Shown here: positions 1-64,000 of the stretch, in pieces
Position numbering within the stretch: position 1 is the stretch's first letter
Layout of the letters: every line of letters starts with the position of its first letter
DNA from: a virus
Taxonomy: Duplodnaviria; Caudoviricetes
IMG/VR virus record: IMGVR_UViG_3300016643_000249
Location: 7,358 to 71,357 of that record
Length of the DNA stretch: 64,000 nucleotides
Strand: one strand, 5' to 3'
Made by a program: the position numbers and the translations under genes
Notes under the pieces: generated by a model
Told to the model about the DNA's origin: nothing
Seen by the model: the letters and a program-made list of their open reading frames with translations, nothing else
The model's database searches: none

Positions 1-86
1 AAGTAAGTAATCACTCACTTACGATGTTGTATGAAAGCAACAAAACTCCAAATAGTCCTTGACATTCCAGGCAACCTCTGTATAAT
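1..86 (+). promoter_or_regulatory. early sigma70 promoter cassette with two upstream palindromes
   Basis: AAGTAAGTAA|TCACTCACTT (1-20), TGTTG-N8-CAACA (25-42), TTGACA 59-64, 16 nt, TATAAT 81-86; GGAG RBS before ATG 114. Confidence 0.85.
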
Positions 87-113
87 GGGTCTTGTTGATT
101 GATTGGAGATACT

Positions 114-356
114 ATGATTAATACCGCTGACCTGAAACCGATGAGTGCCGCTGATGTTCTAAAGCGTTACAAAAACCCTGCTGCTACCATGCCTACTCGC
201 ACCCTTGTTGATATTGAAAAGGAAATTGCGAAGTTGGAATTGGAAGCGGCTTATGCGCTTGCCGTTGAGACCTTTCTGGATTGTGATTATAAAAAGGTGA
301 AGGTTTCAAAGCGTGTTCCAATCGTCCCGAAATATGCTCGCGGAGTTTGCAAATGA
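114..356 (+). CDS. hypothetical phage protein
   Basis: ORF; ATG 114 follows GGAG RBS. Confidence 0.7.
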   Translation: MINTADLKPMSAADVLKRYKNPAATMPTRTLVDIEKEIAKLELEAAYALAVETFLDCDYKKVKVSKRVPIVPKYARGVCK

Positions 357-433
357 TTGTGCTAGAATTCGCTACGCTGTTCCTTGGCTGTACCGCTATT
401 GTGTTAATTATGAAACCTTGGAGTTTAAATTGA
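353..433 (+). CDS. 26-aa hydrophobic micro-protein (MIVLEFATLFLGCTAIVLIMKPWSLN)
   Basis: GGAG 342-345, ATGA overlap with upstream stop, single TM-like stretch. Confidence 0.5.
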   Translation: MIVLEFATLFLGCTAIVLIMKPWSLN

Positions 434-675
434 GAACCAAAGTGATTATTGATGGGTTGAATAATACCCAAAAGTTCCGTGTGATTTTAAACGGAATTAT
501 TATTGGTGATTGTCAGGTGAAGGACCTGATGGCCAACCGCTTTCAGGATGTTACACAGCGGGTTGCGGTCTGGGAATCGCTGATGGATATTGCCATGCGT
601 CGCCGTCATGGTTTGAATATGACCGGCTTTGCTGGTAATAAGCGTGGCTATGATGTTCAGGTGGACTTAGTATGA
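430..675 (+). CDS. hypothetical protein (probable TTG start at 430)
   Basis: GGAG RBS before in-frame TTG 430; avoids long overlap of the 313 start. Confidence 0.6.
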   Translation: MRTKVIIDGLNNTQKFRVILNGIIIGDCQVKDLMANRFQDVTQRVAVWESLMDIAMRRRHGLNMTGFAGNKRGYDVQVDLV

Positions 676-863
676 GCTTTGAAATGTTTACGGAATCAGG
701 CAACAACCTGGTGACCGACCTTGTAAAGATGGCCAAGACCTATGGGCTTGATGATGCCGTGGTGCTTGGTATGATGAGTGCGATTGGTAATAATCCTGAC
801 TTTGCAGAGATTACCGACACCGCAGTCCGTGAAACCGTTGGTATTGAATTAGGATGGTATTAG
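672..863 (+). CDS. hypothetical protein
   Basis: ORF in tightly packed operon. Confidence 0.65.
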   Translation: MSFEMFTESGNNLVTDLVKMAKTYGLDDAVVLGMMSAIGNNPDFAEITDTAVRETVGIELGWY

Positions 864-865
864 TA

Positions 866-979
866 ATGACAAACGAAGAATTGATTAAAACCCTACGGAT
901 TGCCGCAGAGGTTGAAACTAATATTGCTCTGAAAATGTTATTGATGATGGCTGCTGACCGAATTGGAGAGGTGAAATAA
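866..979 (+). CDS. 37-aa hypothetical protein
   Basis: MTNEELIKTLRIAAEVETNIALKMLLMMAADRIGEVK fills gap between neighbours. Confidence 0.55.
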   Translation: MTNEELIKTLRIAAEVETNIALKMLLMMAADRIGEVK

Positions 980-980
980 T

Positions 981-1301
981 ATGATGCTCGTCATTCGCAC
1001 ACAAGACCGAGAGAATTACGCTGCCCACCAAGGGTTCACCGGAGAGTATTACTGGAAGAACAAGGGTGGCTCAGAATATAAGGTTCTGGATGTACCTCTG
1101 AACATTGACCATGCTGCTGTGGTGGATATGGTTCGCTCAGAGATTGAGCAGGACAATGATTACTACCAGACCAGTATTATTGACTGGTCCGTAGAAGCAG
1201 ACGATTACCTGTCCTGGTTTGAAATGAGCCAATTAGAATATGATGGCGAGATAACCTGTAAAGAACCAACCATAGAATATACGGAGATAGCATATGGCTA
1301 G
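981..1301 (+). CDS. hypothetical phage protein
   Basis: ORF with GAGG RBS. Confidence 0.7.
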   Translation: MMLVIRTQDRENYAAHQGFTGEYYWKNKGGSEYKVLDVPLNIDHAAVVDMVRSEIEQDNDYYQTSIIDWSVEADDYLSWFEMSQLEYDGEITCKEPTIEYTEIAYG

Positions 1302-1428
1302 AATAAAAGACCTGGTAATTGAAGTGCTAGAATTATATGAAAACCGAACCCCTCTGGTGGTAATTGCTTCTTATATGGATATGAGCATAGAAGAAGTCCT
1401 GCAAATTGTTGAAATGTATGGCGAATAA
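1294..1428 (+). CDS. 44-aa hypothetical protein
   Basis: MARIKDLVIEVLELYENRTPLVVIASYMDMSIEEVLQIVEMYGE; GGAG RBS. Confidence 0.55.
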   Translation: MARIKDLVIEVLELYENRTPLVVIASYMDMSIEEVLQIVEMYGE

Positions 1429-1581
1429 TAGCGTTGGATACAGTATGGAGGAGTCCTCTACAGCAGGTCTACTTTTGTTCTAGATTCCTTTGCTCGCTGT
1501 TCTTTACCAGCATTTTTCGCTTTTCTATACCAGATTGTCACAAAATTTTTTTCGGCCAGGAATTGGTCATAGGAGTTGATT

Positions 1582-1845
1582 ATGGAATATACTGTTGAGA
1601 TTTACAGAAGGGATGCTCGCCGTAAGACCGGTGAGAAATTGGTACTTACAATAGATTACAAAGATGTGCCAAAGGAGGGCGTAGAGAGGTATTGTCTGGC
1701 TAACTATTCACTCCCTAAGTATCGCTTTGAGATACACGAAACATGGGTAGTAAAGAAAAATCTATTGTCAGGTGAGGAGTTTAAGGAGCGTTATGATACT
1801 CCTTATTATTGTTCACCATCTTCAGAAACTTATTGGAGTATGTAA
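1582..1845 (+). CDS. hypothetical protein
   Basis: AGGAG RBS before ATG 1582. Confidence 0.7.
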   Translation: MEYTVEIYRRDARRKTGEKLVLTIDYKDVPKEGVERYCLANYSLPKYRFEIHETWVVKKNLLSGEEFKERYDTPYYCSPSSETYWSM

Positions 1846-1846
1846 T

Positions 1847-2194
1847 ATGAAGGTTGTAATTAATTCAGATTTTGGTGGGTTTGGTTTATCAGATGAAGCC
1901 ATTCGTGAGTATGGCAAGCGAAAGGGATTAAACTTGGTAGAAGATGGTCCCGATAAGCATGGTTTTACCTACTTTTACATTGGTCAGGTTTCGGATAATA
2001 ATTACTTTTTTGAAAGCGACATTGAACGAAATGATCCAGTATTGGTGGAAATTGTGGAGTTCTTGACACCCCAAAAGGCAGGTAGTCGTTTTGCATCTTT
2101 AAAAGTGGTAGAGATTCCTGATGATGTGGAATGGGAGGTTAAGGAGTATGATGGTGTGGAACATATTGCGGAGGTGCATAGAACATGGCGATAA
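1847..2194 (+). CDS. conserved hypothetical phage protein
   Basis: GGAG RBS; C-terminal VVEIPDDVEW..EYDG.EHIAE.HRTW motif typical of phage proteins. Confidence 0.75.
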   Translation: MKVVINSDFGGFGLSDEAIREYGKRKGLNLVEDGPDKHGFTYFYIGQVSDNNYFFESDIERNDPVLVEIVEFLTPQKAGSRFASLKVVEIPDDVEWEVKEYDGVEHIAEVHRTWR

Positions 2195-2316
2195 TGTATG
2201 GAATTGCGGCGGTTTTGGCGGCGACTTCTCTCATCACGGGAGTTTTACAGCCCCTGATGCTGGGTCTGCTAATTGTGTTTTGTTGTATTCTTTTTGAATG
2301 GGCTACAAATGACTGA
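2194..2316 (+). CDS. 40-aa membrane micro-protein
   Basis: MYGIAAVLAATSLITGVLQPLMLGLLIVFCCILFEWATND; abuts upstream stop. Confidence 0.5.
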   Translation: MYGIAAVLAATSLITGVLQPLMLGLLIVFCCILFEWATND

Positions 2317-2485
2317 TGATTTACTTGCAACACGGAGGCAGTATCGTGCTGTCTATACAAATTGGCCAGTATCGGTAATTGAGGCACATATGATACTGAT
2401 TGATTGTAAAGTGGCAAAAATGCACCCGGATGAAATGATTGAGGCACGGCAATTAATGGATGAAAGGTTGCCTCTTTGGCGGTAG
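2309..2485 (+). CDS. hypothetical protein
   Basis: ORF, ATG 2309. Confidence 0.55.
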   Translation: MTDDLLATRRQYRAVYTNWPVSVIEAHMILIDCKVAKMHPDEMIEARQLMDERLPLWR

Positions 2486-2490
2486 GTTTG

Positions 2491-2499
2491 TGTTATAAT
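2491..2499 (+). promoter_or_regulatory. extended -10 promoter (TGnTATAAT)
   Basis: TGTTATAAT upstream of lipoprotein gene. Confidence 0.55.
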
Positions 2500-2526
2500 G
2501 TTATTTCTTTATTATGGAGTTGTGAA

Positions 2527-3057
2527 ATGAAAAAATTGATTGTTGTAATTGCGGCAGTAATGCTCTCGGCGTGTTCTACCTTCTCACCGAAAAAAGATGA
2601 GCCCAAGGTCAATACTGATTTTATGGGCGGGAATATCAAAGTGTCCTATAGTTTGACCGGCGAGTTTCAATCGCTAACAAGTAGCGGTGTCGCCAAAGTC
2701 ACTAGCAACCTGCCCTCGGCCGTTGATGAGGCATATTTGGTCGCCACACTTCAGGCTCGGAAGCAAATCGTTGAGTTTATGAAAGTTGAAGTGGAGAACA
2801 GTAACTTTATTCGTGCGGTGGCTGAATCTCTCCAAGAGGGTGTCAATACAAACGGTTCGCCTGATAACAAAGTGACCTCAAAGATTGCGACTGAGCTGCA
2901 AGACAACATTAAGCAGCAATCAAAGGCAATTCTGACCGGCACTTATGTATCGGACAAATCATATGATGCCTCTACTCGGTCAGTCAAAGTGGTCATTAAA
3001 ACAGGTGTCAAAGATAACGAAGTAGCAAAACAGGTCTCTCGCATGATGGGTAACTGA
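2527..3057 (+). CDS. lipoprotein (LPP20-like)
   Basis: Signal II with lipobox LSAC; GGAG RBS. Confidence 0.7.
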   Translation: MKKLIVVIAAVMLSACSTFSPKKDEPKVNTDFMGGNIKVSYSLTGEFQSLTSSGVAKVTSNLPSAVDEAYLVATLQARKQIVEFMKVEVENSNFIRAVAESLQEGVNTNGSPDNKVTSKIATELQDNIKQQSKAILTGTYVSDKSYDASTRSVKVVIKTGVKDNEVAKQVSRMMGN

Positions 3058-3058
3058 T

Positions 3059-4033
3059 ATGAAAAAACTAATTGCATTGGTCTGCTTTATGGCAACCAAT
3101 GCGTTAGCTGCGCCGCTCACCTTCACGGCCATGGACATGGTTTCGTTGATTATACAAGGTGTGCGGTTTTCTTTTTCTGATATCGTACCAAAAGAAATTG
3201 TAATCAATGCTTCAGGTACAGGTAAAACAAAAGAAGAAGCAGTCAATAACGCCTTGGTAGTTGCTGTTCAAAAAGGTATCGGTGTATTGGTCGTAACTGA
3301 TGATACGGTCGCCAACGGAAAAGTAACTCGTAACCTTGCGGCTCAGTATTCATCTGGTGTGGTCAATTCGTATGGTGTAATTCGTTGCAATTCTTTAGGA
3401 ACTATTCAATGTGAAATACAAGCAAAAGTGTCACCATGGAAATTTCAGCGTCAATTACTTGCCAATACCAATGCAGTCAAAGTGAACGGCGATGACCTCC
3501 ATGCACAACACATGACCATGCAGTATGCCCTGGTTCAGCGAGTAAAACTAACACAGTATTATTTCTCACAATTGCAACATTCTGGTTTGGAAGTAAAAGT
3601 CAAAAGCATTAAGATGATGCCTACGATGAGTGATACTGCTACGCTTTTGTTGGACTATGAAGTGCGTATGAACCCTGAGTTTAAGAAGAACTTTATATCA
3701 TTTTTAGAAAAACTGGAGAAAGACACAAATGGAAGAACTGAAGAAAATTACAGAACCTATATTCAATGGGGTCCAACTGGCTTATATGAAAATCGGGTAT
3801 TCATTAATGCTTACAATGCGAATTTTAGGTCTATGATGAATTCATACCTTTCGGCACCAATCTCTGTTGGCATTAAAGAGCTGGGTGTATGTGAGAGGTT
3901 TGATGTACCAGGTGGAAATGTAATGACCGTTGATTGGTATGGTTTCAATAAACAACGGACAATTGAGGTGCCTGCAAATGCCTTGAAAAAGTTAAATAAC
4001 ATAACACTTACGGTAGGATGTAATGAAACTTAG
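3059..4033 (+). CDS. secreted/periplasmic protein
   Basis: Signal peptide MKKLIALVCFMATNALA; G.T.EEAVNNAL motif as in LPP20-associated proteins. Confidence 0.7.
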   Translation: MKKLIALVCFMATNALAAPLTFTAMDMVSLIIQGVRFSFSDIVPKEIVINASGTGKTKEEAVNNALVVAVQKGIGVLVVTDDTVANGKVTRNLAAQYSSGVVNSYGVIRCNSLGTIQCEIQAKVSPWKFQRQLLANTNAVKVNGDDLHAQHMTMQYALVQRVKLTQYYFSQLQHSGLEVKVKSIKMMPTMSDTATLLLDYEVRMNPEFKKNFISFLEKLEKDTNGRTEENYRTYIQWGPTGLYENRVFINAYNANFRSMMNSYLSAPISVGIKELGVCERFDVPGGNVMTVDWYGFNKQRTIEVPANALKKLNNITLTVGCNET

Positions 4034-4241
4034 TTGTAAAATTAAATGGGTTGCTACGGTCGTCACACTTGCTGGTGCCATAGCAACCGCTTTGATGTAT
4101 GACCCACTTAACATTTACTTGTTAAACCTTGGTGCTTTCTTGTTTTTGATTTGGGGTTTTATGATTAAAGACAAAGCAATGATTACAGTAAATGCTGGTC
4201 TTTTGTTTATCTACATTATTGGAATTATGGTGAGAATATGA
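4023..4241 (+). CDS. small membrane protein
   Basis: Three hydrophobic segments. Confidence 0.65.
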   Translation: MKLSCKIKWVATVVTLAGAIATALMYDPLNIYLLNLGAFLFLIWGFMIKDKAMITVNAGLLFIYIIGIMVRI

Positions 4242-4468
4242 ATAGCGTTTTTGTATTAATGATTATCACAGCAAATGGTGTTGTTGAAGCACCAAATGCT
4301 TTTAAATCACTAGCAGATTGTCAAGCTGTTGTTCAGCGTGTTCAAAGAGAAACTTATTGTGTTGAAAAGAAACCGGTTGATGTTCAAAAGGAAATGAATA
4401 CTTTTTTAGCATTGTTTAAGTCAATGCAGAGGCAGATGGAAAATGATTTCGCTAAAGATACAAAATAA
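4238..4468 (+). CDS. hypothetical protein
   Basis: ATGA overlap; N-terminal hydrophobic stretch, two Cys. Confidence 0.65.
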   Translation: MNSVFVLMIITANGVVEAPNAFKSLADCQAVVQRVQRETYCVEKKPVDVQKEMNTFLALFKSMQRQMENDFAKDTK

Positions 4469-4601
4469 AAAACCTCGCAATTTCGTAGCGAAGGATTTGT
4501 TCAGTCCTAAATATAAGCTTCGTGTAGTAAAAAGCAAGAAGAAATACAATAGGCAGTTGGACAAATCCTCACTACGAAAGGAAGTTTATGCAGCAGCCTG
4601 A
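4443..4601 (+). CDS. ArfA-like (alternative ribosome rescue factor A) basic 52-aa protein ending in YAAA
   Basis: MISLKIQNKKPRNFVAKDLFSPKYKLRVVKSKKKYNRQLDKSSLRKEVYAAA matches the ArfA pattern N..L..P.(F/Y)..RV.K.KK..Y.R but lacks GKGS; not in ORF track. Confidence 0.6.
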   Translation: MISLKIQNKKPRNFVAKDLFSPKYKLRVVKSKKKYNRQLDKSSLRKEVYAAA

Positions 4602-4992
4602 AGATAAAAAGTCACATGAATTTGATGGCATCTATTTTTTACCTTACGAAGATGAAAAAGAAGAAGGGCTTTTAATATCATATTTTGATTTTAAGAATGA
4701 AATGGCAGACGGAACACCAATTGAAGGAACTGCCATAGGACCAAAATATCATATTGCCTTTTTCAAACAAGGTGAAGATGGAATGCCGGTATTTGATGAA
4801 ACATTTGAGGCAATTCTTGGTGACCCTGGCAAATACATTCAGAACCTTACCGGTGCCGGAGTGTATGGTTGTGTGGTAAAAAAGACAAACAAATCACAAA
4901 AATGGTTTGAAGATTACCTCAATCGCACATTAAATCATATTACAATGAAGAAGATGGTCGGTTGTTTGAAGTCAATTTTAGAAACTAAATGA
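4588..4992 (+). CDS. hypothetical protein
   Basis: AAGGA RBS, 134 aa ORF. Confidence 0.75.
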   Translation: MQQPEDKKSHEFDGIYFLPYEDEKEEGLLISYFDFKNEMADGTPIEGTAIGPKYHIAFFKQGEDGMPVFDETFEAILGDPGKYIQNLTGAGVYGCVVKKTNKSQKWFEDYLNRTLNHITMKKMVGCLKSILETK

Positions 4993-5008
4993 TGAAAGTG
5001 AGTATATT

Positions 5009-5689
5009 ATGCCTAATTGGTGCAACAATACATTTGAACTGGTAGCTCCGAAAGAAAAGATTCGTGAGTTTGAAACTTTTCTAAACGAAAAAAATGGTAA
5101 AGATTGGTTTGATTTCTTTGCTCCATGTCCACAAGAACTTAAAGATGTTGGTGATGTATCTGTTCATCACACCGATGAGCAATTGCTAGAAAAATATGGA
5201 TACTCTGATTGGTATTCGTTTGGTCTTGGTGAATGGGGTTGTAAATGGAACTGTGATGCAAACGATTGGACAGTAAGTGAGTATGATGATGAAAACCTAA
5301 GCATCAATTTTTGGTTTGATTCGCCGTGGGGACCACCAGAAAATTTGTATCAAAACATTAGTAATGGCAATTTTGGCGAAGATTTGAATGTGTTTGCTGA
5401 ATGGCATGAAGAAGGAATGTGTTTCGTTGGTCGCTTTCAGTATGGTGATAGTGAAAATTATGAATATTCTGACCTTGATTCGCTTGATGAAATCCCGGAA
5501 GACCTGTTAGACAACTGGAATATCCGTGAAATGCTTGAAGAGCGTGCAGAATGGGACGAAGAAGAAGAATTGGAAGAGATTGCTGAAGAATTTGATTCGC
5601 TTTCCGATGATTCCAAGCAAAAAGTTTTAGATGAGTTGAAAGAAGAACTAGCAAAAAGTGATGAAACACCTAAAAAGTGGCCAAATTAA
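5009..5689 (+). CDS. DUF1281/YubB ferredoxin-like domain protein
   Basis: MPNWC.N start, WG.KW, F.F.SPWGPP motifs; acidic tail. Confidence 0.75.
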   Translation: MPNWCNNTFELVAPKEKIREFETFLNEKNGKDWFDFFAPCPQELKDVGDVSVHHTDEQLLEKYGYSDWYSFGLGEWGCKWNCDANDWTVSEYDDENLSINFWFDSPWGPPENLYQNISNGNFGEDLNVFAEWHEEGMCFVGRFQYGDSENYEYSDLDSLDEIPEDLLDNWNIREMLEERAEWDEEEELEEIAEEFDSLSDDSKQKVLDELKEELAKSDETPKKWPN

Positions 5690-5704
5690 TTGAAGGAGTT
5701 GATA

Positions 5705-5980
5705 ATGGCAAGTGAAATTGATACAAAAGAAGGTCGTGAGTGGTTAAAAGGTCTGCTTCGTGAGCGTGAAGTGACAATTTTCTTTACAAAAAAAGACGGA
5801 ACTGAGAGAGAAATGCTCTGCACTCTTTCGGAAAATAAAATTCCGTCTGAAAAAACGCCAAAAAACAGCGGAAAGTCAAAATCTGATGATGCACTTGCTG
5901 TTTTTGATGTGAAAAAAAGTGATTGGCGCAGTTTCCGCTGGGATTCTGTGAAAAAAGTTGAGTTTTCTATTGGAGAATGA
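5705..5980 (+). CDS. WYL_2/SH3-like phage protein
   Basis: VTIFFTKKDGTEREMLCTL ... AVFDV....WRSFRWDSV. Confidence 0.75.
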   Translation: MASEIDTKEGREWLKGLLREREVTIFFTKKDGTEREMLCTLSENKIPSEKTPKNSGKSKSDDALAVFDVKKSDWRSFRWDSVKKVEFSIGE

Positions 5981-5984
5981 AAAA

Positions 5985-6293
5985 ATGAGTGAAAAAAAGC
6001 GTTTTGCAGTTGAATCTTTGTCAACTTTTGCTGAAGTTCATATAGTTTATGCTGAAAATGAAGAAGAAGCAAAAAGAATTGCTGAAAATTCTGACTACAA
6101 TATGTCAAAATGGCTTGGCCAACAAATAATTCGTGTTCGTGATTGCGGAAATAAGCAAATTGAACGCTATTGCAAAGAAGATGAGTATTTTTTCACAGGC
6201 GCTGCACAAATTAACAAAGACGGTTATCTTGTTTACACAGACCTTGACGGGGAAATTGTAAATGAAGCAATGCCAAAAGAATTTTTAGGATAA
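5985..6293 (+). CDS. hypothetical protein
   Basis: GGAG RBS, ATG 5985. Confidence 0.7.
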   Translation: MSEKKRFAVESLSTFAEVHIVYAENEEEAKRIAENSDYNMSKWLGQQIIRVRDCGNKQIERYCKEDEYFFTGAAQINKDGYLVYTDLDGEIVNEAMPKEFLG

Positions 6294-6299
6294 TTTTTA

Positions 6300-6324
6300 G
6301 CTCCGTTAGTTAAATGGTATAACA
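6300..6324 (+). pseudogene. tRNA 5' remnant (acceptor 5' strand + D arm)
   Basis: GCTCCGT-TA-GTTA-AATGGTA-TAAC-A then abrupt loss of tRNA pattern. Confidence 0.55.
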
Positions 6325-6352
6325 CTTAAAAAATATAAATAGTTATACCATT
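6313..6352 (+). promoter_or_regulatory. hairpin enclosing a T4 late promoter ahead of the HNH RBS
   Basis: AATGGTATAAC (6313-23) / GTTATACCATT (6342-52) perfect 11 bp; TATAAATA 6334-41. Confidence 0.7.
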
Positions 6353-6367
6353 AAGAGGTTTTAAAAT

Positions 6368-6769
6368 ATGAGTAAAAAATTAACATTCAGTTGTTTAAGT
6401 TGTAAAAAAGAACATACAACATTGAACAAATATTCAAACAAAAATTTATTTTGTTCTATACAATGCCAACAAGATTATTTAATGGATGAAAGAGTTAAAA
6501 GTGGTAAAGCAAAACCCAGAACATTAAAAAAATTCCTGATACGAAATCATGGAAATAAATGTTGGACTTGCGGTATACTAGAGTGGAATAATAAACCAAT
6601 TGTTATGGAATTGGAACATATTGATGGCAATTCTGAAAATAACGATTTAAAAAATTTATCTTTAATATGTCCAAATTGTCATTCACAAACACCAACATAT
6701 AAAGCAAAAAATGTAGGAAAGGGCCGACATTCTAGGAGAATGAGATATGCGGCCGGAAAAAGTTTTTAG
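6368..6769 (+). CDS. HNH homing endonuclease
   Basis: CxxC pairs, ELEHIDGNSENN...L.LICPNCHSQT HNH motif; very AT rich. Confidence 0.9.
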   Translation: MSKKLTFSCLSCKKEHTTLNKYSNKNLFCSIQCQQDYLMDERVKSGKAKPRTLKKFLIRNHGNKCWTCGILEWNNKPIVMELEHIDGNSENNDLKNLSLICPNCHSQTPTYKAKNVGKGRHSRRMRYAAGKSF

Positions 6770-6843
6770 CCTTCAAAACATAGGTAGCGATGTACCCGCC
6801 TTGTAAGCGGGAAAGTTCGGCGCAAATCCGGATGAAGGCACCA
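6769..6843 (+). tRNA. tRNA-Thr(UGU), non-canonical (A8, T-loop CGCAAAT)
   Basis: GCCTTCA/TGAAGGC acceptor, ACAT/ATGT D stem, CCCGC-CT TGT AA-GCGGG, encoded CCA. Confidence 0.8.
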
Positions 6844-6847
6844 AATA

Positions 6848-6924
6848 CGGAGTTTAGCGCAGCCTGGTAGCGCATCTGCTTTGGGAGCAGAGGGTCGCAG
6901 GTTCAAATCCTGCAACTCCGACCA
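6848..6924 (+). tRNA. tRNA-Pro(UGG)
   Basis: Canonical cloverleaf, TCTGC-TT TGG GA-GCAGA, TTCAAAT, CCA. Confidence 0.95.
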
Positions 6925-6928
6925 ATCT

Positions 6929-7013
6929 GCGAAAGTGGTGGAACTGGTATACACACAGCACTTAAAATGCTGCGCCTTAGGGATTGAGGGTTCAAATCCC
7001 TCCTTTCGCACCA
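6929..7013 (+). tRNA. tRNA-Leu(UAA)
   Basis: CAGCA-CT TAA AA-TGCTG, long variable arm, CCA. Confidence 0.95.
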
Positions 7014-7015
7014 AA

Positions 7016-7090
7016 CTGACCGTGGTGAAATGGATATCACAGTAGCCTTCTAAGCTTCTATTCCGGGTTCAATTCCTGGCGGTCGGACCA
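7016..7090 (+). tRNA. tRNA-Arg(UCU)
   Basis: CTGACCG/CGGTCGG acceptor, CT TCT AA loop, TTCAATT, CCA. Confidence 0.92.
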
Positions 7091-7093
7091 AAT

Positions 7094-7168
7094 GGGCGAG
7101 TAGCTTAATGGTAAAGCAGGCGACTCATAATCGCTTGAGTGTGGGTTCAATTCCTACCTCGCCCACCA
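7094..7168 (+). tRNA. tRNA-Ile2(CAU) (lysidine type; Met not excluded)
   Basis: GGCGA-CT CAT AA-TCGCT anticodon arm as in E. coli ileX; CCA. Confidence 0.9.
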
Positions 7169-7175
7169 TAACTCT

Positions 7176-7183
7176 TATAAATA
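7176..7183 (+). promoter_or_regulatory. T4-type late promoter
   Basis: TATAAATA. Confidence 0.7.
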
Positions 7184-7244
7184 TGTACCTATTGATATTT
7201 GTCAGCTTGTGATTTACAGTATGCGAATTACAAGAAAGGCAAGT

Positions 7245-7814
7245 ATGAAAAAAGTATTGGTCTCAATCGCTATGATTGTGGCTGCAGGTTCTGTTTATGC
7301 TCAAACTGTAATAGACACTACAACCAAAAGTTATTCTGATTCAAAAACAAAAGTAGAGAGTCCGCCACCAACGGCCGTGGCTCCTGCTATCACAACCATC
7401 AATAACGATGTTTGCGCCATTGCAGCTTCCGGCGCAGTTCAAACACAGATTCTTGGTATCTCTATGGGCGGTACAATGCGAGATATGAATTGCGAAAGAA
7501 TCAAACTAGCAAAAAATTTATATGACATGGGTATGAAAGTTGCCGCTGTAGCAACTCTATGCCAAGACGAGCGCATTTTTACAGCTATGAATGCCGCTGG
7601 CACTCCTTGTCCTGTTGAAGGTAAAATTGGTGCTGAAGCAAAAGATGAGTGGGAAAAAAGAGGAGTTGCAACCAAAGGTGGCGACATTGGGTTTTATGGA
7701 ATTTCTGCACCAAAGAAACAACCAGAAAAACTTGATGCTAAAAAGGGAGAATTTCTCTGTAAAGATTATGCAGGAGATGACCCAACAATCAAAGAGAGAT
7801 TAGGTTGCAAGTGA
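7245..7814 (+). CDS. secreted protein
   Basis: Signal peptide MKKVLVSIAMIVAAGSVYA; several Cys. Confidence 0.75.
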   Translation: MKKVLVSIAMIVAAGSVYAQTVIDTTTKSYSDSKTKVESPPPTAVAPAITTINNDVCAIAASGAVQTQILGISMGGTMRDMNCERIKLAKNLYDMGMKVAAVATLCQDERIFTAMNAAGTPCPVEGKIGAEAKDEWEKRGVATKGGDIGFYGISAPKKQPEKLDAKKGEFLCKDYAGDDPTIKERLGCK

Positions 7815-9352
7815 AAACCTTTCTGATATCTTTATTGTTTGTTTGTGGTTCTGTTTTTGCACAACAGACCACTACACCTAATTTAATTGGCAACGGCGTT
7901 GGTTATGGTAGCGGCGAATGGCAAAATATTGGCGCATACACACAATTAAATGGACAATTACCTACTGCTGTTTTTGGATGTTGCACAAGTTTTGGTTCTG
8001 GTGTTCTGCTTGACACCTCTACTAGCAGTCCTAATGGTCAATCAGGTCAATTACATTGGAGTTATGGTCTTTCAACTGTTCAACAAGTGATTGCAATTAA
8101 TCAAGCGTTGTCAGGAACAGGAATTCGTATTAATGGTTATAATTGGGGTTATGAAGTAAGAAATGCAAACGGCGGCGGAGGACAAGGTGGTGTTGATTCA
8201 CTTACCGCTTCTACATTCCTAAAAGATAATACTGGTTCAACCGTTCTTTCAGATACAAGAACATACAATACGACTTCAGAATGGAATTGGTACGGAGGTA
8301 CAGTAACATCAGCAACACCAATTACAAACGCAGACCAAGGCCAACTTGGCATTTCGTTCACATCTATAGATTCTGGTTATTGGGCAGGTTACTATGGCCC
8401 ACAGGTTCGTAATGTGAGTATGGGTTTGAATTATACGGTTGACGCTTGTGCTTCTAATCCATTGTCAGACCCATCTTGTCCTGGATATGCAGCTGCTTAT
8501 CAGACACAACAATGCTCAATTAACCCATTGTATTCGCCGTCTTGTCCTAATTACACAACGGCTCAATGTTCAATTAACCCATTGTATTCTACCTCTTGTC
8601 CTGGTTATTCAGCAGCTTATTTGACACAACAATGTAACTTAGATGGACTTTATAGCACTTCTTGTCCAAATTATGCTGAAGCCTATGCGAAGAAAAACAT
8701 TTTAAGTATAGATACAACTGGTACAAGTTCACCGACACAAACAACAAACACAACTTCAAAAACAGAAGCAACCACAAAAGTATCATCAGATGGTAAAATA
8801 GAAACTTCAGTATCAAAAACTGGTGATAGTAATGTGGATAGTGTAATTGAAGCGAAAGCAACATCTGCTTCTCCTGGTGATGCAACTGCAACTGTTCAAT
8901 TGACACCACCATCTGGAGGTTCAAATGTTAGTCCTCAAACAAACACCAAAACTGAAACAAAAACAGAAACAAAGGCCGCATCATCCAGTAATCAACAACA
9001 AACCACCAAAACTGCAAGAACAGAACGAAACGAACAAAAATCTGGAACTAATGAAGGTAAATCTAATAATGAAATGAAACAGGCTGCACAACAAAAAGCC
9101 AAAGAAGAAATGAAAAGAGCAGAAGTAGCAACATCATTTGAAGGCCAGGTGGCAATTCAACAAAATGTGATTGGTGCTATGAGTTTTGTTCCAGGTTTTG
9201 CTTCTTATGCTAAAGCAGATGTGCCAGATGTTTTGCAAAGGCAGTTACAAAGGCAATATGGAAAAGATGTTGTAGATAATCGTGCTAATCGTAGAATGTT
9301 TAGTGGTTCAGATAAACTACACGAAGAAATGGTTAGCCAACAATACAGATGA
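7811..9352 (+). CDS. large secreted protein with four Cys repeats and Thr/Ser-rich linker
   Basis: Signal peptide; C-x2-(N/D)-(P/G)L-x3-SCP-x-Y repeats; GTGA overlap start. Confidence 0.8.
   Translation: MKTFLISLLFVCGSVFAQQTTTPNLIGNGVGYGSGEWQNIGAYTQLNGQLPTAVFGCCTSFGSGVLLDTSTSSPNGQSGQLHWSYGLSTVQQVIAINQALSGTGIRINGYNWGYEVRNANGGGGQGGVDSLTASTFLKDNTGSTVLSDTRTYNTTSEWNWYGGTVTSATPITNADQGQLGISFTSIDSGYWAGYYGPQVRNVSMGLNYTVDACASNPLSDPSCPGYAAAYQTQQCSINPLYSPSCPNYTTAQCSINPLYSTSCPGYSAAYLTQQCNLDGLYSTSCPNYAEAYAKKNILSIDTTGTSSPTQTTNTTSKTEATTKVSSDGKIETSVSKTGDSNVDSVIEAKATSASPGDATATVQLTPPSGGSNVSPQTNTKTETKTETKAASSSNQQQTTKTARTERNEQKSGTNEGKSNNEMKQAAQQKAKEEMKRAEVATSFEGQVAIQQNVIGAMSFVPGFASYAKADVPDVLQRQLQRQYGKDVVDNRANRRMFSGSDKLHEEMVSQQYR
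8447..8674 (+). repeat. intragenic tandem repeat (4 units) coding CSINPLYS.SCP.Y-like motifs
   Basis: caatg(c/t)tcaattaacccattgtattc...tcttgtcct repeated. Confidence 0.85.
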
Positions 9353-9555
9353 CAAGCACACTATTTGAATCGTTCATGGTATTTTATGCACTAGAAGTTT
9401 TAGTTCTAGGAGTTTTAGCATTTAATATTCTTAGAGAAATGAAACAAGAAAAACTAGATGAACAGGAAAACGAAAGTCAGAGAGCAACAGGTCCATCTGC
9501 CTCTGATATGATAAAGATGAGAGCATTGGCAAAACAAATGGACAGACAAAAGTAA
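9349..9555 (+). CDS. small single-pass membrane protein
   Basis: N-terminal TM, charged tail; ATGA overlap. Confidence 0.65.
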   Translation: MTSTLFESFMVFYALEVLVLGVLAFNILREMKQEKLDEQENESQRATGPSASDMIKMRALAKQMDRQK

Positions 9556-9564
9556 GGAATTAAA

Positions 9565-10041
9565 ATGCCAGAAGAAATCAAAGATGTAAATAAAAAAGTT
9601 GATGAAATGGAAGCAGCTGTCAAAAAATATGCCAGCAAAGATACCGTCATCAGCATTGGTGGTTATGAATTTACGCCAGCAAAATTAATGGTGGCTGCGA
9701 CAATCGTATCTTCAACACTAGGTGGCCTTTATGGTGCTTTTGAAGTTTATAAAGATTACCAAGGTATGAAAAAGAAAATTGCGGAGTATGTTGCACCTGA
9801 TTTAGGAGAGTTTGATAAAAGATTAGCTGTCATTGAAGAAAACTCCACTAAAACTACTGACTATACCCGTGATATCAAAAATGACCTCAAAAACGATATT
9901 CGCCGTTTAGAGAAAGTGGTTGAACAGGTTGAGCGTGATGGTAAACAACTAGCTCGTGAAACCGACCAAGATATTCGTAATTTGCGTAAAGAAGTTGACA
10001 ATAAAATCCAAAAGGCTATGGATAACCCATTAGCAAAATAA
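9565..10041 (+). CDS. membrane-anchored coiled-coil protein
   Basis: TM about aa 41-60, heptad-rich C-terminus; AAGGA RBS. Confidence 0.75.
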   Translation: MPEEIKDVNKKVDEMEAAVKKYASKDTVISIGGYEFTPAKLMVAATIVSSTLGGLYGAFEVYKDYQGMKKKIAEYVAPDLGEFDKRLAVIEENSTKTTDYTRDIKNDLKNDIRRLEKVVEQVERDGKQLARETDQDIRNLRKEVDNKIQKAMDNPLAK

Positions 10042-10053
10042 TAAGGGGCAGTT

Positions 10054-10293
10054 ATGAAAAAAATATGGTTTGTATGGTTGATGCCTTTAATCGTTCTAAC
10101 AGGTTGTAGTGAGAGATACCGTTACCCATGTCAAGACCCTGAAAATTGGAATGAAAAACAATGTCAGAAACCATTTTGTAGTGCCAACGGAACTTGTCCA
10201 GAGGATTTAACACACTACGAAAAAAAATCTGCAAGTGGTTCTCAGCAACCTGTAGCAATGAACAACAATAATAATAAGGGAGTATGTAAATGA
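10054..10293 (+). CDS. small Cys-rich lipoprotein
   Basis: Lipobox LTGC; four further Cys in the mature part plus a C-terminal Cys. Confidence 0.75.
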   Translation: MKKIWFVWLMPLIVLTGCSERYRYPCQDPENWNEKQCQKPFCSANGTCPEDLTHYEKKSASGSQQPVAMNNNNNKGVCK

Positions 10294-10751
10294 TAAGAGA
10301 GATGTTTAGTCCAGAAAAATATACTACAGAAGAATTAAATGCTCGCTTAAAATTCTTCATTGGTATCGTTTTAGGTTTGACACTATTTGGTATCGTATTT
10401 GTGGTTTTGTATTCATTGATTTTTGTTACACAACCAATGAATGGTATGAGCCCTGTAGACAATAAGTTTTTTGAGTTAATTATTCCAATTGCAACCTTTC
10501 TAACTGGTACTTTGTCTGGTATCATGTTGGCTGGTGACGATAAGGATTTAAGAGCAAAAGCAATTGATGCGGCATCCAAATCAGCACCGCCGCCATCATC
10601 AACACCTCCGGCTCCAATGGCACCAAGACCATTTACACCTTCTGCACCATCTTTTTCTGAACCAACTCCTTTTGCCGCAGCTGCACCGGCACCAGTAGCA
10701 GGATTCGGCGGAAAGTTGGCGCCACCAGCTGCATTTCAACCGGAGATATGA
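10290..10751 (+). CDS. two-TM membrane protein with Pro/Ala-rich tail
   Basis: Two hydrophobic helices, PPPSSTPPAP tail. Confidence 0.75.
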   Translation: MIREMFSPEKYTTEELNARLKFFIGIVLGLTLFGIVFVVLYSLIFVTQPMNGMSPVDNKFFELIIPIATFLTGTLSGIMLAGDDKDLRAKAIDAASKSAPPPSSTPPAPMAPRPFTPSAPSFSEPTPFAAAAPAPVAGFGGKLAPPAAFQPEI

Positions 10752-10831
10752 TGCCTTGGATGATTGATATGTGGGTAGCATTGTTTTTGGATATGTGGTT
10801 TATGCCATATAGAATAATTGCCCAAAAATAA
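10748..10831 (+). CDS. 27-aa Met/Trp-rich hydrophobic peptide
   Basis: MMPWMIDMWVALFLDMWFMPYRIIAQK, GGAG RBS, ATGA overlap. Confidence 0.45.
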   Translation: MMPWMIDMWVALFLDMWFMPYRIIAQK

Positions 10832-10841
10832 ATGATTATTG

Positions 10842-10900
10842 CCTGCCTGTTGTTTCGGTACAACAGGCAGGTTGACATAGATACTACATTATGTTAGGAT
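10842..10900 (+). promoter_or_regulatory. inverted repeat plus sigma70 promoter
   Basis: CCTGCCTGTTG-N8-CAACAGGCAGG (10842-71), TTGACA 10872-77, 17 nt, TAGGAT 10895-900. Confidence 0.75.
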
Positions 10901-10927
10901 GTGGAATCTAGTGAAAAATGGAGTTTT

Positions 10928-12007
10928 ATGATGGCAAGAATTACTGATGCGAATTTGGCTTTTGTCGGCAACGAACCGAAATTTTCGGTTGAATTGTCCT
11001 CAATTGACATGATTAAAACATTGTCATGGTATTCTCAAAACAAAGATACGAAGGATGCCGTTAAATGGGCTACTGAGTATTTCAAAAAGAAACAGAAGCT
11101 TGATGTAACTTCTGTAATCAAAAGATATCCTTCAACATTTGGTTTTATTTGTCGTATCATTTTGAACGGCGGTCAATTGTGTATTAAAGACCAAGTTTGG
11201 TTTGATGATATGATTAAAGATATTAAATCAAAACTAAAAGAACCTGTGGTCGTTGAAGAAAAACCTAAAGCGGTTGTTATCAACATTCAGGACCGTATTC
11301 GTGCAAAGGCGGATGATTGTATTGCTGAACTAGAAGGCCAAGTAGATGATTTGGTGACTTCAGGCTTTTCTGCGAACTCTCAACCTTATGCGGTCTTTCA
11401 TACACTAGAAATTAAAGACGCACAAACGAAATATATTGTTGAGTGGGCAAAATCAAAGCGTATTGAGTTTGATGAAGTGATGAATACAGATGATAAAGAA
11501 TTGAAAGAAGCATATTCAAACTTTACCAAACCACAATTGAAGAAGATGGTTGCGTATTTTGACCAAGTGATTTTAGATTGTCAACGAATTTCTGGTCAAT
11601 CTACCAAATCACGCAAACCACGCAAACGCAAGGCAAAATCGCCCGAACAATTAGTGGCAAAAATGAATTATTTGCCAGAATTTAAAGAATTAAACTTGAC
11701 ATCCGTAAAAACTATTGATATAATTGGTTGTATGGCTTTATGGGTTTATAACACCAAGACCCGTAAACTCGGCGTGTATCATGCTGAAGATGCCGGCGGC
11801 CTTTCGGTAAAAGGTTCTTCAATTTTAAATTTTGTTGAGAGTAAATCAATTCAAAAGAAATTGCGTAAACCTGAAACTATGTTGCCAGAAGTGTTAAATG
11901 GTGGTAAAGTGTTTTTGCGTAATGTTATGGATAGTATTCGTGCTGTTGACAGTAAGTTGACAGGTCGTATTAACAAAGACACAATCTTATTGAAAGTTGT
12001 AAAATGA
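10928..12007 (+). CDS. conserved hypothetical T4-like phage protein
   Basis: Long ORF with GGAG RBS; no motif recognised. Confidence 0.8.
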   Translation: MMARITDANLAFVGNEPKFSVELSSIDMIKTLSWYSQNKDTKDAVKWATEYFKKKQKLDVTSVIKRYPSTFGFICRIILNGGQLCIKDQVWFDDMIKDIKSKLKEPVVVEEKPKAVVINIQDRIRAKADDCIAELEGQVDDLVTSGFSANSQPYAVFHTLEIKDAQTKYIVEWAKSKRIEFDEVMNTDDKELKEAYSNFTKPQLKKMVAYFDQVILDCQRISGQSTKSRKPRKRKAKSPEQLVAKMNYLPEFKELNLTSVKTIDIIGCMALWVYNTKTRKLGVYHAEDAGGLSVKGSSILNFVESKSIQKKLRKPETMLPEVLNGGKVFLRNVMDSIRAVDSKLTGRINKDTILLKVVK

Positions 12008-12855
12008 AAATTGCAGTTTGTAGTGACCTTCATCTAGAATTTGGTGGTATCACTTTGGAAAACAAAGATAACGCCGATGTTTTGATTCTTGGCGGAGATA
12101 TTTGTGTTGCGAAAGATTTAAATGAGCACGATGACCCGATGCCCACGGCTAAATCACAAGCATTACATGAGTTCTTTTATAATTGTTGCAATGTTTTCCC
12201 TCATGTGATTTACATTGTGGGTAACCATGAACACTATCATGGTGATTTTAAATACACAATTTCTCGTTTGAAAAAGTATTTAAAGTATCTACCAAATCTT
12301 CAAATTCTTGACAAAGAAGTTTGGACTCTCCACGATGAGGTAACATTTATTGGTGGTACACTTTGGACAGATATGAACAAAGAAGATTCACTCACCCTTT
12401 ATTCAATAAAGGGAATGATGAATGATTTTCGTTGCGTTAAAAACAGCAATCGTGAAGTTCATTTCAAAGATAGTGATGGTAATTTCCATACAAGAGTTTC
12501 TAATTTCTGTCCAGAAGATGCAGTTGAGGACCATAAGAAAATGGTAGATTACATTAAAAATGTTCTTTCAAATCTTTCTAAAGACCGCAAAGTTGTTGTG
12601 GTTGGTCATCATGCGCCTAGTAAAGCATCAACACACCCTCGCTACAAAGGCGAAATAATGATGAATGGTGGTTATTCGTCAGACCTTTCCGATTTGATGC
12701 TTGACAATCCACAAATTAAATTGTGGACACATGGCCATACACATGAAGATTTTGATTACATGATTGGTTCTACTCGTATTGTTTGTAATCCCCGAGGCTA
12801 CATCAATTACGAAGGCAGAGCTGATAACTGGACTTTAAAAATTATTGAGGTTTAA
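12004..12855 (+). CDS. calcineurin-like metallophosphoesterase
   Basis: SDLH, GGD, GNHE, GHH, HGHTH motifs. Confidence 0.9.
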   Translation: MKIAVCSDLHLEFGGITLENKDNADVLILGGDICVAKDLNEHDDPMPTAKSQALHEFFYNCCNVFPHVIYIVGNHEHYHGDFKYTISRLKKYLKYLPNLQILDKEVWTLHDEVTFIGGTLWTDMNKEDSLTLYSIKGMMNDFRCVKNSNREVHFKDSDGNFHTRVSNFCPEDAVEDHKKMVDYIKNVLSNLSKDRKVVVVGHHAPSKASTHPRYKGEIMMNGGYSSDLSDLMLDNPQIKLWTHGHTHEDFDYMIGSTRIVCNPRGYINYEGRADNWTLKIIEV

Positions 12856-12857
12856 TT

Positions 12858-13382
12858 ATGCGTGAAGAACTTGATAAAAAACTTGTAGAGAAATATCCTC
12901 TACTCTATCGCAATCGTTTTGGTAGTCCAATGGAGACCTTAATGTGTTGGGGTTTTGAACACGGTGATGGTTGGTACAATATCATCAATGCCTTATCATA
13001 CCTTCTTTGTTCAGAATACAAACAAAAGAAAGAAAGTTATGAAAGCATCAAAGAATATTTTGAAAAAGATGGTAAATGGCCATGGTCAGATGGTAAAGAA
13101 ATCACCGCAGAAGAAGTTGAACAAAAACGACTAGCAATGATTGAGGCGGAGAAAACTGTTCCTACTGTTGTGCAAGTAAAAGAAAAAATGGGCACTCTCC
13201 GTTTTTACATTAATGCTGGCACCGATGAACACTATAATTACATTCGTTTCGCAGAAGCAATGAGTTCGGTCACTTGTGAAGAATGTGGTGCGCCAGGTAA
13301 AATCCGAGGTCGTGGTTGGTATTATACTGCTTGTGATGAACATACAAGAGAGGAAGATTTAAATGACGATATATCTGAATGA
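12858..13382 (+). CDS. conserved hypothetical phage protein
   Basis: GDGW, QVKEKMGTLRFY, CEECG..G motifs. Confidence 0.75.
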   Translation: MREELDKKLVEKYPLLYRNRFGSPMETLMCWGFEHGDGWYNIINALSYLLCSEYKQKKESYESIKEYFEKDGKWPWSDGKEITAEEVEQKRLAMIEAEKTVPTVVQVKEKMGTLRFYINAGTDEHYNYIRFAEAMSSVTCEECGAPGKIRGRGWYYTACDEHTREEDLNDDISE

Positions 13383-13797
13383 TGACCGAGATTATACCGA
13401 AATCGTAGAAGGGTGGGTGCGTGAATTCGTTTGCACTATGGATGAAGGTCACCTAGAACCTGGTGATGATTCTGGTGATGCGCCATTTGGTGTTAAAATT
13501 ATTTTTGATGGTTATGGTTACGATGAAGAAACAAATGAGGAAAATGCCGATGAAAATATGATAGGCCTTGCGGTGTTTGTTCATAAAAATTCATTGACTG
13601 AAGAATTTCCTCCACATGAACTTACTCCTTGGGCTCTGATTCATCGGCCCAAAGAAGAAGTGTGTATTTGGGCATGGTATGATGTTGAAAATGACCAAGT
13701 TGATATTATCCCGTTTGAAGATAATAGTTCAACTGAATTAGACCATGATTTTGTTACTAATCTAATTTTTGAAATAGAGAAGCGTGATAATGACTGA
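13363..13797 (+). CDS. acidic hypothetical protein
   Basis: ORF with GAGGA RBS. Confidence 0.7.
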   Translation: MTIYLNDDRDYTEIVEGWVREFVCTMDEGHLEPGDDSGDAPFGVKIIFDGYGYDEETNEENADENMIGLAVFVHKNSLTEEFPPHELTPWALIHRPKEEVCIWAWYDVENDQVDIIPFEDNSSTELDHDFVTNLIFEIEKRDND

Positions 13798-13942
13798 AAA
13801 AGAAGAACAAACACTTTACCGAATTTTGTTTGAAGATTCGGATGAAGAATGTCCATCGGCAATATTTGAAATTTACGACACTTTGGCAGAAATACTAGAA
13901 AATCGTAAACTATTGCCACAAACGGTGCGTGTTTTGCACTAA
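13790..13942 (+). CDS. 50-aa hypothetical protein
   Basis: MTEKEEQTLYRILFEDSDEECPSAIFEIYDTLAEILENRKLLPQTVRVLH fills gap before rnh. Confidence 0.5.
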   Translation: MTEKEEQTLYRILFEDSDEECPSAIFEIYDTLAEILENRKLLPQTVRVLH

Positions 13943-13954
13943 AATAGTGGAACT

Positions 13955-14803
13955 ATGATTATATTTGATTACCAACAGGTAGCAATCTCTAACATGATGG
14001 AACAAATCGGTAGTTCTAAAACTGCCGTAGATGAAAGCCTTGTTCGTCATATGATTTTGAATACCATTCGTACCTATGTGAAGAAGTTCAAAGAATCACA
14101 TGGGCCTGAAGTCATTATTGCTTGCGACAATAAAAACTATTGGCGCCGTGATATATTTCCACATTACAAAGCTGGCCGCAAGAAAGCTCGTGAGGCATCT
14201 GGTCACGATTGGAACACAATCTTTGAATGTCTGAACAAAATCCGAGATGAACTCAAAGACCACTCGCCTTACAAAGTGATTTCAGTTGATACTTGTGAAG
14301 CAGATGACATTATTGCTACATTGGTGCAGAAATACTCGGCAACACAAAAGGTTATGATTCTTTCTAGTGATAAAGATTTTGCTCAATTGCAGAAGTTTCC
14401 TAATGTTGAGCAATTTTCGCCAATTCTAAAGAAATATATCAAAGAACCATTGCCTGCAGCACAATTGAAACAGATGATTATTCGTGGTGACAAAGGCGAT
14501 GGCATTCCTAACATTTTGTCTATGGATGATGTGTTTGTTGTCGGTGGTCGCCAAAAGCCAATTACAGAAGCCAAGATTATTAATTGGATGAATCAGGATC
14601 CAAAAGAATTCTGTAATGATGAAATGCTTCGCAATTATTCTCGTAATGAAACATTGATTGATTTGACAAAAATACCTCAGCGTCTTGTGGATGATATACT
14701 ACATACCTATGAAGAAGCGGTTGGTCATACGAAACAAGATTTTATGAACTACATGATTGCAAACCGCCTCAAAAATCTAATTGAGGTGCTTGATGATTTC
14801 TGA
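13955..14803 (+). CDS. rnh: T4 RNase H (5'-3' exonuclease/FEN family)
   Basis: YKAGRK, EADDIIA, SSDKDFAQL, GDKGDGIPN motifs. Confidence 0.92.
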   Translation: MIIFDYQQVAISNMMEQIGSSKTAVDESLVRHMILNTIRTYVKKFKESHGPEVIIACDNKNYWRRDIFPHYKAGRKKAREASGHDWNTIFECLNKIRDELKDHSPYKVISVDTCEADDIIATLVQKYSATQKVMILSSDKDFAQLQKFPNVEQFSPILKKYIKEPLPAAQLKQMIIRGDKGDGIPNILSMDDVFVVGGRQKPITEAKIINWMNQDPKEFCNDEMLRNYSRNETLIDLTKIPQRLVDDILHTYEEAVGHTKQDFMNYMIANRLKNLIEVLDDF

Positions 14804-15215
14804 TATACTTTATTCTGAAATATTTGATGAGTTTAATAAAGCAACAAACAAGGCAGAAAGAATTGCCGTGTTGCGTAAGTATGACCATCCAAGGTTTCGT
14901 GAATTTCTAAAATATGCTTTAGATACAAATGTTAAATTTGATGTGGAAATTCCAAAGTACCGACCAGCTGTAGAACCAGCTGGTTTGAATTTTACTTACC
15001 TTAGTTCTGAAGTGACGAAATTTTATCGCTTCATTGCTGGGCACCAATCAAGACCATCTGGTTTAACACCACTCAAACAAAAACAATTATTGGTTGTTAT
15101 TTTAGAATCTTTACACAAAGATGAAGCTGAAATTTTAGTCAAACTTATTAAAGGCGACATTGGTGTAAAATATCTTACACTAAACCTAGTTACAGAAGCA
15201 TTTCCTGGATTTTAA
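14793..15215 (+). CDS. conserved T4-like hypothetical protein downstream of rnh
   Basis: LESLHKDEAEIL motif; synteny. Confidence 0.7.
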   Translation: MISDILYSEIFDEFNKATNKAERIAVLRKYDHPRFREFLKYALDTNVKFDVEIPKYRPAVEPAGLNFTYLSSEVTKFYRFIAGHQSRPSGLTPLKQKQLLVVILESLHKDEAEILVKLIKGDIGVKYLTLNLVTEAFPGF

Positions 15216-15216
15216 T

Positions 15217-15645
15217 ATGAAAGTTGTTGTTTGTTCTGGCGGGTTTGACCCAATCCATTCTGGCCACATTTCCTATTTTCGCTCAGCAAAACGCCTAGGT
15301 GACATACTTGTTGTTGGTGTGAATTCTGATGAATGGTTGACACGAAAAAAAGGCAAACCTTTTATGTCTTTGCAAGAAAGGTTAGAAATTATTCAGTCAA
15401 TCAAATATGTTGATTATACAATGAAATTTATTGATGACGATGATTCAGCACGACACCTCATTCATAATGTTAAATTAATGTGGCCTAGTGCCGAAATAAT
15501 TTTTGCAAATGGCGGTGACCGTAATGAAACAAACAATCGTGAAGCTGATGTTGAAGGCGTAACTTTTATGTTTGGTGTTGGTGGTTCACATAAAATGAAT
15601 TCATCTTCTGAAATTTTAAAACAATGGGCTCATATACCATGTTAA
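15217..15645 (+). CDS. cytidylyltransferase-like (RfaE/TagD family) nucleotidyltransferase
   Basis: GGFDPIHSGH (HIGH-like), VGVNSDEWL..KKG, GGD. Confidence 0.88.
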   Translation: MKVVVCSGGFDPIHSGHISYFRSAKRLGDILVVGVNSDEWLTRKKGKPFMSLQERLEIIQSIKYVDYTMKFIDDDDSARHLIHNVKLMWPSAEIIFANGGDRNETNNREADVEGVTFMFGVGGSHKMNSSSEILKQWAHIPC

Positions 15646-16394
15646 AAGTTGCTGTTGTTACTCCTACAATTGGGTCTGAGCATTTGACACAATGTTTAGA
15701 GTCCGTTGAAAAACAAACTTACAAAAATCTAACACACTATATTTTTATTGATGGTTGTCAATATGAACCAAAAGTAAAAGAGTTGATTAGAAACTATCCA
15801 AAAACAAAGTATGTTGAACTAGAAGAAAATGTTGGAAAAGGTTGGTACGGGCATAGAGTTTATTCTGCTTGTTCTTTTTTGGTTAACGCTGATGTTATTT
15901 GTTACCTTGACGAAGATAATTGGTACGAACCTTGTCATGTTAATAAACTGGTGGAGAAAATTCAAAATGGAAACGATTGGGCGTATTCTTTACGAAAAAT
16001 TTATGACAAGCAAGGAGAATATCTCTGTAATGACAACTGTGAATCGCTGGGCAAATGGCCTGTATATTTTAATAATCAGGTTTTCCACATTGACACCTCT
16101 TCTTTTGCCGTTAAGCGTGATGTTGCTGTTCGCATAGGCCACGCCTGGTATGGCCAATGGGGTGCTGATAGACAATTCTTTTCTAATCTATCAATGCATT
16201 TTCCAAACTTTGATTGCACCCATGCTCATACACTTTGTTACCGATTGGATGGAAATCCAAAATCTGTGACAAAAGATTTCTTTGACCAAGGCAATGAAGT
16301 GATGACCAAGAAATATGGTGATGTTTTTCCTTGGCACAATAACAACAGATTGAAACAAATTGAAATTGGTCCTGGCATTATTTTATCACAATGA
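15639..16394 (+). CDS. glycosyltransferase, GT-A fold (GT2-like)
   Basis: VVTPT, SVEKQTY, YLDEDNW (DxD). Confidence 0.85.
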   Translation: MLKVAVVTPTIGSEHLTQCLESVEKQTYKNLTHYIFIDGCQYEPKVKELIRNYPKTKYVELEENVGKGWYGHRVYSACSFLVNADVICYLDEDNWYEPCHVNKLVEKIQNGNDWAYSLRKIYDKQGEYLCNDNCESLGKWPVYFNNQVFHIDTSSFAVKRDVAVRIGHAWYGQWGADRQFFSNLSMHFPNFDCTHAHTLCYRLDGNPKSVTKDFFDQGNEVMTKKYGDVFPWHNNNRLKQIEIGPGIILSQ

Positions 16395-16897
16395 AAATAG
16401 AAAAAACAAAGCTACCTGGTGTTCTACTCATTACACCTCCAGTTCTTGCTGAAGATTTCCGTGGTACAAACACCGAAGTATATCACCAAGATGAATATGA
16501 AAAAAATGGTATTAAAACTAAATTTATTTTAGATTCTGTTAGCACTTCTCGGCACAAAGTATTGCGTGGCATTCATGGTGACAATCGTACCACAAAATTA
16601 ATTACTTGTTTGTATGGTTGCATTTATTTTGTTGTATTAAACCGTGACCCATCATCATCACATTTCAATGAATGGCAATCGTTTACTTTATCCGATAGGA
16701 ATAGACAACAGGTGCTGGTGCCACCAAATTATGGTAATGGTCATCTTGTAATGAGTGACCATTGTGTGTTTTCGTATAAACTAGATGCTTATTATGACAG
16801 AGCAAGCCAATTCACAATCCGCTGGGACGATTCTGGACACAATATTTGGTGGCCAGTTAAAGACCCTATTCTTTCCGAACGGGACGCACTCCTCTGA
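16391..16897 (+). CDS. rmlC: dTDP-4-dehydrorhamnose 3,5-epimerase family (cupin)
   Basis: D.RG, VLRGIH, VPP.YGNGH, I.WDD...NIWWP. Confidence 0.88.
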   Translation: MKIEKTKLPGVLLITPPVLAEDFRGTNTEVYHQDEYEKNGIKTKFILDSVSTSRHKVLRGIHGDNRTTKLITCLYGCIYFVVLNRDPSSSHFNEWQSFTLSDRNRQQVLVPPNYGNGHLVMSDHCVFSYKLDAYYDRASQFTIRWDDSGHNIWWPVKDPILSERDALL

Positions 16898-16898
16898 T

Positions 16899-17849
16899 AT
16901 GAAAACTGCATTTGTGACCGGTAGTTCCGGTTATTTGGGTTCTCATGTCTGTAAAGAACTCAAAAAAGTTGGTTGGAAAGTTTTTGGTTATGACACTCAA
17001 CAACCTAAACACCAATACCTTGATATGTGGGAAAATGCTGATGTGCGTGATGAATTATCTTTGTATGGTGCATTGAAGCGATGTAAACCTGATGTTGTAT
17101 TTCATTTTGCTGGTAGAATTGAAGTTGGCCTTTCAATTGAAGAGCCTACCGAATTCTATGAAGTGAATGTTGCCGGCACTACAATACTTTTGAATTTGAT
17201 GGCAAAACTTGGTCTTAACAATATCATCTATTCTTCAACTGCCGGAGTTTATGCACCTCAAAACCGACCAATCATGGAACCAGATGAAAAGAATTGGGAT
17301 AACAATCCTTACGCTGGTTCAAAGTTATGTGCGGAAATGGCCATTCGCCATTCCAATCTGAAACATATCATATTCCGTTACTTTAATTTGGCAGGTGCTG
17401 ATCCAGACAATGAAATTGGAGAGTGCCATGAACCAGAAACGCACTTGATTCCAAAAACTTTGCAAAATCTAAATAATGTTGTTGAAATCTATGGAACAAA
17501 TTACAATACAGAAGATGGCACTTGCATTAGGGACTATGTTCATGTCTCGGATGTTGCCAATGCTCATGTCCTTGCTGCAAATCATTTACTCTCTGGCAAA
17601 GAATCACACATACTCAACCTTGGTACAGGCCAAGGCGAATCGGTAGTTTCCGTTGTCAGTAAAATCATTCAAATTACTCGGCAATCAAATGTCAATGTTA
17701 AAACTTTGCCAAGACGAGATGGCGACCCGGATAGTTTAGTTGCCGATATCTCTCTTGCCAAAAAGATATTGAATTACCGACCAAAACATGATATAATGAC
17801 TATTCTTCAAACCGCATATAATTGGCATCTGAAACAAAATGGCAAATAA
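16899..17849 (+). CDS. galE: UDP-glucose 4-epimerase
   Basis: TGSSGYLGSH, YxxxK, RYFN.AGA, PETHLIP, DGTCIRDYVHV.D.A.AH. Confidence 0.9.
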   Translation: MKTAFVTGSSGYLGSHVCKELKKVGWKVFGYDTQQPKHQYLDMWENADVRDELSLYGALKRCKPDVVFHFAGRIEVGLSIEEPTEFYEVNVAGTTILLNLMAKLGLNNIIYSSTAGVYAPQNRPIMEPDEKNWDNNPYAGSKLCAEMAIRHSNLKHIIFRYFNLAGADPDNEIGECHEPETHLIPKTLQNLNNVVEIYGTNYNTEDGTCIRDYVHVSDVANAHVLAANHLLSGKESHILNLGTGQGESVVSVVSKIIQITRQSNVNVKTLPRRDGDPDSLVADISLAKKILNYRPKHDIMTILQTAYNWHLKQNGK

Positions 17850-18405
17850 TAGAGATACAGAATTTATACCAGCAGAAGATAGAATTAATGCTGGTTTATT
17901 GGAAAATCATATACATTTCTTGTATGGTGATATAGAAGAAGAAAATACAATGGATGCTATCTATTGGATTACCTATGAGAACCTAAAACCTAATGACGAT
18001 ATTCTCACTCTGTATATTAATTCAGATGGTGGGTCTTTACAAGATGCTTTCGCTCTTATTGATGTGATGAGAAAGTCCAAGAAAAAAATTAGGACTATTG
18101 GCATAGGTTCTGTTTGTTCATCGGCTTTTTTAATCTTTGCTTCAGGAACTAAAGGTGAAAGGTTTATCAGTCCAACAGCTTCTGTAATGTGTCATCAATA
18201 CACCGATGGCCTGACTGGAAAATACCACGATATCAAAGCAACAGCGAAAGAACACGAACTCATTAATAACCGAATGGTTGATTTATTGAAACAATGTACC
18301 GAGTTGAACACTACAACAATCAAACGAAAACTTTTGCAACCAAGTGATGCATACTTTACAGCAGAAGAATTGATTGAACTAGGTATAGCAGACGGACTTT
18401 TCTAA
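17839..18405 (+). CDS. clpP: ClpP-family protease subunit
   Basis: LYINSDGG, CSSA (Ser), MCHQ (His), D.YFTAEE.IE.G.AD. Confidence 0.85.
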   Translation: MANNRDTEFIPAEDRINAGLLENHIHFLYGDIEEENTMDAIYWITYENLKPNDDILTLYINSDGGSLQDAFALIDVMRKSKKKIRTIGIGSVCSSAFLIFASGTKGERFISPTASVMCHQYTDGLTGKYHDIKATAKEHELINNRMVDLLKQCTELNTTTIKRKLLQPSDAYFTAEELIELGIADGLF

Positions 18406-18424
18406 GGAGGTGTAATTTCTAAAA

Positions 18425-18580
18425 ATGCTAACAGGCGGCAAAAAATTTCAAAAAACAACAAAAACGAAGTTTAAGAAAAACAAAGACCAACAAGGCAGTA
18501 AACATTTTGATAAAACAAGGCACCACGATAAATCATTTTATCGTTTGGTGAAGCAAGAAAAAGAAGATTATGTCATATAA
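18425..18580 (+). CDS. 51-aa basic hypothetical protein
   Basis: GGAGG RBS; Lys-rich. Confidence 0.6.
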   Translation: MLTGGKKFQKTTKTKFKKNKDQQGSKHFDKTRHHDKSFYRLVKQEKEDYVI

Positions 18581-18743
18581 AAATTTACTACTCAAACAAA
18601 TAGCAGAGCTAGAGCAAAAAATTGCTAGTGATACCGCAGACAAGGTAGAGCTAGAAAAACAATTGCGAAGTTTAAAGCTTGCTGAGTTTGAAGAAGATAT
18701 GAGAGAAACCCAAGAGAGGCGTCTCCTGCGAGAAGGAAGTTAG
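18570..18743 (+). CDS. 57-aa coiled-coil hypothetical protein
   Basis: MSYKNLLLKQIAELEQKI...; overlaps previous stop. Confidence 0.6.
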   Translation: MSYKNLLLKQIAELEQKIASDTADKVELEKQLRSLKLAEFEEDMRETQERRLLREGS

Positions 18744-18827
18744 TAAGTATTCACTAACTTATATGCCTGGATAGTGTTGTTTTTAAGCAACACCACCCCT
18801 TGACTATTTGGCCAATGTCTGTATAAT
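18741..18827 (+). promoter_or_regulatory. early promoter cassette with two palindromes
   Basis: TAGTAAGTATTCACTAACTTA, TGTTG-N8-CAACA 18775-92, TTGACT 18800-05, TATAAT 18822-27. Confidence 0.85.
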
Positions 18828-18857
18828 GGCTTGTATATTGATTGAGGGCATTATATT

Positions 18858-19274
18858 GTGTTTAAAATACTGAAAGAAACAACGGTCTGGAATTGCGAGT
18901 ATACCGTTTACAATCATATTTACTTGCTTGATCCAGAAAATCGTATTTTGGCATACTATAATGTAAAAGACAAAACGATTCACAAATCAAATTCACCGTA
19001 TGTCATTGATAAGCGCTATCGCAAATTCATTGAAACAAAACATACCGGCCTATCAAAATTAATTCCTAAAAATTATCAAAAAGAAAAACGGCAAGAAAGT
19101 ATTGTGCCGTCAGCTTCTGTTCGTGTTTTCAAAGTAACATCAAAATCAAAAAACAAAACCTATGAGGTGTCATTCAATACAATTAGTAAACAAATAAGTT
19201 GTGGTTGTACCGGGTATGGTTATAGACGGACCTGTAGCCATGTGAAAGCTGTTTCTGTTAAACTTGGAGTGTGA
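18858..19274 (+). CDS. SWIM zinc-finger domain protein
   Basis: C-terminal CGCTGYGYRRTCSH. Confidence 0.75.
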   Translation: MFKILKETTVWNCEYTVYNHIYLLDPENRILAYYNVKDKTIHKSNSPYVIDKRYRKFIETKHTGLSKLIPKNYQKEKRQESIVPSASVRVFKVTSKSKNKTYEVSFNTISKQISCGCTGYGYRRTCSHVKAVSVKLGV

Positions 19275-19276
19275 TT

Positions 19277-19591
19277 ATGAAATTTACTGTATATCAAATT
19301 AACCTTTCCGATAAAGAATACGATGTTCGTAATGTGCGTGAAATGTATCTTGACACCATTATGAACCCTACTGCTGATGCAATCGTTAAAGCTCGTGAGT
19401 TTTACAAACCTGTTGCTGATATTGAAGCGCTTGGGTTTAATGATGTGTTTGATATTGGCAACATTGGTCCCGAAGAAAAAATTACCCGTAAGGCTCGGAT
19501 GCATAGTATATCGGTTGGCGATGTAATTGTGCGTGAAGATGGTGTTTGCAAATTTGTGGCACCCTACAGTTTTGAATATGTTGCTTTTTAA
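19277..19591 (+). CDS. YodL-like domain protein
   Basis: VYQI...HSISVGDVIV motif. Confidence 0.6.
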   Translation: MKFTVYQINLSDKEYDVRNVREMYLDTIMNPTADAIVKAREFYKPVADIEALGFNDVFDIGNIGPEEKITRKARMHSISVGDVIVREDGVCKFVAPYSFEYVAF

Positions 19592-19605
19592 TTGGAGATT
19601 TTACA

Positions 19606-19791
19606 ATGGTTATTAGTTCGTTAGATGTTATTCGTATCGCTAGTCAAATTAATGAAATGACTGACAAAGAATTGCAAACAATGTCTGAGTTTTTGTTTCC
19701 TTTGACCGCAGAAAAACTTGGCAATTACATTAGTTTTAGTTTGCAAGAAAAAGATTTACTTGCTATTGAAGTGCAAGACCCTGTTTGCTAA
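19606..19791 (+). CDS. hypothetical protein
   Basis: GGAG RBS. Confidence 0.6.
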   Translation: MVISSLDVIRIASQINEMTDKELQTMSEFLFPLTAEKLGNYISFSLQEKDLLAIEVQDPVC

Positions 19792-19792
19792 C

Positions 19793-20131
19793 ATGACAAT
19801 TATTTACACTTATCAACGGTCCAAAAAACGCAAACCCACCGTCAAGCAGCGTGAGCTTGCTCAACAATGGGAAGAATTGATTGCTAAGTATGCACCAAAA
19901 TCAAAAACTCTTGGTGAAAAAAAGGCATTGAGTTCTCTACAATCAAAACCATATCGCCGTGAAACTCCGCAATATCCGTCACTTAACAGCACCGAATACA
20001 ATACTTACAAAAAAAATGTTATGCAATACACCGGTGATAAGATGAAAGGTATTGGCACTTTGCACAAATCAAATGCTGTACCAATTTTCACGGATGAAGA
20101 AGCAAAGGACCAAGCAAATATGCGTAGGTGA
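19793..20131 (+). CDS. conserved T4-like hypothetical protein
   Basis: YTGDKMKGIGTLHKSNAVP motif. Confidence 0.75.
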   Translation: MTIIYTYQRSKKRKPTVKQRELAQQWEELIAKYAPKSKTLGEKKALSSLQSKPYRRETPQYPSLNSTEYNTYKKNVMQYTGDKMKGIGTLHKSNAVPIFTDEEAKDQANMRR

Positions 20132-20221
20132 GTGGTCACTAACTTAATGCAAACCCTTACCTGGTATTGTTGCTTTTTTACAACACACCCCCTTGACATT
20201 ATTGCCAACCTGTAGTATAAT
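20125..20221 (+). promoter_or_regulatory. early promoter cassette with two palindromes
   Basis: TAGGTGAGTGGTCACTAACTTA, TGTTG-N8-CAACA 20168-85, TTGACA 20193-98, 17 nt, TATAAT 20216-21. Confidence 0.88.
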
Positions 20222-20251
20222 GGTCCTATTGAAATTGAGAGAGGTTATATT

Positions 20252-21001
20252 ATGAAATTACTATCTACTGGCAACCCTAAAATTCTTAAAGGTCTAAAGC
20301 AAGGTTTTAACACCTATATTTTGCACCTTGCACCAGCGAATCTCTCTGGTTATGAAACCTGTCCAAAACGGACTGCCGGTTGCACCGCTGCTTGTTTGAA
20401 TACTGCTGGTCGTGGCGGTATGTTCAAAAAAGGCGAAACGACCAATGTCATTCAACAGGCACGAATTCGTAAAACTAAAATGTTTTTTGAAAACCGTGTG
20501 CAATTTATGGTTGACTTGGTTAAAGATATTGAGTTAGCAATTAAACAATCTGCTAAAAAAGATTTGACACCTGTTTTTCGTTTGAACGGCACCAGCGATT
20601 TGGCTTGGGAAAAATATGAGGTTGTTCGTAACGGTGTTATTTTTAAAAATATCTTTGCAGCCTTTTCTGAGGTAACTTTTTATGACTACACGAAAATTCC
20701 TGGTCGCAAAGTGAACGGCATTGCAAACTACTCTCTAACATTCTCTGAAGCTGATGGTAATGCTTTAGAAACTCTAAATGCGATTCGTGCAGGTATGAAT
20801 GTTGCAACGGTGTTTGGTATTAAAAAGAATTCACCGATGCCAAAAATGTGGAACGGAATGACTGTGTTTAATGGTGATGATTCTGACTTGCGTTTTCTGG
20901 ATCCAAAAGGTGTTGTTGTTGGTCTGTATGCCAAAGGTAAAGCGAAAAAAGATACCTCTGGTTTTGTGAAATATCCTACTTTTATGATGAAGGCTGCTTA
21001 A
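20252..21001 (+). CDS. gp88-like phage protein
   Basis: CP...AGC.AACL...GRG, RLNGTSD, FYDYTK, GD.SDLRFLD. Confidence 0.8.
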   Translation: MKLLSTGNPKILKGLKQGFNTYILHLAPANLSGYETCPKRTAGCTAACLNTAGRGGMFKKGETTNVIQQARIRKTKMFFENRVQFMVDLVKDIELAIKQSAKKDLTPVFRLNGTSDLAWEKYEVVRNGVIFKNIFAAFSEVTFYDYTKIPGRKVNGIANYSLTFSEADGNALETLNAIRAGMNVATVFGIKKNSPMPKMWNGMTVFNGDDSDLRFLDPKGVVVGLYAKGKAKKDTSGFVKYPTFMMKAA

Positions 21002-21002
21002 T

Positions 21003-21218
21003 ATGAATTATGCAAATCGTGAAGTGTTTACTCGGCATGGTGGTGCGTATGACCGTGGTTCTGCTGATGCTTGGTATGGTCGCCCCGCTAGGCCGCATTA
21101 TTTTACTGGTGACACTCATCAGTCAACCGAGATTGAAGAAGTGGACATGAGTGAAGAAGAAATCGCTGCTTACATGGCAGGTTACAATGAAACACCTTTT
21201 GCTCAGAAAGAGTGGTAA
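21003..21218 (+). CDS. hypothetical phage protein
   Basis: RHGGAYDRGSAD.WY motif. Confidence 0.7.
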   Translation: MNYANREVFTRHGGAYDRGSADAWYGRPARPHYFTGDTHQSTEIEEVDMSEEEIAAYMAGYNETPFAQKEW

Positions 21219-21219
21219 T

Positions 21220-21441
21220 ATGATTCGCAGAAAACCTAAGAAGTTTAAACCACAAATTGATTTGTCTGGCCCACAAGGCAATGCTTTCTATTTGTTGGCT
21301 GTTGTAGATAAAACATTTCGCCAATCTGGTGCGCCTGACCTAGGTAAATCAATTATGGATGAAATGAAAAAAGGCGATTACGAGCATTTGGTGAAAACCT
21401 TTGACTTGTATCTTGGTGAACATTTTGATATCGTGAGGTAA
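21220..21441 (+). CDS. hypothetical phage protein
   Basis: IDLSGPQGNAF motif. Confidence 0.7.
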   Translation: MIRRKPKKFKPQIDLSGPQGNAFYLLAVVDKTFRQSGAPDLGKSIMDEMKKGDYEHLVKTFDLYLGEHFDIVR

Positions 21442-21443
21442 TT

Positions 21444-21686
21444 ATGTTAAAGTTTATGTCTTATTCATCACCTGCAAATGAAACATCGCTCTTCAAAGGA
21501 ATACCAATGAGTGAATATACAAAAGAGAATCGTGCTTATTTCCGTAAGTTTGTAAAGCCCGGTACTGAGTTACGATTTCTTTTTCGTGGACCTCGCCCAA
21601 TGAAAAACAGGCGGTCCTCGTATACCCGGCAATCATATTGTATCAAAGAAGATGCAATTACTTTTGCCGTTTATGTAAGGCGGTAA
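21444..21686 (+). CDS. hypothetical protein
   Basis: GAGG RBS. Confidence 0.65.
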   Translation: MLKFMSYSSPANETSLFKGIPMSEYTKENRAYFRKFVKPGTELRFLFRGPRPMKNRRSSYTRQSYCIKEDAITFAVYVRR

Positions 21687-21702
21687 ACATTGGCAAAATA
21701 CC

Positions 21703-21731
21703 TTGACAATCTAACCGTGTTGTGTTATAAT
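21703..21731 (+). promoter_or_regulatory. consensus sigma70 early promoter
   Basis: TTGACA-17-TATAAT with extended -10 TG. Confidence 0.9.
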
Positions 21732-21765
21732 AGCTGTTCCAAAATTGATAAAGGAGTTTTACATT

Positions 21766-22212
21766 ATGGCTCGTGGTAAATCAACAAAACTTAAACCCTT
21801 CCAGAAACTGCTGACTGTCATGCAATCTGGCAAACCTGTAACGATTGATGAGATTGAAAAAACTCTCGGTAAAGAAATCTATATGTACCGATTGTCTACT
21901 TATATGTGGCATATCAAAACTCAGGCAAACGGTACCGTGAAGGCAATCAAAGACGGTCGCAAAGTGACAGCGTATCAGATTATCAATACTGAAGAAGTTA
22001 AAGAGTATATGAAGCGTGCTGGTGTTACTAGCGCAAACTTTACTCCCGGTCAAACGACTAAGAAGCCTTCAATTGCTAAACTCGCTGACCTTGCAGCAAA
22101 ACCTGCGCCTGCGAAGAAGGCACCTGCAAAGACACCTGTTAAACCAAAGAAAGTTGAAGCAGTTGCAACAGAAGATGATTTAGAAATCGTTGAAGTGCAA
22201 GAAGCCGCTTAA
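21766..22212 (+). CDS. hypothetical, possibly winged-helix DNA-binding protein with Lys/Pro/Ala linker
   Basis: AAGGAG RBS; ends EAA. Confidence 0.7.
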   Translation: MARGKSTKLKPFQKLLTVMQSGKPVTIDEIEKTLGKEIYMYRLSTYMWHIKTQANGTVKAIKDGRKVTAYQIINTEEVKEYMKRAGVTSANFTPGQTTKKPSIAKLADLAAKPAPAKKAPAKTPVKPKKVEAVATEDDLEIVEVQEAA

Positions 22213-22223
22213 TTGAACAAGAC

Positions 22224-22312
22224 GGGGGAGTTGCCCACCGAACCGAGTATTCTGGTAGTGTGCCGCTCATTCTTAAACAACAATGACTGTCGGGAGATAG
22301 CCAGAGTGCCCC
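22224..22312 (+). ncRNA. candidate structured RNA
   Basis: Nested GGGG/CCCC, TCTGG/CCAGA, CCG/CGG, TCATT/AATGA in a GC-rich intergenic island. Confidence 0.45.
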
Positions 22313-22341
22313 TTATCTAAACATATTATGGAGATTTTGTA

Positions 22342-22521
22342 ATGGTTCAAATGTTAAATGTAAGTGAAAAAGCTGCAAAGTTTATGATGGCAAAACCTGG
22401 TTCTTTTTTTGTTGTTCCAAAAAGTGCAGAAGTGCCATTTGAAACTTGTGCGAAGTTTGGTGTAAAATTATTTGTTACACCGATGCGTGATAAACCTTTT
22501 AAAGTAGTAAAACGAGTTTAA
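22342..22521 (+). CDS. 59-aa hypothetical protein
   Basis: GGAG RBS; MVQMLNVSEKAAKF...KVVKRV. Confidence 0.6.
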   Translation: MVQMLNVSEKAAKFMMAKPGSFFVVPKSAEVPFETCAKFGVKLFVTPMRDKPFKVVKRV

Positions 22522-22762
22522 TTGCCAGCCAGGGTAACGCTTGGCTACTGTGACCCGCAGGAAGAGAAATGAGTTCGTTACTCATGGGTGGTTCCATTCT
22601 ATGAGAAATAGAGTTGTCTCAAAAAGACAGGTCAAACCGAACCGGCGTTGGCAATACGAGAGTCCTTGGGTTGATAAGCGGATGGAAGGAGAAGCAGGTA
22701 AGCTGGTAGAGCTCTTGGCAGTAAGCCTTCTCTATATGTACCGCAGGTCCAAGGAAGCACCC
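22522..22762 (+). ncRNA. candidate two-domain structured ncRNA (about 240 nt)
   Basis: At least eight compatible helices (see findings); intergenic, GC above surroundings. Confidence 0.6.
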
Positions 22763-22781
22763 TTTACTAAGGAAATACAAT

Positions 22782-23075
22782 ATGAAAGATAGTGAAAAAC
22801 AAATCTTACTAATCTGCCAAGAAGAATGTGCTGAGGTCACACAGGCGATTAGTAAGGTTTTTCGTTTTGGTTATGATTCTGAATACAATGATAGAACTAA
22901 CCGTCAGCGATTAACCGAAGAAGTTGGTGATTTGCTTGCGATGATTGATTTGATGGTTGAATCAGGCATAGTTGATGAAGCAGCAATTGAAATGGCATCA
23001 GCGCAGAAAAAAATTAAGTTAAAACAATGGTCAAACATTTTTGATAAACCTAATTTAGAATTGGTAAAGAACTAA
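22782..23075 (+). CDS. MazG-like NTP pyrophosphohydrolase
   Basis: QEECAEV..AISK ... LTEEVGDLL. Confidence 0.8.
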   Translation: MKDSEKQILLICQEECAEVTQAISKVFRFGYDSEYNDRTNRQRLTEEVGDLLAMIDLMVESGIVDEAAIEMASAQKKIKLKQWSNIFDKPNLELVKN

Positions 23076-23260
23076 TGAATTTTATTAATTACCTCAAATA
23101 TAGTGGCGCTTCTGTTACAATGACGGTGAATCCATACCATTGGTCTTGGATTCCCCGTTTTTTCCATGGTAGAGAAGATGCGTGGGACGATACCGAAACA
23201 TTGAGTGTTTCATTTTTGTTTTTAACTGTAAGAATTTGGATTGATGACGGAAGTTGGTAA
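23075..23260 (+). CDS. hypothetical protein
   Basis: TAATG-coupled ORF. Confidence 0.6.
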   Translation: MNFINYLKYSGASVTMTVNPYHWSWIPRFFHGREDAWDDTETLSVSFLFLTVRIWIDDGSW

Positions 23261-23823
23261 TGAATATTTTTTACCTTGACAAAGACCCTCGCAAATGTGC
23301 TGAAATGCACCTTGACAAACATTGTGTAAAAATGATTATTGAGTATGCACAACTTATGTCAACGGCACACCGAGTGTTAGATGGTACCGAATACTATGAT
23401 AAGACCGCAAATGGTCGCAAGATTAAGCGTTGGCGCCTAAGTGATGACCGAGAAAGCCGATTGATGAAAGCTTCTCATATCAATCACCCCTCTGGTGTAT
23501 GGGTTCGTGCCAACAATGAGAACTACAGGTGGTTGTTTACAATGTGGCAATTTCTTTGTGAGGAATATACTTTTCGTTATGGTAAACAACACGCCTGTAG
23601 CCGTTTACTTGGTGACCTGAACAATTTGCCAAAATCAATTTCAACTGGTAAATTTTATCCACCCACACCAGCTATGCCTGATGAATGTAAAATTGCCGGT
23701 GATTCCTTAGCTTCGTATCATAAATATTACAATGAACGCAAATCACATTTTGCAAAGTGGACAAAACGACCTGTACCTGTTTGGTATTCGCCGGTCATAA
23801 ATACAAATAATGCCAACCTATAG
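23260..23823 (+). CDS. pyrimidine-dimer DNA glycosylase (DenV-like) family protein
   Basis: MNIFYLD..P..CA..H.DKH.VKM..E.AQL..TAH; NHP..VW. Confidence 0.75.
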   Translation: MNIFYLDKDPRKCAEMHLDKHCVKMIIEYAQLMSTAHRVLDGTEYYDKTANGRKIKRWRLSDDRESRLMKASHINHPSGVWVRANNENYRWLFTMWQFLCEEYTFRYGKQHACSRLLGDLNNLPKSISTGKFYPPTPAMPDECKIAGDSLASYHKYYNERKSHFAKWTKRPVPVWYSPVINTNNANL

Positions 23824-24115
23824 TTTTATTGATACTGATTCGGGTGAAGAATTTGATGCGCTTATGAAAATTTCTGAGCGTGAAGAATATCTTAAAAGTA
23901 ACCCACACATTCAACCACTATTGACAGCTGCTGCAATTGTCGGCGGTGTCTCCATCAAAGATAAAGTTCCCGCTGGTTTCAAAGAAGTTCTTGCTAAAGT
24001 ATCAGAGAATCACAAAGGTTCTGCTGTTGCTGATGCTCACGGTAAACGCTCAATCAAAGAAACAAAAACCAAAAGAGTAGTAGATTCTTTACACAAGAAA
24101 AAATATGGGAAGTAA
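23810..24115 (+). CDS. conserved T4-like hypothetical protein (FmdB-like N-terminus)
   Basis: MPTYSF.D..SGEEF. Confidence 0.7.
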   Translation: MPTYSFIDTDSGEEFDALMKISEREEYLKSNPHIQPLLTAAAIVGGVSIKDKVPAGFKEVLAKVSENHKGSAVADAHGKRSIKETKTKRVVDSLHKKKYGK

Positions 24116-24511
24116 TTGAGACAAAGAGATTTAACAAATATACCTTTAGGCAAAACAGTTTGTTCTGTTTGTAATGAGAGTAAAGATAATACTGAGTTTT
24201 CATTTTACAAAAAAAGAAAAACTGCAAATGGTTATCGGTTAATGGTTAATACTAATTGCAGAGATTGCCAGAAAAAAAGAAGGACTGAACTAAAAAAGTT
24301 AAAAAAATTATACAAACCCCCTTTATTCGGAACACCATGTGATTTGTGCGGAAAGCCTGTTTTTAAAAATTGGCAATTAGACCATGACCATGAAAATGGA
24401 AAAATTCGTGGATGGTTGTGTAAACAATGTAATACTGGATTAGGAAATTTAGGAGATAATTTAGAATCTTTACAGAAGGCAGTAAATTATCTTAAAAGAA
24501 TTGAGAAGTGA
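24116..24511 (+). CDS. endonuclease VII-like (His-Me finger) nuclease
   Basis: CDLCG...LDHDHENGKIRGWLCKQCNTGLG; TTG start. Confidence 0.85.
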   Translation: MRQRDLTNIPLGKTVCSVCNESKDNTEFSFYKKRKTANGYRLMVNTNCRDCQKKRRTELKKLKKLYKPPLFGTPCDLCGKPVFKNWQLDHDHENGKIRGWLCKQCNTGLGNLGDNLESLQKAVNYLKRIEK

Positions 24512-24544
24512 TTTCGTCATGTCAATAACCTCCAAGGAGATAGT

Positions 24545-24730
24545 ATGGCAAAACGAAAAGGTATTGAAACAAAAGCAGCACTTTTGCAACAACACTTTAA
24601 GGGAGAGCTTCGGAAAGCCGATGAGAATGAACTAGGCGAATGGTCGCACGAAAACATACAAAAAAACCGAGAAAGGTATATCAGAGAAAACTTCCCTTGG
24701 TTACTGGAAAGGTATAAACAACCAATATAA
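24545..24730 (+). CDS. hypothetical protein
   Basis: AAGGAG RBS. Confidence 0.65.
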   Translation: MAKRKGIETKAALLQQHFKGELRKADENELGEWSHENIQKNRERYIRENFPWLLERYKQPI

Positions 24731-25407
24731 TGAAATCTTTTAATCATGTAAAACTAAGTGAATTGGACTTTGAGTTAGAATCCGAAACAACAGAATCGGG
24801 TAGGACTTATAAAACACCGGGAGGAAAGTCCTACCCATCCATCACAACCGTATTATCCAATTACAACAAAAAAGCAATCTACGAATGGCGTCAAAGAGTT
24901 GGTGAAGATGAAGCCAATCGCATTTCACGAGCCGCTTCTGGTCGTGGCACAAAGCTTCATAACGCTGTTGAGAAATATCTTTTAAACGAAATGACTGACT
25001 TGAAATATAAGTCAATGATGCCTGACACTAAAGAGTTATTTCTCAAAGTGAAGCCGTTCTTAGATAATCACATTGGCGACATATATGGCATTGAACAACC
25101 GTTGTATAGTGACAGATTGCATATTGCTGGTCGGTGCGATTGTATTGCACAATGGGAAGGCGAGTTATCAATTGTTGACTGGAAAACATCATCAAAAGTA
25201 AAAGAAAAAAGTTACATACAAAATTACTTTATGCAATGTGCGGCATATGCTGAAATGTTTGAAGAAAGAACTGGCAAACCAATCAAACAAATTGTGGTTG
25301 CCATTGCGGTAGAAGATTCTGATATGCCTTTAATTTTTATTGAAAACAAATCGGACTATCTTTTGCCTCTCCAAGAATACATTTTAAGATATAATAGTCC
25401 GATATAA
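24730..25407 (+). CDS. PD-(D/E)XK exonuclease (Cas4/RecB-like)
   Basis: YPSITTVL, RGT.LH, AGRCD, IVDWKTS, Q.AAYA.M. Confidence 0.88.
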   Translation: MKSFNHVKLSELDFELESETTESGRTYKTPGGKSYPSITTVLSNYNKKAIYEWRQRVGEDEANRISRAASGRGTKLHNAVEKYLLNEMTDLKYKSMMPDTKELFLKVKPFLDNHIGDIYGIEQPLYSDRLHIAGRCDCIAQWEGELSIVDWKTSSKVKEKSYIQNYFMQCAAYAEMFEERTGKPIKQIVVAIAVEDSDMPLIFIENKSDYLLPLQEYILRYNSPI

Positions 25408-25410
25408 ATA
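25403..25410 (+). promoter_or_regulatory. T4-type late promoter of tmRNA gene
   Basis: TATAAATA directly upstream of the acceptor piece. Confidence 0.75.
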
Positions 25411-25411
25411 T

Positions 25412-25736
25412 TGAATTCGTTGAAGATTGTTGAACGATGCGTTGGACGCCGGGGCAGTACCGGCCAGGTCCACCAAAAGCACATTTAAGGCCGCAGCGCC
25501 CACGATAATTTGCTGTAGTGTGCTTTTGATGGGCCTGACATAGTTTAGACAGCGTAGCAATTAGACAATTGGAGAATCGCCAAAGCTAAAGGCGTTAGGG
25601 TTGTGACAACACGGCCGAAGAAGCAGATAGTAACCGCAAACGATGAAAAGTTCGCATTAGCAGCCTAAACGCTGCTTAGGGTTTCGGTGGGTTTTGGCAC
25701 CAAGGGTGCCTTCCTCGTAACAGAAAAACTCCACCA
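25412..25736 (+). ncRNA. ssrA: circularly permuted (two-piece) tmRNA; tag ANDEKFALAA
   Basis: T arm GCCGG-GGCAGTA-CCGGC + CAGGTCC-A-CCA (to 25475); intervening segment; 5' end GGGCCTG at 25531 (G3.U70); tag ORF 25636-25668; outer ends approximate. Confidence 0.92.
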
Positions 25737-25757
25737 ATTCTTAATTAAGGAGATATT

Positions 25758-25916
25758 ATGAAATCGGTAGCACTCATCGCAGCATCGTTGTTCGCAGTAA
25801 CCGCTTTTGCACAAGCACCAGCGAAAAAAGAAGAGCCCAAGAAAGAAGCACCAAAAGCTGAAGTGAAAAAAGAAGCACCAAAAGCCGAAGCTAAGAAAGA
25901 CGAGAAAAAGAAGTAA
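25758..25916 (+). CDS. 52-aa secreted K/E/A/P-rich peptide
   Basis: AAGGAG RBS; signal MKSVALIAASLFAVTAFA then KKEAPKAE repeats. Confidence 0.8.
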   Translation: MKSVALIAASLFAVTAFAQAPAKKEEPKKEAPKAEVKKEAPKAEAKKDEKKK

Positions 25917-25934
25917 AGAGAGTGGCGGGTTTTT

Positions 25935-26093
25935 ATGGCTAATTACAAACGCAAAAAAGCCCGCCGTTCCTGTCGGTGCACCTTGTGTACCAAATTAAGA
26001 TGGTTAGGAAATTCAGAAGAAAGAAAACGAATTTCTGATAAACGAAATGAAGATAGAGTGAAATATTTTAGTTATGAAAATCTACATCAATAA
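25935..26093 (+). CDS. 52-aa basic CxCxxC protein
   Basis: MANYKRKKARRSCRCTLCTKLRWLGN... Confidence 0.55.
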   Translation: MANYKRKKARRSCRCTLCTKLRWLGNSEERKRISDKRNEDRVKYFSYENLHQ

Positions 26094-26799
26094 TTATAAA
26101 AATCACTGGATTAGTCCTTATACAATTTTGGACTATATCTTCTTTTGGACAGATTGGTCTAAATGCAGCCGTGACAATAGTGTTCAATCTGCTCTTGACG
26201 ATTTAGACGGCAATAAAAAATATATTGAGCATCCAGAATGGGTTGATAAGTGGGCTGACCGTTTAGAACCAATTAGTAAAGCAATTCAATGGGTCTGGGA
26301 TAAAATTGACCGCAAAATTGATTATGTAAAAATTGACCGCTGGGACACTTGGTCAATGGATAGCACACTTGCTAAAATTGTTTTACCAATGTTGAAACAA
26401 TTACAAGCATCAAATCATGGCGCACCTTATGTTGATGATGAAGATGTTCCTGATGAATTGAAATCTGTATCAGCACCACAAAAGAAAAACGAACACGATG
26501 TGGATGACCATCATTTTAAAAGATGGGATTATGTTATCAATGAAATGATTTTTGCATTTGAACATAAAGTTGATGATTCTTGGCAAGACAATTTTTGCTC
26601 AGGTAATTTTGATACTATTTGGGTGCCTGTTGACAAAGATGGTAATGAAGTTCCAAAAGGTGAACACAAGTTTTATCAGATGAAAAATGGACCTAATCAT
26701 ACTTACCAATGTGATTATGATGGTATGAAAGTTGTTGAAGAAAGAATAAGAAATGGGTTTCGGCTCTTTGGTAAATATTACCAAGGGTTATGGGATTAA
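26074..26799 (+). CDS. conserved hypothetical phage protein
   Basis: DTWSMD.TLA.I.LPML.QL, GFRLFGKYY..LWD motifs. Confidence 0.8.
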   Translation: MKIYINNYKNHWISPYTILDYIFFWTDWSKCSRDNSVQSALDDLDGNKKYIEHPEWVDKWADRLEPISKAIQWVWDKIDRKIDYVKIDRWDTWSMDSTLAKIVLPMLKQLQASNHGAPYVDDEDVPDELKSVSAPQKKNEHDVDDHHFKRWDYVINEMIFAFEHKVDDSWQDNFCSGNFDTIWVPVDKDGNEVPKGEHKFYQMKNGPNHTYQCDYDGMKVVEERIRNGFRLFGKYYQGLWD

Positions 26800-26800
26800 T

Positions 26801-26950
26801 ATGTGGCGGCTTTGGGCAAAAGCATTAGGTGAGAAAGCAGGAAACAATAATGTTGAGGCAAATCAAATTGCCGTCATAAGAACGATTATTGTGTTGACAT
26901 ACATAATTACAAACATCTTCATTATCGCAGGTGTTATTCGTCATTGGTAA
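26801..26950 (+). CDS. small membrane protein
   Basis: MWRLWAKALGEK ... single TM. Confidence 0.65.
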   Translation: MWRLWAKALGEKAGNNNVEANQIAVIRTIIVLTYIITNIFIIAGVIRHW

Positions 26951-26958
26951 GGAAAATC

Positions 26959-27528
26959 ATGGATAGAGATTTAAGTTCGTATGTTTTAGTGCTTGAGAAT
27001 TGGATTGACCAAGAAGCCTGTAAACAAACAATTAGAGAAATGCAAAGTGCTGATTGGCAACAACACACTTTCTATAATGCACAAGATGGTTCATACAATA
27101 CAAGAAGTGGTAGTAGAGAATTAGATATTGCGTATGGTCGTGGTCTTTCAACACAACCATATGTGATGCAAAGAATTTGGGATGCATACCGAGCATATTG
27201 CGACAACCTAAAGTTTCCTTGGTTTAATGGATGGCAAGGATTCTCAGAAGTTCGTTTCAATATGTATAAAGAAACAAGAGTGATGGCGGAACATTGTGAC
27301 CATATTCACTCTATGTTTGATGGTGAAAGAAAAGGTATTCCGACACTTACATTTTTAGGAATATTAAATGATGATTATACTGGTGGCGAATTCGTAATGT
27401 GGGGTGATGAAGTAATACCAGTAGGCGAAGGAACTGCAATTGTGTTTCCTTCTTGTTTCTTATATCCACATAGAGTTGACCCCGTAACATCAGGAACAAG
27501 GTATTCTTGCGTTTCTTGGGCTTGGTAA
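26959..27528 (+). CDS. 2OG-Fe(II) oxygenase (prolyl-hydroxylase-like)
   Basis: HxD, LNDDY.GGEF, H.V.PV.SGTRYS. Confidence 0.9.
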   Translation: MDRDLSSYVLVLENWIDQEACKQTIREMQSADWQQHTFYNAQDGSYNTRSGSRELDIAYGRGLSTQPYVMQRIWDAYRAYCDNLKFPWFNGWQGFSEVRFNMYKETRVMAEHCDHIHSMFDGERKGIPTLTFLGILNDDYTGGEFVMWGDEVIPVGEGTAIVFPSCFLYPHRVDPVTSGTRYSCVSWAW

Positions 27529-27597
27529 TTACTAAATAAGTAACCAGCATACACACATTAGCTGGTAACACACAAACAAACACACAGGAGATTTATT

Positions 27598-27873
27598 ATG
27601 TCAAATATGACACCTTTTGAAATTCGTCTAGAGCTACTTAAAATGGCAAGAGATATGCTCAATGACGATTATTATGGTAAGCGTGAACAAATTGCCAATC
27701 AATGGTCGGTAGATTGCGACACCGCCAAACTCAAAGGTGAGGACCCACCGAAACATCCTGGGTATCCTCCATTCCCCTCAGAATCAGAAGTTATTACCAA
27801 AGCAGCGACTTTGAATAATTTCGTTTCTAATATAACCGTAGATAAACCAACAACAACTAAAAAATCTACCTGA
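27598..27873 (+). CDS. conserved hypothetical phage protein
   Basis: PFEIRLELLKMA...L.NFVS; CAGGAG RBS. Confidence 0.75.
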   Translation: MSNMTPFEIRLELLKMARDMLNDDYYGKREQIANQWSVDCDTAKLKGEDPPKHPGYPPFPSESEVITKAATLNNFVSNITVDKPTTTKKST

Positions 27874-27881
27874 TGGGACAA

Positions 27882-27899
27882 GGACGGCTTCGGCCGTCC
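27882..27899 (+). other. C(UUCG)G intercistronic hairpin
   Basis: GGACGGC-TTCG-GCCGTCC; no adjacent U tract. Confidence 0.75.
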
Positions 27900-27920
27900 C
27901 CTAACTTTTAAGGAGAAGTA

Positions 27921-28460
27921 ATGAAAAGAGTAATTGTGCTTTTCACAATTAGTTTGATTGCACTAACTATAGGATTTACCGCATCAGCAATAACCAACAT
28001 TGTAAGTTTGCCACATAAAGCTCACTATAACTTAATGTCAGCTGATGCAAAACGGCAAGTAGAATGCCTAGCACAAAACATTTATTATGAGGCAGGGTAT
28101 GAACCAGAAGTAGGGCAAGTAGCAGTAGCCTTTGTTACCATGAATCGGGTAAAATCAGGTCTTTTTGAAAGTGACATTTGTGGTGTGGTAAAACAAAAAT
28201 CTAATAATGTTTGCCAATTTACATGGTATTGCGAAAATACAACACGAAGCTTGACAGGCAGAGCAGAAGTAGTGTATAATGGTGTTAGGAATTTGGCGAT
28301 ATATGTGTATGCCAATTATGACAAACTGGAAGACCCATCAAAAGGCGCCTTGTTTTATCATGCTGATTATGTAAGTCCACAATGGAAAAATATGGAATAC
28401 TTAACAAAAATTGGCAGGCATCTTTTTTACAACAGAAAGGATTTAAAGTGGATAAGTTAA
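27921..28460 (+). CDS. SleB/Hydrolase_2 cell wall hydrolase
   Basis: CLAQNIYYEA, V..V.MNRV, CQFTWYC, ALFYHADYV.P.W, IG.H.FY. Confidence 0.9.
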   Translation: MKRVIVLFTISLIALTIGFTASAITNIVSLPHKAHYNLMSADAKRQVECLAQNIYYEAGYEPEVGQVAVAFVTMNRVKSGLFESDICGVVKQKSNNVCQFTWYCENTTRSLTGRAEVVYNGVRNLAIYVYANYDKLEDPSKGALFYHADYVSPQWKNMEYLTKIGRHLFYNRKDLKWIS

Positions 28461-28711
28461 CCAAATCTCTACAAGGAGACAATGTTATCACAATATGTGT
28501 TACAGCCTTGTTTCTGACTGCTACTATTTGTATAGGTTGGTATCATATACACGACCGCAGTTTAATGGCAAAAAATATGGATAACGCTATAGCAAAAGGG
28601 ATTGACCCACTATCAGTTCGTTGTTCATATGCAAAGAGTGATGATATCATTTGTGTGGGTTTTGCAGCATCAGCTCAATCTCACAATGTAGCACAACAAG
28701 TTAAAAAATAA
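28448..28711 (+). CDS. single-pass membrane protein
   Basis: One TM; GTG start after GAAAGG. Confidence 0.6.
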   Translation: MDKLTKSLQGDNVITICVTALFLTATICIGWYHIHDRSLMAKNMDNAIAKGIDPLSVRCSYAKSDDIICVGFAASAQSHNVAQQVKK

Positions 28712-28729
28712 TTGAAAAGGAACTATATT

Positions 28730-29029
28730 ATGTCTAAATTTACTTTTGTATGCCAAGAAGAAGCAATGCCTTTTTCTGATGTTGTTTCTTCAAAAAGAAC
28801 AGTTGAATTTACTGCTGATTCTTTGTCTCAAATTGTTTCTGAATTTGAGCACTTTCTCCGTGGTTGTGGTTTCTTTTTTGAGGGACAACTAGATTTTGTG
28901 AACGATGAAGAATACCACTCAGAAGAACAAATTCAATTTGATTTTTCTGAAATTCCACAAAACAATTGGCTATTTGGCAATTTAAAACCTCAATCGGTTT
29001 TTGATAGTGAAAAAATAAGCGAGAGATAA
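28730..29029 (+). CDS. conserved hypothetical phage protein
   Basis: FEHFLRGCGF.F.G.LD motif. Confidence 0.7.
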   Translation: MSKFTFVCQEEAMPFSDVVSSKRTVEFTADSLSQIVSEFEHFLRGCGFFFEGQLDFVNDEEYHSEEQIQFDFSEIPQNNWLFGNLKPQSVFDSEKISER

Positions 29030-29253
29030 TGCCAACAAAAGATGAGATGGGAAAATTTGCTAAAGCGATAGAATCGTTGGTAGCAAATACAGACCTCAAT
29101 TATATTGAAGCTATTGTTGAGTATTGTAAAACAACTGGTTTAGAAATTGAAGTGGCGGCAACATTGGTTAATTCTAATTTAAAATCTAAATTAACTGCTG
29201 ATGCCATGGATTTAAATTTATTAAAAGAGAAGGGTTCTCGGCTTCCGATATGA
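29029..29253 (+). CDS. gp33: late transcription co-activator gp33
   Basis: YIEAIVEYC....LEIE..A.L....LKSKL; upstream of gp59. Confidence 0.85.
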   Translation: MPTKDEMGKFAKAIESLVANTDLNYIEAIVEYCKTTGLEIEVAATLVNSNLKSKLTADAMDLNLLKEKGSRLPI

Positions 29254-29843
29254 CTGGTTATGAGGCGTTCGGTCTTTACGAATCTCTCAAACTGCATTTT
29301 GCCAAAGATAGTTATGATTTTTTTAAATACAATGGCAAAACAAATATTAGTATTACTGCATTTGAAAATCGTAAAGACAAATATCATTTTTACAAACTCT
29401 CACGCAAATTTAGTAACCGTGATGAATTGATTTCGTTTATTGTCGCCAACCTTTTGGTCAAAGACAATTTGTGGGTTGGTGATTTATTGACAGAAGATGC
29501 TGAAGTGAATTTTCGCAATCACCAAAAGGTCTTGCAGTCCTTTTCATATATCTTTGAGAATGATTGTAAAGTTATTTTTGATGATTGTAAAGACCCAAAC
29601 GAAGCATTGAAGGTGATTAATGGCGATTATCCAGACCTACTCACAAAGGCACTTCGGAAAGAAATTCATATTGAAAGTTTTGCGATGTTGGCTAAAATTC
29701 TTCCATTTATGGGTCCTTGGTCAAAAGAAATCAATGATACAATTCATTGGCCAAATTTTAAGTCAAAGGTGCAGAAACTAATACTTTTCTTGCCAGAAGA
29801 TACAAAATATAAATTGATACTAAAGAAAATTATAAAGAAATGA
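29250..29843 (+). CDS. gp59: helicase loader gp59
   Basis: Y.SLKLHF...YDFFKYNGK; synteny. Confidence 0.88.
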   Translation: MTGYEAFGLYESLKLHFAKDSYDFFKYNGKTNISITAFENRKDKYHFYKLSRKFSNRDELISFIVANLLVKDNLWVGDLLTEDAEVNFRNHQKVLQSFSYIFENDCKVIFDDCKDPNEALKVINGDYPDLLTKALRKEIHIESFAMLAKILPFMGPWSKEINDTIHWPNFKSKVQKLILFLPEDTKYKLILKKIIKK

Positions 29844-30328
29844 TTAAGAAAATTTACTTAGATATGGATGGCGTCATCTGTGATTTTGAGAAGAAATTTA
29901 CAGAATACTATGGCTTCTTATCTCTAGCAAAGCGTGACCGTAAACAATGGTCTGGTGATTGGGAAGATTTTATCATCAACAAAAAAGGGTTTGAGAAATT
30001 GGATTGGTTTCCTGGCGGCCATGAAATACTTAATGCGGTTCGTAACACGAAATTGCCAGTTGAGATTCTTTCTTCCTCAGGCGGCGAGAAATTTCACGGT
30101 GAAGTTACCGCACAAAAGATTAAATGGTTGCGTAAGCACGGTATCAATTACAAAGCCAATATCGTGTCTGGTCGTAAAAAGAAAGCTGAATATGCCACAC
30201 CTGAAACGGTGATTATTGATGATACGGAAGATGTGATTCGGTATTTCACCCAAGCAGGCGGTCACGGTATACTTCATAAAGATGTAAAAGAAACTTTGAA
30301 AAAGCTTGACTCGCTACTAAATAAATGA
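29840..30328 (+). CDS. 5'(3')-deoxyribonucleotidase, HAD family
   Basis: YLDMDGVICDF, IIDD. Confidence 0.85.
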   Translation: MIKKIYLDMDGVICDFEKKFTEYYGFLSLAKRDRKQWSGDWEDFIINKKGFEKLDWFPGGHEILNAVRNTKLPVEILSSSGGEKFHGEVTAQKIKWLRKHGINYKANIVSGRKKKAEYATPETVIIDDTEDVIRYFTQAGGHGILHKDVKETLKKLDSLLNK

Positions 30329-30329
30329 T

Positions 30330-30815
30330 ATGATAATAACAAAAGAGTTTCTTCACGATACTTTAGATTATTTTGAAGGTAATTTGATTTGGAAAAAGTC
30401 AATTGGGCGATTAGCTAAAAAAGGAAGAATTGCAGGCACAATTAATCAAAATGGTTATTTGAGTATTTGTTTACTTGGAAAAATTTATAAGTTACACAGA
30501 ATAATTTTTTTCTATCATCATGGTTATTTTCCTAAAGTTGTTGACCATATTGATGGCAATAAAGTAAACAATAAAATAGAAAATTTAAGAGAAGCATCTA
30601 TTTCACAAAACGCTTGGAATTCAAAAATAAGAATTACTAACAAATCTGGTGTAAAAGGAATTTCTTGGGACAAAAAAGCAAACAAATGGCGAGCAAGTTG
30701 CACCGTAAATTATAAACAAAATAATTTAGGTTGTTTTGAAGATATTGAAGAAGCTAAAAAAGTTATTAAGAATTTTAGAAATTTACATCACAAAGAATTT
30801 TCAAAACATTATTAA
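30330..30815 (+). CDS. HNH homing endonuclease with AP2-like C-terminal domain
   Basis: VDHIDGNKVNNKIENLR; SGVKGISWDK....WRA. Confidence 0.9.
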   Translation: MIITKEFLHDTLDYFEGNLIWKKSIGRLAKKGRIAGTINQNGYLSICLLGKIYKLHRIIFFYHHGYFPKVVDHIDGNKVNNKIENLREASISQNAWNSKIRITNKSGVKGISWDKKANKWRASCTVNYKQNNLGCFEDIEEAKKVIKNFRNLHHKEFSKHY

Positions 30816-30897
30816 GTTTTGAATTTGCAGTAGATTATGATTAAAGTGGATAAGTCGTTATATTAATTTTATACTCCGTTATACGAAAGGAAATACT

Positions 30898-31776
30898 ATG
30901 AGTAGTTTTGCAAACCTAAAGCGTGGTCGTTCTGACCTTGCTAAACTCGCCAAAGCAGTAGAAGCAACATCACAATCAGGCGAAGGATCCAAAGATGATA
31001 ACCGATTCTGGCAACCAGAAGTAGACAAAGCTGGTAACGGCATGGCTGTTATTCGTTTTCTGCCGGCACCTCAGGCTGATGGCGATGATGCTCTGCCATG
31101 GGTTCGTGTTTTCTCACATGGCTTCCAAGGACCTGGCGGTTGGTTGATTGATAACTGCTTGACAACACTCAATGAGAAATGTCCAGTTTGTGAACATAAC
31201 AATACACTATGGAATTCTGGCATTGAAGCAAACAAAGATATCGCTCGTAAGCAAAAGCGCAAACTATCTTATGTTGCTAACATTCTTGTTATCTCAGACC
31301 CTGCCAACAAATCAAACGAAGGTCAGGTAAAACTTTTCAAATTTGGTAAGAAGATTTTTGATAAGATTACTGAGGCTATGAATCCTGAATTTGCAGATGA
31401 AACACCTATCAACCCATTTGATATGTGGGAAGGTGCTAACTTCAAACTAAAGATTCGTAATGTTGAGGGTTATCGTAATTATGATAAATCAGAATTTGCT
31501 GAAAAGTCAGCACTCTTTGATGGTGATGATGACAAACTAGAAGCTCTATGGAAAACTGAATTTGGTCTGAAAGAATTCCTTGAGCGTAAGAACTTCAAAT
31601 CCTATGACCAATTAAGACAAAGATTGGACAAAGCACTAGGATTTGATGGCGGTGCACCTGCGCCAAAATCTAAAGCAGCAGATACGATTGCTGATACAGA
31701 TACATCAATCATTGACAAATCTGTTGGTGATGATGAAGATTTGGACTATTTCAAATCCCTTGCGGAATCTAACTGA
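30898..31776 (+). CDS. gp32: single-stranded DNA-binding protein gp32
   Basis: D.AGNG.AVIRFLP, HGFQGPGGW.I.NC.TT....CPVC, acidic tail. Confidence 0.95.
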   Translation: MSSFANLKRGRSDLAKLAKAVEATSQSGEGSKDDNRFWQPEVDKAGNGMAVIRFLPAPQADGDDALPWVRVFSHGFQGPGGWLIDNCLTTLNEKCPVCEHNNTLWNSGIEANKDIARKQKRKLSYVANILVISDPANKSNEGQVKLFKFGKKIFDKITEAMNPEFADETPINPFDMWEGANFKLKIRNVEGYRNYDKSEFAEKSALFDGDDDKLEALWKTEFGLKEFLERKNFKSYDQLRQRLDKALGFDGGAPAPKSKAADTIADTDTSIIDKSVGDDEDLDYFKSLAESN

Positions 31777-31802
31777 TTCTTAACCCATGCCATGCAAGTG
31801 CT

Positions 31803-31828
31803 ACCCCGGCCTAGTGCCGGGGTTTTTA
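31803..31828 (+). terminator. intrinsic terminator between convergent genes
   Basis: ACCCCGGC-CTAGT-GCCGGGGT-TTTT. Confidence 0.85.
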
Positions 31829-33604
31829 TTATGCGTAGCTTGATGAAACTAACGCATCAATAATATCTTTATCGTAAGCAGAAGCTGGTTTTCCTCCAAT
31901 ACCAGAAGAAGCTACAGTATTCCTCTGAGAAGCATCAACTACGACATTTCCTCCTGTTGGTTTCATCATTTCCATTTTGCCATCAGAAACAGAACTAGAA
32001 GCTGAAGCTACGATAGCACCACTAGACGGCGAAGCAGGTGCAGCTGAAGCTAAAGTAGTAGCACCGCCTAGGCCTTGCGTAGCTGAACCAACTTTAAAAT
32101 AAGATGCTGATGTTGTTCCATAAGCATCTGAACCAACATTTCCTTGAGCTAATTGTTTAGCGCCTCCAGGTCCTAATAGATGTGATGCAGCCAGATAACC
32201 ACCAATTTCTTGTTGTGAACTTTTATCATTGATTACACCGATACGATTAAGGGTAGCAAAATTTTGTTTCGTATATTTTACCATCGTATCTTCTTGCAGT
32301 TTGGGGTTATTTAAAAATGCTTGTTTACCACCTTCTATATTCCAGTTTGTGGGGTCATCCAAACCTTTTAATGAAGTTCCTTTTTTGACAAGGCCCATAT
32401 CTTGTAGAGCTGCTGAACCGAATTGATATTTTCCAAGATAGCCTAAAGTATTGACTGCATCATACTTGCCGCCACTTTCTTTTTCACCAATTTTTTCTGC
32501 ATATGATTTATAATCAATCGGCAGGCCTGGAGCTGAAGGAATTGATGCGCCGGTAACTTTAGATGGTGATGTTTCACCTGAAGTTAGGTATCCACCAGAA
32601 CCTGTCATAATTGGCGAACCACTACCACTTGTGACAATGTTTGATGGAACAGCCTCAGCAACAGGTGGTTTTATTTCTTTAACAACTGGAGAAGGAGTTG
32701 GCGTTACTGGTAATGGATTTGTTATATCTAATTTTGCAGCTGCAGCTCTAATATTTGGGTCATCAGAAGCTCGCATATTTTCACGAGCTCTTCTTAATTC
32801 TTCATCAGTTGCTGGCTCTGGCGCCGGCGGAGCTTCAATTCTTTGCTCTGGTGTAAAATCTGGTGCGTCTTTGTTTATCTCATCACTTGTTAATGGTTGA
32901 CCTGTATCTTTTTTAACAAGATAGTATAAAAGTCCTGCTAAACCTGCGACGCCTAAAACAGGTAAAGTTGCTGATGCAATGAAAGGTAATATTTTTGATA
33001 AAACACCTGGAGCAGCTCTAGCTGCTCCGGCTGCAACACCAGCACCGCCCAAAGCTCCAAGTAATGAATCTAATATACCAACTGTTTCTACATATAATGC
33101 AGTATCTTTTGTTTGGCCATCTCTTGTTTTAGAACCTGTTGAATAACCAACAGAACCAGATTTTTTAGCCATTTTTGAAAATGCAGATTCAAACAACGAT
33201 TCTCTTTCTGCAGCTCTTTTAAAAAACATATCTGACTTTGTTGCATAGGTGCCGCCTTGCAATTTTACAATTTTAGCTATATTTTGTCGCATCAAATTCA
33301 TGTCTCTTGCCATAGCAGGCAAAATCATTGTATTTTTTGCGGTCATTTTTGAAGCAGCAGAAATATCGGAAAAAGCTCCAGAATCCAAAGACAACGAGGG
33401 CGTAGGTGCAGTTGGTGTTGTTGAACCTTTCATAGGCTTTGTAGCACTATATGACCTTAAAGCAGGAAACATAGTAGAAATAACACCGCTTCGGTCAAAG
33501 ATTTGTCTTGGATCCAACCTTTCGCCCAATCTTTTTCCAACAGCAGTACCTATGTTACCACCTGCTTTCAGTTCTTGTTTGTATATTTCTGCTAATCGTG
33601 CCAT
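31829..33604 (-). CDS. tail tape-measure/gp29-like protein with lysozyme-like domain
   Basis: Follows gp26-gp51; KESGGKYDAVN..GYLGKYQFG motif. Confidence 0.65.
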   Translation of the reverse strand: MARLAEIYKQELKAGGNIGTAVGKRLGERLDPRQIFDRSGVISTMFPALRSYSATKPMKGSTTPTAPTPSLSLDSGAFSDISAASKMTAKNTMILPAMARDMNLMRQNIAKIVKLQGGTYATKSDMFFKRAAERESLFESAFSKMAKKSGSVGYSTGSKTRDGQTKDTALYVETVGILDSLLGALGGAGVAAGAARAAPGVLSKILPFIASATLPVLGVAGLAGLLYYLVKKDTGQPLTSDEINKDAPDFTPEQRIEAPPAPEPATDEELRRARENMRASDDPNIRAAAAKLDITNPLPVTPTPSPVVKEIKPPVAEAVPSNIVTSGSGSPIMTGSGGYLTSGETSPSKVTGASIPSAPGLPIDYKSYAEKIGEKESGGKYDAVNTLGYLGKYQFGSAALQDMGLVKKGTSLKGLDDPTNWNIEGGKQAFLNNPKLQEDTMVKYTKQNFATLNRIGVINDKSSQQEIGGYLAASHLLGPGGAKQLAQGNVGSDAYGTTSASYFKVGSATQGLGGATTLASAAPASPSSGAIVASASSSVSDGKMEMMKPTGGNVVVDASQRNTVASSGIGGKPASAYDKDIIDALVSSSYA

Positions 33605-33796
33605 TTACTTTTTTGCCCTTTGTTGCATTTTGATTTTTTCGTTTTCTTCTTCTAAATATTTAATTAACATTGTAAGATAAATTTCCCTTTCCCACGGCAA
33701 CATATTTTCTAATTCAGTCAAACTATATTTGTGGTGTTGCATCATAGCAAAATTAGTTTGATAATAATTACTTAAACTATCGTGAGAAAGGGTCAA
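33605..33796 (-). CDS. gp51: baseplate hub assembly catalyst gp51
   Basis: HHKYSLTELENMLPWEREIY. Confidence 0.85.
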   Translation of the reverse strand: MTLSHDSLSNYYQTNFAMMQHHKYSLTELENMLPWEREIYLTMLIKYLEEENEKIKMQQRAKK

Positions 33797-34524
33797 ATGA
33801 AAAAATTTTGTAGACCCTCCACAACAATATTTTCTTTATAACCACACTTACGACATTTAAAATCTAAATTCTTTTTTATCTTAGGAGTAGTTTCAAAAAA
33901 TTGTTGTATTTTTTCTAAATCTTTTTGTTGTAAATTATCAATAAATTCTTCTAGTTCTTCTTTAGAAACATCTTTAGGGTAATAAATTTGGTCACTATCA
34001 AAAATATTGTCAATACAACTTGCTAGTAACTCCATTAAAATTTCATTTTCATTTTGACCTTTAAGATTTGCAACTGTTTCAAATGTTGGGTATTTCATCA
34101 TAATGCCTAATTTTTCATTAAGCATAATTTTTTTTGTGTGATTTGGATTTTTATCTGGTAATATTTCTAAAAGATTAACTTCAAATTTTTCTAATGAACC
34201 GCAAACTTTTTCTTCATCGCTATCATCTTTTACTTTATTGTTACACTTATACTGAAGGGTAACAACTTCATTTACAGACCTTGCTCTAAGGTTTAAAAAT
34301 ATAAATTCTAAATCAAAAACAGGCAACGATTCAATATCAACATCGTCAATAACACAATTTTTAGAAATCTGTTTGACCACATTCAAAGCATCCTTTGGAT
34401 CTTCTGATTGTGATGCCATCAATAAAAGTTTTTGTTCTTTTACCAAAAAAGGCCTAAAACGAACAATTTTTCCTGTAGAAATAAGTTTCAATTCATAAAT
34501 TGGTACATCAATTTTAGGTAACAT
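33793..34524 (-). CDS. gp26: baseplate hub subunit gp26
   Basis: LPKI..P.YEL....G..V.FRPFLVKEQK.LL. Confidence 0.9.
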   Translation of the reverse strand: MLPKIDVPIYELKLISTGKIVRFRPFLVKEQKLLLMASQSEDPKDALNVVKQISKNCVIDDVDIESLPVFDLEFIFLNLRARSVNEVVTLQYKCNNKVKDDSDEEKVCGSLEKFEVNLLEILPDKNPNHTKKIMLNEKLGIMMKYPTFETVANLKGQNENEILMELLASCIDNIFDSDQIYYPKDVSKEELEEFIDNLQQKDLEKIQQFFETTPKIKKNLDFKCRKCGYKENIVVEGLQNFFI

Positions 34525-34543
34525 AATAACCTCGCTTAGTTAA

Positions 34544-35293
34544 TTAAAATGCACGGCCAATAGGTAATTTTCTAGCTGCAACCGAGCCAAATAAAGATGT
34601 TGCTGCTGATGCCAAATCATAATTACCATCGTAAATTACTTTATATTTTTGATAAGCAAAATTAACTTGCAATCTGTGAAAATTTTCTTCTGACCAACTT
34701 AAAGATTGTGGTGCTATTCCTATTGGAAAAGCATCAATCAGTTCAACCGCATAAATTTGTTTGATAAATTCATCATATTGAATTATTTTAATATTGCACA
34801 TATATCGTGTATTTTGACCTTTAGGAAATCTTAAGTTATTTGTGTCTGAAGGATGAATTGCTTCCATCCAACGGTCAAAAAGTTTTCTTTCAAAAAAATC
34901 ATTTGTGCATAAAAAAGTAAAACTTATATCGCCATATGATGTTTGATATGGCACTTTAAATGTTGGTCCATATATTTTTACATCGGCTGTTTGTAATGTT
35001 TTTCCTGGTAATTCAGCGGTTTCACATTGAAGTGCCAAATACCGAGACAGAGAAGAATTGGATGTTTTTGAATATTCGTCTGCATCACCTTGACGACCAA
35101 AGGCTGAACCAATCGCATCAGAAACATCTGTAAAAATAGAGTTTGGAAAATTTAGTATTTTCTCAATGATTGAACTGCCAACAAATTGGCCAACATAAGG
35201 TGGAATAGGAAGTATAACTTCAAAACGAGATGGTTTTGCTAGTCCGTCTTTGCCACGAATGTTTGATAAAAATAGATTTGGTGAAAATGACAT
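34544..35293 (-). CDS. gp54: baseplate tail-tube initiator gp54
   Basis: gp19-like fold motifs, AFP.....L.W; synteny. Confidence 0.75.
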   Translation of the reverse strand: MSFSPNLFLSNIRGKDGLAKPSRFEVILPIPPYVGQFVGSSIIEKILNFPNSIFTDVSDAIGSAFGRQGDADEYSKTSNSSLSRYLALQCETAELPGKTLQTADVKIYGPTFKVPYQTSYGDISFTFLCTNDFFERKLFDRWMEAIHPSDTNNLRFPKGQNTRYMCNIKIIQYDEFIKQIYAVELIDAFPIGIAPQSLSWSEENFHRLQVNFAYQKYKVIYDGNYDLASAATSLFGSVAARKLPIGRAF

Positions 35294-35871
35294 TAGAATT
35301 TTTTCCGTGAGTCAGCGTAAACTTTGCTTTCTGAAGCGTTTACAAAAGTGTCCATTGGTAATAATGCAGCAATATCCCACTCATCAGCAGATATCTCTAA
35401 AAAACGAGATGTAATGTGGTTAAAAAGATACCTCTTGATGCATGGCATAGCCTCAAAAGCTGTTGATGCTTGTCTAAGATAATCATAACTTAATCTCAAT
35501 CGTGTTCGCTCATCAAACTTACTATTTGATGCAGTTTCACTTAATTTGTCCAATAATATGATTCGTTGCCTTGGGTGAATGTAATGCAAGTTCAACCCTA
35601 AAAAACCGTCTGAGTATTGTTCTATTGGAATCACCAATGGGAACCTGTCGTAATATGGCATTGAATCTTTTGTTTTTGGGTCATAGTAGTAAAAATACAT
35701 CTTGCCAATAAAAGTGTTGTTTCTTAACCTTGCTCGGTCTCGCATTAGAGAACTTGGTGAAGGGTTTAACGAACCAACTTTTGAGCGTAACCAAGCTCTT
35801 GCTTTATTGGTACGGGGAACATACCCTTCTTTAGCAAGAGATTGATTTATTCGGTCAATGAGATAAGCCAT
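35293..35871 (-). CDS. gp2: DNA end protector gp2
   Basis: YDPK.K..PYYD.FPL, LGLNLHY, CIKRYL. Confidence 0.9.
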   Translation of the reverse strand: MAYLIDRINQSLAKEGYVPRTNKARAWLRSKVGSLNPSPSSLMRDRARLRNNTFIGKMYFYYYDPKTKDSMPYYDRFPLVIPIEQYSDGFLGLNLHYIHPRQRIILLDKLSETASNSKFDERTRLRLSYDYLRQASTAFEAMPCIKRYLFNHITSRFLEISADEWDIAALLPMDTFVNASESKVYADSRKKF

Positions 35872-35884
35872 TACGCTATTTATC

Positions 35885-36319
35885 TCAAAGTCCAAGCCCT
35901 AGTTCATTCTCTGTAATTAGCATAAACTTCCAACCATGTTCTTTGCAAAATAGGTCGGCTGCTCGCCACTTTTCTTGGTTTACCGCATATGTGGCAACTT
36001 CTTGGAGAAACTTTTGTGTTTTGCGCTTTTGTTTTGGAAGTTGCGTTTGATGAAAAGGTTTAACTTCCATAACCACCGTCACCTCACCTTTAGCCTGACG
36101 AATCCTTGCAATAAAATCAGGAAAATAGCGATGAACTTTTTGGTCAACTGGAGATTTGTAAGGGATTGGTAATTCTTCTGAAGCCCACCAGATTACATTT
36201 GGTTGCTCATCCAAATACTTCATTACACGCAATTCCCATGAGGAACGATAGACGATGTTTGTGGCATCACCTTTGTATTTCTGTGGGTTGCGAGGAGTAA
36301 ACCATCCTTTATATGACAT
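35885..36319 (-). CDS. gp4: head completion nuclease gp4
   Basis: P.NPQKY.GD...I.YRSSWE, HRYFPDF, EVKP. Confidence 0.92.
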   Translation of the reverse strand: MSYKGWFTPRNPQKYKGDATNIVYRSSWELRVMKYLDEQPNVIWWASEELPIPYKSPVDQKVHRYFPDFIARIRQAKGEVTVVMEVKPFHQTQLPKQKRKTQKFLQEVATYAVNQEKWRAADLFCKEHGWKFMLITENELGLGL

Positions 36320-36324
36320 AAATA
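36317..36324 (+). promoter_or_regulatory. late promoter variant CATAAATA
   Basis: Upstream of gp48; similar NATAAATA at 40766, 45790, 54165/54173, 57247, 60328. Confidence 0.55.
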
Positions 36325-36352
36325 CTATCTATCTCACTTTTAGGAATCTTAT

Positions 36353-37621
36353 ATGCCACTCTTTGGCTTCGGCGACATTCAATTCAATAAAGGTCAAAAT
36401 TCAACTAAAGGACCATTAAAAGCTCTTGTTGAAAGTAGATATGCAACTACAACATTGAGGTATCCTTTAGACATTGGTAATTCAGATAAAGGCCACTACA
36501 TGGTACTTTATATTAAAAAGCAAGAAGGTTCAAAATCCGATGAAAATTTGACTCAAACTGGTTTTGTTGAAGCCACAAATTCAGCTTTTAAAAATCCAGT
36601 TAATAATGTAGTCAATTCAGCTTCAGAAGCAATAAAAGGTAATTTTGCTGGTACACTTTCTTCAGGAATACAAAATTCATTTAGCCAATCCTCCGGCGGT
36701 GTTATTGGTAATTTAACGAGTTCAATTGGTAGTGCTTTTAAACAAATTACTGGTAACATATCAAGTTTAAATAATCCTTTTGGTCAAACAACTATAATTA
36801 ATGCCAATGGTGCAGCTTCACAAGAAATTAATAGAAACAACATAAAATCTTTAATTGCAAGCGGTGATATTCTTCGTGGCATCAGAAAAACAACAAGAAC
36901 AAATCAAGCAATTGCTTTGTATATGCCAGACACTTTGCAATTTGAATATAAACAAAGTTATGAACAATTGAATTTGTCACAAACAGCTTTAGGTATTGCT
37001 GGAATGTCAGCTGCTAAACAATTGGAAGCTGGCGAATATTATTCAGCAGCAAAAGATGCACTCAAATCAGTTCCTGCTATTTTGCAACAACAAGCCAATA
37101 AAAGATTAGGTGCAATTGGTGCTGCGGGTGGTTTCCTTGCAACTGGTGCTGTAGTTAATCCATTATTAGAAGTAATTTATAACTCTCCTCAATTCAGAAC
37201 ATTTCAGTATGATTTTATTTTTTATCCAAGAGATGAGAGAGAAGCGGTAGAAGTTCAAAAAATTATTAACACACTACAATTTCATCAAGCACCTGAATTT
37301 AAAGAAGGTTCAGCAGGAAGTTTATTAATACCACCATCAGAATTTGATATACAATTTTATTATTCTGGAGAAGTCAACAAAAATTTACCAGAAATTGGTA
37401 ACTGTGTTTTAACCTCAATACAAGTAAACTATGCGCCAAATGGTTTTTATGCTTACGAAGTTCCTGGACAAAATGCTACTGTTGGCGGAACAGGTATGCC
37501 AGTTGCAATTCAAATGACTTTGCAATTCCAAGAAACCACATATCTGACAAAAAATAAACCAGGCGAATTAGGAATAGTAAAAGACATTTATGACCCTTCT
37601 AATAGAGAACGAGATGTGTGA
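36353..37621 (+). CDS. gp48: baseplate tail-tube cap gp48
   Basis: LRYP.D, IALYMP, NP..E..Y.SP.FRTF...F.F.P. Confidence 0.85.
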   Translation: MPLFGFGDIQFNKGQNSTKGPLKALVESRYATTTLRYPLDIGNSDKGHYMVLYIKKQEGSKSDENLTQTGFVEATNSAFKNPVNNVVNSASEAIKGNFAGTLSSGIQNSFSQSSGGVIGNLTSSIGSAFKQITGNISSLNNPFGQTTIINANGAASQEINRNNIKSLIASGDILRGIRKTTRTNQAIALYMPDTLQFEYKQSYEQLNLSQTALGIAGMSAAKQLEAGEYYSAAKDALKSVPAILQQQANKRLGAIGAAGGFLATGAVVNPLLEVIYNSPQFRTFQYDFIFYPRDEREAVEVQKIINTLQFHQAPEFKEGSAGSLLIPPSEFDIQFYYSGEVNKNLPEIGNCVLTSIQVNYAPNGFYAYEVPGQNATVGGTGMPVAIQMTLQFQETTYLTKNKPGELGIVKDIYDPSNRERDV

Positions 37622-38271
37622 TGGCCAAATTTTTTAGATATTATCCAAAAACATTTTACACAAGTAATAATTCTGTTACTGGTGTAGATGCTGTTACAAA
37701 TATAATTGCTAGATTTGGTTTTGAACAAACACTAAAACAAAACTCAAATGCCTTTTACAAATATCAAATACAAGATGGTGATACACCAGAAATTATTGCT
37801 GACAAATATTATGGAAATGTTGAATATCATTGGGTTGTTTTACTTTTTAACGATATTATTGACCCACAATTTGATTGGCCTTTAAATCAAAACTCTATCA
37901 TTGAATATATTGATAAAAAATATGCTGCTAATGGAGCAGCAAATACACCTGCTCAGTCAGGTATAATTTGGGCTTTAAGTGAGAATAATGTTCAGGCATA
38001 TTTTAAGGTTATTACAACAACAGGAAGTGACGGAACAATTACAACCGAAAAACTTCAGGTTGATAGAAACACATATGCAAACATAGCATCAAGTACCACA
38101 TCCTACACTACACAAGCAAATGAAAATGTAACTGTGGCAATAACAAAAGAAAGTCGTTCTTACTACACTTATGAGGTAGTAGAAAATGAAAACAAACGAG
38201 AAATAAATCTTTTAAAATCTGAGTTTATACCGGAAGTAGAAAAAGAATTTAAGCGGGTTATCAGTTTATGA
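37621..38271 (+). CDS. gp53: baseplate wedge subunit gp53
   Basis: GDTPE.IADKYYG....HWVVL.FN.I.DP..DWP. Confidence 0.88.
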   Translation: MAKFFRYYPKTFYTSNNSVTGVDAVTNIIARFGFEQTLKQNSNAFYKYQIQDGDTPEIIADKYYGNVEYHWVVLLFNDIIDPQFDWPLNQNSIIEYIDKKYAANGAANTPAQSGIIWALSENNVQAYFKVITTTGSDGTITTEKLQVDRNTYANIASSTTSYTTQANENVTVAITKESRSYYTYEVVENENKREINLLKSEFIPEVEKEFKRVISL

Positions 38272-39590
38272 GTTTGAAAATGTTAAAATCTACTCAATTT
38301 GAAATAATTGAGTTAGTTCTTGTTACCAAAGGTGGTAAAATTGACATAGCAAACTTATGTGAAGAAATAAACATTCACGACACTTTATTTTTATCTGTAA
38401 TGAGTGGAAGCCTTGTTATTGGTGATTCAGTTGGTTTATCCAGTAAACTTCTTTTTGATGGCTCAGAATCAATTCTTATACACATCAAAAAAGATAAAAA
38501 TTCTGAAATATTAGATTTTAAAAAAGCTTTTCGTATTTACAAACAAACAAATCGGTCAATTATTAAACCTGGTTTAGAAAAATACATTTTGCATTTTACA
38601 TCTGATGAATTAATTTATTCTGACCAACAAAGAGTAAACCAATCCTATGAAACAAACTATTCAAAAATAGTTGAAAGAATTTTGGTTGATTACCTTAAAG
38701 TGCCTCAAAACAATCTAGGTGGTGTTTATGAATTTTCTTCTGGTGTTCAAAAAATAGTTATACCTAATCTGAGACCTTTAGAAGCAATTGAGTGGTGTGC
38801 AAAAAGAGCTTTAGACATAAATCAATCTCCAAATTTTATGTTCTATCAAAACATAACAGGTTTTAATTTTGCCACGCTTTCAACTTTGCTTACACAACCT
38901 TCAATAATTGACATATCATATGAAACAAAAAATATAAACGGTGAAACGGCATTTGATGAAATGGGTGGTGCTAGGCATTTAGAAATAGTTTCATTAAATG
39001 ATAACATTGAACGAACTAGGTCAGGTGTTAATGCTGGTAAATTTATTGGTTTTGATCCAGTTACAAGAACTATTAGCACAAAAAATATTTCATACGGTGA
39101 CCATTATTTAAATATGAAACATGGCAATAAAACTCCAAATTTTAGTCAAATACAAAGTCGTGATGGGTTATCAAATTCTGAAGCTTTTAACTCACGAAAA
39201 TCTGTAAGTATTTTTAACTACAATAGACAATTTAGTGAATACATTAAAAAGAAAGAACCTTCTTCTTTAACAAATAGAGATGGTATTGAAAGTTGGCTTT
39301 TTCAAAGAAAAGCAATTATTAAAAATTTAATGTCTAAACGCCTTAAACTTGTAATGCCAGGTAATTTTCAACTTTCTTCTGGTTTTAATGTAAATGTGAA
39401 TGTACCCATTATTGGTTCAACAATAGGTGAAGATAGAAGTATAAATGGAAAATATTTAATTGTTGCTTCTCGTCAAATTATTGGTTACGAAAAGCATGAA
39501 ACAATCATTGAAGTTGCTTCTAGCTCATCTGATGTTGAATATGTTTCAGCCAGTGATGATGAACAACAAAAAGAAATTTTAACTTATTAA
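38268..39590 (+). CDS. baseplate hub protein (gp27-like)
   Basis: Between gp53 and gp5; synteny only. Confidence 0.6.
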   Translation: MSLKMLKSTQFEIIELVLVTKGGKIDIANLCEEINIHDTLFLSVMSGSLVIGDSVGLSSKLLFDGSESILIHIKKDKNSEILDFKKAFRIYKQTNRSIIKPGLEKYILHFTSDELIYSDQQRVNQSYETNYSKIVERILVDYLKVPQNNLGGVYEFSSGVQKIVIPNLRPLEAIEWCAKRALDINQSPNFMFYQNITGFNFATLSTLLTQPSIIDISYETKNINGETAFDEMGGARHLEIVSLNDNIERTRSGVNAGKFIGFDPVTRTISTKNISYGDHYLNMKHGNKTPNFSQIQSRDGLSNSEAFNSRKSVSIFNYNRQFSEYIKKKEPSSLTNRDGIESWLFQRKAIIKNLMSKRLKLVMPGNFQLSSGFNVNVNVPIIGSTIGEDRSINGKYLIVASRQIIGYEKHETIIEVASSSSDVEYVSASDDEQQKEILTY

Positions 39591-39591
39591 A

Positions 39592-40461
39592 ATGATTAAA
39601 AACGAAGAATCTAAAGATTTTGCAGGTAAAGCCGGTTTTATTTGGTGGATTGGGATTGTTGAAGATAGACAAGACCCCTTAAAGTTAGGTCGTTGCCGTG
39701 TTCGTTGTGTTGGTTGGCACTCTGAAAATAAAATGCATTTACCAACAGAGAATCTTCCTTGGGCCACTCCTTCTTTACCTGTAAATAATCCATCACCTTA
39801 TTCACCGAAAGAAGGAGATATGGTTTTTGGTTTCTTTTCTGATGGTGAAAATGCACAAGATCCAATTATAATAGGAATTTTTCCAGGAATACCACTTAAA
39901 GCAGGAAACGCACAAGAAGCGTTTAGTGACAGCCGTAATTCTGACCAGTTATCTTCTGCACCAGTTAAACCATCTGAATCAGCTACTCTTTATCCTAGAA
40001 GATTAGATGAACCAACAACTTCTCGCTTGGCACGAAATGACTCTGATTACCCTTCACCAATCAATGAAAGTAAAGCTGCAAATAAAGCATCAAAAGTAGA
40101 ACCAAATTCATACTATAATGCCAAGTATCCTTACAATAATGTTTATGAATCTGAATCTGGCCATGCAATGGAGTTTGATGATACACCAAATGCAGAAAGA
40201 ATTCATTTGTATCATCGGTCAGGCTCATATACAGAATGGGCAGCAAATGGTGATAGAGCAGAAAGAATTCAAAAAGATAAATTTACAGTAGTGATTGGTA
40301 ATGATTCTGTTTATGTGAAAGGTGATGTAAAAGTATATGTTGATGGAAATGCATCATTAGAAATTGGTGGAAACTTTAGTGCTACAATTGGTGGTACCTG
40401 TGATATAATATCTGGTGGTAATATGTCATTTACTGCTCCTAGAATAGACCTAAACGAATAA
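39592..40461 (+). CDS. gp5: baseplate hub/spike gp5 (OB fold + beta-helix, no lysozyme domain)
   Basis: WWIGIVEDRQDPLKLGRCRVR, YPYNNVYESESGH..EFDDTP..ERI. Confidence 0.9.
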   Translation: MIKNEESKDFAGKAGFIWWIGIVEDRQDPLKLGRCRVRCVGWHSENKMHLPTENLPWATPSLPVNNPSPYSPKEGDMVFGFFSDGENAQDPIIIGIFPGIPLKAGNAQEAFSDSRNSDQLSSAPVKPSESATLYPRRLDEPTTSRLARNDSDYPSPINESKAANKASKVEPNSYYNAKYPYNNVYESESGHAMEFDDTPNAERIHLYHRSGSYTEWAANGDRAERIQKDKFTVVIGNDSVYVKGDVKVYVDGNASLEIGGNFSATIGGTCDIISGGNMSFTAPRIDLNE

Positions 40462-40766
40462 TGCCAGCCATAGCAAGAAAAGACGGAACAGATACAATTG
40501 CAACCAATCATGGTTGTGATTCTACAACTGTGACCAAAGAAGGTTCAACTAATGTTTTCATTAATGGAAAAGGAGCGGTTAGGGCAGGAGATTTGTGTGA
40601 GGTACATACTATTCCTGCTGGGCCCGCTTGTGTTCCTCATCAAGTTTCATTGACTTCTTTTTCTTCAACCGTTTTTGTAAATGGCAAAGGAATTGGTAGA
40701 AAAGGTGATGAATACTCTGGCCACACTTTAACTTCTGGTTCTTTAAATGTCTTTGCTGGAGGTTGA
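40461..40766 (+). CDS. gp5.4: PAAR spike-tip protein gp5.4
   Basis: MPAIAR.., GS..VF.NGK repeats, Cys/His. Confidence 0.85.
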   Translation: MPAIARKDGTDTIATNHGCDSTTVTKEGSTNVFINGKGAVRAGDLCEVHTIPAGPACVPHQVSLTSFSSTVFVNGKGIGRKGDEYSGHTLTSGSLNVFAGG

Positions 40767-40777
40767 ATAAATAGAAA

Positions 40778-41182
40778 ATGGCAACCGTAAACATACAATC
40801 AGAACGCACTTTTAGAGACCTGGACCTAAATTTTACCATTCATCCAGTCAAAAAAGATATAAACACCTATAAGAATGAGTATGCGGTCATCAATTCTATT
40901 AAGAATTTGGTACTAACAAATCACTACGAAAGACCGTTTCAACCAGAACTTGGCAGTAATATACGCCGCCTTTTATTTGAACAGGTTGATTCAGTAACAG
41001 CTGCACAAATTGAAAGAGAAATAACAGAGGTAATTGGTAATTTTGAACCTAGAGCTCAGGTATCTAAAATTGAAGCCGTACCTGCGCCAGATGAAAACAA
41101 ATATGAAATTTATTTGGAATTTTTTATTATCAATAATTCTTCACCAATTACAATTAATTTTTTCCTAGAGCGGATTAGATAA
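40778..41182 (+). CDS. gp25: baseplate wedge subunit gp25
   Basis: ERPFQPELGS, FEPRA. Confidence 0.92.
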   Translation: MATVNIQSERTFRDLDLNFTIHPVKKDINTYKNEYAVINSIKNLVLTNHYERPFQPELGSNIRRLLFEQVDSVTAAQIEREITEVIGNFEPRAQVSKIEAVPAPDENKYEIYLEFFIINNSSPITINFFLERIR

Positions 41183-41184
41183 AC

Positions 41185-43245
41185 ATGGTAGACCGTTTAA
41201 GAGTAACAGAACTTGATTTTGATACAATCAAGCAAAATTTAAAAAACTTTTTAAGACAACAATCTGAATTCCAAGATTACGATTTTGATGGAGCCGGTCT
41301 ATCGGTTCTATTAGACATTCTTGCCTATAATACTCATTACAATGCATACTATTTGAACATGGTTGCAAATGAGTCATTTTTAGATACGGCATTGCTTCGT
41401 GATTCAGCTGTTTCTCATGCCAAAACTCTAGGTTATACTCCATATTCTACCAGAGCTCCAGTAGCAATTATTGATTTTACGGTAGAATCCAATTCTTCAA
41501 CATCTGGTACTTGCACTTTACCAGAAGGTTTTGCTTTTCTATCAAATCAAATTGACAGCAGAGCTTACAACTTTGTGGTACTAGAAGATACTACTGTCAC
41601 AAAATCAAACACGCAATATGTCTTTGAAAATTTAAACATCTATGAAGGCCAATTGATTACCTATTCATTTACATATGACAAAGGTTCAAACCCAAAATCG
41701 GTGTTTCAATTACCTGATGCAAGTATTGATACAACCACAATTAAAGTTACGGTATCGCCAAACGCAGCAAACAGCTCTACAACAGTTTATGAAAAAGTTA
41801 CAGATGTTTTAGATATTACCTCCACTTCAGAAGTTTTCTTTTTGCAAGAAGGCCGTGGTGGTTTGTTTGAGATATATTTTGGTAACGATGTTGTTGGCAA
41901 ATCTTTACCTGACGGCGCAATCGTTTCTGTTACTTACCTATCAACAAATGGAACTGCTGCAAACAAAGCAAATAATTTTGTTGCAACAGCCACAGTTGTA
42001 GATTCTCTCTCAACATCTCTTTCTAATTTTACAATTACGCCACAAAGCGGTGCATCTGGTGGTGCAGACCGTGAATCAGTTGACAATATTAAATTTTCAG
42101 CTGCTGCTCGCTTTTCAACACAAAATCGTTTAGTAACATTTAAAGATTACGAAACCTACATCTTAAATAATTACCCAAACATTGATTCAATTTCTGTTTG
42201 GGGCGGTGAAGAAAATGACCCGCCTGTTTATGGTCAAGTTTTTGTCTCTATGAAACCAAAAGAAAATTATTATATTTCTGAGACAGAAAAACAACGAATC
42301 ATTGACGAGATTATTAAACCAAAAGCTGTAATTGCGGTTCAAACACAAATTATTGACCCTGAATATTTGTACCTTGTTTTAGATGTTGAAGCACAATATG
42401 ATTCAAAGAAAACAACAGATACAGAACAAAATTTAAAATTAAAAATTCGTAATGCAATTTTGAACTATGCAGATACTTATTTGAACAAATTTGGTTCAAA
42501 GTTAATTGATTCAAAATTAGAGACCTCAATTGATAATGTTGACCTCAACTCAATTATTGGTAATGAAGTTGTAACAAAAGTTCAAAAGCGATTTGAGCCT
42601 GAAATTAATTTAACACAATCTTATAGTGTGAATTTTAATGTGCCTTTACATCGTGGCACAATCACAAATAAACTCACATCAACTGAATTTGATGTTTTAG
42701 ATTCAAATGGTGCAAGACGAACAGTTACTTTTGATGAAACTCCTCAATCATATAGTGGTATTTCATCAATTGAAGTTACAAATGCAGGAACAGGTTATAC
42801 CTCTGCACCGACAGTTACAATTACAGGTGACGGTACAGGCGCAACTGCAACAGCAACTATTGTGAATGGCAAAATTCAAAGTATTAATATTACAAATCGT
42901 GGTATTGATTACACCCGTGCTATCGTTACAATAAGTGGTGGTAATGGTTATGGTGCGGCCGCAACAGCTATAGTTGATGCACAAGTAGGAACATTACGAA
43001 CAGTTTACTACGATACAAATGCTCAAAGGCAAATTGTAAATGAAAATGCAGGTGAAATTAATTATGAAACAGGAATAGTTACAATTAATGACATAAAAAT
43101 ACTTTCTGTTTCTTCATCTGATAGCTTAATTCGTTTGACAATTGAATCACAAGAAGCTATTTTAGAATCTGCTAAAAATACAATCATCACTATTGATGAA
43201 ACTGACCCGGTATCTGTTGTTATTTCTTTAACTAATATTTCGTAA
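41185..43245 (+). CDS. gp6: baseplate wedge subunit gp6
   Basis: ELDFDTIK.NLK, DY.FDG.GLS.LLD.LAYNTHY, NRLVT..DY. Confidence 0.93.
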   Translation: MVDRLRVTELDFDTIKQNLKNFLRQQSEFQDYDFDGAGLSVLLDILAYNTHYNAYYLNMVANESFLDTALLRDSAVSHAKTLGYTPYSTRAPVAIIDFTVESNSSTSGTCTLPEGFAFLSNQIDSRAYNFVVLEDTTVTKSNTQYVFENLNIYEGQLITYSFTYDKGSNPKSVFQLPDASIDTTTIKVTVSPNAANSSTTVYEKVTDVLDITSTSEVFFLQEGRGGLFEIYFGNDVVGKSLPDGAIVSVTYLSTNGTAANKANNFVATATVVDSLSTSLSNFTITPQSGASGGADRESVDNIKFSAAARFSTQNRLVTFKDYETYILNNYPNIDSISVWGGEENDPPVYGQVFVSMKPKENYYISETEKQRIIDEIIKPKAVIAVQTQIIDPEYLYLVLDVEAQYDSKKTTDTEQNLKLKIRNAILNYADTYLNKFGSKLIDSKLETSIDNVDLNSIIGNEVVTKVQKRFEPEINLTQSYSVNFNVPLHRGTITNKLTSTEFDVLDSNGARRTVTFDETPQSYSGISSIEVTNAGTGYTSAPTVTITGDGTGATATATIVNGKIQSINITNRGIDYTRAIVTISGGNGYGAAATAIVDAQVGTLRTVYYDTNAQRQIVNENAGEINYETGIVTINDIKILSVSSSDSLIRLTIESQEAILESAKNTIITIDETDPVSVVISLTNIS

Positions 43246-45794
43246 TGTCTTTTGCAAATACCTCAATACTGATTAATCGTCAGGTACCTGAATTTGTCAG
43301 GGACGAGTATCCTCTTTTCATTACATTTTTAGAGGCATACTATGAATTCCTTGAGCAAAAACAAACAGGTGAACTAAATGATTTAACTCAGCAAGCCAAA
43401 AATCTAAGATACATTTCTGATGTTGATGCCTCTATTGACCAGTTTGAATCTAGTTTCTTCAACACCTATGCTTCTTCGCTGCCTAGAGATTCGGCAGTAG
43501 ATAAAGAATTTCTTATCAAAAATGTTTTGCCTCTTTACTTAGCAAAAGGCAATGAGGCGGCATTTAAACTATTATTCCGACTTCTTTACAATGATGAAGT
43601 CACAATCATACAACCAAGAAACAATGTTCTTCGTGCCTCTGATGGTAAATGGACAGTTGATAATGTTTTAAGAATTGAAAAAGATATCAGAAGTGTTTAT
43701 GCAGGCACAGGTTCAAATACAGAATTTATTCTTGCACAAACAGCTGGTTCTGGTCAAATTGATGTTTATGTAAACGATGTTTTAAAAATTGAAGGAACGG
43801 ATTATTTTATCCGTAAAGAAACACAGAAGATTGTGTTTGTTTCTGCACCAGTTGCCAATTCAACTATTGAAGTATTCTACGATGATTTTGATATTACACT
43901 TATCAACAATCGTAAAATAACTGGCCTTACTTCTGGTGCCTCTGCAATTGTTGAACGAGCAGCTCCAAGGATTATTACAGACCAATTGAACTTTGGTTTG
44001 CCTTTTGAATTATTCATCAATAATAAAACTCTGATTGGTAATTTCACGAATGGTGAAAAAATTGCCACAGATATCATTGACACAAATGGTAACTTAATTG
44101 AGTTAGAAGCTGATACATTTTCTATTTTAACTAAAATCAATGTCATTAACGGTGGCACTCTTTATAATGTTGGTGATCCAGTAACAATTGTTGGTGGTGG
44201 TGCTATCACTACGGCAACAGCAGAAATTGATAGAGTTACCGATGGTTTTACTTCTCGCATTGTTGTAAATTACGGTGGTGCTGGTTTTAAAGATGCTTCT
44301 CTTATTGAATCTACCACAGCTAATACCACAATAATTATAGGTGCTGTTGACGGAGTAAACACAAGCCACTATACAGCTAACACTTACATTGTTCTTGGTA
44401 CTGATGTTATTCAAAGCTTCAATGGTAATTCAAATGCAGTTAATACTTTAATTAGTGCAGCAGATTATGGATTTCCTGGACCATTTACTGAAAATGTAAA
44501 CACAAGAATCATTGATGCCTTAACTACGGCAACTTTAACCGATTTAGGCCCAATGACCAATGTGGCAATTCTGTTTTCAAATACAACAACAAATGTCGCC
44601 ACACTAGATGCTCAAGGCGCTTTGTATCTGGCAGGAAATACTTTCTTTGACATTAAAGATTTTAAATCTGTTGGAAGAATTGATGTTATCTCTGGTGGTT
44701 CAGGTTATAAAGTTGGTGATGAAGTTGTATTTGGATCCAATCCACCAGGAACAATTGGCATTGGTGCTGCAGCTGCGGTCAAAACAGTAAATGCAACAGG
44801 AAGTATTCTTACTGTTGAAATACAACCACCTAGAGTTTCTGGTACAGCAAATGTTTTAAATAATACAGTTCAAATTATTGGAACTGGCACAAACTTTCCA
44901 GCAGATTTTTCTGTTGGTGATAAAATTATTATTCGCAGCCAAGAAAGATATATCAACGCAATCACTTCATCTACAACGGCCAATGTGAATGTGGCGTTTT
45001 CTTGGGAGTCAGGTGGTGGCAATTGGGCTAATGATTATCCAATTGGTTCGTTTACAAGAGGGTTGGTTGGTGGTTCTAATTATACACAAAATAATTTCCC
45101 AACCGTTACTGTTTCTACCGCTTCTGGTGGGTCTGGTGCGAGTGTAGTAGTTAAAGCTTTGATGGGTAATGGTGAAATACTATCACCATTCTCTGATTTC
45201 CCACCTGGCCAGATACTCTCTATCAAACTTACTTCTGGTGGAGTTGGATATCAATACATTCCACAAGTTGATTTGACGAACTATGGTGATGGTTTAGCAA
45301 TTGCCAATGCGGTTCTTGGTGGTGTTTACACTACACTACCTGGTCGTTGGACCTCATCCGATTCTATCATATCAAGTTCTGAGCGTAAACTACAAGGGTC
45401 AAATTACTATGTTGACTACTCTTACATTACTTCGTCATTAACAGAATTTAGTAAATACAAAGAAATTCTTAAATCATTACTGCACCCAGCTGGTTTTGTT
45501 AATTATGCTGATGTTAACAAAGAGTTTGAAGCTAATACAACTGTTGAAATAGATGCTTCTATAGCAAATACAATTTCAGGTAATGTGTCTGTTACAAGTG
45601 GTTCTATTTACATTGTAGGTACAGGCACAAGATTTAACATTGCAAACACTCGTAGCATCTTTACGATTGGTTCTAATGTTGCGGTCAATGGTGAAATTCG
45701 TACCATCAGCACAATTGTAAGTAACAGTAATCTATCTGTTTCTTCTGCATTTACCTATAGTGCCAATGACCAGACCCTCTTTATATTGACATAA
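43245..45794 (+). CDS. gp7: baseplate wedge initiator gp7
   Basis: QVPEFVR..YP.F..FLEAYYE, SDGKW, LLHPAGF. Confidence 0.8.
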   Translation: MSFANTSILINRQVPEFVRDEYPLFITFLEAYYEFLEQKQTGELNDLTQQAKNLRYISDVDASIDQFESSFFNTYASSLPRDSAVDKEFLIKNVLPLYLAKGNEAAFKLLFRLLYNDEVTIIQPRNNVLRASDGKWTVDNVLRIEKDIRSVYAGTGSNTEFILAQTAGSGQIDVYVNDVLKIEGTDYFIRKETQKIVFVSAPVANSTIEVFYDDFDITLINNRKITGLTSGASAIVERAAPRIITDQLNFGLPFELFINNKTLIGNFTNGEKIATDIIDTNGNLIELEADTFSILTKINVINGGTLYNVGDPVTIVGGGAITTATAEIDRVTDGFTSRIVVNYGGAGFKDASLIESTTANTTIIIGAVDGVNTSHYTANTYIVLGTDVIQSFNGNSNAVNTLISAADYGFPGPFTENVNTRIIDALTTATLTDLGPMTNVAILFSNTTTNVATLDAQGALYLAGNTFFDIKDFKSVGRIDVISGGSGYKVGDEVVFGSNPPGTIGIGAAAAVKTVNATGSILTVEIQPPRVSGTANVLNNTVQIIGTGTNFPADFSVGDKIIIRSQERYINAITSSTTANVNVAFSWESGGGNWANDYPIGSFTRGLVGGSNYTQNNFPTVTVSTASGGSGASVVVKALMGNGEILSPFSDFPPGQILSIKLTSGGVGYQYIPQVDLTNYGDGLAIANAVLGGVYTTLPGRWTSSDSIISSSERKLQGSNYYVDYSYITSSLTEFSKYKEILKSLLHPAGFVNYADVNKEFEANTTVEIDASIANTISGNVSVTSGSIYIVGTGTRFNIANTRSIFTIGSNVAVNGEIRTISTIVSNSNLSVSSAFTYSANDQTLFILT

Positions 45795-45803
45795 ATAACA
45801 CTT

Positions 45804-47420
45804 ATGGCTACATCCATTAATACAAGAAAATTAAGTTACAACTCTGCAAAGCTTTGGCGTGATGCTTTATTGAACGCATCAACAAATAATTGTCCAGTTC
45901 TTTATGTAACAATTGGCAATAGTGTTCCTTATGCCAATGAAGCTTCTCCAGATTCAATTGTTGATACATTAAACACAGAAAAATCTGCATGGGATAATAT
46001 CTTTGCCGGCAAGAGAGCCACAGGAAACGATGTTTCTTTGGTTTTACCAAAAGTTAATTGGACAGCAAATACAAAATACAGACAATACGATGATACCATT
46101 GGTGTCGTGGACCTAGTAACTGCAAATACCACGCAAAACTTAAAACCAATGTATGTGATTACAAGTGCAAGAAATGTTTACAAATGTCTTGCCAATTCAG
46201 CCGGTGCTAACTCAACAGTTGAGCCAAGCGGCGACTATACAACATCAAACGGCAATATTGCAACCGCAGATGGTTACATTTGGAAGTATATGTTCAATGT
46301 AAAACCATCTAATAAATTTTTAAATACAGATTGGGTACCAGCACCAACTTCAATAACTGCTTTAGATTATGGTGTAGATGCAAGTGGAGTGGTTCTTGGA
46401 GAGTTAACAACTATTGTTGTAACAGCAAATGGCACAAACTACCGTGAAGCATCCAATGTTCGTGTAGATTCTTTCGTATCTGGTCAAACCACTATTCGTT
46501 TATCTAATACGGCTTTAACTTTATCAATTTTTAGTATTCCTGCTCTTTCTAATCTTGCCAATATGGCAATTTCTGGAACAGGAATTCCAACCGATACCTA
46601 TATCACCGCTGTTGCTAACGCAAACGGACTAATCACACTTTCTTCTTCAACAAATGCTATTGGCGGAAATGCTAATAATATTACAATTTCTACCCGTGTT
46701 TACATTGATGGTGACGGAACAGGCGCAGTAGCAAATGCGGTTTTATCAAACACTTCCATTAATGTAAGTGGTGCTGATGCAAACATAGCAAGAGTAAATG
46801 TGACCACAATTGGAACAAACTATACCCGTGCAAATGCATTGGTGTTTGGTTCTGGAACAGGTGCTACCACCCGTGTAATTATTGCACCAAAATTTGGTCA
46901 TGCTTTTAACCCTGCTGAAGAACTCATGTCAAATACAGTAATGGTGGCAGTAAGGATTGGTGAAATTGATTCTACAGAAAATGGTCTAATCTCCGTTGAC
47001 ACCTCGTTTAGGCAGGTAGGGCTCCTTCAGAATCCGTATAAATACGCTTCAAATAGTAGGGTGGAAGTATCAAACGCTAATACAGTAATTTCTCAGACGA
47101 CAGATATGGGAGTTATTGCTGGCACAAGTTATACTTTAAACGAATATGTGTACCAAGGAAGTTCTGCGAGTAATGCTTCTGCGTATGGATATTTAAATGC
47201 TCAAACTTCAAATGAGGTACGATTGATACGAGTAACCGGAACATTTGTGACTGGTCTTCCACTTATTGGTGCTACTTCCGGTGTATCCAGAACAGTCACC
47301 TCAGTTTCAAATCCAGAATTAAAACCATACTCTGGCGATATGCTATACATAGAAAATGCAGTAAAAACTGACCGTGCAGATGGTCAGGCAGAAAATATTA
47401 AATTGACGGTAAGTTTTTAA
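45804..47420 (+). CDS. gp8: baseplate wedge subunit gp8
   Basis: NVYKCL.N, EPSG, DGYIWKYMF, SGD.LYIEN. Confidence 0.85.
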   Translation: MATSINTRKLSYNSAKLWRDALLNASTNNCPVLYVTIGNSVPYANEASPDSIVDTLNTEKSAWDNIFAGKRATGNDVSLVLPKVNWTANTKYRQYDDTIGVVDLVTANTTQNLKPMYVITSARNVYKCLANSAGANSTVEPSGDYTTSNGNIATADGYIWKYMFNVKPSNKFLNTDWVPAPTSITALDYGVDASGVVLGELTTIVVTANGTNYREASNVRVDSFVSGQTTIRLSNTALTLSIFSIPALSNLANMAISGTGIPTDTYITAVANANGLITLSSSTNAIGGNANNITISTRVYIDGDGTGAVANAVLSNTSINVSGADANIARVNVTTIGTNYTRANALVFGSGTGATTRVIIAPKFGHAFNPAEELMSNTVMVAVRIGEIDSTENGLISVDTSFRQVGLLQNPYKYASNSRVEVSNANTVISQTTDMGVIAGTSYTLNEYVYQGSSASNASAYGYLNAQTSNEVRLIRVTGTFVTGLPLIGATSGVSRTVTSVSNPELKPYSGDMLYIENAVKTDRADGQAENIKLTVSF

Positions 47421-47430
47421 GGCTTAACAG

Positions 47431-50400
47431 ATGGCAATTGACACCAATTTTAATGTAAATCCATACTACGATGATTATGATGAGGATAAAAAATTCCTCC
47501 GTATGCTCTTCAAACCTGGCTATGCTGTTCAGGCTCGTGAATTAACTCAATTACAAACAATTCTCCAAAAACAAGTAGAGCGTTTTGGTAGTCATGTCTT
47601 TCAAAATGGCTCTGTTGTAACTGGTGGCCAAACCGTATTTCAAAATACTGCTTTTCTTAAAATTGATACAAATTATGCTGGCGCTGCGGTAACAATTGAT
47701 GATTTTGTTGGCAAAGCAATCGTTGACAACATTCAAAGTCCTACCAAGCGTGCTGAAGTAATTAAAGTATATGATGCCGATGCCGGCACAGGTGACCCAA
47801 AAACATTAATGATTCAAACTGTTTTTGGCACATTCAACTCTGGCGACACAATTCTTACCTACGAAACTGGACCAACATACGCAAATGTTTCTACATCAGG
47901 AACCGGAACAGGCCAAACTTTTTCTGTTGATTCTGGTGTTTATTACTACGATGGTTTCTTTATTAAAAATGATGCACAGACAATTGCTGTGTCCAAATAT
48001 GACCAATTATCCAATGCAAGAATTGGTTTTGAAATTACTGAAGCTATTGTTGAGGCAACTGAAGATACCTCACTTCTTGACCCAGCATTAAATGCTTCAA
48101 ACTATCAGGCACCAGGTGCAGATAGATTTAAAATTACTCTTACTTTAGCCTCACGCTCACTTACTTCTACTGATGATACTGAATTTATTGAATTAGCTAG
48201 AGTAGAAAATGGCAATTTAACAAAGTATTACAAGTATCCAATCTATTCAGTTTTAGAAGATACTTTAGCTCGCCGAACATTTGATGAATCTGGTAACTAT
48301 ACAGTTAAACCATTTAAGATAGCGCTTCAAACTTCATCTAATACCGCAAATCTGGATGTGATTCTTTCTCCAGGTAAAGCTTATGTTTATGGTTATGAGT
48401 TTGAAACTATTTCGCCAACTACATTAACTTTTGATAAACCAAGAGATACCGATAGCGTAACAAATAAACGACTATCTGCTGACTATGGTTATTATGTTTA
48501 TGCTAACAATGTTTATGGTTCTTTTCCAATTAATAGTTTACAGACAGTAGATTTGCATTGTGTAGCAAATGCTTCAATCAATACAAACTCTACCGGCACA
48601 GTTTCAAACACAAAAATTGGTACTGCAAGAATCAAATCTATTGCTTATGATTCAGCTGCCAATACGCAAGACAGTTCTACATATGAATACAAACTTTTCT
48701 TATTTGATGTAGATGTTGGCTCTATTGCTGGTGGCAATTGTAATACAGGTATTGCTGCAGGCAACACTTCTTATATTCAAATTGCAAATACTGTTTCTGG
48801 CAATTTATTCTATTCAACTGTTGATAATGCTTACCAAGGTGCTAAGTTACGAATTGTAGCCGGTCCTGGTGTTGGTGAAGAGCCAAGAACAATTACAAAC
48901 TATAAAGGTTCTACTCAAACACTTCAGATTGATGTTCCATTTACTGCTAATATCAATACACAATCTCAATTTTCTATTGATTTTGAATTTAATGATACTA
49001 AATCAGTTGTTGTAAGTAGTTCTGCCTCTATTCTTTCCGCTGCAAATATTGATGAGCGTTCTAAAGACCCAGCAACAACATACAATGATACCATAGCAAC
49101 TGATACAAGTGCTGAAACATTAGTGTTTAGCCTTGGTGATTCTTTTGTTGCAAATGGTTCTATTGCTGACCTTTCACTTTCATATCGCAGATTGTATGAG
49201 AATCAATCATTCTCTGCTGGTCTTTCACCAGCATTGACCGTTGGTACTGGTGAATCTATTGCTTCTGCCACATCAACTTCAGCTAGAGCTGAAAATTATC
49301 AAATTGTAGTTACTTCACAAGGTACTGGAGTTTATGGTGTAGGCCAAACTGTACCTGCAACTGCAATTACAGGTGTTGATACAGGAACTCGTAAGATTAC
49401 TGTAAATGGTGGCGGTTCTATGACTGCTAACATTATTGCTACGATTGATGTTAGCAATCCAACACAAAAGAATAAAACATATATTGCAGGTAACACCACA
49501 ATTCAAACTTCTGGTGGTGTAGATTTATTTGGTAATGGTGCAGTTACCTTATATGGTTCACAAGGTCAGATACAGATTGCAGCTAACACGATTGTTAAAA
49601 CACCAGATACTAACCAATCATTGTTTACCTCTGATGTTGTAAGTTTAACTTCTGTATTAGATTTCAATGGTGCTGCAATTAGCCCAGCAAACGAAGCAAG
49701 TGCTATCAATGTAACATCACGCTATGTTCTTGTAAACGGCCAAAAAGATTCTTATTATGACCATGCGGCAATTAAATTAAAATCAGGTGTTTCTGCACCT
49801 GTTGGCCCACTTGTTGTTAAATTTAATCAGTTTGTATCTTCTGGTGCTGGATTCTTTACAGTAGATTCATATACTGGTAGTGGTTATGCGTATGAAAATA
49901 TTCCATCATATGCAGCTACAAATGGCACATTATATGAATTGCGTGATTCTTTAGATTTTAGACCTGTTCGTGCAAATGCTACAGTAGCAACAGCCAATTC
50001 TTTTGTGTTTGATGTTGATTCTACCACTACAGGCCCAAAAGTACCAGAAAATGGTTCTGACATTATTCTGGATTATCAATATTACCTTGCTCGTAATGAT
50101 AAAGTTATTTTAAACAAAAATAGAACATTTGAGGTATTACAAGGCGTTTCTTCATTAAACCCTGTAGACCCAAAAGACAAAGATAACTCAATGACGCTAT
50201 ACATTTTGCGTCATCCACCTTATGTTTTAAATTCTGCTAATACAGAAGTTCAATACATCAATAATCGCCGTTATACAATGAAAGATATTGGCACTATTGA
50301 AAAGCGTGTTGAAAACTTAGAATACTATACTTCACTTTCTTTATTAGAACAAGAGACACTTAGCAAACAAGATTTAACTATTCTTGATTCTTCTAACTTA

Positions 50401-53391
50401 GCAAGATTTAAAAATGGTATTATTGTTGATTCATTTAAAGGCCATTCAATTGCTGATGTAGCAAAGAATGAATATAAAGCCGCAATTGACCCAAACAATA
50501 AAGAGATGAGACCAACATTTAACATCTCATCTTTTGCTTTAAATTTTGATTCTGCTAATTCATCTGGTTATACACAAAATGGTGCTTTTATTACCGTTTC
50601 GTCTTTAGTTACACAGTTTATTGACCAACCTAAAGCTTCTAAGACAGTTAATGTTAATCCATTCAATGTGGTTAATTATCTTGGCAAAATTGAATTAAAT
50701 CCAAAATCTGATATTTGGATTGACACAACTCGCAATCCAGATGTTCTTGTAAACTTAGAAGGTGACAAAGACGCTTGGTCTCTAATTACTGACAGAATTC
50801 CTGCTCAATTTGAGTGGGGTAATTGGCAAACATATCAAGTTGGACAAAGTGTTACTGGCCAACAATCTTGGATAGGCGGTCAAGGTGGTTGGACTGTCCG
50901 ATTTGCTGCTGATGTGGTAACAACTACACAAAGAGAAACGAGAACCGGTGTTCGTTCAGCTGTTGTTCCAGAAACAATCACACAATCTCTTGGTGACCGT
51001 GTCGTAGACCTGTCTATCATACCTTACATGAGAAGTGCGGCTGTTTTATTTACCGCTTCAGATTTTAAACCTAGCACAACTCTATACCCATTTTTTGATT
51101 CAACATTAGTTGAACAATATGTTGGTCGTGCAAATAAATTTATATTAGCAAATAATAATTTATCTTATCAAACTTCTGTAGGTAATTTTGAAACTGCTAC
51201 AATTAAAAATAATATTACAAACACAACAAATGGTTCTGTAACTGTTGTTAAGAGTTCTAATAGTGAAATGTTTGTTGTGAATGTATCTCCAAACACTTCA
51301 TTTAATATTGCTAATGCTAATCTAATTGGTTCTTCAACTAGCACTTCTGTTCGCATCAATGGATATGAGCACTATTCAGGTAATGCAAATGCAGCAACCG
51401 TAAGTTCAATTACCTTGCGTATTGATGCTTCTGGTGCAAACAATGAATCGTATTATGCAAATACTGCTAATAGTAATACAATTTTCATTGTTTCTGGTAC
51501 AGGTGCAGGACAACAAAGAACAATTAATTCGTATAGTGCCGTCACAAGAACAGCAAATATTACAAGTAACTGGACAACAACTCCAGATACAACATCTGTT
51601 TACTCAATTGGCAGACCAACTACTACCGCTGCAGGTGATGTTGCTGGAGTTTATACAATTCCTGCTTCTACTTTCCGTATTGGTGAAAAACGATTCCGCT
51701 TAATTGATAACAATAGTAATGATGTTGGTTCTTCTTCTACAAATGGAGATGCTTCGTTCTTTGCACAAGGGTTGTTACAGAGAGTTGAAGAAACAATAAT
51801 TTCTGCAACTGTACCTAGTATTCAACGCCAATCGGTTTCAGATGAAAGAATTACAACTTCTACAACGGTAACAAATCAGCGTGTCGCACAATGGATTGAC
51901 CCTCTTGCTCAAACATTCTTAATTGCACCAGGAACATATCCAAATGGATTGTTTATTAATCGTGTAAGATTCTGCTTTAAATCTAAAGATGATACTGTGC
52001 CTGTTACATTACAAATTCGCCCAACGGTGAATGGATATCCTTCTTATGCCGTAGTTTATCCATATGCAACGGTTACAATGACACCAGACAAGGTTAAAAC
52101 AACTGATTCGCCAGATTTAGATGATGCTAACAAATATACTGATTTTGTATTTGATACTCCAATCTATATGCAACCAGGTGAACACTCATTTGTTCTATTG
52201 TCTAACTCTAACAAATATGAAGTTTATGCGGCAGAAATTGGTGCTCTAGATACTGTCTCAGGTCGCCAAATCTCTGAGCAACCATATGGTGGTTCATTGT
52301 TCTTGTCACAGAATGGTTCTACATGGGAACCAGACCAAAATTCTGACATGACATTTAGAATGTTCCGTAATCAGTTTTCTACAACACCAGCTACCGCTGC
52401 GTTTAAGATTAATGCTCCGGCAGCAAACACCAAACTTGATTTGGTTAACTTAATAACTGGTGATATGGTAATTGGAGACACTTCTTTAGTTTATAGATTT
52501 AACTCCGTATCAGATGCAACTGGTGGTGCTGCAGGTCTTAAAGCATTACGGCCATTAGAAGATTATGATATGAATGATGATGTTGGTCGCCGTGTATTGA
52601 CAACTAGCAATAGTTCATTTACTGTTCAGGCCACAATGGCAACAACAGATACAGCTGTTTCTCCAGTTATTGATACTACACGATTTGGTATTATTGCGGT
52701 AGAAAACATTATTAACAACTTGCCTCTTGTTAATTCAGGATTTACTGTTGTTAGTTCTGGCGCATCATACTCTGCTACACCAACAGTTACAATTACTGGC
52801 GGCGGTGGTTCAGGTGCTACTGCTCGTGCAAATGTAACAGGCTCTGGAACAATTGATGCAATCGTTCTTACAAATGATGGTGGTTCTGGTTATACAACAT
52901 CACCAACAATTACGATTACTGATGGCACAGGTTCTGGTGCTTCTGTAACTTATAACGGCGAAGATAAAAAATCTGGTGGCAACTCTAATGTTCGTTATAT
53001 TACTCGCCGTGTAACATTGTCTGATGGTTTTGATTCTGGTGACTTGCGTGTTTATGTGACCGCTTACAAACCAGCTGGGTCAAGCATCTATGTTTACTAT
53101 AAATTGTTGTCGCAATCTGACCCTGATGATTTTGATGATAAGAATTATCAATTAATGACAGAGATAGGCAATCAAAACTTTATCTCAATTAATTCAAATG
53201 ATTATCGTGAATTAACTTTTGCACCAGGTATTGATGGATCAGCAAATAATCAAATTTCGTATAGCTCAGGTAGCACATCTTATCGTTCATTTAGAACCTT
53301 TGCAATTAAGATTGTAGTGGCTGGTACTTCTTATGTTGATGTGCCAAAAGTCCAAGATTTCCGTGCAATTGCTTTACCAGAAGGTAGCTAA
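47431..53391 (+). CDS. large virion structural protein (DUF4815/VrlC-like)
   Basis: NV.PYYDDYDE.K.F...LFKPGYAVQARELTQLQ; ARRTFDESGNY; RFKNG.IVD.F. Confidence 0.85.
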   Translation: MAIDTNFNVNPYYDDYDEDKKFLRMLFKPGYAVQARELTQLQTILQKQVERFGSHVFQNGSVVTGGQTVFQNTAFLKIDTNYAGAAVTIDDFVGKAIVDNIQSPTKRAEVIKVYDADAGTGDPKTLMIQTVFGTFNSGDTILTYETGPTYANVSTSGTGTGQTFSVDSGVYYYDGFFIKNDAQTIAVSKYDQLSNARIGFEITEAIVEATEDTSLLDPALNASNYQAPGADRFKITLTLASRSLTSTDDTEFIELARVENGNLTKYYKYPIYSVLEDTLARRTFDESGNYTVKPFKIALQTSSNTANLDVILSPGKAYVYGYEFETISPTTLTFDKPRDTDSVTNKRLSADYGYYVYANNVYGSFPINSLQTVDLHCVANASINTNSTGTVSNTKIGTARIKSIAYDSAANTQDSSTYEYKLFLFDVDVGSIAGGNCNTGIAAGNTSYIQIANTVSGNLFYSTVDNAYQGAKLRIVAGPGVGEEPRTITNYKGSTQTLQIDVPFTANINTQSQFSIDFEFNDTKSVVVSSSASILSAANIDERSKDPATTYNDTIATDTSAETLVFSLGDSFVANGSIADLSLSYRRLYENQSFSAGLSPALTVGTGESIASATSTSARAENYQIVVTSQGTGVYGVGQTVPATAITGVDTGTRKITVNGGGSMTANIIATIDVSNPTQKNKTYIAGNTTIQTSGGVDLFGNGAVTLYGSQGQIQIAANTIVKTPDTNQSLFTSDVVSLTSVLDFNGAAISPANEASAINVTSRYVLVNGQKDSYYDHAAIKLKSGVSAPVGPLVVKFNQFVSSGAGFFTVDSYTGSGYAYENIPSYAATNGTLYELRDSLDFRPVRANATVATANSFVFDVDSTTTGPKVPENGSDIILDYQYYLARNDKVILNKNRTFEVLQGVSSLNPVDPKDKDNSMTLYILRHPPYVLNSANTEVQYINNRRYTMKDIGTIEKRVENLEYYTSLSLLEQETLSKQDLTILDSSNLARFKNGIIVDSFKGHSIADVAKNEYKAAIDPNNKEMRPTFNISSFALNFDSANSSGYTQNGAFITVSSLVTQFIDQPKASKTVNVNPFNVVNYLGKIELNPKSDIWIDTTRNPDVLVNLEGDKDAWSLITDRIPAQFEWGNWQTYQVGQSVTGQQSWIGGQGGWTVRFAADVVTTTQRETRTGVRSAVVPETITQSLGDRVVDLSIIPYMRSAAVLFTASDFKPSTTLYPFFDSTLVEQYVGRANKFILANNNLSYQTSVGNFETATIKNNITNTTNGSVTVVKSSNSEMFVVNVSPNTSFNIANANLIGSSTSTSVRINGYEHYSGNANAATVSSITLRIDASGANNESYYANTANSNTIFIVSGTGAGQQRTINSYSAVTRTANITSNWTTTPDTTSVYSIGRPTTTAAGDVAGVYTIPASTFRIGEKRFRLIDNNSNDVGSSSTNGDASFFAQGLLQRVEETIISATVPSIQRQSVSDERITTSTTVTNQRVAQWIDPLAQTFLIAPGTYPNGLFINRVRFCFKSKDDTVPVTLQIRPTVNGYPSYAVVYPYATVTMTPDKVKTTDSPDLDDANKYTDFVFDTPIYMQPGEHSFVLLSNSNKYEVYAAEIGALDTVSGRQISEQPYGGSLFLSQNGSTWEPDQNSDMTFRMFRNQFSTTPATAAFKINAPAANTKLDLVNLITGDMVIGDTSLVYRFNSVSDATGGAAGLKALRPLEDYDMNDDVGRRVLTTSNSSFTVQATMATTDTAVSPVIDTTRFGIIAVENIINNLPLVNSGFTVVSSGASYSATPTVTITGGGGSGATARANVTGSGTIDAIVLTNDGGSGYTTSPTITITDGTGSGASVTYNGEDKKSGGNSNVRYITRRVTLSDGFDSGDLRVYVTAYKPAGSSIYVYYKLLSQSDPDDFDDKNYQLMTEIGNQNFISINSNDYRELTFAPGIDGSANNQISYSSGSTSYRSFRTFAIKIVVAGTSYVDVPKVQDFRAIALPEGS

Positions 53392-53393
53392 AA

Positions 53394-53624
53394 ATGTCAC
53401 TTGTAACCATCAAAGACAACCAAAAACTTGTTCGTGATACTCATTCCAAAGCAGTTCTAAATACTGACAGAAATGGGTTAAATGAATATCTTATGAAGCG
53501 TGAATTAGCAAAAAAAGAAATGTGCGAAAAATCAGAAACAAAAGAGCGTTTGGCAAAGTTAGAATCGGATATGCAAGACATTAAGCAACTACTCATTGAA
53601 ATTGCCGCTCTTCGGAAAGTATAA
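53394..53624 (+). CDS. hypothetical protein
   Basis: LVRD..SKA.LN motif after DUF4815 gene. Confidence 0.7.
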   Translation: MSLVTIKDNQKLVRDTHSKAVLNTDRNGLNEYLMKRELAKKEMCEKSETKERLAKLESDMQDIKQLLIEIAALRKV

Positions 53625-54169
53625 TGTCAAACACAATTAATCAACTTACCACTTCTAATACCTTTTTACAATGGTTGACGGCTACTCAGTCGGTCATTGG
53701 AACACTTAATTCTTTACAAGAAGGTGGTGGCGGTTCTACATTTACTGCAAACACAAATATTGAAATTGCAAATAATGTAACAATTGGTGGTAATCTTACT
53801 GTAAGTGGCAATATTACACTTGATGCAATTGGGTTTGATGACTTAATTGTTTCTGGCGGCGCATCAATTGGCACCACATTAGATGTAACAGGTAATACAA
53901 CTCTTGGTAATGCGACCATTAACTATGGTAATTTGCCAACAGCTAACATCGTATTACTGACTGGTTCTGCAAATACAGCGATTTATGCAAACATTGCTAC
54001 ATCACAAGATGCGGCTACATCGGCCGGAATCTATGCAAATGGTGCTTTCTTGCAGGCCAATACACCAAGTTATACTGCTAACTCAGCTGCAATTTATGCA
54101 AACGGTGCTTTTGCTGCAGCTAACTCCGCAGCTTCCGATGGTCTTGCATTTGCAATCGCCCTTGGATAA
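53624..54169 (+). CDS. fibre-like virion protein
   Basis: SNTF.QW..ATQ N-terminus; SA.IYANGAF..AN repeated twice. Confidence 0.65.
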   Translation: MSNTINQLTTSNTFLQWLTATQSVIGTLNSLQEGGGGSTFTANTNIEIANNVTIGGNLTVSGNITLDAIGFDDLIVSGGASIGTTLDVTGNTTLGNATINYGNLPTANIVLLTGSANTAIYANIATSQDAATSAGIYANGAFLQANTPSYTANSAAIYANGAFAAANSAASDGLAFAIALG

Positions 54170-54203
54170 ATAGATAAATAATCAAAACAGAGGTCTTTCA
54201 TAA

Positions 54204-54530
54204 ATGCCTAATACCTTTAAAAATTCTGTCGTGAATGCTGTAGGAACTGCCGCAATTAATGCCTATGTTTGTCCTGCAGCAACGCAAACAACTGCGATTG
54301 GTATGACTATCGCTAATCTAAACACAAACGCAATTACTGCCAATGTCATGTTAAATGCTGGTGGTTCAAATGTGTATATTCTCAAAAGTGCAACGATTCC
54401 TCCAGGCGGTGCTCTAGTGCCAATTGGTGGAGACCAAAAAGTTGTGCTTGAGGCTGGCGACTACCTTCATGTCAACACTTCAATTGCTAGCTCTGCCGAT
54501 GTTGTCGTAAGTGTTTTGGAGATTAGTTAA
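54204..54530 (+). CDS. small virion protein, 110-aa paralog family
   Basis: Distant member; ends LEIS. Confidence 0.7.
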   Translation: MPNTFKNSVVNAVGTAAINAYVCPAATQTTAIGMTIANLNTNAITANVMLNAGGSNVYILKSATIPPGGALVPIGGDQKVVLEAGDYLHVNTSIASSADVVVSVLEIS

Positions 54531-55039
54531 TGGCATACCTGGGTAATAATCCTGACGCCTATCAATATACCGTTGAAGTTTCTCGTTTCAATGGTACAGG
54601 CGCTTGCACACAATTTCAAATACCGCAAGATGTAGATGATGCCAAAGCAATTGAAGTTCTCGTCAATAGTGTTCAACAGGATCCAGATAATTCATATTCA
54701 GTAGTCAACGGCCTCATTACTTTTACTGAGGCACCTTCAGTTGGTACAAATAATGTTATTGTGCTTCGTAGAACAGGCACTACATATACAAGAACACAGA
54801 TTGCAGCAGGAGATATTTTACCTAATGCGGTAACAACAGCTGCAATTGCTGATAACTCAATCACATCGGATAAAATTGCGCCAGGAACAGTTATTGCTTC
54901 TGATATTGCCGATGGTTCAGTTACAGGACCAAAACTTGGTTTAACTGCTATCAATGCAAACAATATTGTGGATGCCACAATTACTGAAGCAAAATTGGCA
55001 AATCCACCTTTTAATCCTTTCTTACTCTCGGGAATGTAA
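54530..55039 (+). CDS. fibre-like protein (MAYLGN family)
   Basis: V.VNSV.Q.P..SY.V....ITFTEAP; IA..AVT..KI repeats. Confidence 0.7.
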   Translation: MAYLGNNPDAYQYTVEVSRFNGTGACTQFQIPQDVDDAKAIEVLVNSVQQDPDNSYSVVNGLITFTEAPSVGTNNVIVLRRTGTTYTRTQIAAGDILPNAVTTAAIADNSITSDKIAPGTVIASDIADGSVTGPKLGLTAINANNIVDATITEAKLANPPFNPFLLSGM

Positions 55040-55369
55040 ATGGCAACAACATATAAAATTTTAGGTCAGGCCGCACCTACTGCAAACACACTAACAAATG
55101 TTTATACTGTGCCATCTGCAACACAAGCGGTCATCTCAACAATCACAGTTTGTAATCAGACAGCATCAAATGCTTCTTATTCAATCTCAGTAGCAGCGAA
55201 CGGTGCCGCAGATGCAAATACACAATACATCATTCGTGGTGGTGTAGTACCTGCCGCAGATTCAATTGGTATTACTCTTGGTATCACACTTGATGCCGCT
55301 GATGTGGTTCGTGCAAATACTAACCAGTCAAATGTTTCTTTCAACATCTTTGGTTCTGAAGTAGCGTAA
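55040..55369 (+). CDS. small virion protein, 110-aa paralog family
   Basis: YKILGQ..P.ANT.TNVY.VP...FGSE. Confidence 0.75.
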   Translation: MATTYKILGQAAPTANTLTNVYTVPSATQAVISTITVCNQTASNASYSISVAANGAADANTQYIIRGGVVPAADSIGITLGITLDAADVVRANTNQSNVSFNIFGSEVA

Positions 55370-56274
55370 TGGGAATCCGTAGATTAGGTCGCCCAGCAGG
55401 ATACAATTATCCTGTTGGATTAACACAATTATCTGGTACAGTAACTACTATGGAATATCTTGTAGTTGCTGGCGGAGGCGGAGGTGGTAATCTTGGCGGT
55501 GGCGGAGGCGGCGCCGGCGGTTTCGTAACTTCTCCTTCATTGGCAGTTGGTTCAAATACATCATATTCAATATCTGTTGGTGGCGGTGGTTCTGGAGGAA
55601 ATGGTCCAACAACAAGAGGTGCCAACGGTTCTTGGTCTTTTATAAACACCACATCTTCTATCGCATCTTCAGCTGTTGGCGGCGGTGGCGGTGGTGCTAA
55701 TGCACCATCATCTGCTTTAGCTGCAGGTTGTTCTGGTGGTTCTGGTGGAGGCGCTAACGGAGGAAATGCAGGTGGTCCTGGAGGATTAGGAACACCAGGT
55801 CAGGGAAATAATGGTGGAGCTTCTCCATCAACTTCACCTTTCTCAGGCGCTGGCGGTGGCGGCGCAGGTGCAGTTGGTGGTGCTGGTGGTGGTACCGGGC
55901 CATATAATGGTGGAAATGGTACTGCTTCTCCATTAAGTGGTTCTCCAGTAACATACGCCGGTGGTGGTGGAGGTGGTGCTGGTGGATTGCCAAGTGTATC
56001 TCCAGTAGTTGGTACTGGAGGTACTGGTGGCGGTGGAAACGGCACAACAACAAATGGCGCTAATGGTTCACCAAATACAGGCGGCGGTGGCGGCGGTGGT
56101 TGGAACACACCATATACCGGAGGTACTGGTGGTAAAGGTATCGTAATCATTCGTTACGCTGGTTCACAGGCTGCGTCTGGTGGCACAGTAACTACTTCGC
56201 CAGGTTATACTATTCACACCTTCACAGGCGATGGAACATTTACAGTCAACTCATTAGTATACTCAATAAACTAA
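55369..56274 (+). CDS. glycine-rich domain protein 1
   Basis: EYLVVAGGGGGG ... GGKG.VIIRY.GSQ ... HTFTGDG. Confidence 0.8.
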   Translation: MGIRRLGRPAGYNYPVGLTQLSGTVTTMEYLVVAGGGGGGNLGGGGGGAGGFVTSPSLAVGSNTSYSISVGGGGSGGNGPTTRGANGSWSFINTTSSIASSAVGGGGGGANAPSSALAAGCSGGSGGGANGGNAGGPGGLGTPGQGNNGGASPSTSPFSGAGGGGAGAVGGAGGGTGPYNGGNGTASPLSGSPVTYAGGGGGGAGGLPSVSPVVGTGGTGGGGNGTTTNGANGSPNTGGGGGGGWNTPYTGGTGGKGIVIIRYAGSQAASGGTVTTSPGYTIHTFTGDGTFTVNSLVYSIN

Positions 56275-56276
56275 TT

Positions 56277-57242
56277 ATGGGCGATACAGCAAAACAATTT
56301 TCTCTGCAAAACTTCAGACCAGATGGGTTTGAGTATCCTACTGGATTGAATTTGGTACAAGCTGGTGGACCAACTTCAATAGATTACCTAGTAGTTGCTG
56401 GAGGTGGAGGTGGCGGCACCCAAGGCGGCGCTGGCGGCGGCGCTGGCGGATTTTTAACTGGTACTTCACAAGCCATATCATTAACAACACCATATGCTAT
56501 TACGGTTGGAAGTGGAGGTACAGGAACACAACAAACTAATCCAAGTACCGCAGGAAATAATGTTAGAGCTTCAAATGGCTCATTTTCTTTAATACAAGAT
56601 ACTTCTGCTAACTCACTATATGTTTATGCTGTTGGTGGCGGAGGCGGTGTAGGAAATAATGCTGGCGGTAGTAACCCCGGACATAATGGTGGTTCAGGCG
56701 GTGGTGGCGGTGCCTTTTCACCATCTGGAGGCCAAGGTATTTCTCCACAAGGAAACAATGGAGCTGCTGGAACAGATAACGGCGGTTCTCGTTGGGCTGC
56801 CGGCGGTGGCGGCGGTTCTGGTGGCGCAGGTCAAAGCGGAACAGCTGCACCTAGCGCACCATCAACAACAGGTACTGGAGGCAATGGAGGTGCCGGTACC
56901 GCCTCACCTTATTCTGGAACTCCAGCAACATACTCTGCTGGTGGTGGTGGTTCTGGCGGCACGGTTGCTGGCTCAGGAACTCCAGGAGTAAGTGGTTCTG
57001 GTTTAGTTGGTTCAAATCCTTCAACGAATGGTAATAACGGCTCTGATAATACTGGCGGAGGCGGCGGCGGAGGTTTAAGTGATAATGGAGGTAATGGTGG
57101 CAAAGGTGTTGTGATTATTCGTTACTCTGGTAGCCAAGGTGCTACTGGTGGTACCGTAACATCATCAGGTGGTTATACCATTCATACCTTTACTGGTGAT
57201 GGAACATTCCGCTCTAATCAAGCATCATATTCAATCAATTAA
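56277..57242 (+). CDS. glycine-rich domain protein 2
   Basis: Same framework as protein 1. Confidence 0.8.
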   Translation: MGDTAKQFSLQNFRPDGFEYPTGLNLVQAGGPTSIDYLVVAGGGGGGTQGGAGGGAGGFLTGTSQAISLTTPYAITVGSGGTGTQQTNPSTAGNNVRASNGSFSLIQDTSANSLYVYAVGGGGGVGNNAGGSNPGHNGGSGGGGGAFSPSGGQGISPQGNNGAAGTDNGGSRWAAGGGGGSGGAGQSGTAAPSAPSTTGTGGNGGAGTASPYSGTPATYSAGGGGSGGTVAGSGTPGVSGSGLVGSNPSTNGNNGSDNTGGGGGGGLSDNGGNGGKGVVIIRYSGSQGATGGTVTSSGGYTIHTFTGDGTFRSNQASYSIN

Positions 57243-57258
57243 GCGAAATAAATAAACG

Positions 57259-57951
57259 ATGGCATATATCCAAAACAAATACCTTAACTGGTACAATCAA
57301 TTGGTAAAAAAAGCCAAAGTTAGAAATTTAACAAAAGAAACTTCTGATTGTTATGTTGAGATTCATCATATTATACCAAAAAGTTTAGGTGGTAGTAACG
57401 ATAAAGAAAATTTAGTGGTTTTAACTGCAAAAGAACACTATATCGCACATGAGCTTTTAGCTAGATTTACAAAAGGTAAACAAAAAATAAAAATGACTAT
57501 GGCTTTATTTTGTATGTTAACATCAAATAATTGTAAAAATTCTATACAAAATAAAGCAAGATTGTATGAAAAAGTTAGAAATGAATATTCTAACCTCGTT
57601 AAAGGTGAAAATCATTTTAACTATGGTTTAATAAGAAGTGAAGAAACAAAAGAACTTATTCGGCAAAAAAGAGCTTTACAAGTTATGCCAAAAGAATGTT
57701 ATGTTATTCGTTCTGAAAAGACAAAAGGTCAAATTTGGATGAACGATGGAAAAAGAAGTTATAGGATTATGCCAAACAAAGTTGAAGAGGCAAAACAAAA
57801 AGGTTATGTTTTGGGCAGATTCACTAACTACATAACAGAAGATTATAAAGAAAAAATAAAGAATAAAACAGTTCAGCAATGGCACAACATCAGAGAAGCT
57901 GGTTGCAGAAGTCCTAAAGAATATGCAGGAGAATCAAAATTAGCTACATAG
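57259..57951 (+). CDS. HNH homing endonuclease (NUMOD3-like tail)
   Basis: EIHHIIPKSLGGSNDKENLV.LTAKEHYIAH; RSEETKELIRQK; AT rich. Confidence 0.9.
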   Translation: MAYIQNKYLNWYNQLVKKAKVRNLTKETSDCYVEIHHIIPKSLGGSNDKENLVVLTAKEHYIAHELLARFTKGKQKIKMTMALFCMLTSNNCKNSIQNKARLYEKVRNEYSNLVKGENHFNYGLIRSEETKELIRQKRALQVMPKECYVIRSEKTKGQIWMNDGKRSYRIMPNKVEEAKQKGYVLGRFTNYITEDYKEKIKNKTVQQWHNIREAGCRSPKEYAGESKLAT

Positions 57952-58643
57952 GGAATACTCTACAATCAACATCGTTTGTAACAGATGTTTTTACTGGTGA
58001 TGCTGTTACGACCGCATTTACTCTGTCACGAACACCAGCTTCCGTAACATCCATCATTATCTTTATTGATGGTGTTAAACAGGCATCAATTGGCGGTTCA
58101 GGTGCATATACATTAGTTGGCACCACACTTAACTTTACTGCTGCACCGCCTAACAATGCAGTCGTTGAGGTCATTCACTTAGGCGTCCAAAGCCTTGTCA
58201 ATGTTCCTGCTGATGCTACTGTAACTGCTAATTCATTGGCACCAGAACTTCGTGCCATTACCGCAGAACAATTTACTGCCAACGGAACAGGCACTACATT
58301 TAATTTACAATACACACCGATTAGTTCCAATTCAGTTATCGTAACGGCTAACGGTGTTGTTCAATACGACTATACTGTTTCAGGTTCTACTCTTGTATTA
58401 AACTTCACACCAGCAAACGGCACAATTATTCGTGCTGCTGGTATGGGAAATATACTGACAACAGGAACAATTACTGATGATTCAGTTTCATCTGCAAAAC
58501 TACAGGCTAACTCAGTATCTACAAGAGAACTGACCAATGATGCAGTTCAGGCCAATAATATTGCTGATGGTGCAGTTACAAATTCTAAACTAGGCGCTGA
58601 TGTTGACCTAGGTATCAACCCATTATTCTTTACTGGTACATAA
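57939..58643 (+). CDS. fibre-like protein (MAYLGN family), apparent ATT start
   Basis: Open frame from ATT 57939 (SYIGNTLQS...) homologous to 54530; GGAG 57928-31; ORF track starts it at 58236. Confidence 0.7.
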   Translation: MSYIGNTLQSTSFVTDVFTGDAVTTAFTLSRTPASVTSIIIFIDGVKQASIGGSGAYTLVGTTLNFTAAPPNNAVVEVIHLGVQSLVNVPADATVTANSLAPELRAITAEQFTANGTGTTFNLQYTPISSNSVIVTANGVVQYDYTVSGSTLVLNFTPANGTIIRAAGMGNILTTGTITDDSVSSAKLQANSVSTRELTNDAVQANNIADGAVTNSKLGADVDLGINPLFFTGT

Positions 58644-58993
58644 TGGCAAACTCATATAAAATATTAGGGCAAATTGCACCATCACAAAATACACTAACGA
58701 ATGTGTATGTAACTGGTGCATCTGTTTCATCTGTTGTCAATACAATCTATCTCTGCAATCAAGATAGTGCAAATGCCAATGTCTCGGTCATTGTAAGACC
58801 AGTCAATGAAGCTCTTGCCAATAAACACTATGTCTTGCAGAATCAAAGGTTAGATGCCGCAGACACGATTATACTCAATCTAAATATCACAATGAATTCT
58901 AGCGTTATTTTAGCTGCAAACATTTCAACCAGAGCAGGCGAAACACAATCAGCAAACTGTTCTGTAAGTGCTTTTGGTGTGGAGATTAGTTAA
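58643..58993 (+). CDS. small virion protein, 110-aa paralog family
   Basis: YKILGQIAP...FGVEIS. Confidence 0.75.
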   Translation: MANSYKILGQIAPSQNTLTNVYVTGASVSSVVNTIYLCNQDSANANVSVIVRPVNEALANKHYVLQNQRLDAADTIILNLNITMNSSVILAANISTRAGETQSANCSVSAFGVEIS

Positions 58994-59322
58994 TGGCTCA
59001 ATCATACGAAATTCTTGGGCAAGTATCACCATCACCAAATACAGTTACCAATGTATTTGTGACTGGTGCATCTTCGTCTGCAATCGTTGGCACAATTACG
59101 CTACACAATTTTTCAGATAGCAATACAACTTATTCTCTTATTGTAAGACCAATCAACGAAGCAATTGGCAATAAACACTTTTTAATTCGTGGTGGTATTT
59201 TACCTGCAAGAGAACTCGTTACAATTACAGGTGCGGTTACAATGAATTCTTCGGCAATTCTTGCTGCAAATACAAATGGTTCATCAGTTTCAATTAACGC
59301 ATATGGCGTGGAGATATCATAA
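58993..59322 (+). CDS. small virion protein, 110-aa paralog family
   Basis: YEILGQVSP...YGVEIS. Confidence 0.75.
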   Translation: MAQSYEILGQVSPSPNTVTNVFVTGASSSAIVGTITLHNFSDSNTTYSLIVRPINEAIGNKHFLIRGGILPARELVTITGAVTMNSSAILAANTNGSSVSINAYGVEIS

Positions 59323-60326
59323 TGGGCGTTAAGTTTTTAAATCAAAATATTACAGTAAACACTACAAGACCAACAGGATTTAAGTTTCCTACTGGATTAA
59401 CCTCAAGTATTCTTGCAAATACTGGCATTGATTATTTGGTAGTTGCAGGAGGAGGCTCAGGTGGTGCAGTTGGTCCAAACAGTAGTGGTGCTGGAAGCGG
59501 CGGCGGAGCAGGAGGTGTTTTAACTGGTTCAGGTTTATCTCTTGTTTCTTCTACAAATTATACTGTTACAGTTGGTGCTGGAGGTCCGGCTGCAGTTTCT
59601 GGATTTCCTTCTCCAGGCACAAATATTGGTGGTAATTCTGGTTCCTATTCTCTTTTTACGCCTGCAACACCAGCAAACACATTTTATCATTATGCGGTAG
59701 GAGGTGGAGGTGCTGGCAATTATGCCGCTGGGCAAGGAAATAGGGGAGGTTCTGGTGGTGGAGGTGCCGGGCCATCAGGAACCGGTGGTTCTGGAATTGC
59801 GCCACAAGGAAATAATGGAGGTTCTTCTGGTGGTCCAAATACTTGGGCCGGCGGCGGTGGTGGCGGAGCTGGAGCACCAGGAGGAAATGGTGGTCCTGGT
59901 AGTACCAGTGGCGCTGGAGGAATAGGAATTCAAACAACTATTGCTCCATCTGGAACACCAACATATTATGCTGGTGGCGGTGGCGGTGGTGGTAGCGATT
60001 CAATTACGAATGGTGCAGGTACGCCAACAACCGGAGGTGGAAGTGCTGGAGCACCAAATTTAAATAGTGCCTCTGCTGCAGAAAATAATTCTGGTGGCGG
60101 TGGCGGTTCTTCTGGTTGTGGTAATTTTAATCCTAATACGGGTACTGTTTCCTCTGGTGCTGGTGGCAAAGGCATAGTCGTTATTCGTTATTCATCCGCT
60201 GGGGGCCAAAGAGCTAGCGGCGGTACCGTAACAACTACTCCAAGTTATATCATTCACACTTTTACTGGTGATGGTACATTTGCTACTAATTCTAATTTTG
60301 GTGCAGCATCTTACTCCATCAACTAA
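59322..60326 (+). CDS. glycine-rich domain protein 3
   Basis: RPTGF.FPTGL, IDYLVVAGGG, HTFTGDG, YSIN. Confidence 0.8.
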   Translation: MGVKFLNQNITVNTTRPTGFKFPTGLTSSILANTGIDYLVVAGGGSGGAVGPNSSGAGSGGGAGGVLTGSGLSLVSSTNYTVTVGAGGPAAVSGFPSPGTNIGGNSGSYSLFTPATPANTFYHYAVGGGGAGNYAAGQGNRGGSGGGGAGPSGTGGSGIAPQGNNGGSSGGPNTWAGGGGGGAGAPGGNGGPGSTSGAGGIGIQTTIAPSGTPTYYAGGGGGGGSDSITNGAGTPTTGGGSAGAPNLNSASAAENNSGGGGGSSGCGNFNPNTGTVSSGAGGKGIVVIRYSSAGGQRASGGTVTTTPSYIIHTFTGDGTFATNSNFGAASYSIN

Positions 60327-60344
60327 AAATAAATACAAACAACC

Positions 60345-60524
60345 ATGGCAATTCAAAAAGTAGACACACAAGAAATAGCAACTACTGGCGTAGCTGCTGG
60401 TACCTATGGTGGTGCAGAGCAAATACCAGTTATTACAGTTGGTGCTGATGGTCGTATCACTTCGTCTGCAAACACATCAGTATCAGCACCACTCCCAAAT
60501 ATTCTCATGTTATCAGGAATGTAA
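60345..60524 (+). CDS. 59-aa short fibre-like protein
   Basis: GV.AGTYG....IP.ITV..DGRIT, ends LSGM like 54530; not in ORF track. Confidence 0.7.
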   Translation: MAIQKVDTQEIATTGVAAGTYGGAEQIPVITVGADGRITSSANTSVSAPLPNILMLSGM

Positions 60525-60530
60525 AACAAA

Positions 60531-60869
60531 ATGGCACAAACATATAAACGATTAGGCGCAATCAACCCATCTGCCAATACGCAGACCAATGTGTATGTTG
60601 TGCCGGCTGCAACAGAAGCAGTTATGTCAACTATTACGATTTGTAATCAAGGTTCTTCAAATGCATCATATAGTTTAGCGCTAATGACAGCATCTGAATT
60701 TAATGCAGCGGCGCCGGCAGCCACATTTTTAGTTCGTGGTGCAACTGTACCTGCAGCAGATTCAATCATACTTACAATTGGACTTACGGCAAATGCTGGT
60801 TCAGTTTTAGCAGCTAATACCAATAACACAAACATTTCATTTGCAGCCTTTGGTTCGGAGATTAGTTAA
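60531..60869 (+). CDS. small virion protein, 110-aa paralog family
   Basis: YKRLGAINP...FGSEIS. Confidence 0.75.
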   Translation: MAQTYKRLGAINPSANTQTNVYVVPAATEAVMSTITICNQGSSNASYSLALMTASEFNAAAPAATFLVRGATVPAADSIILTIGLTANAGSVLAANTNNTNISFAAFGSEIS

Positions 60870-61819
60870 TGGGTAAAAGAAGTGGAAGCGGTAATATTGG
60901 ACAATCCGTATTTGCTTCTGGACTCCGCAATGGTGTCTTTACTGGCGTTGGTGTAAGGCCGGTTGGTTATCAATATCCAACAGGACTAACACAAACTGGT
61001 GTTGGAAGAAATTCAATTGATTACCTAGTTGTTGCTGGTGGTGGCGGTGGCGGTGGAAACGCTTCTGCTTCAGGTGGCGGCGGTGGCGCTGGCGGATTAA
61101 TACAAGCAAGTGCTGTTTCTGTAACAGATAGTGGTACATATGCCGTTACTGTTGGTGGCGGAGGACCTAGTAATACACAAGGGAATTATTCTCTTTTTAG
61201 AAATAGTTCTCCAGCAAATACCTTTTATTCATATGCAGTAGGTGGCGGCCGAGGTGGTGGCGATAGTGCTGGCGGCAATGGTGGTTCTGGTGGCGGCGGT
61301 AGTGGCCAATTTCCAGCAGGTTTTGTTGCTGGAGGTTCTGGTACACCAGGTCAAGGAAATAATGGCGGCGGCCGAAACCAATATACTGGTGGCGGCGGTG
61401 GCGGAGGCGCTGGTGGAGCTGGACAAGCTAGAGAGCCAGGTGCTTATGGTATAGGTGTTCAGGTACCTTGGGCAACAACAGCTGGTTACACTTCTGGATG
61501 GTATGCTAGTGGCGGTTCAGGGAATGCTTCTGGTTCAGGGCAAAATCCACAAGGCGGTGGAGGTTATGGGCCTACCAGTTCAAATGGTGATGCCGGTTAT
61601 CCTAACTCAGGCGGCGGTGGCGGTGGAGCACACGCTCCCCAATCTACTGGAGGTACTGGTGGCAAAGGCGTTGTAATTGTTCGTTATGCTGGCAGCCAAG
61701 GTGCTGTAGGCGGCACAGTATCATCAACACCAGGTTATACTATCCATACTTTTACAGGTGATGGATTTTTTAACACAAATTCATCTTTCATTGGTACAGA
61801 TAGTTACGCAATCAATTAA
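60869..61819 (+). CDS. glycine-rich domain protein 4
   Basis: RPVGYQYPTGL, IDYLVVAGGG, HTFTGDG, YAIN. Confidence 0.8.
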   Translation: MGKRSGSGNIGQSVFASGLRNGVFTGVGVRPVGYQYPTGLTQTGVGRNSIDYLVVAGGGGGGGNASASGGGGGAGGLIQASAVSVTDSGTYAVTVGGGGPSNTQGNYSLFRNSSPANTFYSYAVGGGRGGGDSAGGNGGSGGGGSGQFPAGFVAGGSGTPGQGNNGGGRNQYTGGGGGGGAGGAGQAREPGAYGIGVQVPWATTAGYTSGWYASGGSGNASGSGQNPQGGGGYGPTSSNGDAGYPNSGGGGGGAHAPQSTGGTGGKGVVIVRYAGSQGAVGGTVSSTPGYTIHTFTGDGFFNTNSSFIGTDSYAIN

Positions 61820-61823
61820 CCAT

Positions 61824-61831
61824 TATAAATA
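61824..61831 (+). promoter_or_regulatory. T4-type late promoter
   Basis: TATAAATA. Confidence 0.7.
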
Positions 61832-61869
61832 CCTTCGTCATTTTTCATCATTGAAGGAGAAAAACAAAC

Positions 61870-62262
61870 ATGGCACACTTTGCAAAAATTAGAACATCAG
61901 ACAATATCGTAATTCATGTATCCGGTGTAGATAACTGGAACATTGTTGACGGTGAAGGTAATGAAGTAGAATCAATTGGTATTGCTTATCTTGAGCAAGT
62001 TCACGGTGTAGATGCAAACCACATTTGGCGTCAAACATCATACAATGGCAATATGCGTAAAAATTATGCTGGTATTGGTATGACATGGGACGAAGGCCGT
62101 GATGCTTTCATTCCACCAAAACCATTTAATTCGTGGGTTCTGAATGAAACCACTTGCCGCTGGGAAGCACCAACAGCTATGCCAACAGATGCTGGCGAAA
62201 ATGAATATTATCGCTGGGATGAACCAACAACTGCTTGGGTTAAAGAAACACGAACAGTTTAA
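61870..62262 (+). CDS. conserved phage protein, putative fibre-associated
   Basis: MAHFA, W.QTSYNG..RKNYAGIG, DAFIPPKP..SW.L. Confidence 0.75.
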   Translation: MAHFAKIRTSDNIVIHVSGVDNWNIVDGEGNEVESIGIAYLEQVHGVDANHIWRQTSYNGNMRKNYAGIGMTWDEGRDAFIPPKPFNSWVLNETTCRWEAPTAMPTDAGENEYYRWDEPTTAWVKETRTV

Positions 62263-62283
62263 TTATTAACGGAGTGATTTACT

Positions 62284-62691
62284 ATGGATGTGAATAATGT
62301 TGTTGAAGTGATGAATAATTTTAAAGGTGAAGGTGTCATGCCAGTAGGCGTTGACACCGCCATCAAAGCACTCAGACCGGGTGCAAGATGGGAAATCACC
62401 GTAGCAGGTGGTGAATATGTTTACCATAAATGGTGGGATCCAAATGGGTTGAAGCCGCCGACAAAGAAAGAAATTGATGATGAACTGGAGTATCAAACAA
62501 AACTTCAGAAATATTATCAGTATGCTTACAGTCGGTGTGCTGAATATCCTGATGGTTTTGAACAGTTAGATATGTTATGGCACGCTGTAAACAATGGTGA
62601 GAACCTGAAAGATTCTGAATGGTTTAAATCCATTGATGAAGTAAAGAAAAAATATCCAAAACCAGAGGGCGAACCTCCAGTTAAAGAGTAA
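62284..62691 (+). CDS. XkdW-like/tail-fibre chaperone-like protein
   Basis: AI.ALRPGA.W, R..EYP....QLDMLWH, VK.KYPK. Confidence 0.65.
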   Translation: MDVNNVVEVMNNFKGEGVMPVGVDTAIKALRPGARWEITVAGGEYVYHKWWDPNGLKPPTKKEIDDELEYQTKLQKYYQYAYSRCAEYPDGFEQLDMLWHAVNNGENLKDSEWFKSIDEVKKKYPKPEGEPPVKE

Positions 62692-62693
62692 AA

Positions 62694-62990
62694 ATGGCAC
62701 TTAATAGAATAACCGTAGATTCAATTGCAGCAAATGCTGTTACTAATGTTGGAATTGCAAACGGCACAATTGTTACAGTTGACTTAGCTGATAGTTCTGT
62801 TACTTCAGCTAAACTTGCTGCTAATGCTGATGCAGTCATCACTCTAAGTGTTGCATCTGGCGTTTATGGTAGCCCTACGGTAATTCCATCTATTAGAGTT
62901 GCATCTAACGGTAGAATTACTTCAATCAGTAACTCTGCTGTTAGCGGCATTGATGCTCATCCGTTTGTATTTACTGCGATAGGAACATAA
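62694..62990 (+). CDS. short fibre-like protein
   Basis: IA.NAVT repeats; SGVYG....IP.I.V...GRIT. Confidence 0.7.
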   Translation: MALNRITVDSIAANAVTNVGIANGTIVTVDLADSSVTSAKLAANADAVITLSVASGVYGSPTVIPSIRVASNGRITSISNSAVSGIDAHPFVFTAIGT

Positions 62991-63337
62991 TGGCAGCCGC
63001 ATACAAGATTTTAGGACAAACATTACCTACAGCTAATACGCTGAGTAATGTCTATGTTGTTCCTGCAGCAACATCAACAATTCTGAACACAATTACAATC
63101 TGCAATCAGTCATCTGCAAATGCCAATGTGGATATTGTTGTTAGGCCAATCAATGAATCTTTGGCAAATAAACATTACATTTTAAAAGGTGTTACAATTC
63201 CAAGAGCAGATTCTCTTATCTTCTCACCAGGTATTACACTTAATGCTGCCGTAATTGTTGCAGTCAATAATTCTGTTTATACTGGTGAAACTGCCGCAAG
63301 TATTTCATTTAATGTTTACGGAGTGGAGTTAACCTAA
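62990..63337 (+). CDS. small virion protein, 110-aa paralog family
   Basis: YKILGQ..P.ANT...YGVEL. Confidence 0.75.
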   Translation: MAAAYKILGQTLPTANTLSNVYVVPAATSTILNTITICNQSSANANVDIVVRPINESLANKHYILKGVTIPRADSLIFSPGITLNAAVIVAVNNSVYTGETAASISFNVYGVELT

Positions 63338-63681
63338 TGCCAACAAATACCTACAAAATTTTAGGTCAGGTTAATCCATCTGCCAATACACAATCAAATG
63401 TCTATGTTGTCCCAGCGGCAACAGAGGCAGTTGTAAATTCCATTACAGTTGCAAACCAAGGAACATCGAATGTTTCTTATAGTGTGATTGTAATGCCTTC
63501 TGCTGAGTTTGCGGCTCCAGCATCAAATGGCAAATACTTTCTAATTCGTGGAAGTTCAATGCCAGGTGGTGATACTGCGACACTCACGCTCTCATTAACC
63601 TTACCAGCCGGCGCAGTTCTAGCAGCCAACACTAACTCAGGAAGCTTATCGTTCTCTGCATTTGGCGTGGAGATAAGTTAA
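63337..63681 (+). CDS. small virion protein, 110-aa paralog family
   Basis: YKILGQVNP...FGVEIS. Confidence 0.75.
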   Translation: MPTNTYKILGQVNPSANTQSNVYVVPAATEAVVNSITVANQGTSNVSYSVIVMPSAEFAAPASNGKYFLIRGSSMPGGDTATLTLSLTLPAGAVLAANTNSGSLSFSAFGVEIS

Positions 63682-64000
63682 ATGGGCATTCGGTATTTTA
63701 ACGCCGAAACCAATCAGAGTTACACAAGGCCAACAGGCTACTCTTTTCCTATTGGTATCTCTACTGTTGCTGCAAATACAACAATAGATTATGTTGTAGT
63801 TGCTGGCGGCGGTTCCGGTGGCGGATTTTATTATAATACATATGGTGGTGGTGCTGGCGGAGCTGGCGGTATGAAAATAGGCTCTGGTCAACCGGTTATT
63901 GTTGGCAGTTCTTATACTGTTACAGTTGGAGGTGGAGGCGCTGACCATGGCCCAGCAGGACAAGGAAATTATTCTCTGTTAACTATTTCTCCAGCAAACA
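63682..64000 (+). CDS. glycine-rich domain protein 5 (5' part, runs off window)
   Basis: MGIRYFNAETNQSYTRPTGYSFP...IDYVVVAGGG; open to 64000. Confidence 0.8.
   Translation, partial: MGIRYFNAETNQSYTRPTGYSFPIGISTVAANTTIDYVVVAGGGSGGGFYYNTYGGGAGGAGGMKIGSGQPVIVGSSYTVTVGGGGADHGPAGQGNYSLLTISPAN

Follow-up and report, generated by a model that had tools for sequence, protein, structure and literature searches.

A stripped-down relative of ArfA, and likely ribosome-rescue factor, encoded by a T4-like phage

We have analysed a 64,000-nt stretch of viral DNA (the window), which belongs to an IMG/VR viral record of 71 kb with an estimated completeness of 44%, and in which a 52-aa open reading frame overlaps the start of the gene that follows it. 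The reading that we favour, with moderate confidence and on the evidence of sequence comparison, is that this ORF is a gene of a T4-like phage whose product is a stripped-down member of the ArfA/DUF7230 superfamily and likely a ribosome-rescue factor, and that the next gene is probably coupled to it in translation. The phage was recognised as a T4-like myovirus by PHROG matches to baseplate wedge proteins, and the closest isolates (ca. 40% identity in a gp6-type baseplate protein) were Methylophilales phage Melnitz and Pelagibacter phages HTVC008M and Mosig. Judged by such matches, it is distantly related to Melnitz and to the SAR11 myophages. None of these three isolates matched the profile of the ArfA-like family. 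The positions of the features discussed here are collected in Table 1.

Table 1. Features of the window, with the evidence on which each was assigned.
Feature	Position	Strand	Evidence and remarks
Upstream 76-aa ORF	4238..4468	+	Shares 26 nt with the start of the ArfA-like ORF
GAGG Shine-Dalgarno-like motif	4429..4432	+	10 nt 5' of the ArfA-like ATG; sequence reading
ArfA-like mini-protein gene	4443..4601	+	52 codons plus TGA; ATG start; homologues and third-position bias
Conserved core NFVAKDLFSPKYKLRVV, codons N13-V29	4479..4529	+	Aligned by hhalign to ArfA N14-E30 (A-site / RF2-contact region)
Duplex 5' arm, codons 13-21	4481..4503	+	RNA folding, covariation
Basic tail, codons K30-K46	4530..4580	+	Aligned to the mRNA-tunnel segment of ArfA, G-K-G deleted
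Duplex 3' arm, codons 39-46	4558..4579	+	RNA folding, covariation
Shine-Dalgarno (AAAGGAAG) and ATG of the next gene	4577..4590	+	ATG embedded in the Y49-A50 codons (T-ATG-CA)
Conserved 134-aa gene	4588..4992	+	14-nt overlap with the ArfA-like ORF; lies 3' of the ORF in most relatives
ClpP-family protease homologue	17884..18399	+	PF00574, E 1.3e-33; record coordinates minus 7357
Two-piece (permuted) tmRNA gene, tag ANDEKFALAA	25364..25759	+	ARAGORN; Rfam RF04321, 92.8 bits

The gene, its relatives and its neighbours

The ORF had been picked out in a first-pass annotation of the same DNA, which described it as a hidden ArfA-like rescue factor with a built-in ssrA-like degron; its limits, its translation into 52 residues and its overlaps with the reading frames on either side proved to be as described there. 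The same 52-aa ORF, differing from that of the window at 0-5 nt, carries a gene call in each of four sibling contigs. Seven protein clusters were 70-90% identical to it (the window's own copy was not among the called proteins in the search that gave them), and a profile of the close relatives retrieved 230 clusters, defined at 50% identity, with E<=0.001 from the 1.84 billion representatives searched, nearly all of them 40-65 aa long. Relatives of the ORF are encoded on 26 viral contigs. When the ORF was compared with two of its relatives, third codon positions held 12 of 19 and 13 of 22 of the differences, and many of the codon differences were synonymous. The gene calls in the siblings, the 230 clusters and the third-position bias demonstrate that the ORF is a real gene, above what chance would give.

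Searches by tblastn against isolate phages gave no match for the ORF, for P0029 or for the 134-aa neighbour, possibly owing to the low-complexity filter, and the same search with P0064 matched 92 phage records, every one of them annotated as hypothetical. No T4-type late promoter motif (TATAAATA) was found 5' of the ORF.

The 134-aa protein encoded by the next gene was modelled confidently by AF2 (pLDDT 87, pTM 0.77) as beta-sheets with a long C-terminal helix; it belongs to no Pfam or PHROG family and its model gave no convincing fold match (Foldseek E>=0.2; best VIA Z 3.9). In the relatives, a called gene occupies the position equivalent to that of the upstream 76-aa ORF. The surroundings are also syntenic in relatives, with a 72-aa DUF6552 membrane protein upstream (4023-4241, +) and a protein with a DUF1281_C domain (Api92-like, ferredoxin-like) downstream (5009-5689, +). 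In loci L010, L014 and L018 the DUF1281_C protein lies directly 3' of the ArfA-like gene. A smaller phage type (loci L023-L025, at about 3983-4285) has the ArfA-like core as the N-terminus of a protein of roughly 100 aa, with a long acidic C-terminal extension.

Kinship with ArfA and DUF7230

The likeness to ArfA held at the level of the superfamily, where it was found by profile-profile comparison, through transitive Pfam matches and by a reciprocal genome scan, and did not extend to a direct match to Pfam ArfA. The Pfam HMM search that the first-pass annotation had proposed as a check gave nothing at E<=10 against PF03889 (gathering score 25.5 bits), either for the ORF or for its seven closest relatives. 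A search of NCBIfam with the 52-aa ORF was equally without match, and a profile search of the PDB did not retrieve the ArfA chains, its sole return being a spurious match to a polyketide synthase (6gw3). The best direct library matches of the ORF were PHROG 20887 (E 5.8e-5) and DUF7230 (PF23876; E 0.32, 11.6 bits, under the gathering score of 27 bits), and neither entry carries a function. AF2 gave the ORF a model with pLDDT 87 and helices at residues 14-19 and 37-51, for which there was no fold match in the PDB, a comparison that is uninformative for an extended peptide of 52 aa.

Taken together, the relatives form a bridge between DUF7230 and ArfA. The ORF's own profile yielded 114 aligned relatives, of which 60 matched DUF7230 (counted at E<=1; a few exceed the gathering cut-off) and 11 matched Pfam ArfA. 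One of the relatives, P0065 (E 1.1e-6 to the ORF's profile, 53% identity to the ORF over 43 aa), passes the Pfam ArfA gathering score with 32.8 bits, and members of the P0039 cluster, which also lacks G-K-G, are named "stalled ribosome alternative rescue factor ArfA" by IMG. When the family was aligned with enterobacterial ArfA by hhalign (E 3e-5, with a moderate probability of 73%), N13, P22, Y24, R27-V28 and Y35/R37 of the ORF were paired with N14, P23, F25, R28-V29 and Y39/R41 of ArfA, respectively. In the opposite direction, the family profile was run against all six frames of the E. coli K-12 chromosome and gave a single match (3438500-3438613, -, E 0.0069), which lay inside arfA.

Closely similar genes were found on the chromosomes of streamlined marine bacteria. 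A scan of bacterial genomes recovered ArfA-type proteins of 35 aa in SAR11 (Pelagibacteraceae; loci L048, L054, L055 and L058), which pass the Pfam ArfA threshold with 31-32 bits, are 67% identical to the ORF over a 24-residue core and are encoded beside housekeeping genes (dapB, endonuclease III, PfkB kinase). They share with the phage protein the motif [VI]AKDL-x-[ST]PKY-x-x-R[VI]VK-x-KK. The SAR11 proteins have KGKGSF and stop directly after the basic tail, whereas the phage protein has no G-K-G and carries about 15 further residues, predicted to be helical. As in the phage, the versions in SAR86 and HIMB59-type genomes lack G-K-G, and these match DUF7230 weakly or not at all. Chromosomal ArfA-type genes of 35-44 aa were seen, in all, in SAR11, in alphaproteobacterial single-cell genomes (L035-L037, L045) and in SAR86 (L039-L042, L049-L051).

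On the strength of the relatives that match DUF7230 or ArfA, the hhalign alignment, the SAR11 proteins and the E. coli scan, we place the ORF, by its sequence, in the ArfA/DUF7230 superfamily as a divergent member, and do not regard it as an ArfA in the sense of Pfam. The link between DUF7230 and ArfA is drawn here, from shared members and profile comparison; in the literature searched we found no paper on DUF7230 and no experimental test of such a protein. By this link, a family widespread among phages and streamlined marine bacteria is connected with the ArfA ribosome-rescue family. An ArfA-family gene has been described in a different phage, the pelagiphage HTVC027P, where gp30, annotated as ArfA, has been reported to be transcribed during infection; that gene, however, has a direct Pfam ArfA domain (PMC12753301). 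ArfT of Francisella and BrfA of Bacillus are likewise small release-factor recruiters with a basic tail (PMC6299226), with no sequence relationship seen to the phage protein; kinship with ArfT was considered and rejected, as ArfT belongs to a different repeat family (PMC6514570).

What the phage protein shares with ArfA, and what it has lost, can be read from the alignment. The core of E. coli ArfA had been quoted correctly in the first-pass annotation (arfA from NC_000913), and its statement that the phage protein fits this core without GKGS was borne out, since hhalign places a three-residue gap at ArfA G35-K36-G37, leaving the KGKGS motif incomplete by G-K-G. This motif is reported not to be essential for ArfA activity (PMC6299226). 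ArfA of E. coli (YhdL) and other proteobacteria (PF03889) shares with the phage family the spacing N-x8-P-x-[FY]-[RK]-x-R-V, after which comes a K/R-rich tail containing Y-x-R, and the core positions N13, P22, Y24 and R27-V28 show little or no variation within the family. In structures of the E. coli 70S-ArfA-RF2 complex, residues 21-30 of ArfA lie in the A site, where P23 stacks on A1492/A1493, and the empty mRNA tunnel is occupied by residues 31-48, close to half of which are basic (PMC5378476); in the phage protein, 8 of the residues 30-46 are K or R (K30, K32-K34, R37, K41, R45, K46). Mature ArfA is 52-55 aa long, and the phage protein is a small basic peptide of equal length. The hydrophobic patch that meets Trp319 of RF2, in which ArfA F25 contacts RF2 together with L19 and L24 (PMC5378476), is retained in the phage at the F25 position only, where it has Tyr; the phage family has an invariant Lys opposite L24 and a Lys opposite A18, the N-terminal minidomain segment is not conserved and the hydrophobic C-terminal extension is absent.

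The internal RNA duplex and the alanine-rich ending

As RNA, the ORF folds on itself, two arms of it forming a long-range duplex. In the extended form, codons 11-13 are base paired with the region around the SD and AUG from which the next gene is translated. The fold had a z of -6.0 against dinucleotide shuffles and of -5.2 against synonymous-codon resampling, the latter being the most extreme of 35 coding windows of the same length (control windows: mean -0.68, minimum -4.78). The only control window with a z close to that of the ArfA-like ORF was 3059-3217 (+), the first 159 nt of a gene for a 324-aa protein, to which that minimum belongs. Eight relatives share the duplex: it forms in six close ones (z -4.1 to -6.1) and persists in a pair of more distant ones (z -3.1). 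L029 has a similar topology that is weak (z -1.4). In an alignment of 10 sequences 84% of the cells pair, against 41-48% in slid controls, a count that is biased in favour of the duplex as this was derived from the window sequence. Three pairs have compensatory changes on both sides, with a covariation score that was reached in one of 500 shuffles. Through such a conserved duplex, the next gene probably relies for its translation on that of the ArfA-like ORF. Together with the overlap at the start codon, the duplex would be a clear candidate case of coupled expression with the 134-aa partner. This internal duplex, like the co-occurrence with tmRNA described below, is an observation that goes beyond the first-pass annotation.

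The protein does end in Y-A-A-A, and thus in a carboxy-terminal Ala-Ala as had been noted, and it is the interpretation of this ending as an ssrA-like degron that found no support. AA-COOH is confined to the closest clade and represented by one of 140 family representatives. YAA or YAAA is the ending of all the closest relatives, whereas YG is that of one close relative, and in P0011 YAA is internal, with seven more residues after it. In most of the T4-like relatives the distance from the next ATG to the end of the stop codon is 7-16 nt, with 13 or 10 the commonest values, and this ATG is contained within an xAT-Gxx codon pair, which explains the recurrence of Y, N or H followed by A, G, V or D. 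The overlap is kept while the last residues differ: those after the embedded ATG are AA(A), YF, YI, FF, IF or GF, and the endings include YA and YG. The extra Ala of the window corresponds to one extra GCA/CAG triplet, by which the next protein gains a Gln. As the ATG of the next gene is inside the Y49-A50 codons, the overlap limits which residues can stand at the end, and YAAA is best explained as mainly a by-product of the start of the next gene. Conservation of the ending as a degron was not seen; in the closest clade AAA-COOH could still act as one, although this is unlikely.

A fuller form of the same idea would have the ArfA-like factor kept low by an A-A-A degron for ClpXP unless its C-terminus is lost, for example when the mRNA is cut in the 3' arm of the duplex to leave a stop-less message, as with arfA. 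Several features go with it besides the ending itself: the tag of the phage tmRNA ends in ALAA, a ClpP homologue is encoded, the conserved duplex (about 21 bp) is in principle of a size for RNase III and has its 3' arm towards the end of the ORF, and E. coli ArfA remains active when truncated at N47, although not after M40 (PMC5378476), N47 aligning near residue 43-44 here. However, the rarity of the AA ending and its dependence on the next ATG speak against this, and so does the position of the 5' arm at codons 13-21, since a double-strand cut would also sever the ORF there and the message would be destroyed rather than trimmed. Moreover, the E. coli message is made stop-less by a compact and local 3' hairpin, whereas the phage duplex is long-range and the phage gene has an ordinary stop codon, which amounts to a different design; searches for a terminator and for a local 3' hairpin like that of arfA gave neither (local 3' fold z -1.37). 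Neither SmpB nor a Clp ATPase was found in the 44%-complete record. We therefore regard the degron explanation as unlikely. The ordinary stop codon, the length of mature ArfA and the lack of the G-K-G of KGKGS are the reasons why the phage gene looks constitutive.

Proposed function and the rescue components of the phage

By analogy with ArfA, the peptide would most likely recognise non-stop ribosomes and bring a release factor of the host to them. When a ribosome has stalled at the 3' end of a broken mRNA without a stop codon, its vacant mRNA tunnel would be entered by the basic tail (residues about 30-46), and the conserved core (N13, P22, Y24, R27-V28) would recruit in the A site the host release factor, RF2 if the analogy with ArfA applies, by contacts that may differ from those of ArfA. 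The recruited factor would then free the peptide, and ribosomes would be returned to phage translation when host mRNA is being degraded or cleaved. The duplex, by pairing with the SD/AUG of the next gene, would make that gene dependent on the ArfA-like ORF for its translation. Should recruitment of a release factor by the peptide prove true, infection by these phages would include active upkeep of the host ribosomes available for use, and the forms without G-K-G and with a short N-terminus would represent the minimal ArfA.

A peptide with the tail and the A-site core, both of which are present, could also fill the tunnel and the A site without activating a release factor, e.g., so that host rescue is switched off or ribosomes are parked, and several of the elements by which ArfA activates RF2 (A18, L19, L24 and the N-terminal minidomain; PMC5378476) are indeed missing. 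However, SAR11 and SAR86 chromosomes hold versions that are equally reduced, among housekeeping genes, which argues for a useful rescue function, and the presence of tmRNA in the phages points to the promotion of rescue, so that such a blocker appears to us quite unlikely. That the ORF would be mainly a leader with an incidental peptide, its translation opening the RNA structure to switch on the next gene, would suit the conserved overlap and the pairing with the SD/AUG region, but is very improbable given an amino-acid core conserved in 230 clusters, including relatives with another downstream gene or none, and mostly synonymous substitutions.

Recruitment of a release factor is our preferred reading, and in this phage it would have a counterpart, as a two-piece tmRNA accompanies the ArfA-like gene and the phage would thereby bring two ribosome-rescue components, the tmRNA and the putative ArfA-like factor. 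Two-piece tmRNAs have been described previously for Melnitz-like phages (PMC9004378). Of the other viral records with an ArfA-like gene, 14 of 20 have a tmRNA (5 of 5 large genomes and 9 of 15 further fragments), and one phage clade is seen to combine an ArfA-like gene with a tmRNA of its own. A ClpP homologue is present in all five of the related large phage genomes, four of which have one in-frame TAG inside the match.

It is tempting to combine all these elements into a translation quality-control kit of the phage, formed by the two-piece tmRNA, the ArfA-like recruiter and ClpP, in which the conserved 21-bp duplex would be processed, by RNase III or the like, to leave a message without a stop codon, the factor would build up only past the capacity of tmRNA, and the Ala-rich end would mark the full-length protein for proteolysis. 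We find this scheme highly unlikely; if true, the phage would have re-invented the bacterial feedback loop between tmRNA and ArfA with another RNA design.

Two minor observations concern the RNA genes. The octamer TATAAATA occurs at 25403-25410, within the span of the tmRNA gene, and four tRNA genes (Pro-TGG, Leu-TAA, Arg-TCT and Met-CAT) are located at 6848-7168 (+), 2.2 kb 3' of the ArfA-like gene.

Follow-up and report, generated by a model that had tools for sequence, protein, structure and literature searches.

Separately inherited, host-dependent tmRNA, ArfA-related and ClpP genes as the probable content of an uncultured T4-like phage genome

Does a phage that carries a tmRNA, an ArfA-like gene and a ClpP homologue rebuild a linked ribosome-rescue network? 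The question arises from a 64,000-nucleotide stretch of viral DNA (the window; positions 7,358 to 71,357 of IMG/VR record IMGVR_UViG_3300016643_000249), for which a preliminary description had proposed such a circuit. Judged from its sequence, the source of the window is an uncultured, aquatic T4-like myophage of ~160 kb. Among cultured phages, its closest relatives are OM43 phage Melnitz and the pelagimyophages, whose baseplate gp6 homologues are ~40% identical to that of the window phage. The rescue-type genes are dispersed in the window, as had been described, and their neighbours are unrelated replication and sugar-modification genes. The reading that we favour, with a probability of roughly two in three, is that these are separately inherited, host-dependent accessory genes that were co-retained by descent, and that they form neither an obligatory module nor a copy of the E. 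coli ArfA circuit.

The tmRNA, tRNA and ClpP genes

A circularly permuted (two-piece) tmRNA gene lies at 25364..25759 on the plus strand, as recognised by ARAGORN, Rfam and reading of the sequence. ARAGORN called it at 25383-25759 with the tag ANDEKFALAA, and the Rfam family tmRNA_permuted (RF04321) matched at 92.8 bits against a gathering score of 47; RF01849 matched at 63.2 bits and RF01850 at 59.2 bits, the latter under its gathering score. On the plus strand, the acceptor piece runs up to 25475 and ends in CAGGTCC-A-CCA (25465-25475), an intervening segment of 55 nt follows (25476-25530), and the coding piece opens with GGGCCTG at 25531. This opening and the acceptor end together give G3.U70; host AlaRS presumably charges the molecule and host SmpB delivers it. 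The tag reading frame called by ARAGORN, GCA...TAA (25636..25668, plus strand), encodes ANDEKFALAA, so the degradation tag of the preliminary description is borne out. Across GTDB, the tmRNAs from 32 species, almost all of them Burkholderiales, bear the same tag, which suggests that host ClpXP-type proteases should read it. The tags of all relatives of the window phage end in LAA.

Five tRNAs span 6769-7168, the number previously described. Four of them, Pro(TGG), Leu(TAA), Arg(TCT) and Met(CAT), form a plus-strand cluster at 6848..7168 and were found both by ARAGORN and by Rfam at the gathering threshold (52.7-72.9 bits). The divergent fifth (6769..6840, plus strand) was missed by ARAGORN and recovered only by Rfam with permissive filters (RF00005, 42.2 bits against a gathering score of 29); its anticodon loop reads as Thr(UGU)-like.

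The ClpP homologue is a 188-aa serine peptidase encoded at 17839..18405 on the plus strand. It matched PF00574 at 111.8 bits (E 1.3e-33), and its intact Ser-His-Asp triad aligns with S111/H136/D185 of E. coli ClpP. The AlphaFold model has a pLDDT of 93.4, and every one of its top PDB matches is a ClpP (TM 0.85-0.88). The gene overlaps the end of a nucleotide-sugar epimerase gene. That the protein might instead be a capsid (prohead) maturation protease is suggested by its best PHROG matches, which are labelled head maturation protease, and by a match to NCBIfam Clp_rel_HeadMat (2.4e-17), but we consider this scarcely credible. Canonical NCBIfam ClpP models match better (3.8e-30, yet far under their equivalog cut-offs), and the fold is that of cellular ClpP. 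The gene sits in an auxiliary region among sugar-modification genes, and the first baseplate gene follows ~18 kb downstream. Since the head module of complete relatives contains a prohead protease of its own, of T4 gp21 type (Peptidase_S77), the ClpP homologue is an accessory gene and not the head protease. Compared with E. coli ClpP, it is ~16 residues short in the N-terminal axial-loop region, which E. coli ClpP uses with ClpX and ClpA. This active-site-intact paralogue would depend on a Clp ATPase from the host, or may act on peptides alone.

A small basic protein related to ArfA

The ArfA-like ORF (4443..4601, plus strand) encodes a basic protein of 52 aa (pI 10.6), ends at its own TGA stop and overlaps its upstream and downstream neighbours by 26 and 14 nt, respectively. 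Translation, homologues and profiles place it as ArfA-related and DUF7230-like. Seven homologues share 70-90% identity with it, and a family search collected 230 representative clusters at E<=1e-3, one member cluster being named ArfA by JGI. DUF7230 was matched by 59 of 115 family members and Pfam ArfA by 10 of 115 (best E 4.6e-8). Alignment of the family with ArfA by hhalign gave a probability of 66% (E 5.7e-5). The family HMM scored E. coli ArfA at 19.0 bits, above the maximum of 11.7 bits from 2000 shuffles, and a strict HMM of 100 sequences scored it at 11.0 bits, a value attained by 1 of 2000 shuffles. These comparisons indicate a remote but significant relationship between the DUF7230-like family and ArfA. 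The preliminary identification therefore holds for the existence of the ORF, its conservation and the kinship of its family, but not for the ORF itself, which gave no match to Pfam ArfA at E<=10. With the 52-aa sequence alone, phrog_20887 matched at E 5.8e-5, DUF7230 reached 11.6 bits against a cut-off of 27 (E 0.32), and an enterobacterial ArfA HMM gave only 5.2 bits, equalled by 21 of 2000 shuffles.

The ArfA positions kept in the alignment are N14, L20, P23, F25 (Y in the window protein), R28, V29, K31, K33-34, Y39 and R41. In ArfA, Pro23 and the stretch His21-Glu30 occupy the A site, where P-x-Y/F-R-x-R-V makes contact with RF2 and with the decoding centre; binding to the mRNA tunnel is through the basic tail (PMC5378476). 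The 52-aa protein could, alternatively, be a phage-specific small basic protein of the DUF7230 type that binds ribosomes or nucleic acids and is not a rescue factor. It might, for example, block host trans-translation or modulate translation, its resemblance to ArfA reflecting only a shared mode of binding the mRNA channel. We regard this as unlikely, though a serious contender. It is favoured by the want of a direct Pfam ArfA match, by the loss from the ORF of three of the residues in the GKGS stretch of ArfA and by poor conservation, relative to ArfA, of the N-terminal region with which ArfA activates RF2. It also fits the family's wide occurrence in phages whose hosts are not known to use ArfA, alphaproteobacterial phages being one example. 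Pfam ArfA was likewise absent from ten Burkholderiales genomes with the ANDEKFALAA tag. Against it, the A-site stretch is the best-conserved block shared with ArfA, intermediates with KGKGS-like inserts connect the two families, and a pelagiphage homologue, HTVC027P gp30, has been annotated as ArfA in print (PMC12753301). On the favoured, rescue-type reading, the protein would most likely insert its basic tail into the vacant mRNA channel and bring in a release factor of the host, and rescue would be tag-free.

A hairpin and a degron had also been ascribed to this gene. The hairpin did not hold up: folds at the 3' end had z scores of -0.9 and +0.8 against shuffles, no better than chance. In E. 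coli, ArfA is made from non-stop mRNA and tagged by tmRNA. The phage gene ends at a TGA stop of its own and has no hairpin that exceeds chance expectation, so it does not rebuild this control. As for the degron, YAAA is indeed the ending of the protein, yet just 8 of the family's 158 members have a YAA(A) ending; all belong to the closest subclade, where it is kept down to 65% identity.

Distribution of the three genes and of their partners

Relatives were sampled as 26 IMG/VR records with the ArfA-like gene, mostly fragments in which absences carry little weight. Permuted tmRNA was found in 14 of the 26 and ClpP in 15, while all four complete relatives have the three genes. The co-occurrence expected by the preliminary description is thus seen in complete members of the clade, and the trio is kept across a diverged clade of ~160-170-kb T4-like phages. 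Across phage lineages, the expectation fails. The complete cultured cousins Melnitz, HTVC008M and Mosig have the tmRNA but neither the ArfA-like gene nor ClpP, and six other complete cultured phages have the ArfA-like gene without a tmRNA above the Rfam cut-off, five of them also without ClpP. The tmRNA, the ArfA-like gene and ClpP are independently distributed across phage lineages, an outcome named beforehand among those that would refute a circuit, and their co-occurrence within one clade is accounted for by common descent.

Neither SmpB nor a Clp ATPase was found in the whole 71-kb record, extending what had been noted for the window, and SmpB, ClpX, AAA_2 and the RF-1 domain of release factors were all absent from the four complete relatives. 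Because the complete relatives lack genes for these partners, the rescue kit is not self-sufficient.

These observations bear on the linked network itself, in which the ArfA-like protein would back up the phage tmRNA, ClpP would dispose of tagged products, and the YAA(A) tail would make the ArfA-like protein a Clp substrate. In its favour are the presence of the three genes in every complete genome of the clade, the LAA end on the tags of all relatives, the subclade's retention of YAA(A), and the distance of 1.2-11.3 kb that separates ClpP and tmRNA in 19 records, with both gene orders represented. This close and lasting spacing in two orders could reflect a functional tie, which we discount here. 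The ArfA-like gene, however, is 13 kb from ClpP in the window, and two relatives (G033 and G035) have it ~33 and ~38 kb, respectively, away from their tmRNA. The rarity of the YAA end in the family, the lack of non-stop-mRNA control, the nine complete cultured phages with tmRNA alone or the ArfA-like gene without tmRNA, and descent as a sufficient account of co-occurrence also weigh against such a network. We judge it quite improbable, and a linked rescue circuit is unsupported. What stands of the earlier proposal is that the parts are intact, belong to rescue and proteolysis families and are conserved in the clade.

A further possibility is that tmRNA and ClpP serve demolition and not quality control, an idea put forward in PMC9004378. 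It would suit the nearness of the two genes in all relatives and the housing of ClpP in the auxiliary-gene region. However, tmRNA tags only peptides on stalled ribosomes, never finished host proteins; no sequence feature is aimed at host proteins, and pelagimyophages have tmRNA without ClpP. We therefore hold this to be improbable.

Under the favoured reading of separately inherited accessory genes, a hyperplastic early/middle region would hold several separately acquired, host-dependent helpers in translation upkeep. The phage tmRNA would release ribosomes that have stalled on truncated mRNAs, adding the tag ANDEKFALAA to their peptides, and the five tRNAs would supplement the host pool. We infer each of these biochemical steps, and likewise any cooperation between the parts.

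Comparison with known systems

Each part has already been reported from phages. Two-piece tmRNA (ssrA) is known from OM43 phage Melnitz and pelagimyophages HTVC008M and Mosig (Buchholz et al. 2022, PMC9004378), and no phage smpB is reported for this group in that paper as we read it. Like the window phage, these are aquatic T4-like myophages with a permuted tmRNA and an LAA-ending tag. The window phage differs in its tag, which equals that of Burkholderiales and not SAR11-type tags, and in having the ArfA-like gene and ClpP, both of which the cultured phages lack; a glutamine riboswitch, in turn, was not detected in the window with Rfam.

E. coli ArfA (YhdL, PF03889), the RF2-dependent alternative rescue factor, is likewise small and basic and shares with the window ORF the core N-x2-x-x-L-x2-P-x-(F/Y)-R-x-R-V-x-K-x-KK...Y-x-R. 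The 52 aa of the window ORF approximate the 47-55 aa active (truncated) length of E. coli ArfA, but the hydrophobic C-terminal extension is missing along with the three GKGS-stretch residues. Unlike E. coli arfA, the ORF is closed by a stop codon of its own and lacks a hairpin of RNase III type. HTVC027P gp30 and the DUF7230 (PF23876)/phrog_20887 proteins are, like the window ORF, phage-encoded small basic proteins of ArfA type. Profile matches (E 1e-8 to 1e-13) came from Acinetobacter phages 133 and ZZ1, Sinorhizobium phage phiM12, Agrobacterium phages OLIVR5 and Atu_ph07, and Roseobacter phage CRP-13; in contrast to the window, the six cultured DUF7230-type phages tested all carry the gene without tmRNA. 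The window protein is a divergent member of this type, and its YAA(A) ending is lineage-specific.

Many large phages have annotated accessory ClpP genes. The window ClpP shares the fold, triad and handle helix of bacterial ClpP (MEROPS S14; Coxiella 3q7h, E. coli 1yg6), yet it is just 26-32% identical to solved ClpPs, is shortened at the axial-loop region and has no phage-encoded ATPase partner. Compared with the E. coli network of tmRNA-SmpB, ArfA-RF2 and ClpXP, the phage side has no SmpB, RF2 or ClpX and no regulatory link at the mRNA level; the three component types nevertheless meet in one phage genome, as scattered genes that are independently inherited across phages.

Permuted tmRNA, tRNAs and genome setting of a T4-like phage

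The complete record comprises 71,357 bp, of which the window covers bases 7358-71357, and its CheckV completeness is 44%. Baseplate hub, tube cap and wedge proteins were matched in the window by PHROG profiles, and gp32, gp59, RNase H, endonuclease VII and an Mre11-type phosphoesterase were matched by Pfam models. These baseplate and replication/recombination matches indicate that the virus is a T4-like myophage. No close cultured phage was found for the window at the DNA level, and its gp6-like wedge protein is ~40% identical to the gp6-like proteins of Melnitz, a phage of OM43, and of the Pelagibacter phages HTVC008M and Mosig. The GC content of the window is 37.7%. At 55369-61819, four phrog_2295-matching paralogues of ~300-330 aa each alternate with small paralogous ORFs in what looks like a repeated tail-fibre-like array, and a clear HNH_3 endonuclease is encoded at 30330-30815.

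The preliminary description had reported a two-piece tmRNA with a degradation tag, and both were confirmed. ARAGORN and Rfam agreed on a permuted tmRNA at 25364-25759, which scored 92.8 bits with the Rfam covariance model RF04321 (tmRNA_permuted) against a gathering score of 47. Reading of the sequence placed the acceptor piece, with its T arm, upstream of the coding piece; the acceptor piece ends in CAGGTCC-A-CCA, with the 3' CCA ending at 25475, and is followed by a 55-nt spacer and then the coding piece. The start of the coding piece, GGGCCTG (25531-37), pairs with CAGGTCC (25465-71) to form an acceptor stem with a G3.U70 pair. The tag reading frame called by ARAGORN (25636-25668) encodes ANDEKFALAA, resuming on Ala and closing with a hydrophobic xLAA before the stop codon. 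The tag ends in ALAA or RLAA in 12 clade relatives and in ALAA in Melnitz, Mosig and HTVC008M. The Melnitz tmRNA has a glutamine riboswitch, whereas none was detected by Rfam at the tmRNA of the window, even at E<=1. Two-piece tmRNAs have been reported in 17 of 47 Melnitz-like contigs, and tmRNAs in 2.3% of phage genomes overall (PMC9004378).

A T4 late promoter motif, TATAAATA, was found at 25403-25410, immediately ahead of the tmRNA model start. The motif occurs five times in the window against 5.7 occurrences expected, which is chance, and it was upstream of the tmRNA in 0 of the 12 clade relatives examined. It is possible that a T4 late promoter drives the tmRNA of the window, and such a promoter is not conserved in the clade. 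All five sites (6334, 7176, 25403, 47037 and 61824) are on the + strand; those at 6334, 7176 and 25403 lie immediately 5' of genes or of the tmRNA model start, and the site at 61824 lies between ORFs. The 3' end of the tmRNA is adjoined by a 52-aa ORF (25758-25916), preceded by an AAGGAG ribosome-binding site; the start of this ORF resembles a signal peptide, and it contains a repeat rich in Lys, Ala, Glu and Pro, of the KKEAPKAE type. The five tRNAs noted earlier were also recovered, four of them by ARAGORN and Rfam alike and the fifth, divergent one (6769-6840) at 42.2 bits by Rfam under permissive filters only. The ORF at 6368-6769, beside the tRNA cluster, had been called an HNH gene; it matched no Pfam family at E<=0.001.

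An accessory ClpP homologue

The gene at 17839-18405 had been described as a ClpP homologue, and its product matched PF00574 at 111.8 bits (cut-off 20.2). Among NCBIfam models, canonical ClpP models (3.8e-30) were favoured over ClpP-related head-maturation models (2.4e-17), with the phage protein scoring far under every NCBIfam cut-off: it reached 88 bits of the 308.6 required by the TIGR00493 equivalog model, and the subfamily models gave the same picture. A Ser-His-Asp triad aligns with S111, H136 and D185 of E. coli ClpP, and the corresponding S94, H119 and D170 are invariant across 35 homologues. The AlphaFold model (pLDDT 93.4) has a ClpP fold, and its top PDB matches were all ClpP (TM 0.85-0.88, rmsd 1.4-2.3 A). 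Compared with E. coli ClpP, the phage protein is ~16 residues short in the N-terminal axial-loop region; a host Clp ATPase is a possible partner. The alternative that this protein serves as the head protease was rejected, since complete relatives encode a T4 gp21-type prohead protease separately, at another place in the genome, and the ClpP homologue is therefore an accessory gene. Many large phages have genes annotated as accessory ClpP.

A nucleotide-sugar epimerase gene lies directly upstream of ClpP both in the window and in a complete relative, G003. In the window it belongs to a sugar-nucleotide cluster (15217-17849) that lies directly 5' of ClpP and overlaps it, with cytidylyltransferase-like, glycosyltransferase, dTDP-4-dehydrorhamnose 3,5-epimerase and nucleotide-sugar epimerase genes. 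Recoding in the ClpP genes of relatives, raised by a flag for one internal TAG, was dismissed because the TAG is the terminal stop codon only.

Distribution of the three genes and a host clue from the tag

Close relatives of the ArfA-like ORF (4443-4601) were found in 26 IMG/VR records by a first search. A permuted tmRNA was present in 14/26 and ClpP in 15/26, and the records lacking them were mostly small fragments. Widening the search, with the AKDLRTPK core of the family, gave 556 viral stretches; 40 records were tested, and a tmRNA over cut-off and ClpP were each found in 7/40. All three genes were present in each of the four complete genomes (G003, G012, G033 and G035; 162-172 kb). ClpP and the tmRNA were 1.2-11.3 kb apart, in two gene orders, in all 19 records with both, and the ArfA-like gene was 7 kb to nearly 40 kb from them. 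In the window the genes are separated by replication, recombination, sugar-modification and unknown genes. Five further relatives selected by gp6 (G077-G081) were uninformative; three of these have the tmRNA. In the two longest of the three, a contig end is reached within ~3 kb of the tmRNA, and the places expected for ClpP and the ArfA-like gene are therefore probably off the fragments. SmpB and Clp ATPases were not found in the whole 71,357-bp record, in agreement with the initial observation, and by domain cut-off SmpB, ClpX, an AAA_2 Clp ATPase and an RF-1-domain protein were found in none of the four complete genomes. This indicates that SmpB must come from the host.

Beyond the clade the distribution differed. 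A permuted tmRNA is present in Melnitz, HTVC008M and Mosig, in which neither ClpP nor an ArfA-like gene (E<=1) was found. Conversely, the ArfA-like gene was found in six complete cultured phages of several lineages, Acinetobacter phages 133 and ZZ1, Sinorhizobium phage phiM12, Agrobacterium phages OLIVR5 and Atu_ph07 and Roseobacter phage CRP-13, with profile E-values of 1e-8 to 1e-13. No tmRNA passed the Rfam cut-off in these six phages, and among them ClpP is present in Atu_ph07 (490 kb) alone. With the window's own ORF as query, tblastn against cultured phages returned nothing, and these matches required a query from nearer the centre of the family. In CRP-13 (locus L257) the match lies within a larger annotated CDS, gp52 (313 aa), and has an open frame of its own of only 46 aa, so that either a small overlapping gene has been left unannotated or gp52 is mis-called.

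The preliminary description had proposed that the phage rebuilds a linked tmRNA/ArfA/ClpP rescue circuit, and had named independent distribution as a refuting outcome. The three genes do occur together in the clade of the window, but they occur apart in the nine complete cultured phages, and it is independent distribution that was found across lineages. Descent by itself predicts that the genes are retained together within a single clade. No paper joining a tmRNA, an ArfA-like gene and ClpP was found in the literature. Collectively, these results do not support a tmRNA-ArfA-ClpP circuit. The tmRNA, the ArfA-like ORF, ClpP and the tRNAs are nevertheless real, intact and conserved, and host-dependent functions of the individual parts are plausible. 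Each part has already been reported from phages, and a new mechanism is not demonstrated here.

The window does add a host clue, since its tag is identical to the Burkholderiales tag. The exact tag ANDEKFALAA was found in the tmRNAs of 32 GTDB species, of which 31 are Burkholderiales-type betaproteobacteria and the exception is a 337-bp Stutzerimonas contig. The genera include Rubrivivax, Roseateles, Cupriavidus and Ideonella, with lake and pond MAGs among them. We infer that this suggests a host or donor of the phage within the Burkholderiales-type group. Pfam ArfA was found in 0 of 10 tag-sharing bacterial genomes tested. The tmRNA is one-piece in most tag-sharing Burkholderiales. Among the Cupriavidus and Pelistega loci (L153, L155, L160, L162, L163, L165 and L174), those of Cupriavidus sp. 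amp6 and of Pelistega europaea were called as permuted by ARAGORN. The phage tmRNA also has a patchy but collinear match, at 80-87% across three segments, in several further contigs of Cupriavidus, and two tag-bearing loci occur in one genome of this genus; these may be copies on mobile elements.

The ArfA-like ORF and its relation to E. coli ArfA

The 52-aa ORF gave no match to Pfam ArfA (PF03889, cut-off 25.5 bits) at E<=10, scored 5.2 bits with an enterobacterial ArfA HMM, and matched DUF7230 (PF23876) at 11.6 bits (E 0.32), below the 27-bit cut-off. Its sole significant direct match was phrog_20887 (E 5.8e-5). In the ESM Atlas, a DUF7230 cluster (score 0.92) is among the nearest clusters, and seven metagenomic homologues are 70-90% identical. 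A profile search extended the family to 230 representative clusters of ~50-aa proteins with the core (K)PRNxVAKDLRTPKYRMRVVxSKKxYxRK. On sequence grounds, the gene is genuine and conserved. It is followed, with a 14-nt overlap, by a 134-aa ORF (4588-4992), and a 111-aa ORF (5958-6293) lies further downstream; some 15 related loci have both in the corresponding position. A different subclade has, next to the ArfA-like gene, a downstream homologue of the window's DUF1281_C-like ORF (5009-5689) instead. No Pfam, PHROG or Atlas lead was obtained for any of these ORFs, the ESM Atlas search with the 134-aa ORF giving no usable match.

At the family level, DUF7230 was matched by 59/115 members at E<=1 and Pfam ArfA by 10/115 (best E 4.6e-8), and one member cluster bears the JGI name ArfA. 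Alignment of the family profile to enterobacterial ArfA with hhalign covered 34 columns (E 5.7e-5). E. coli ArfA scored 19.0 bits under the family HMM, compared with a maximum of 11.7 for 2000 ArfA shuffles; under a strict HMM from which intermediate-looking members had been removed it scored 11.0 bits, equalled by 1/2000 shuffles. P22, Y24, R27, V28, K30, K32-34, Y35 and R37 of the ORF align with ArfA positions, and the aligned block corresponds to the ArfA A-site stretch (Pro23, Phe25, Arg28-Val29) and the start of the basic tail. Roles of this A-site stretch have been described, and the basic tail fills the mRNA tunnel (PMC5378476). At the ArfA KGKGS segment, both alignments show a three-residue gap, which removes three residues of the GKGS stretch. 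Together, the family-level statistics and the sub-threshold direct scores lead us to place the ORF, as a divergent member, in a largely phage-borne family related to ArfA rather than in Pfam ArfA. The ORF stands as translated in the preliminary description, and its family is related to ArfA, but the ORF itself falls below the Pfam ArfA threshold. Of the two regulatory features also described, the YAAA end called a degron is present but confined to the nearest subclade (8/158 family members), and an RNase III-type hairpin at the 3' end of the ORF was discarded, as folding was no better than for shuffled sequence (z -0.9 and +0.8).

No paper on DUF7230 was found in the literature; gp30 of pelagiphage HTVC027P is annotated as ArfA and its expression has been shown (PMC12753301). 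We consider, at odds of roughly one in ten, that DUF7230-type proteins, including the ORF of the window, could be a phage-adapted ArfA branch that recruits the host release factor to ribosomes left stranded on cleaved mRNAs during infection. Such a protein would act beside the phage tmRNA and ClpP in the freshwater T4-like clade, and through its lineage-specific YAA(A) tail Clp would control it as a protein, in place of the mRNA-level control of E. coli. During infection, host mRNA decay and defence RNases and tRNases destroy mRNAs and strand ribosomes; phage-borne rescue factors would then be a general means to keep the translation apparatus usable. To this the window adds a clean example of a freshwater T4-like clade retaining a tmRNA, an ArfA-type peptide and ClpP, as well as statistical support for widespread phage DUF7230-type peptides being remote ArfA relatives. 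The ArfA-like peptide is the most testable part because, at only 52 aa, it can be synthesised.

E. coli ArfA is made from a non-stop mRNA and repressed by tmRNA, whereas the phage ORF has its own in-frame TGA stop codon (4599-4601) and no hairpin beyond chance. The length of the phage protein is close to that of the active, truncated form of E. coli ArfA. Its own stop codon and this active-ArfA length suggest that production of the 52-aa protein would be constitutive, unlike that of the tmRNA-repressed E. coli ArfA.

Follow-up and report, generated by a model that had tools for sequence, protein, structure and literature searches.

A selected long-range RNA helix at the overlapping junction of a small, remotely ArfA-like phage gene and its neighbour

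What does a long RNA duplex do within a phage gene of only 52 codons, when one of its arms ends at the ribosome-binding site of the next gene? We address this question for a locus in a 71-kb IMG/VR virus record, estimated to be 44% complete and derived from a large phage, of which a stretch of 64,000 nucleotides (the window) was analysed. An initial annotation of the window had described the duplex within an "ArfA-like" ORF and had drawn a parallel with Escherichia coli arfA: a nick in the 3' arm would give a non-stop message that retains the peptide core and lacks a C-terminal "YAAA" degron. It carried two caveats, that a cut in the 5' arm would destroy the core and that the duplex might instead control the overlapping ORF at 4588, and it proposed that the matter be judged by RNA folding and by the conservation and synonymous-site covariation of the pairing in homologues. 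In E. coli, RNase III cuts a hairpin in the coding region of arfA, which places the resulting non-stop mRNA under tmRNA control, and cutting or terminating at this hairpin leaves a message for an active peptide of approximately 55 residues (PMC8012679). Here, we report that the phage duplex is real, that synonymous sites encode it, that several lineages have conserved or rebuilt it, and that it is sited at this gene junction. We then weigh what it may do there.

The small ORF occupies positions 4443 to 4601 of the + strand, on which all features of the junction lie, and terminates at a stop codon at 4599-4601; its last 14 nt overlap the downstream gene (4588-4992). The 5' arm of the helix (4481-4504) covers codons 13-21 of the small ORF (N F V A K D L F S) and the 3' arm (4557-4579) covers codons 39-46 (L D K S S L R K), as located from the sequence, from the MFE and centroid folds, and from a table of the pairs across relatives. 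Within these arms TTTCGTAGCGAAGGATTTGT (4481-4500) pairs with ACAAATCCTCACTACGAAA (4561-4579) in runs of 8 + 2 + 8, giving 18 Watson-Crick pairs that are interrupted by a C4489/A4571 mismatch and a bulged A4492, precisely the duplex that had first been described, letter for letter. The G-U extension that had been claimed on its inner side consists of four further pairs, U4501-G4560, C4502-G4559, A4503-U4558 and G4504-U4557, two of which are G-U. The helix of the window's clade thus totals 22 near-continuous pairs with one mismatch and one bulge. It encloses a segment of 52 nt (4505-4556) that codes for the conserved peptide core, PKYKLRVVKSKKKYNRQ, and in which RNAfold predicts two small inner stems (4506-4509 with 4550-4553, and 4518-4525 with 4534-4541). 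The last base of the 3' arm is also the first base of the downstream Shine-Dalgarno (SD) sequence, AGGAAG (4579-4584), 8 nt before the ATG at 4588-4590, in agreement with the observation in the initial annotation that this arm adjoins the ribosome-binding site. A candidate outward extension is predicted by duplexfold, in which AAACCUCGC (4470-4480, the K-P-R codons) can pair with GGAAGUUU, a segment running from the SD through the base before the AUG.

When positions 4470-4600 were folded with RNAfold, the helix appeared in the MFE structure and in the centroid alike, at -39.0 kcal/mol. Dinucleotide shuffles of the same segment (n = 200) averaged -22.5 +/- 3.1 kcal/mol, so that the native sequence has a z of -5.36 and was equalled by 0 of 200 shuffles. 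The energy was then compared with that of synonymous recodings in which the peptide and the SD/overlap region were held fixed and only synonymous sites were altered. Recodings resampled by codon usage averaged -18.3 (native z -6.0) and those made by permuting synonymous codons -22.0 (native z -4.5), the native fold being 17-21 kcal/mol better than these recodings. Because 0 of 1000 recodings by either procedure reached the native energy, the helix is written into the choice of codons and is no by-product of the peptide. A GC-corrected scan of both strands of the whole window ranked the helix region among its most structured segments, although not as the top one (residual z of approximately -2.7, narrowly missing the 25 most extreme among 8516 windows), and structure scans revealed no repeated family of such helices at other gene junctions of the window, where the helix is single. 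Since both strands of the helix region fold equally well, and the G-U and A-C cells are approximately equal, the strand of the RNA was taken solely from gene direction.

Relatives of the locus provide evidence that the pairing itself has been maintained. In the close clade, which comprises 13 distinct sequences, the inner 9-12 pairs are kept in all members and the whole structure is significant in most of them (z of -3.8 to -5.7). The most diverged relative that can still be aligned, L019, contains four double changes that preserve pairing (UA>CG, CG>UA, UA>CG and CG>UA), and two of these four lie at synonymous sites on both sides, as where GAT>GAC accompanies AAA>AAG. The covariation score, a signal that comes largely from this one diverged relative, was 0.141, against 0.092 +/- 0.010 in shuffles; 0 of 500 shuffles scored as high, and the value also lay above all slid controls. 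The folding and covariation checks proposed at the outset came out in favour of the helix. In a sub-clade consisting of L001, L018, L027 and L029 the outer helix has been swapped for another, in which the N-F-L codons, AACUUCCU, form a perfect duplex with the SD of the downstream gene, AGGAAGUU.

Beyond the close clade, seven loci (L064, L068, L003, L049, L066, L130 and L116) each have excess structure of their own relative to synonymous permutation, with z values of -2.2 to -5.8 and 0 to 9 of 400 permutations reaching the native energy. Duplexes were traced in L064, L068, L066/L063, L130 and L116; their arm sequences differ and their layout is alike. In every case the KPRNxxAKDL codons supply the 5' arm, and the variable tail supplies the 3' arm, which either stops 0-12 nt short of the downstream AUG or extends into it. 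At least five further lineages of the gene pair have in this way rebuilt a helix independently, with other letters. The helices of these other lineages are shorter, at 8-15 continuous pairs, and interrupted by loops. A test of cognate 5'/3' duplexes was significant in 35% of 60 unique loci carrying the same downstream gene as the window, versus 7% of 27 other loci. Folding across the family gave a mean z of -1.24 for 57 unique viral loci versus -0.87 for control windows, which is no difference, and the helix is therefore no family-wide trait. Conservation of the pairing, on which the initial annotation would have its proposal stand or fall, holds for the closest relatives and fails in the approximately two thirds of lineages that are without a helix.

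The gene that contains the helix belongs to a large family. On its own the 52-residue protein has a weak match to DUF7230 in Pfam and a match to a PHROG of unknown function, and it has no match to PF03889 (ArfA) at E <= 1; a six-frame scan of the whole record likewise found no PF03889 match at E <= 10, and a search of the small ORF against NCBIfam gave no match. The sole PDB sequence match of the single peptide or of a narrow alignment was a polyketide synthase, which we rejected as spurious. Seven near relatives were found. A family profile retrieved 757 cluster representatives (50% identity clusters) at E <= 0.001, at least 473 loci of the family were confirmed in IMG/VR, and the core of the family reads KPRNxxAKDLRTPKYRxRVVxSKKxYxRK. 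Among 94 members, 28 match DUF7230 and two match Pfam ArfA. When the family profile was searched against the PDB, its six best matches were all chains of E. coli ArfA (E of approximately 0.1), in an alignment that covers the functional core from end to end, apart from a 3-residue gap at KGKGS. An hhalign comparison of the family with an ArfA profile, which was shallow and enterobacterial, gave an E of 1.6e-4 and a probability of 50%; the narrow clade alignment was not significant against ArfA (probability 1.5%). Ala18 of ArfA is required for the activation of RF2, and in the hhalign alignment it stands opposite the Lys of the family's AKDL. We consider "ArfA-like" a fair label for what these profile comparisons suggest, a remote resemblance with no demonstrated membership. 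The label thus survives at the level of the family, and the window's own protein falls outside Pfam ArfA. True ArfA-domain genes have been annotated in phages before, for example gp30 of pelagiphage HTVC027P (PMC12753301).

The downstream gene encodes a protein of 134 amino acids that is conserved in more than 50 uncultured phage contigs, with invariant residues that include D13, G14, H55, W106 and the motif FDxxFEAI. Searches of Pfam, PHROG and Atlas returned no match and assigned it no function. Its structural model (pLDDT 83) is a beta sheet with a long C-terminal helix and has no fold match, the best Foldseek hit having an E of 0.2 and a TM of 0.17 and the best VIA-align hit a Z of 4.0. 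Of 57 loci fetched with this protein, 54 have the small ORF directly upstream; one of the three exceptions is truncated, and two (L032 and L033) have a different upstream gene. Viewed from the small ORF, the next gene encodes the 134-aa protein at 36 of 80 viral loci and elsewhere other products, for example a DNA ligase, a DUF1281_C protein or small unknown proteins. At 79 of these 80 loci the small ORF extends 8-44 nt beyond the next start with a constant frame relation, the downstream start being unassignable at the 80th, and the same overlap is found in 33 of 33 distinct loci tabulated for the 134-aa gene family. At small-ORF junctions the overlap is always 3n+2 and never the usual 1 or 4 nt, whatever the downstream gene.

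This overlap accounts for the tail that had been read as a degron. The SD and ATG of the downstream gene are part of a junction conserved in all relatives, and the letters that encode the EVYAA(A) tail, AAGGAAGTTTATGCAGC(AGC)CTGA, are that SD, its spacer, the ATG and the first codons (M Q (Q) P E) read out of frame; over the SD and ATG, the frame of the small ORF reads K-E-V-Y-A, followed by A (A) and the stop. Members of the family widely end in KE(L/V)xY[GAVDE], because the SD encodes K-E and TAT-Gnn encodes Tyr followed by G, A, V, D or E; distant homologues end differently. In L032 and L033 an unrelated upstream gene replaces the small ORF, yet the junction letters ...AAAGTTTATGCAGCCTGA persist. 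These two loci constitute a natural knock-out of the small ORF and could be used as a comparison. The replacement gene in L032 (600-730) and L033 ends in ...PPRYRVD*, and the start region of the 134-aa homologue is unchanged. Read as K-E-x-x-Y-[GAVDE], the SD-spacer-ATG junction has the look of a unit that is conserved and portable. To take the YAAA tail for an ssrA-like degron is attractive and probably misleading: the tail is the start region of the next gene in another frame and persists where there is no small ORF.

The two genes lie in a run of + strand genes (2476-6293) whose stops and starts overlap and which are separated by no convincing promoters or terminators. Their neighbours include a DUF6552 membrane-like protein (4023-4241) and a DUF1281_C protein with an Api92-like ferredoxin-like domain (5009-5689); in other phages the DUF1281_C gene immediately follows the small ORF. 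Prediction of promoters and terminators found none between the small ORF and gene 4588, and no convincing late or sigma-70 promoter or terminator was present in or beside the helix. A scan of 3500-5500 against Rfam gave no match at E <= 1. Elsewhere in the window, the segment ranked most structured by the GC-corrected scan is intergenic (10745-10925, + strand; MFE -57.2, z -4.9) and contains a perfect 13-bp GC-rich hairpin (approximately 10841-10872), followed directly by TTGACA, upstream of a gene that starts at 10901. Four tRNA genes are located at 6848-7168, and in a megablast search against GenBank phages the tRNAs alone matched. ARAGORN identified a permuted, two-piece tmRNA at 25383-25759 with the tag ANDEKFALAA, which we take to resemble the tmRNA tags of Betaproteobacteria and which may hint at the host. 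Domains of RNase III, SmpB and RF-1 were not found in the 71-kb record, a result that is uninformative since the record is approximately 44% of the genome. Near-identical DNA is present in freshwater, aquatic and groundwater metagenomes of approximately 10 studies, 19 DNA runs from these holding at least half of the sampled words of the stretch. One RNA run, a small metatranscriptome of assembled contigs, touches a small share of the stretch, and one RNA contig begins at 4537, which is meaningless by itself. The public runs are uninformative on RNA ends or strand because all are contigs. Variant tables from the DNA runs were set aside as evidence, since they omit changes close to the ends of contigs.

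Since the helix ends at the ribosome-binding site of an overlapping gene, we infer that it affects translation, and its most likely role is to tie the translation of gene 4588 to that of the small ORF. One arm lies inside a translated upstream ORF and the other at a downstream initiation region, and the same layout recurs in independent lineages. In RNA that is not being translated, the helix would lock positions -31 to -9 of the initiation site of gene 4588, and in some relatives the SD or AUG as well, and free 30S subunits would load poorly on the locked region. A ribosome translating the small ORF would melt the 5' arm approximately 75 nt before reaching the junction, which would open the site to a new 30S subunit or to a ribosome that terminates 11 nt beyond the ATG and then re-initiates. 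Synthesis of the 134-aa protein would accordingly require that of the small peptide and scale with it. When the 5' arm was blocked in silico, P(unpaired) rose from 0.06 to 0.49 for the 3' arm and from 0.20-0.34 to 0.42-0.44 for the -20 to +13 region. Folds place the SD or AUG inside the helix in L062 and L130, and also in L003; the SD and AUG of the window itself lie outside the main helix, and the accessibility of its SD, approximately 0.35, was unchanged by the block. In a test of SD masking over 67 unique loci, the region from -14 to +3 was no more paired than after synonymous permutation, with a mean difference of -0.02 in the 134-aa set (p 0.24). Moreover, that the 3' arm lies so near the SD may reflect the anatomy of the ORF, because the tail is the only part of it that is free to evolve complementarity. 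Also counted against coupling are the 22 pairs, which exceed what gating needs, and the large share of lineages that are helix-free. Because the simple SD-masking version is unsupported and this anatomical constraint applies, we hold the coupling or gating of gene 4588 by the long-range helix only tentatively, at somewhat under an even chance.

Known systems offer analogies for such a role. In phage MS2, the Min Jou interaction pairs a segment of the coat gene with the region just upstream of the replicase start. As there, a segment of a translated upstream ORF pairs over a distance with sequence just 5' of the ribosome-binding site of the next gene, and by analogy upstream translation would be expected to open the pairing and the function would be coupling. 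Unlike MS2, the present case concerns a DNA phage, an upstream ORF of 52 codons and genes that overlap by 14 nt; the span is 54 nt rather than hundreds, and the SD is not reliably paired. Hairpins at start sites in T4 (e, soc, I-TevI, 49, early transcripts) are similar in that a helix at the initiation region could confine translation to a single RNA class or condition. In T4, however, relief comes from a late promoter inside the structure, and inspection of the region between the helix arms, which is fixed by conserved PKY codons, revealed no late-promoter match.

A nuclease could use the same duplex in another way, with RNase III, or some other nuclease specific for double-stranded RNA, separating the upstream message from that of gene 4588 and thereby switching off the small ORF or determining where the downstream message begins and how stable it is. 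RNase III requires a substrate of roughly two helical turns, which the approximately 22 near-continuous pairs of the window's clade would provide, and this fit keeps processing a live rival. The resemblance to the intercistronic RNase III sites of T7 extends to a polycistronic phage message and to an irregular helix of approximately 20 bp, with mismatch or bulge, just before the ribosome-binding site of a gene; the mismatch and bulge recall the interruptions that make some T7 sites single-cut. Processing would also account for a helix longer than start-site gating requires, and the negative SD-masking test fits a role that is independent of SD pairing. The T7 sites, however, are intergenic and recur at many junctions, whereas the helix of the window is inside a coding region and has no counterpart at the window's other junctions; the short, loop-broken helices of other lineages would be poor substrates, and the record, covering approximately 44% of the genome, contains no RNase III gene. 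We therefore regard processing as unlikely, if a serious contender. The helix might instead act on the small ORF itself, slowing ribosomes or shielding the message and so setting the dose of a basic, ribosome-binding peptide, with no role at the downstream start. That both arms lie inside the small ORF and enclose the part coding for its core would suit such an action, as would the outcome of the SD-masking test. Structures within coding regions are melted by ribosomes, however, and seldom determine output, and significant helices are enriched where the 134-aa gene lies downstream (35% versus 7%), which makes this reading improbable. That two parts of a short gene are complementary by chance or hitch-hiking, with no function at all, could be argued from the many lineages that lack a helix and from the weight of L019 in the covariation. 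Against it stand the failure of all 1000 synonymous recodings to reach the native energy, the four compensatory pairs, and the independent rebuilding of helices from different sequences in at least five lineages, and we consider it highly improbable.

The arfA-style proposal goes further than processing. A cut confined to the 3' arm would leave a non-stop message that carries the ArfA-like core without the YAAA tail, whose product would be tagged by tmRNA, that of the phage included; cutting there would also set free the message of the next gene, and trans-translation would decide whether the factor accumulates. If true, this nuclease-operated switch would amount to the bacterial tmRNA/ArfA backup circuit in a form encoded by a virus. 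As in E. coli arfA, a stable duplex precedes the stop codon in the ORF of an ArfA-like peptide, here with its 3' arm between core and stop, and a tmRNA is encoded in the same genome; the family is remotely ArfA-like by the PDB and hhalign comparisons and by its two Pfam ArfA members among 94. The anatomy differs, however. The E. coli hairpin is a compact stem of approximately 20 bp with a 5-nt loop, situated wholly after the core, whereas the loop here is 52 nt long and contains the core. Because the 5' arm is formed by codons 13-21 and the loop by the core, an ordinary two-strand cut by RNase III would remove the core and a staggered double cut would destroy the message, as the caveat in the initial annotation had foreseen. 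The tail that follows the helix is the start region of the next gene rather than a destabilising hydrophobic extension; it persists where the small ORF is absent and is missing from distant homologues. The small ORF has its own stop codon, and at 52 residues its product is already the length of active truncated ArfA (PMC8012679). Most members of the family are without structure, and the homology of the window's ORF to ArfA is remote only, its protein falling below Pfam ArfA. On these grounds the main inference of the initial annotation is unsupported and an arfA-style non-stop switch is unlikely; in the form of a cut limited to the 3' arm, with or without release of the downstream message, it would be a very long shot. 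The comparative data favour its second caveat over this reading, namely that the duplex may control the ORF at 4588.

In the tentative coupling reading, mutation of one arm together with compensatory mutations, placed in a reporter, would provide a clear and inexpensive handle on the ratio of the products of the two genes. The helix would be a further example of an mRNA device of known type, found within an interesting family of phage peptides, and that large and remotely ArfA-like family is a bigger question than the helix itself. In widespread uncultured freshwater phages, the junction of a tiny gene resembling a ribosome factor and its overlapping neighbour carries a selected RNA helix.

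Follow-up and report, generated by a model that had tools for sequence, protein, structure and literature searches.

What is the element of ~240 nt that lies between two protein-coding genes at positions 22522 to 22762 of this phage DNA, and what could it be doing there? The window, i.e., the whole stretch of 64,000 nucleotides analyzed here, is a portion of a 71-kb IMG/VR record that is ~44% complete, and its large genes encode T4-type baseplate and tail proteins. A preliminary description, drawn from the letters of the DNA, had proposed that the element is a helix-rich noncoding RNA in two domains, possibly of an undescribed class.

Setting of the window copy

The element is preceded by a 59-aa open reading frame (22342-22521, plus strand) and followed directly by a MazG-like gene of 97 aa (22782-23075, plus strand; Pfam PF03819). 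The RNA gene itself (22522-22762, plus strand) is covered whole by the family profile described below and comprises the family core and variable arms, ending with the tail GAAGCACCC. The Shine-Dalgarno sequence TAAGGA and the ATG of the MazG-like gene (22768-22784, plus strand) lie outside the RNA family, the ribosome-binding site being 6 nt from the 3' end of the RNA. The operon containing the RNA is headed by a sigma-70-type promoter with a perfect consensus (TTGACA-17-TATAAT with TG; 21703-21731, plus strand), and no terminator-like site was found on the plus strand between this promoter and MazG. Four tRNAs and a two-piece tmRNA were also detected in the window (Rfam and ARAGORN), the nearest tRNAs being 15 kb from the RNA.

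DNA of this phage was found in freshwater, aquatic, wetland, and groundwater metagenomes (ten studies). The four runs examined for its natural variants consisted of DNA contigs, and none of the public runs listed for the phage was an RNA run. The tmRNA (25364-25759, plus strand; Rfam and ARAGORN) is permuted and encodes the tag peptide ANDEKFALAA; it is of the beta/alpha type, which suggests beta- or alphaproteobacterial hosts. Two other loci with the RNA (L120 and L110) have a tmRNA near their copy, and DNA of L087 matches the tmRNA region of the window.

The promoter at 21703-21731 precedes the gene of a lysine-rich 155-aa protein, the first of an operon that holds two RNA candidates. The second candidate, of ~85 nt and closed by GGGG/CCCC (22224-22312, plus strand), lies between the 155-aa gene and the 59-aa frame and is kept in the relatives L001, L003, L004, and L006. 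A 48-nt part of it is 90% identical to a segment located between tRNA-Cys and tRNA-Glu in an array of 19 tRNAs (L031:864-911). It has no Rfam match, and its covariation is weak over six sequences. There is also a weaker promoter-like site (TTGAAA-18-TAAAAT; 22439-22468, plus strand) within the 59-aa frame, ~55 nt upstream of the 22522-22762 element, which could give the latter a separate transcript.

A family of structured RNAs in freshwater phages

A search with the MazG protein gave 13 related viral loci, and two of them (L001 and L002) carried a diverged copy of the RNA at the equivalent place. Viral contigs and metagenomes were scanned with the best-conserved 18-mer, and the matches were then checked with the family profile (nhmmer). 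A second scan of viral contigs, using a different block, gave at least 120 matches and revealed variation within the 18-mer itself. The RNA family is carried by at least 112 distinct viral or metagenome loci, which confirms that the RNA predicted at 22522-22762 is a member of a conserved family of structured RNAs. The carriers are uncultivated T4-like freshwater phages. Members are 196 to 340 nt long and occur in one copy per genome. The window copy has all the core blocks in order (UGACCC, GAGAAGU-hairpin-GGGYGGUUC, the AACC loop, the GGCGYUGGCAAURCGAGA hairpin, and the GAAGCAY tail) and every covarying helix of the family.

The family was searched for among known sequences and RNAs. Using blastn with three different members, we found no match in deposited phage genomes (INPHARED, August 2025). 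In 185,579 genomes of prokaryote species, searched with the exact core 18-mer only, there were 33 matches, none of which was a family member by profile. Three hot-spring metagenome contigs carrying the 18-mer two or three times (L069, L114, and L145) were likewise rejected by the family profile; the repeats in L069:1400-2300 belong to the gene of a TPR-repeat protein (...QQALAIREK...) and are a chance match unrelated to the RNA. The preliminary description had named an Rfam search as a check of novelty, and none of the 4,227 models of Rfam 15 matched the window RNA at the gathering score, nor did any match fall on it at E ≤ 10 in a search of 22300-23000. Sixteen other member loci gave, at E ≤ 1, only tRNAs, tmRNA, and chance matches elsewhere. 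ARAGORN detected no tRNA within the RNA, in line with the earlier remark that tRNA, RNase P, and group I core motifs are lacking, and the literature, searched by words and by core sequence, yielded no description of it. These results support the view that the family is an uncatalogued phage RNA, with no described class found in Rfam 15, the deposited phage genomes, or the literature searched, as had been suspected from the window.

A pseudoknotted fold supported by covariation

The family was assembled with nhmmer profiles and MAFFT alignments. We used two alignments, A2 (29 sequences) and A4 (87 sequences that are <93% identical to one another), both having the window copy as the first row. 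In A4, 97.2% of the pair cells held standard pairs, versus 34 to 46% when the 3' partners were slid, and two-sided changes were seen for 20 of 35 pairs (444 cells). Covariation scored 0.42, compared with 0.03 to 0.06 for slid partners, and none of 500 shuffles reached the observed values; A2 agreed with these results. Thirty-nine columns were invariant across the 87 sequences. It is these comparative data that exclude chance, since the fold of the single sequence was only modestly better than those of shuffled ones (-82.8 kcal/mol on the plus strand, z = -2.0, with 6 of 200 shuffles equally good; z = -1.5 on the minus strand). The plus strand is fixed by the frequent U-G pairs (e.g., in 57 of 87 sequences at one pair of H3), which become A-C when read on the opposite strand, and by the flanking tRNAs on the same strand. 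We infer from the sequences the transcription, the ends, and the stability of the RNA.

The predicted fold is pseudoknotted and not a nested set of helices. Its core consists of hairpins H2, H3, H4, H7, and H8, pseudoknots A and B, a contact between the loops of H2 and H4, helix P7, and the tail GAAGCAY; all the elements given below are on the plus strand. Hairpin H2 (22527-33/22540-46) has 7 pairs in the window, is paired in 99% of cases, and shows changes on both sides in all four pairs tested. Hairpin H3 (CUGU/GCAG; 22548-51/22557-60) is paired in 98.6%, with three of four pairs changing on both sides. Pseudoknot A (ACCC/GGGU; 22553-56/22586-89) takes its 5' strand from the H3 loop, GACCC. 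This pairing had been listed among helices that were all mutually compatible, which does not hold, because ACCC lies inside the H3 loop and the pairing is thus a pseudoknot. Pseudoknot A is paired in 100% of the 87 sequences. Its A-U pair is replaced by G-C in 7 sequences of a single clade, and its three C-G pairs are compatible with the data rather than proven, because they are invariant. The variable position 22589 (U/C) changes in concert with A/G at 22636 as well, again in that clade only, and an alternative register is conceivable.

Hairpin H4 (AUGAGU/ACUCAU; 22569-74/22580-85) has four of five pairs changing on both sides, and its loop makes a predicted kissing contact with the H2 loop GUAACG (22536-39/22576-79) in which two pairs covary (U-A 59 and C-G 19; C-G 56, G-C 19, and U-A 5). 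Pseudoknot B (GGUU/AACC; 22590-93/22635-38), whose AACC strand is in the loop of H7, is paired in 96% of cases with zero two-sided changes, and it is compatible with the data but not proven, because its pairs never vary. Hairpin H7 itself (GGU/ACC; 22630-32/22641-43; loop CAAACCGA) has a covarying closing pair (G-C 43, A-U 31, C-G 11, and G-U 2). It is followed by the most conserved block of the RNA, GGCGUUGGCAAUACGAGA (22644-22661). This block, formerly regarded as invariant, is itself a covarying hairpin, H8 (22646-48/22656-58; loop UGGCAAU), paired in 100% with U-A 57/C-G 30 and G-C 86/C-G 1. Helix P7 (22663-69/22749-55) occurs with 38 different strand sequences, and 85 of the 87 members have 6 to 9 of its pairs in an unbroken run; it was scored per sequence because two clades are one alignment column apart. 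Helix P8 (22675, 22678-81/22741-45) is paired in 100%, with three of five pairs changing on both sides. The 3' tail GAAGCACCC (22754-22762) is single stranded and conserved in all forms, short ones included.

Two other pairings were rejected. In a closing helix P1, of the 5' AACG with CGUU, the change of CGUU to CGCU is not followed by the 5' strand (A-C in 23 sequences), while the local H8 is compensated. The pairing of GGGUG with CACCC of the tail, suggested by RNAalifold, has one-sided changes only and is broken in the GGGC clade, although it may be an alternative state.

How does this fold compare with the one first read from the window? By direct check, all the complementary segments listed in the preliminary description are present in 22522-22762. 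AGCCAGG/CTTGGCT, ACCC/GGGT, ATGAGT/ACTCAT, TCCTTGG/CCAAGGA, and GCGG/CCGC are kept throughout the family with compensatory changes. TCTAT/ATAGA, TGTCT/AGACA, and GAGAAG/CTTCTC hold in the window, but these arms are variable or absent in many members. The closing helix TTGCC/GGCAA turned out to be specific to the window, with one of seven possible pairs kept across the family, and the AGCT/AGCT pairing is disrupted both in the nearest relatives and in a natural variant of this phage (GC>TA at 22711-12). H3, H7, H8 within the 18-mer, the GGUU/AACC pseudoknot, and the contact between the H2 and H4 loops had been overlooked.

Optional and variable parts

Arms H5 (22596-22614) and H6 (22615-22629), both on the plus strand, fold in the window and are variable in the family; ~30 of 87 members lack both, GGUUC being joined directly to the H7 region. 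Domain 2 (22663-22755, plus strand) comprises P7, P8, a conserved internal loop (AUGGAAG/UAUAUGUA), and a variable P9 arm (22689-22732, plus strand), the internal loop and P9 arm together lying within 22682-22740. Across members, P9 ranges from a 9-nt GAAA-capped stub up to 100 nt. In six loci (L028, L033, L100, L105, L106, and L128), domain 1 is intact and P8, the internal loop, and P9 are replaced by a plain extension of P7. The division into two domains thus stands for the window, but some members have a plain hairpin in the place of domain 2. Since H5, H6, and parts of domain 2 are dispensable, the constant part amounts to ~130 nt.

The apical loop of domain 2 in the window subtype contains an 8-nt palindrome, AGAGCUCU (22708-15, plus strand). 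These 8 nt read AGAUAUCU, likewise a palindrome, in four related members and in the natural variant with GC>TA at 22711-12. The P9 arm of many other members carries GUGAUG on its 5' strand and CUGAUG or UUGAUG on its 3' strand, adjoining a 5-bp stem (e.g., L085:2685-2931 and L111:8104-8393), and the window copy has no such motif. The GUGAUG...CUGAUG pair possibly resembles a kink-turn of the box C/D type.

Genomic context and probable exchange between phages

A tRNA gene on the same strand was present within 100 nt in 75 of the 112 loci listed (67%), and in 40 of them there was one on both sides. The other 37 loci listed, the window among them, have no tRNA within 100 nt. No tRNA was found on the opposite strand within 300 nt in any of the 112 loci listed. 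The flanking tRNAs are of diverse identities, in arrays of up to 29. The gaps between RNA and tRNA are mostly of few bases, the next tRNA starting 0 to 3 nt after the profile match and some overlapping it slightly.

The RNA is not always present at its site. In the relatives L003, L004, and L006, the stop codon of the 59-aa frame and the ATG of MazG are adjacent (TAA T ATG), and the RNA is absent. Contigs of one lake sample holding the window phage show the same state, with 22522 running straight into the MazG start, and RNA-bearing and RNA-free forms co-occur in one lake sample. Accordingly, the element exactly fills the gap between the two genes in the window, as first described, but as an optional insert. 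In a 124-kb relative (69% complete), the motif was absent from all the DNA examined. From these comparisons, the putative RNA gene is an accessory gene that some phages have at this site, others lack, and others replace with another subtype.

The similarity between copies is mosaic. The 3' half of the window copy (22631-22761) is 93 to 94% identical to the tRNA-array copies in L087, L097, and L126; other DNA common to the window and these loci is ~72 to 88% identical. Its 5' half is similar to that of L098 and L119 (~80%), and the copy at the orthologous site of L001 belongs to another subtype. Such mosaicism suggests that coinfecting phages have exchanged the RNA by recombination, and the 93 to 94% identity would fit recent exchange as well as strong selection.

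Putative function

We consider it reasonably probable that the element is an RNA gene of ~240 nt giving a stable, trans-acting RNA that is released together with tRNAs. In most of the phages, the RNA would be transcribed inside a tRNA array. The 5' and 3' ends of tRNAs are known to be processed by RNase P and RNase Z. An RNase P cut at the 5' end of the next tRNA would produce the 3' end of the RNA, whose 5' end would result from maturation of the preceding tRNA at the 3' side. Because the gaps to the tRNAs are small, this processing would free an RNA roughly as long as the conserved element. Once freed, it would act in trans, by binding a specific partner (a protein, a tRNA, or a component of translation or defence) or by catalysis. 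We favor partner binding or catalysis because the unpaired nucleotides of the core are invariant, to a degree seen in ribozymes and aptamers, and the peripheral arms are dispensable. Such tRNA-dependent maturation is not directly applicable to the window copy, since it has no flanking tRNA. Transcription from the strong promoter at 21703 would yield an mRNA containing this copy, which may stay attached or be cut out.

A bolder proposal, which we put forward tentatively and regard as unlikely, is that the doubly pseudoknotted core of ~130 nt represents a new functional class, perhaps a ribozyme, perhaps the RNA core of a particle acting on tRNAs, the translation machinery, or tRNA-directed host defence, and is an exchangeable accessory gene alongside the tRNA arrays of T4-like lake phages.

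Several other explanations could be considered. That the RNA is simply a ribozyme, e.g., a self-cleaving or processing RNA that cuts the transcripts of tRNA arrays or acts on tRNAs, seems to us rather improbable. A compact pseudoknotted core in which ~40 nucleotides, many of them outside helices, are invariant, together with dispensable arms, is an architecture typical of ribozymes, and the RNA is embedded in tRNA precursors. Nevertheless, no ribozyme of Rfam 15 (among them hammerhead, twister, pistol, hatchet, HDV-like, hairpin, RNase P, and group I) matched it, and self-cleavage is not needed, because the flanking tRNAs already supply sites for RNase P and RNase Z. More specific likenesses were rejected as well. 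The UGGC of the H8 loop as a binding site for the 3' CCA of tRNA was abandoned because many members have UAGC. Resemblances to RNase P CR-V, the T-box motif, loop B of the hairpin ribozyme, and the sarcin-ricin loop had no Rfam match, and each conflicts with covarying helices.

Self-assembly into a dimer or a larger particle made only of RNA is improbable. This idea comes from GOLLD (RF01998) and ROOL (RF03087), ornate pseudoknotted RNAs of phages and prophages that often lie by tRNA islands, have a conserved core with variable parts, and assemble into multimeric RNA-only particles (bioRxiv 10.1101/2024.12.08.627333). The genomic niche is common to all three (bioRxiv 10.1101/2024.12.08.627333), and the GC>UA double change in the apical loop of domain 2 turns AGAGCUCU into AGAUAUCU with the palindrome kept, such that one subtype's palindromic loop and its palindrome-preserving variant provide a weak lead toward self-assembly. 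However, the palindrome is confined to this subtype, most members having none, and taken per sequence it is no better than chance, since ~12 to 15% of shuffles reach it. Moreover, with 196 to 340 nt, the family RNA is far smaller than GOLLD or ROOL, which at ~500 to 800 nt are two to four times larger, and neither model of the Rfam library matched the window or 16 other members.

We give little credence to a cis-acting leader, riboswitch-like or a translational operator, controlling the MazG-like pyrophosphohydrolase gene. Like riboswitches and other leader RNAs, the window RNA ends just before a ribosome-binding site, that of MazG, and its conservation is of the grade of aptamers; unlike these, most family copies sit between tRNA genes with no coding gene downstream. 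Known riboswitch models of Rfam 15 did not match the window RNA. A MazG gene lies directly downstream, starting within 400 nt, in 16 of the 112 loci listed, window included (~10 to 60 nt in those inspected), the RNA being of the long form in some of these loci and of the short form in others. They share their neighboring genes, though, and therefore count as a single lineage, not as associations that arose independently. A small CCUU/AAGG hairpin that would cover the Shine-Dalgarno sequence of MazG can fold from the tail region in the window and in the L001 lineage, but at -1 to -5 kcal/mol it is only weakly stable, and several MazG-linked copies do not have it. Furthermore, the 67% of the loci listed that adjoin tRNA genes include many with no downstream protein gene, and the relatives L003, L004, and L006 have MazG without the RNA. 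Control of MazG in cis is thus unlikely to be the function of the family.

Finally, a protein-coding gene, a mobile element or intron, or a set of chance hairpins is very improbable: an 83-aa frame (22541-22792) is open in the window and the RNA comes and goes at one precise site, but the frame has no Pfam match, from one member to another the longest stop-free stretch shifts in frame and strand, and relative to the window 232 of 273 indel runs have lengths not divisible by three, so that conservation follows the base pairs and not the reading frame, as initially expected; the RNA interrupts no gene, and stop and start codons are adjacent at the empty site, so that no exon is split; no target duplication or terminal repeats were found at the site, no transposase or endonuclease is associated, there is one copy per genome, the intron models of Rfam 15 do not match, and covariation in A2 and A4 excludes chance hairpins.

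Comparison with known phage RNAs

The reading we prefer, a stable RNA released from tRNA arrays to act in trans, brings to mind rnaC (species 1, 139 nt) and rnaD (species 2, 119 nt) of T4. These non-tRNA RNAs are encoded on the same strand right behind a tRNA in a T4-type cluster, a niche like that of most family copies. Together, rnaD and rnaC follow tRNA-Arg and span 264 nt (AF158101 70908-71171), about the size of the family RNA. However, the family profile did not match the T4 region (AF158101 69000-75000; nhmmer, --max, E ≤ 10). T4 rnaC ends, by eye, in a tRNA-like T-arm sequence that the family RNA lacks; no tRNA-like 3' end was found within the window RNA by ARAGORN or the Rfam tRNA model. 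Unlike rnaC and rnaD, the window copy lies outside a tRNA cluster. Structured RNA candidates from IMG/VR phages (PMC10690425) come from the same source, i.e., intergenic regions, and include tRNA-like and uncharacterized motifs. Going by the sizes published for them, 29 to 151 nt, these candidates differ from the window RNA of ~240 nt.

Implications for phage biology

The tRNA arrays of phages are now viewed as tools against host defences directed at tRNAs and for codon supply. To our knowledge, the non-tRNA RNAs that accompany them (T4 species 1 and 2, GOLLD, and ROOL) have gone functionally unexplained for decades. The present family is strongly conserved and abundant in lakes, and its core of ~130 nt is small enough for structure determination and biochemistry. 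The forms with, without, and with a swapped subtype of the RNA at one locus would provide a natural comparison for tests of fitness or host range in a cultured host. The window copy, for its part, suggests that the RNA can also function, or at least be maintained, within an mRNA operon away from tRNA arrays.
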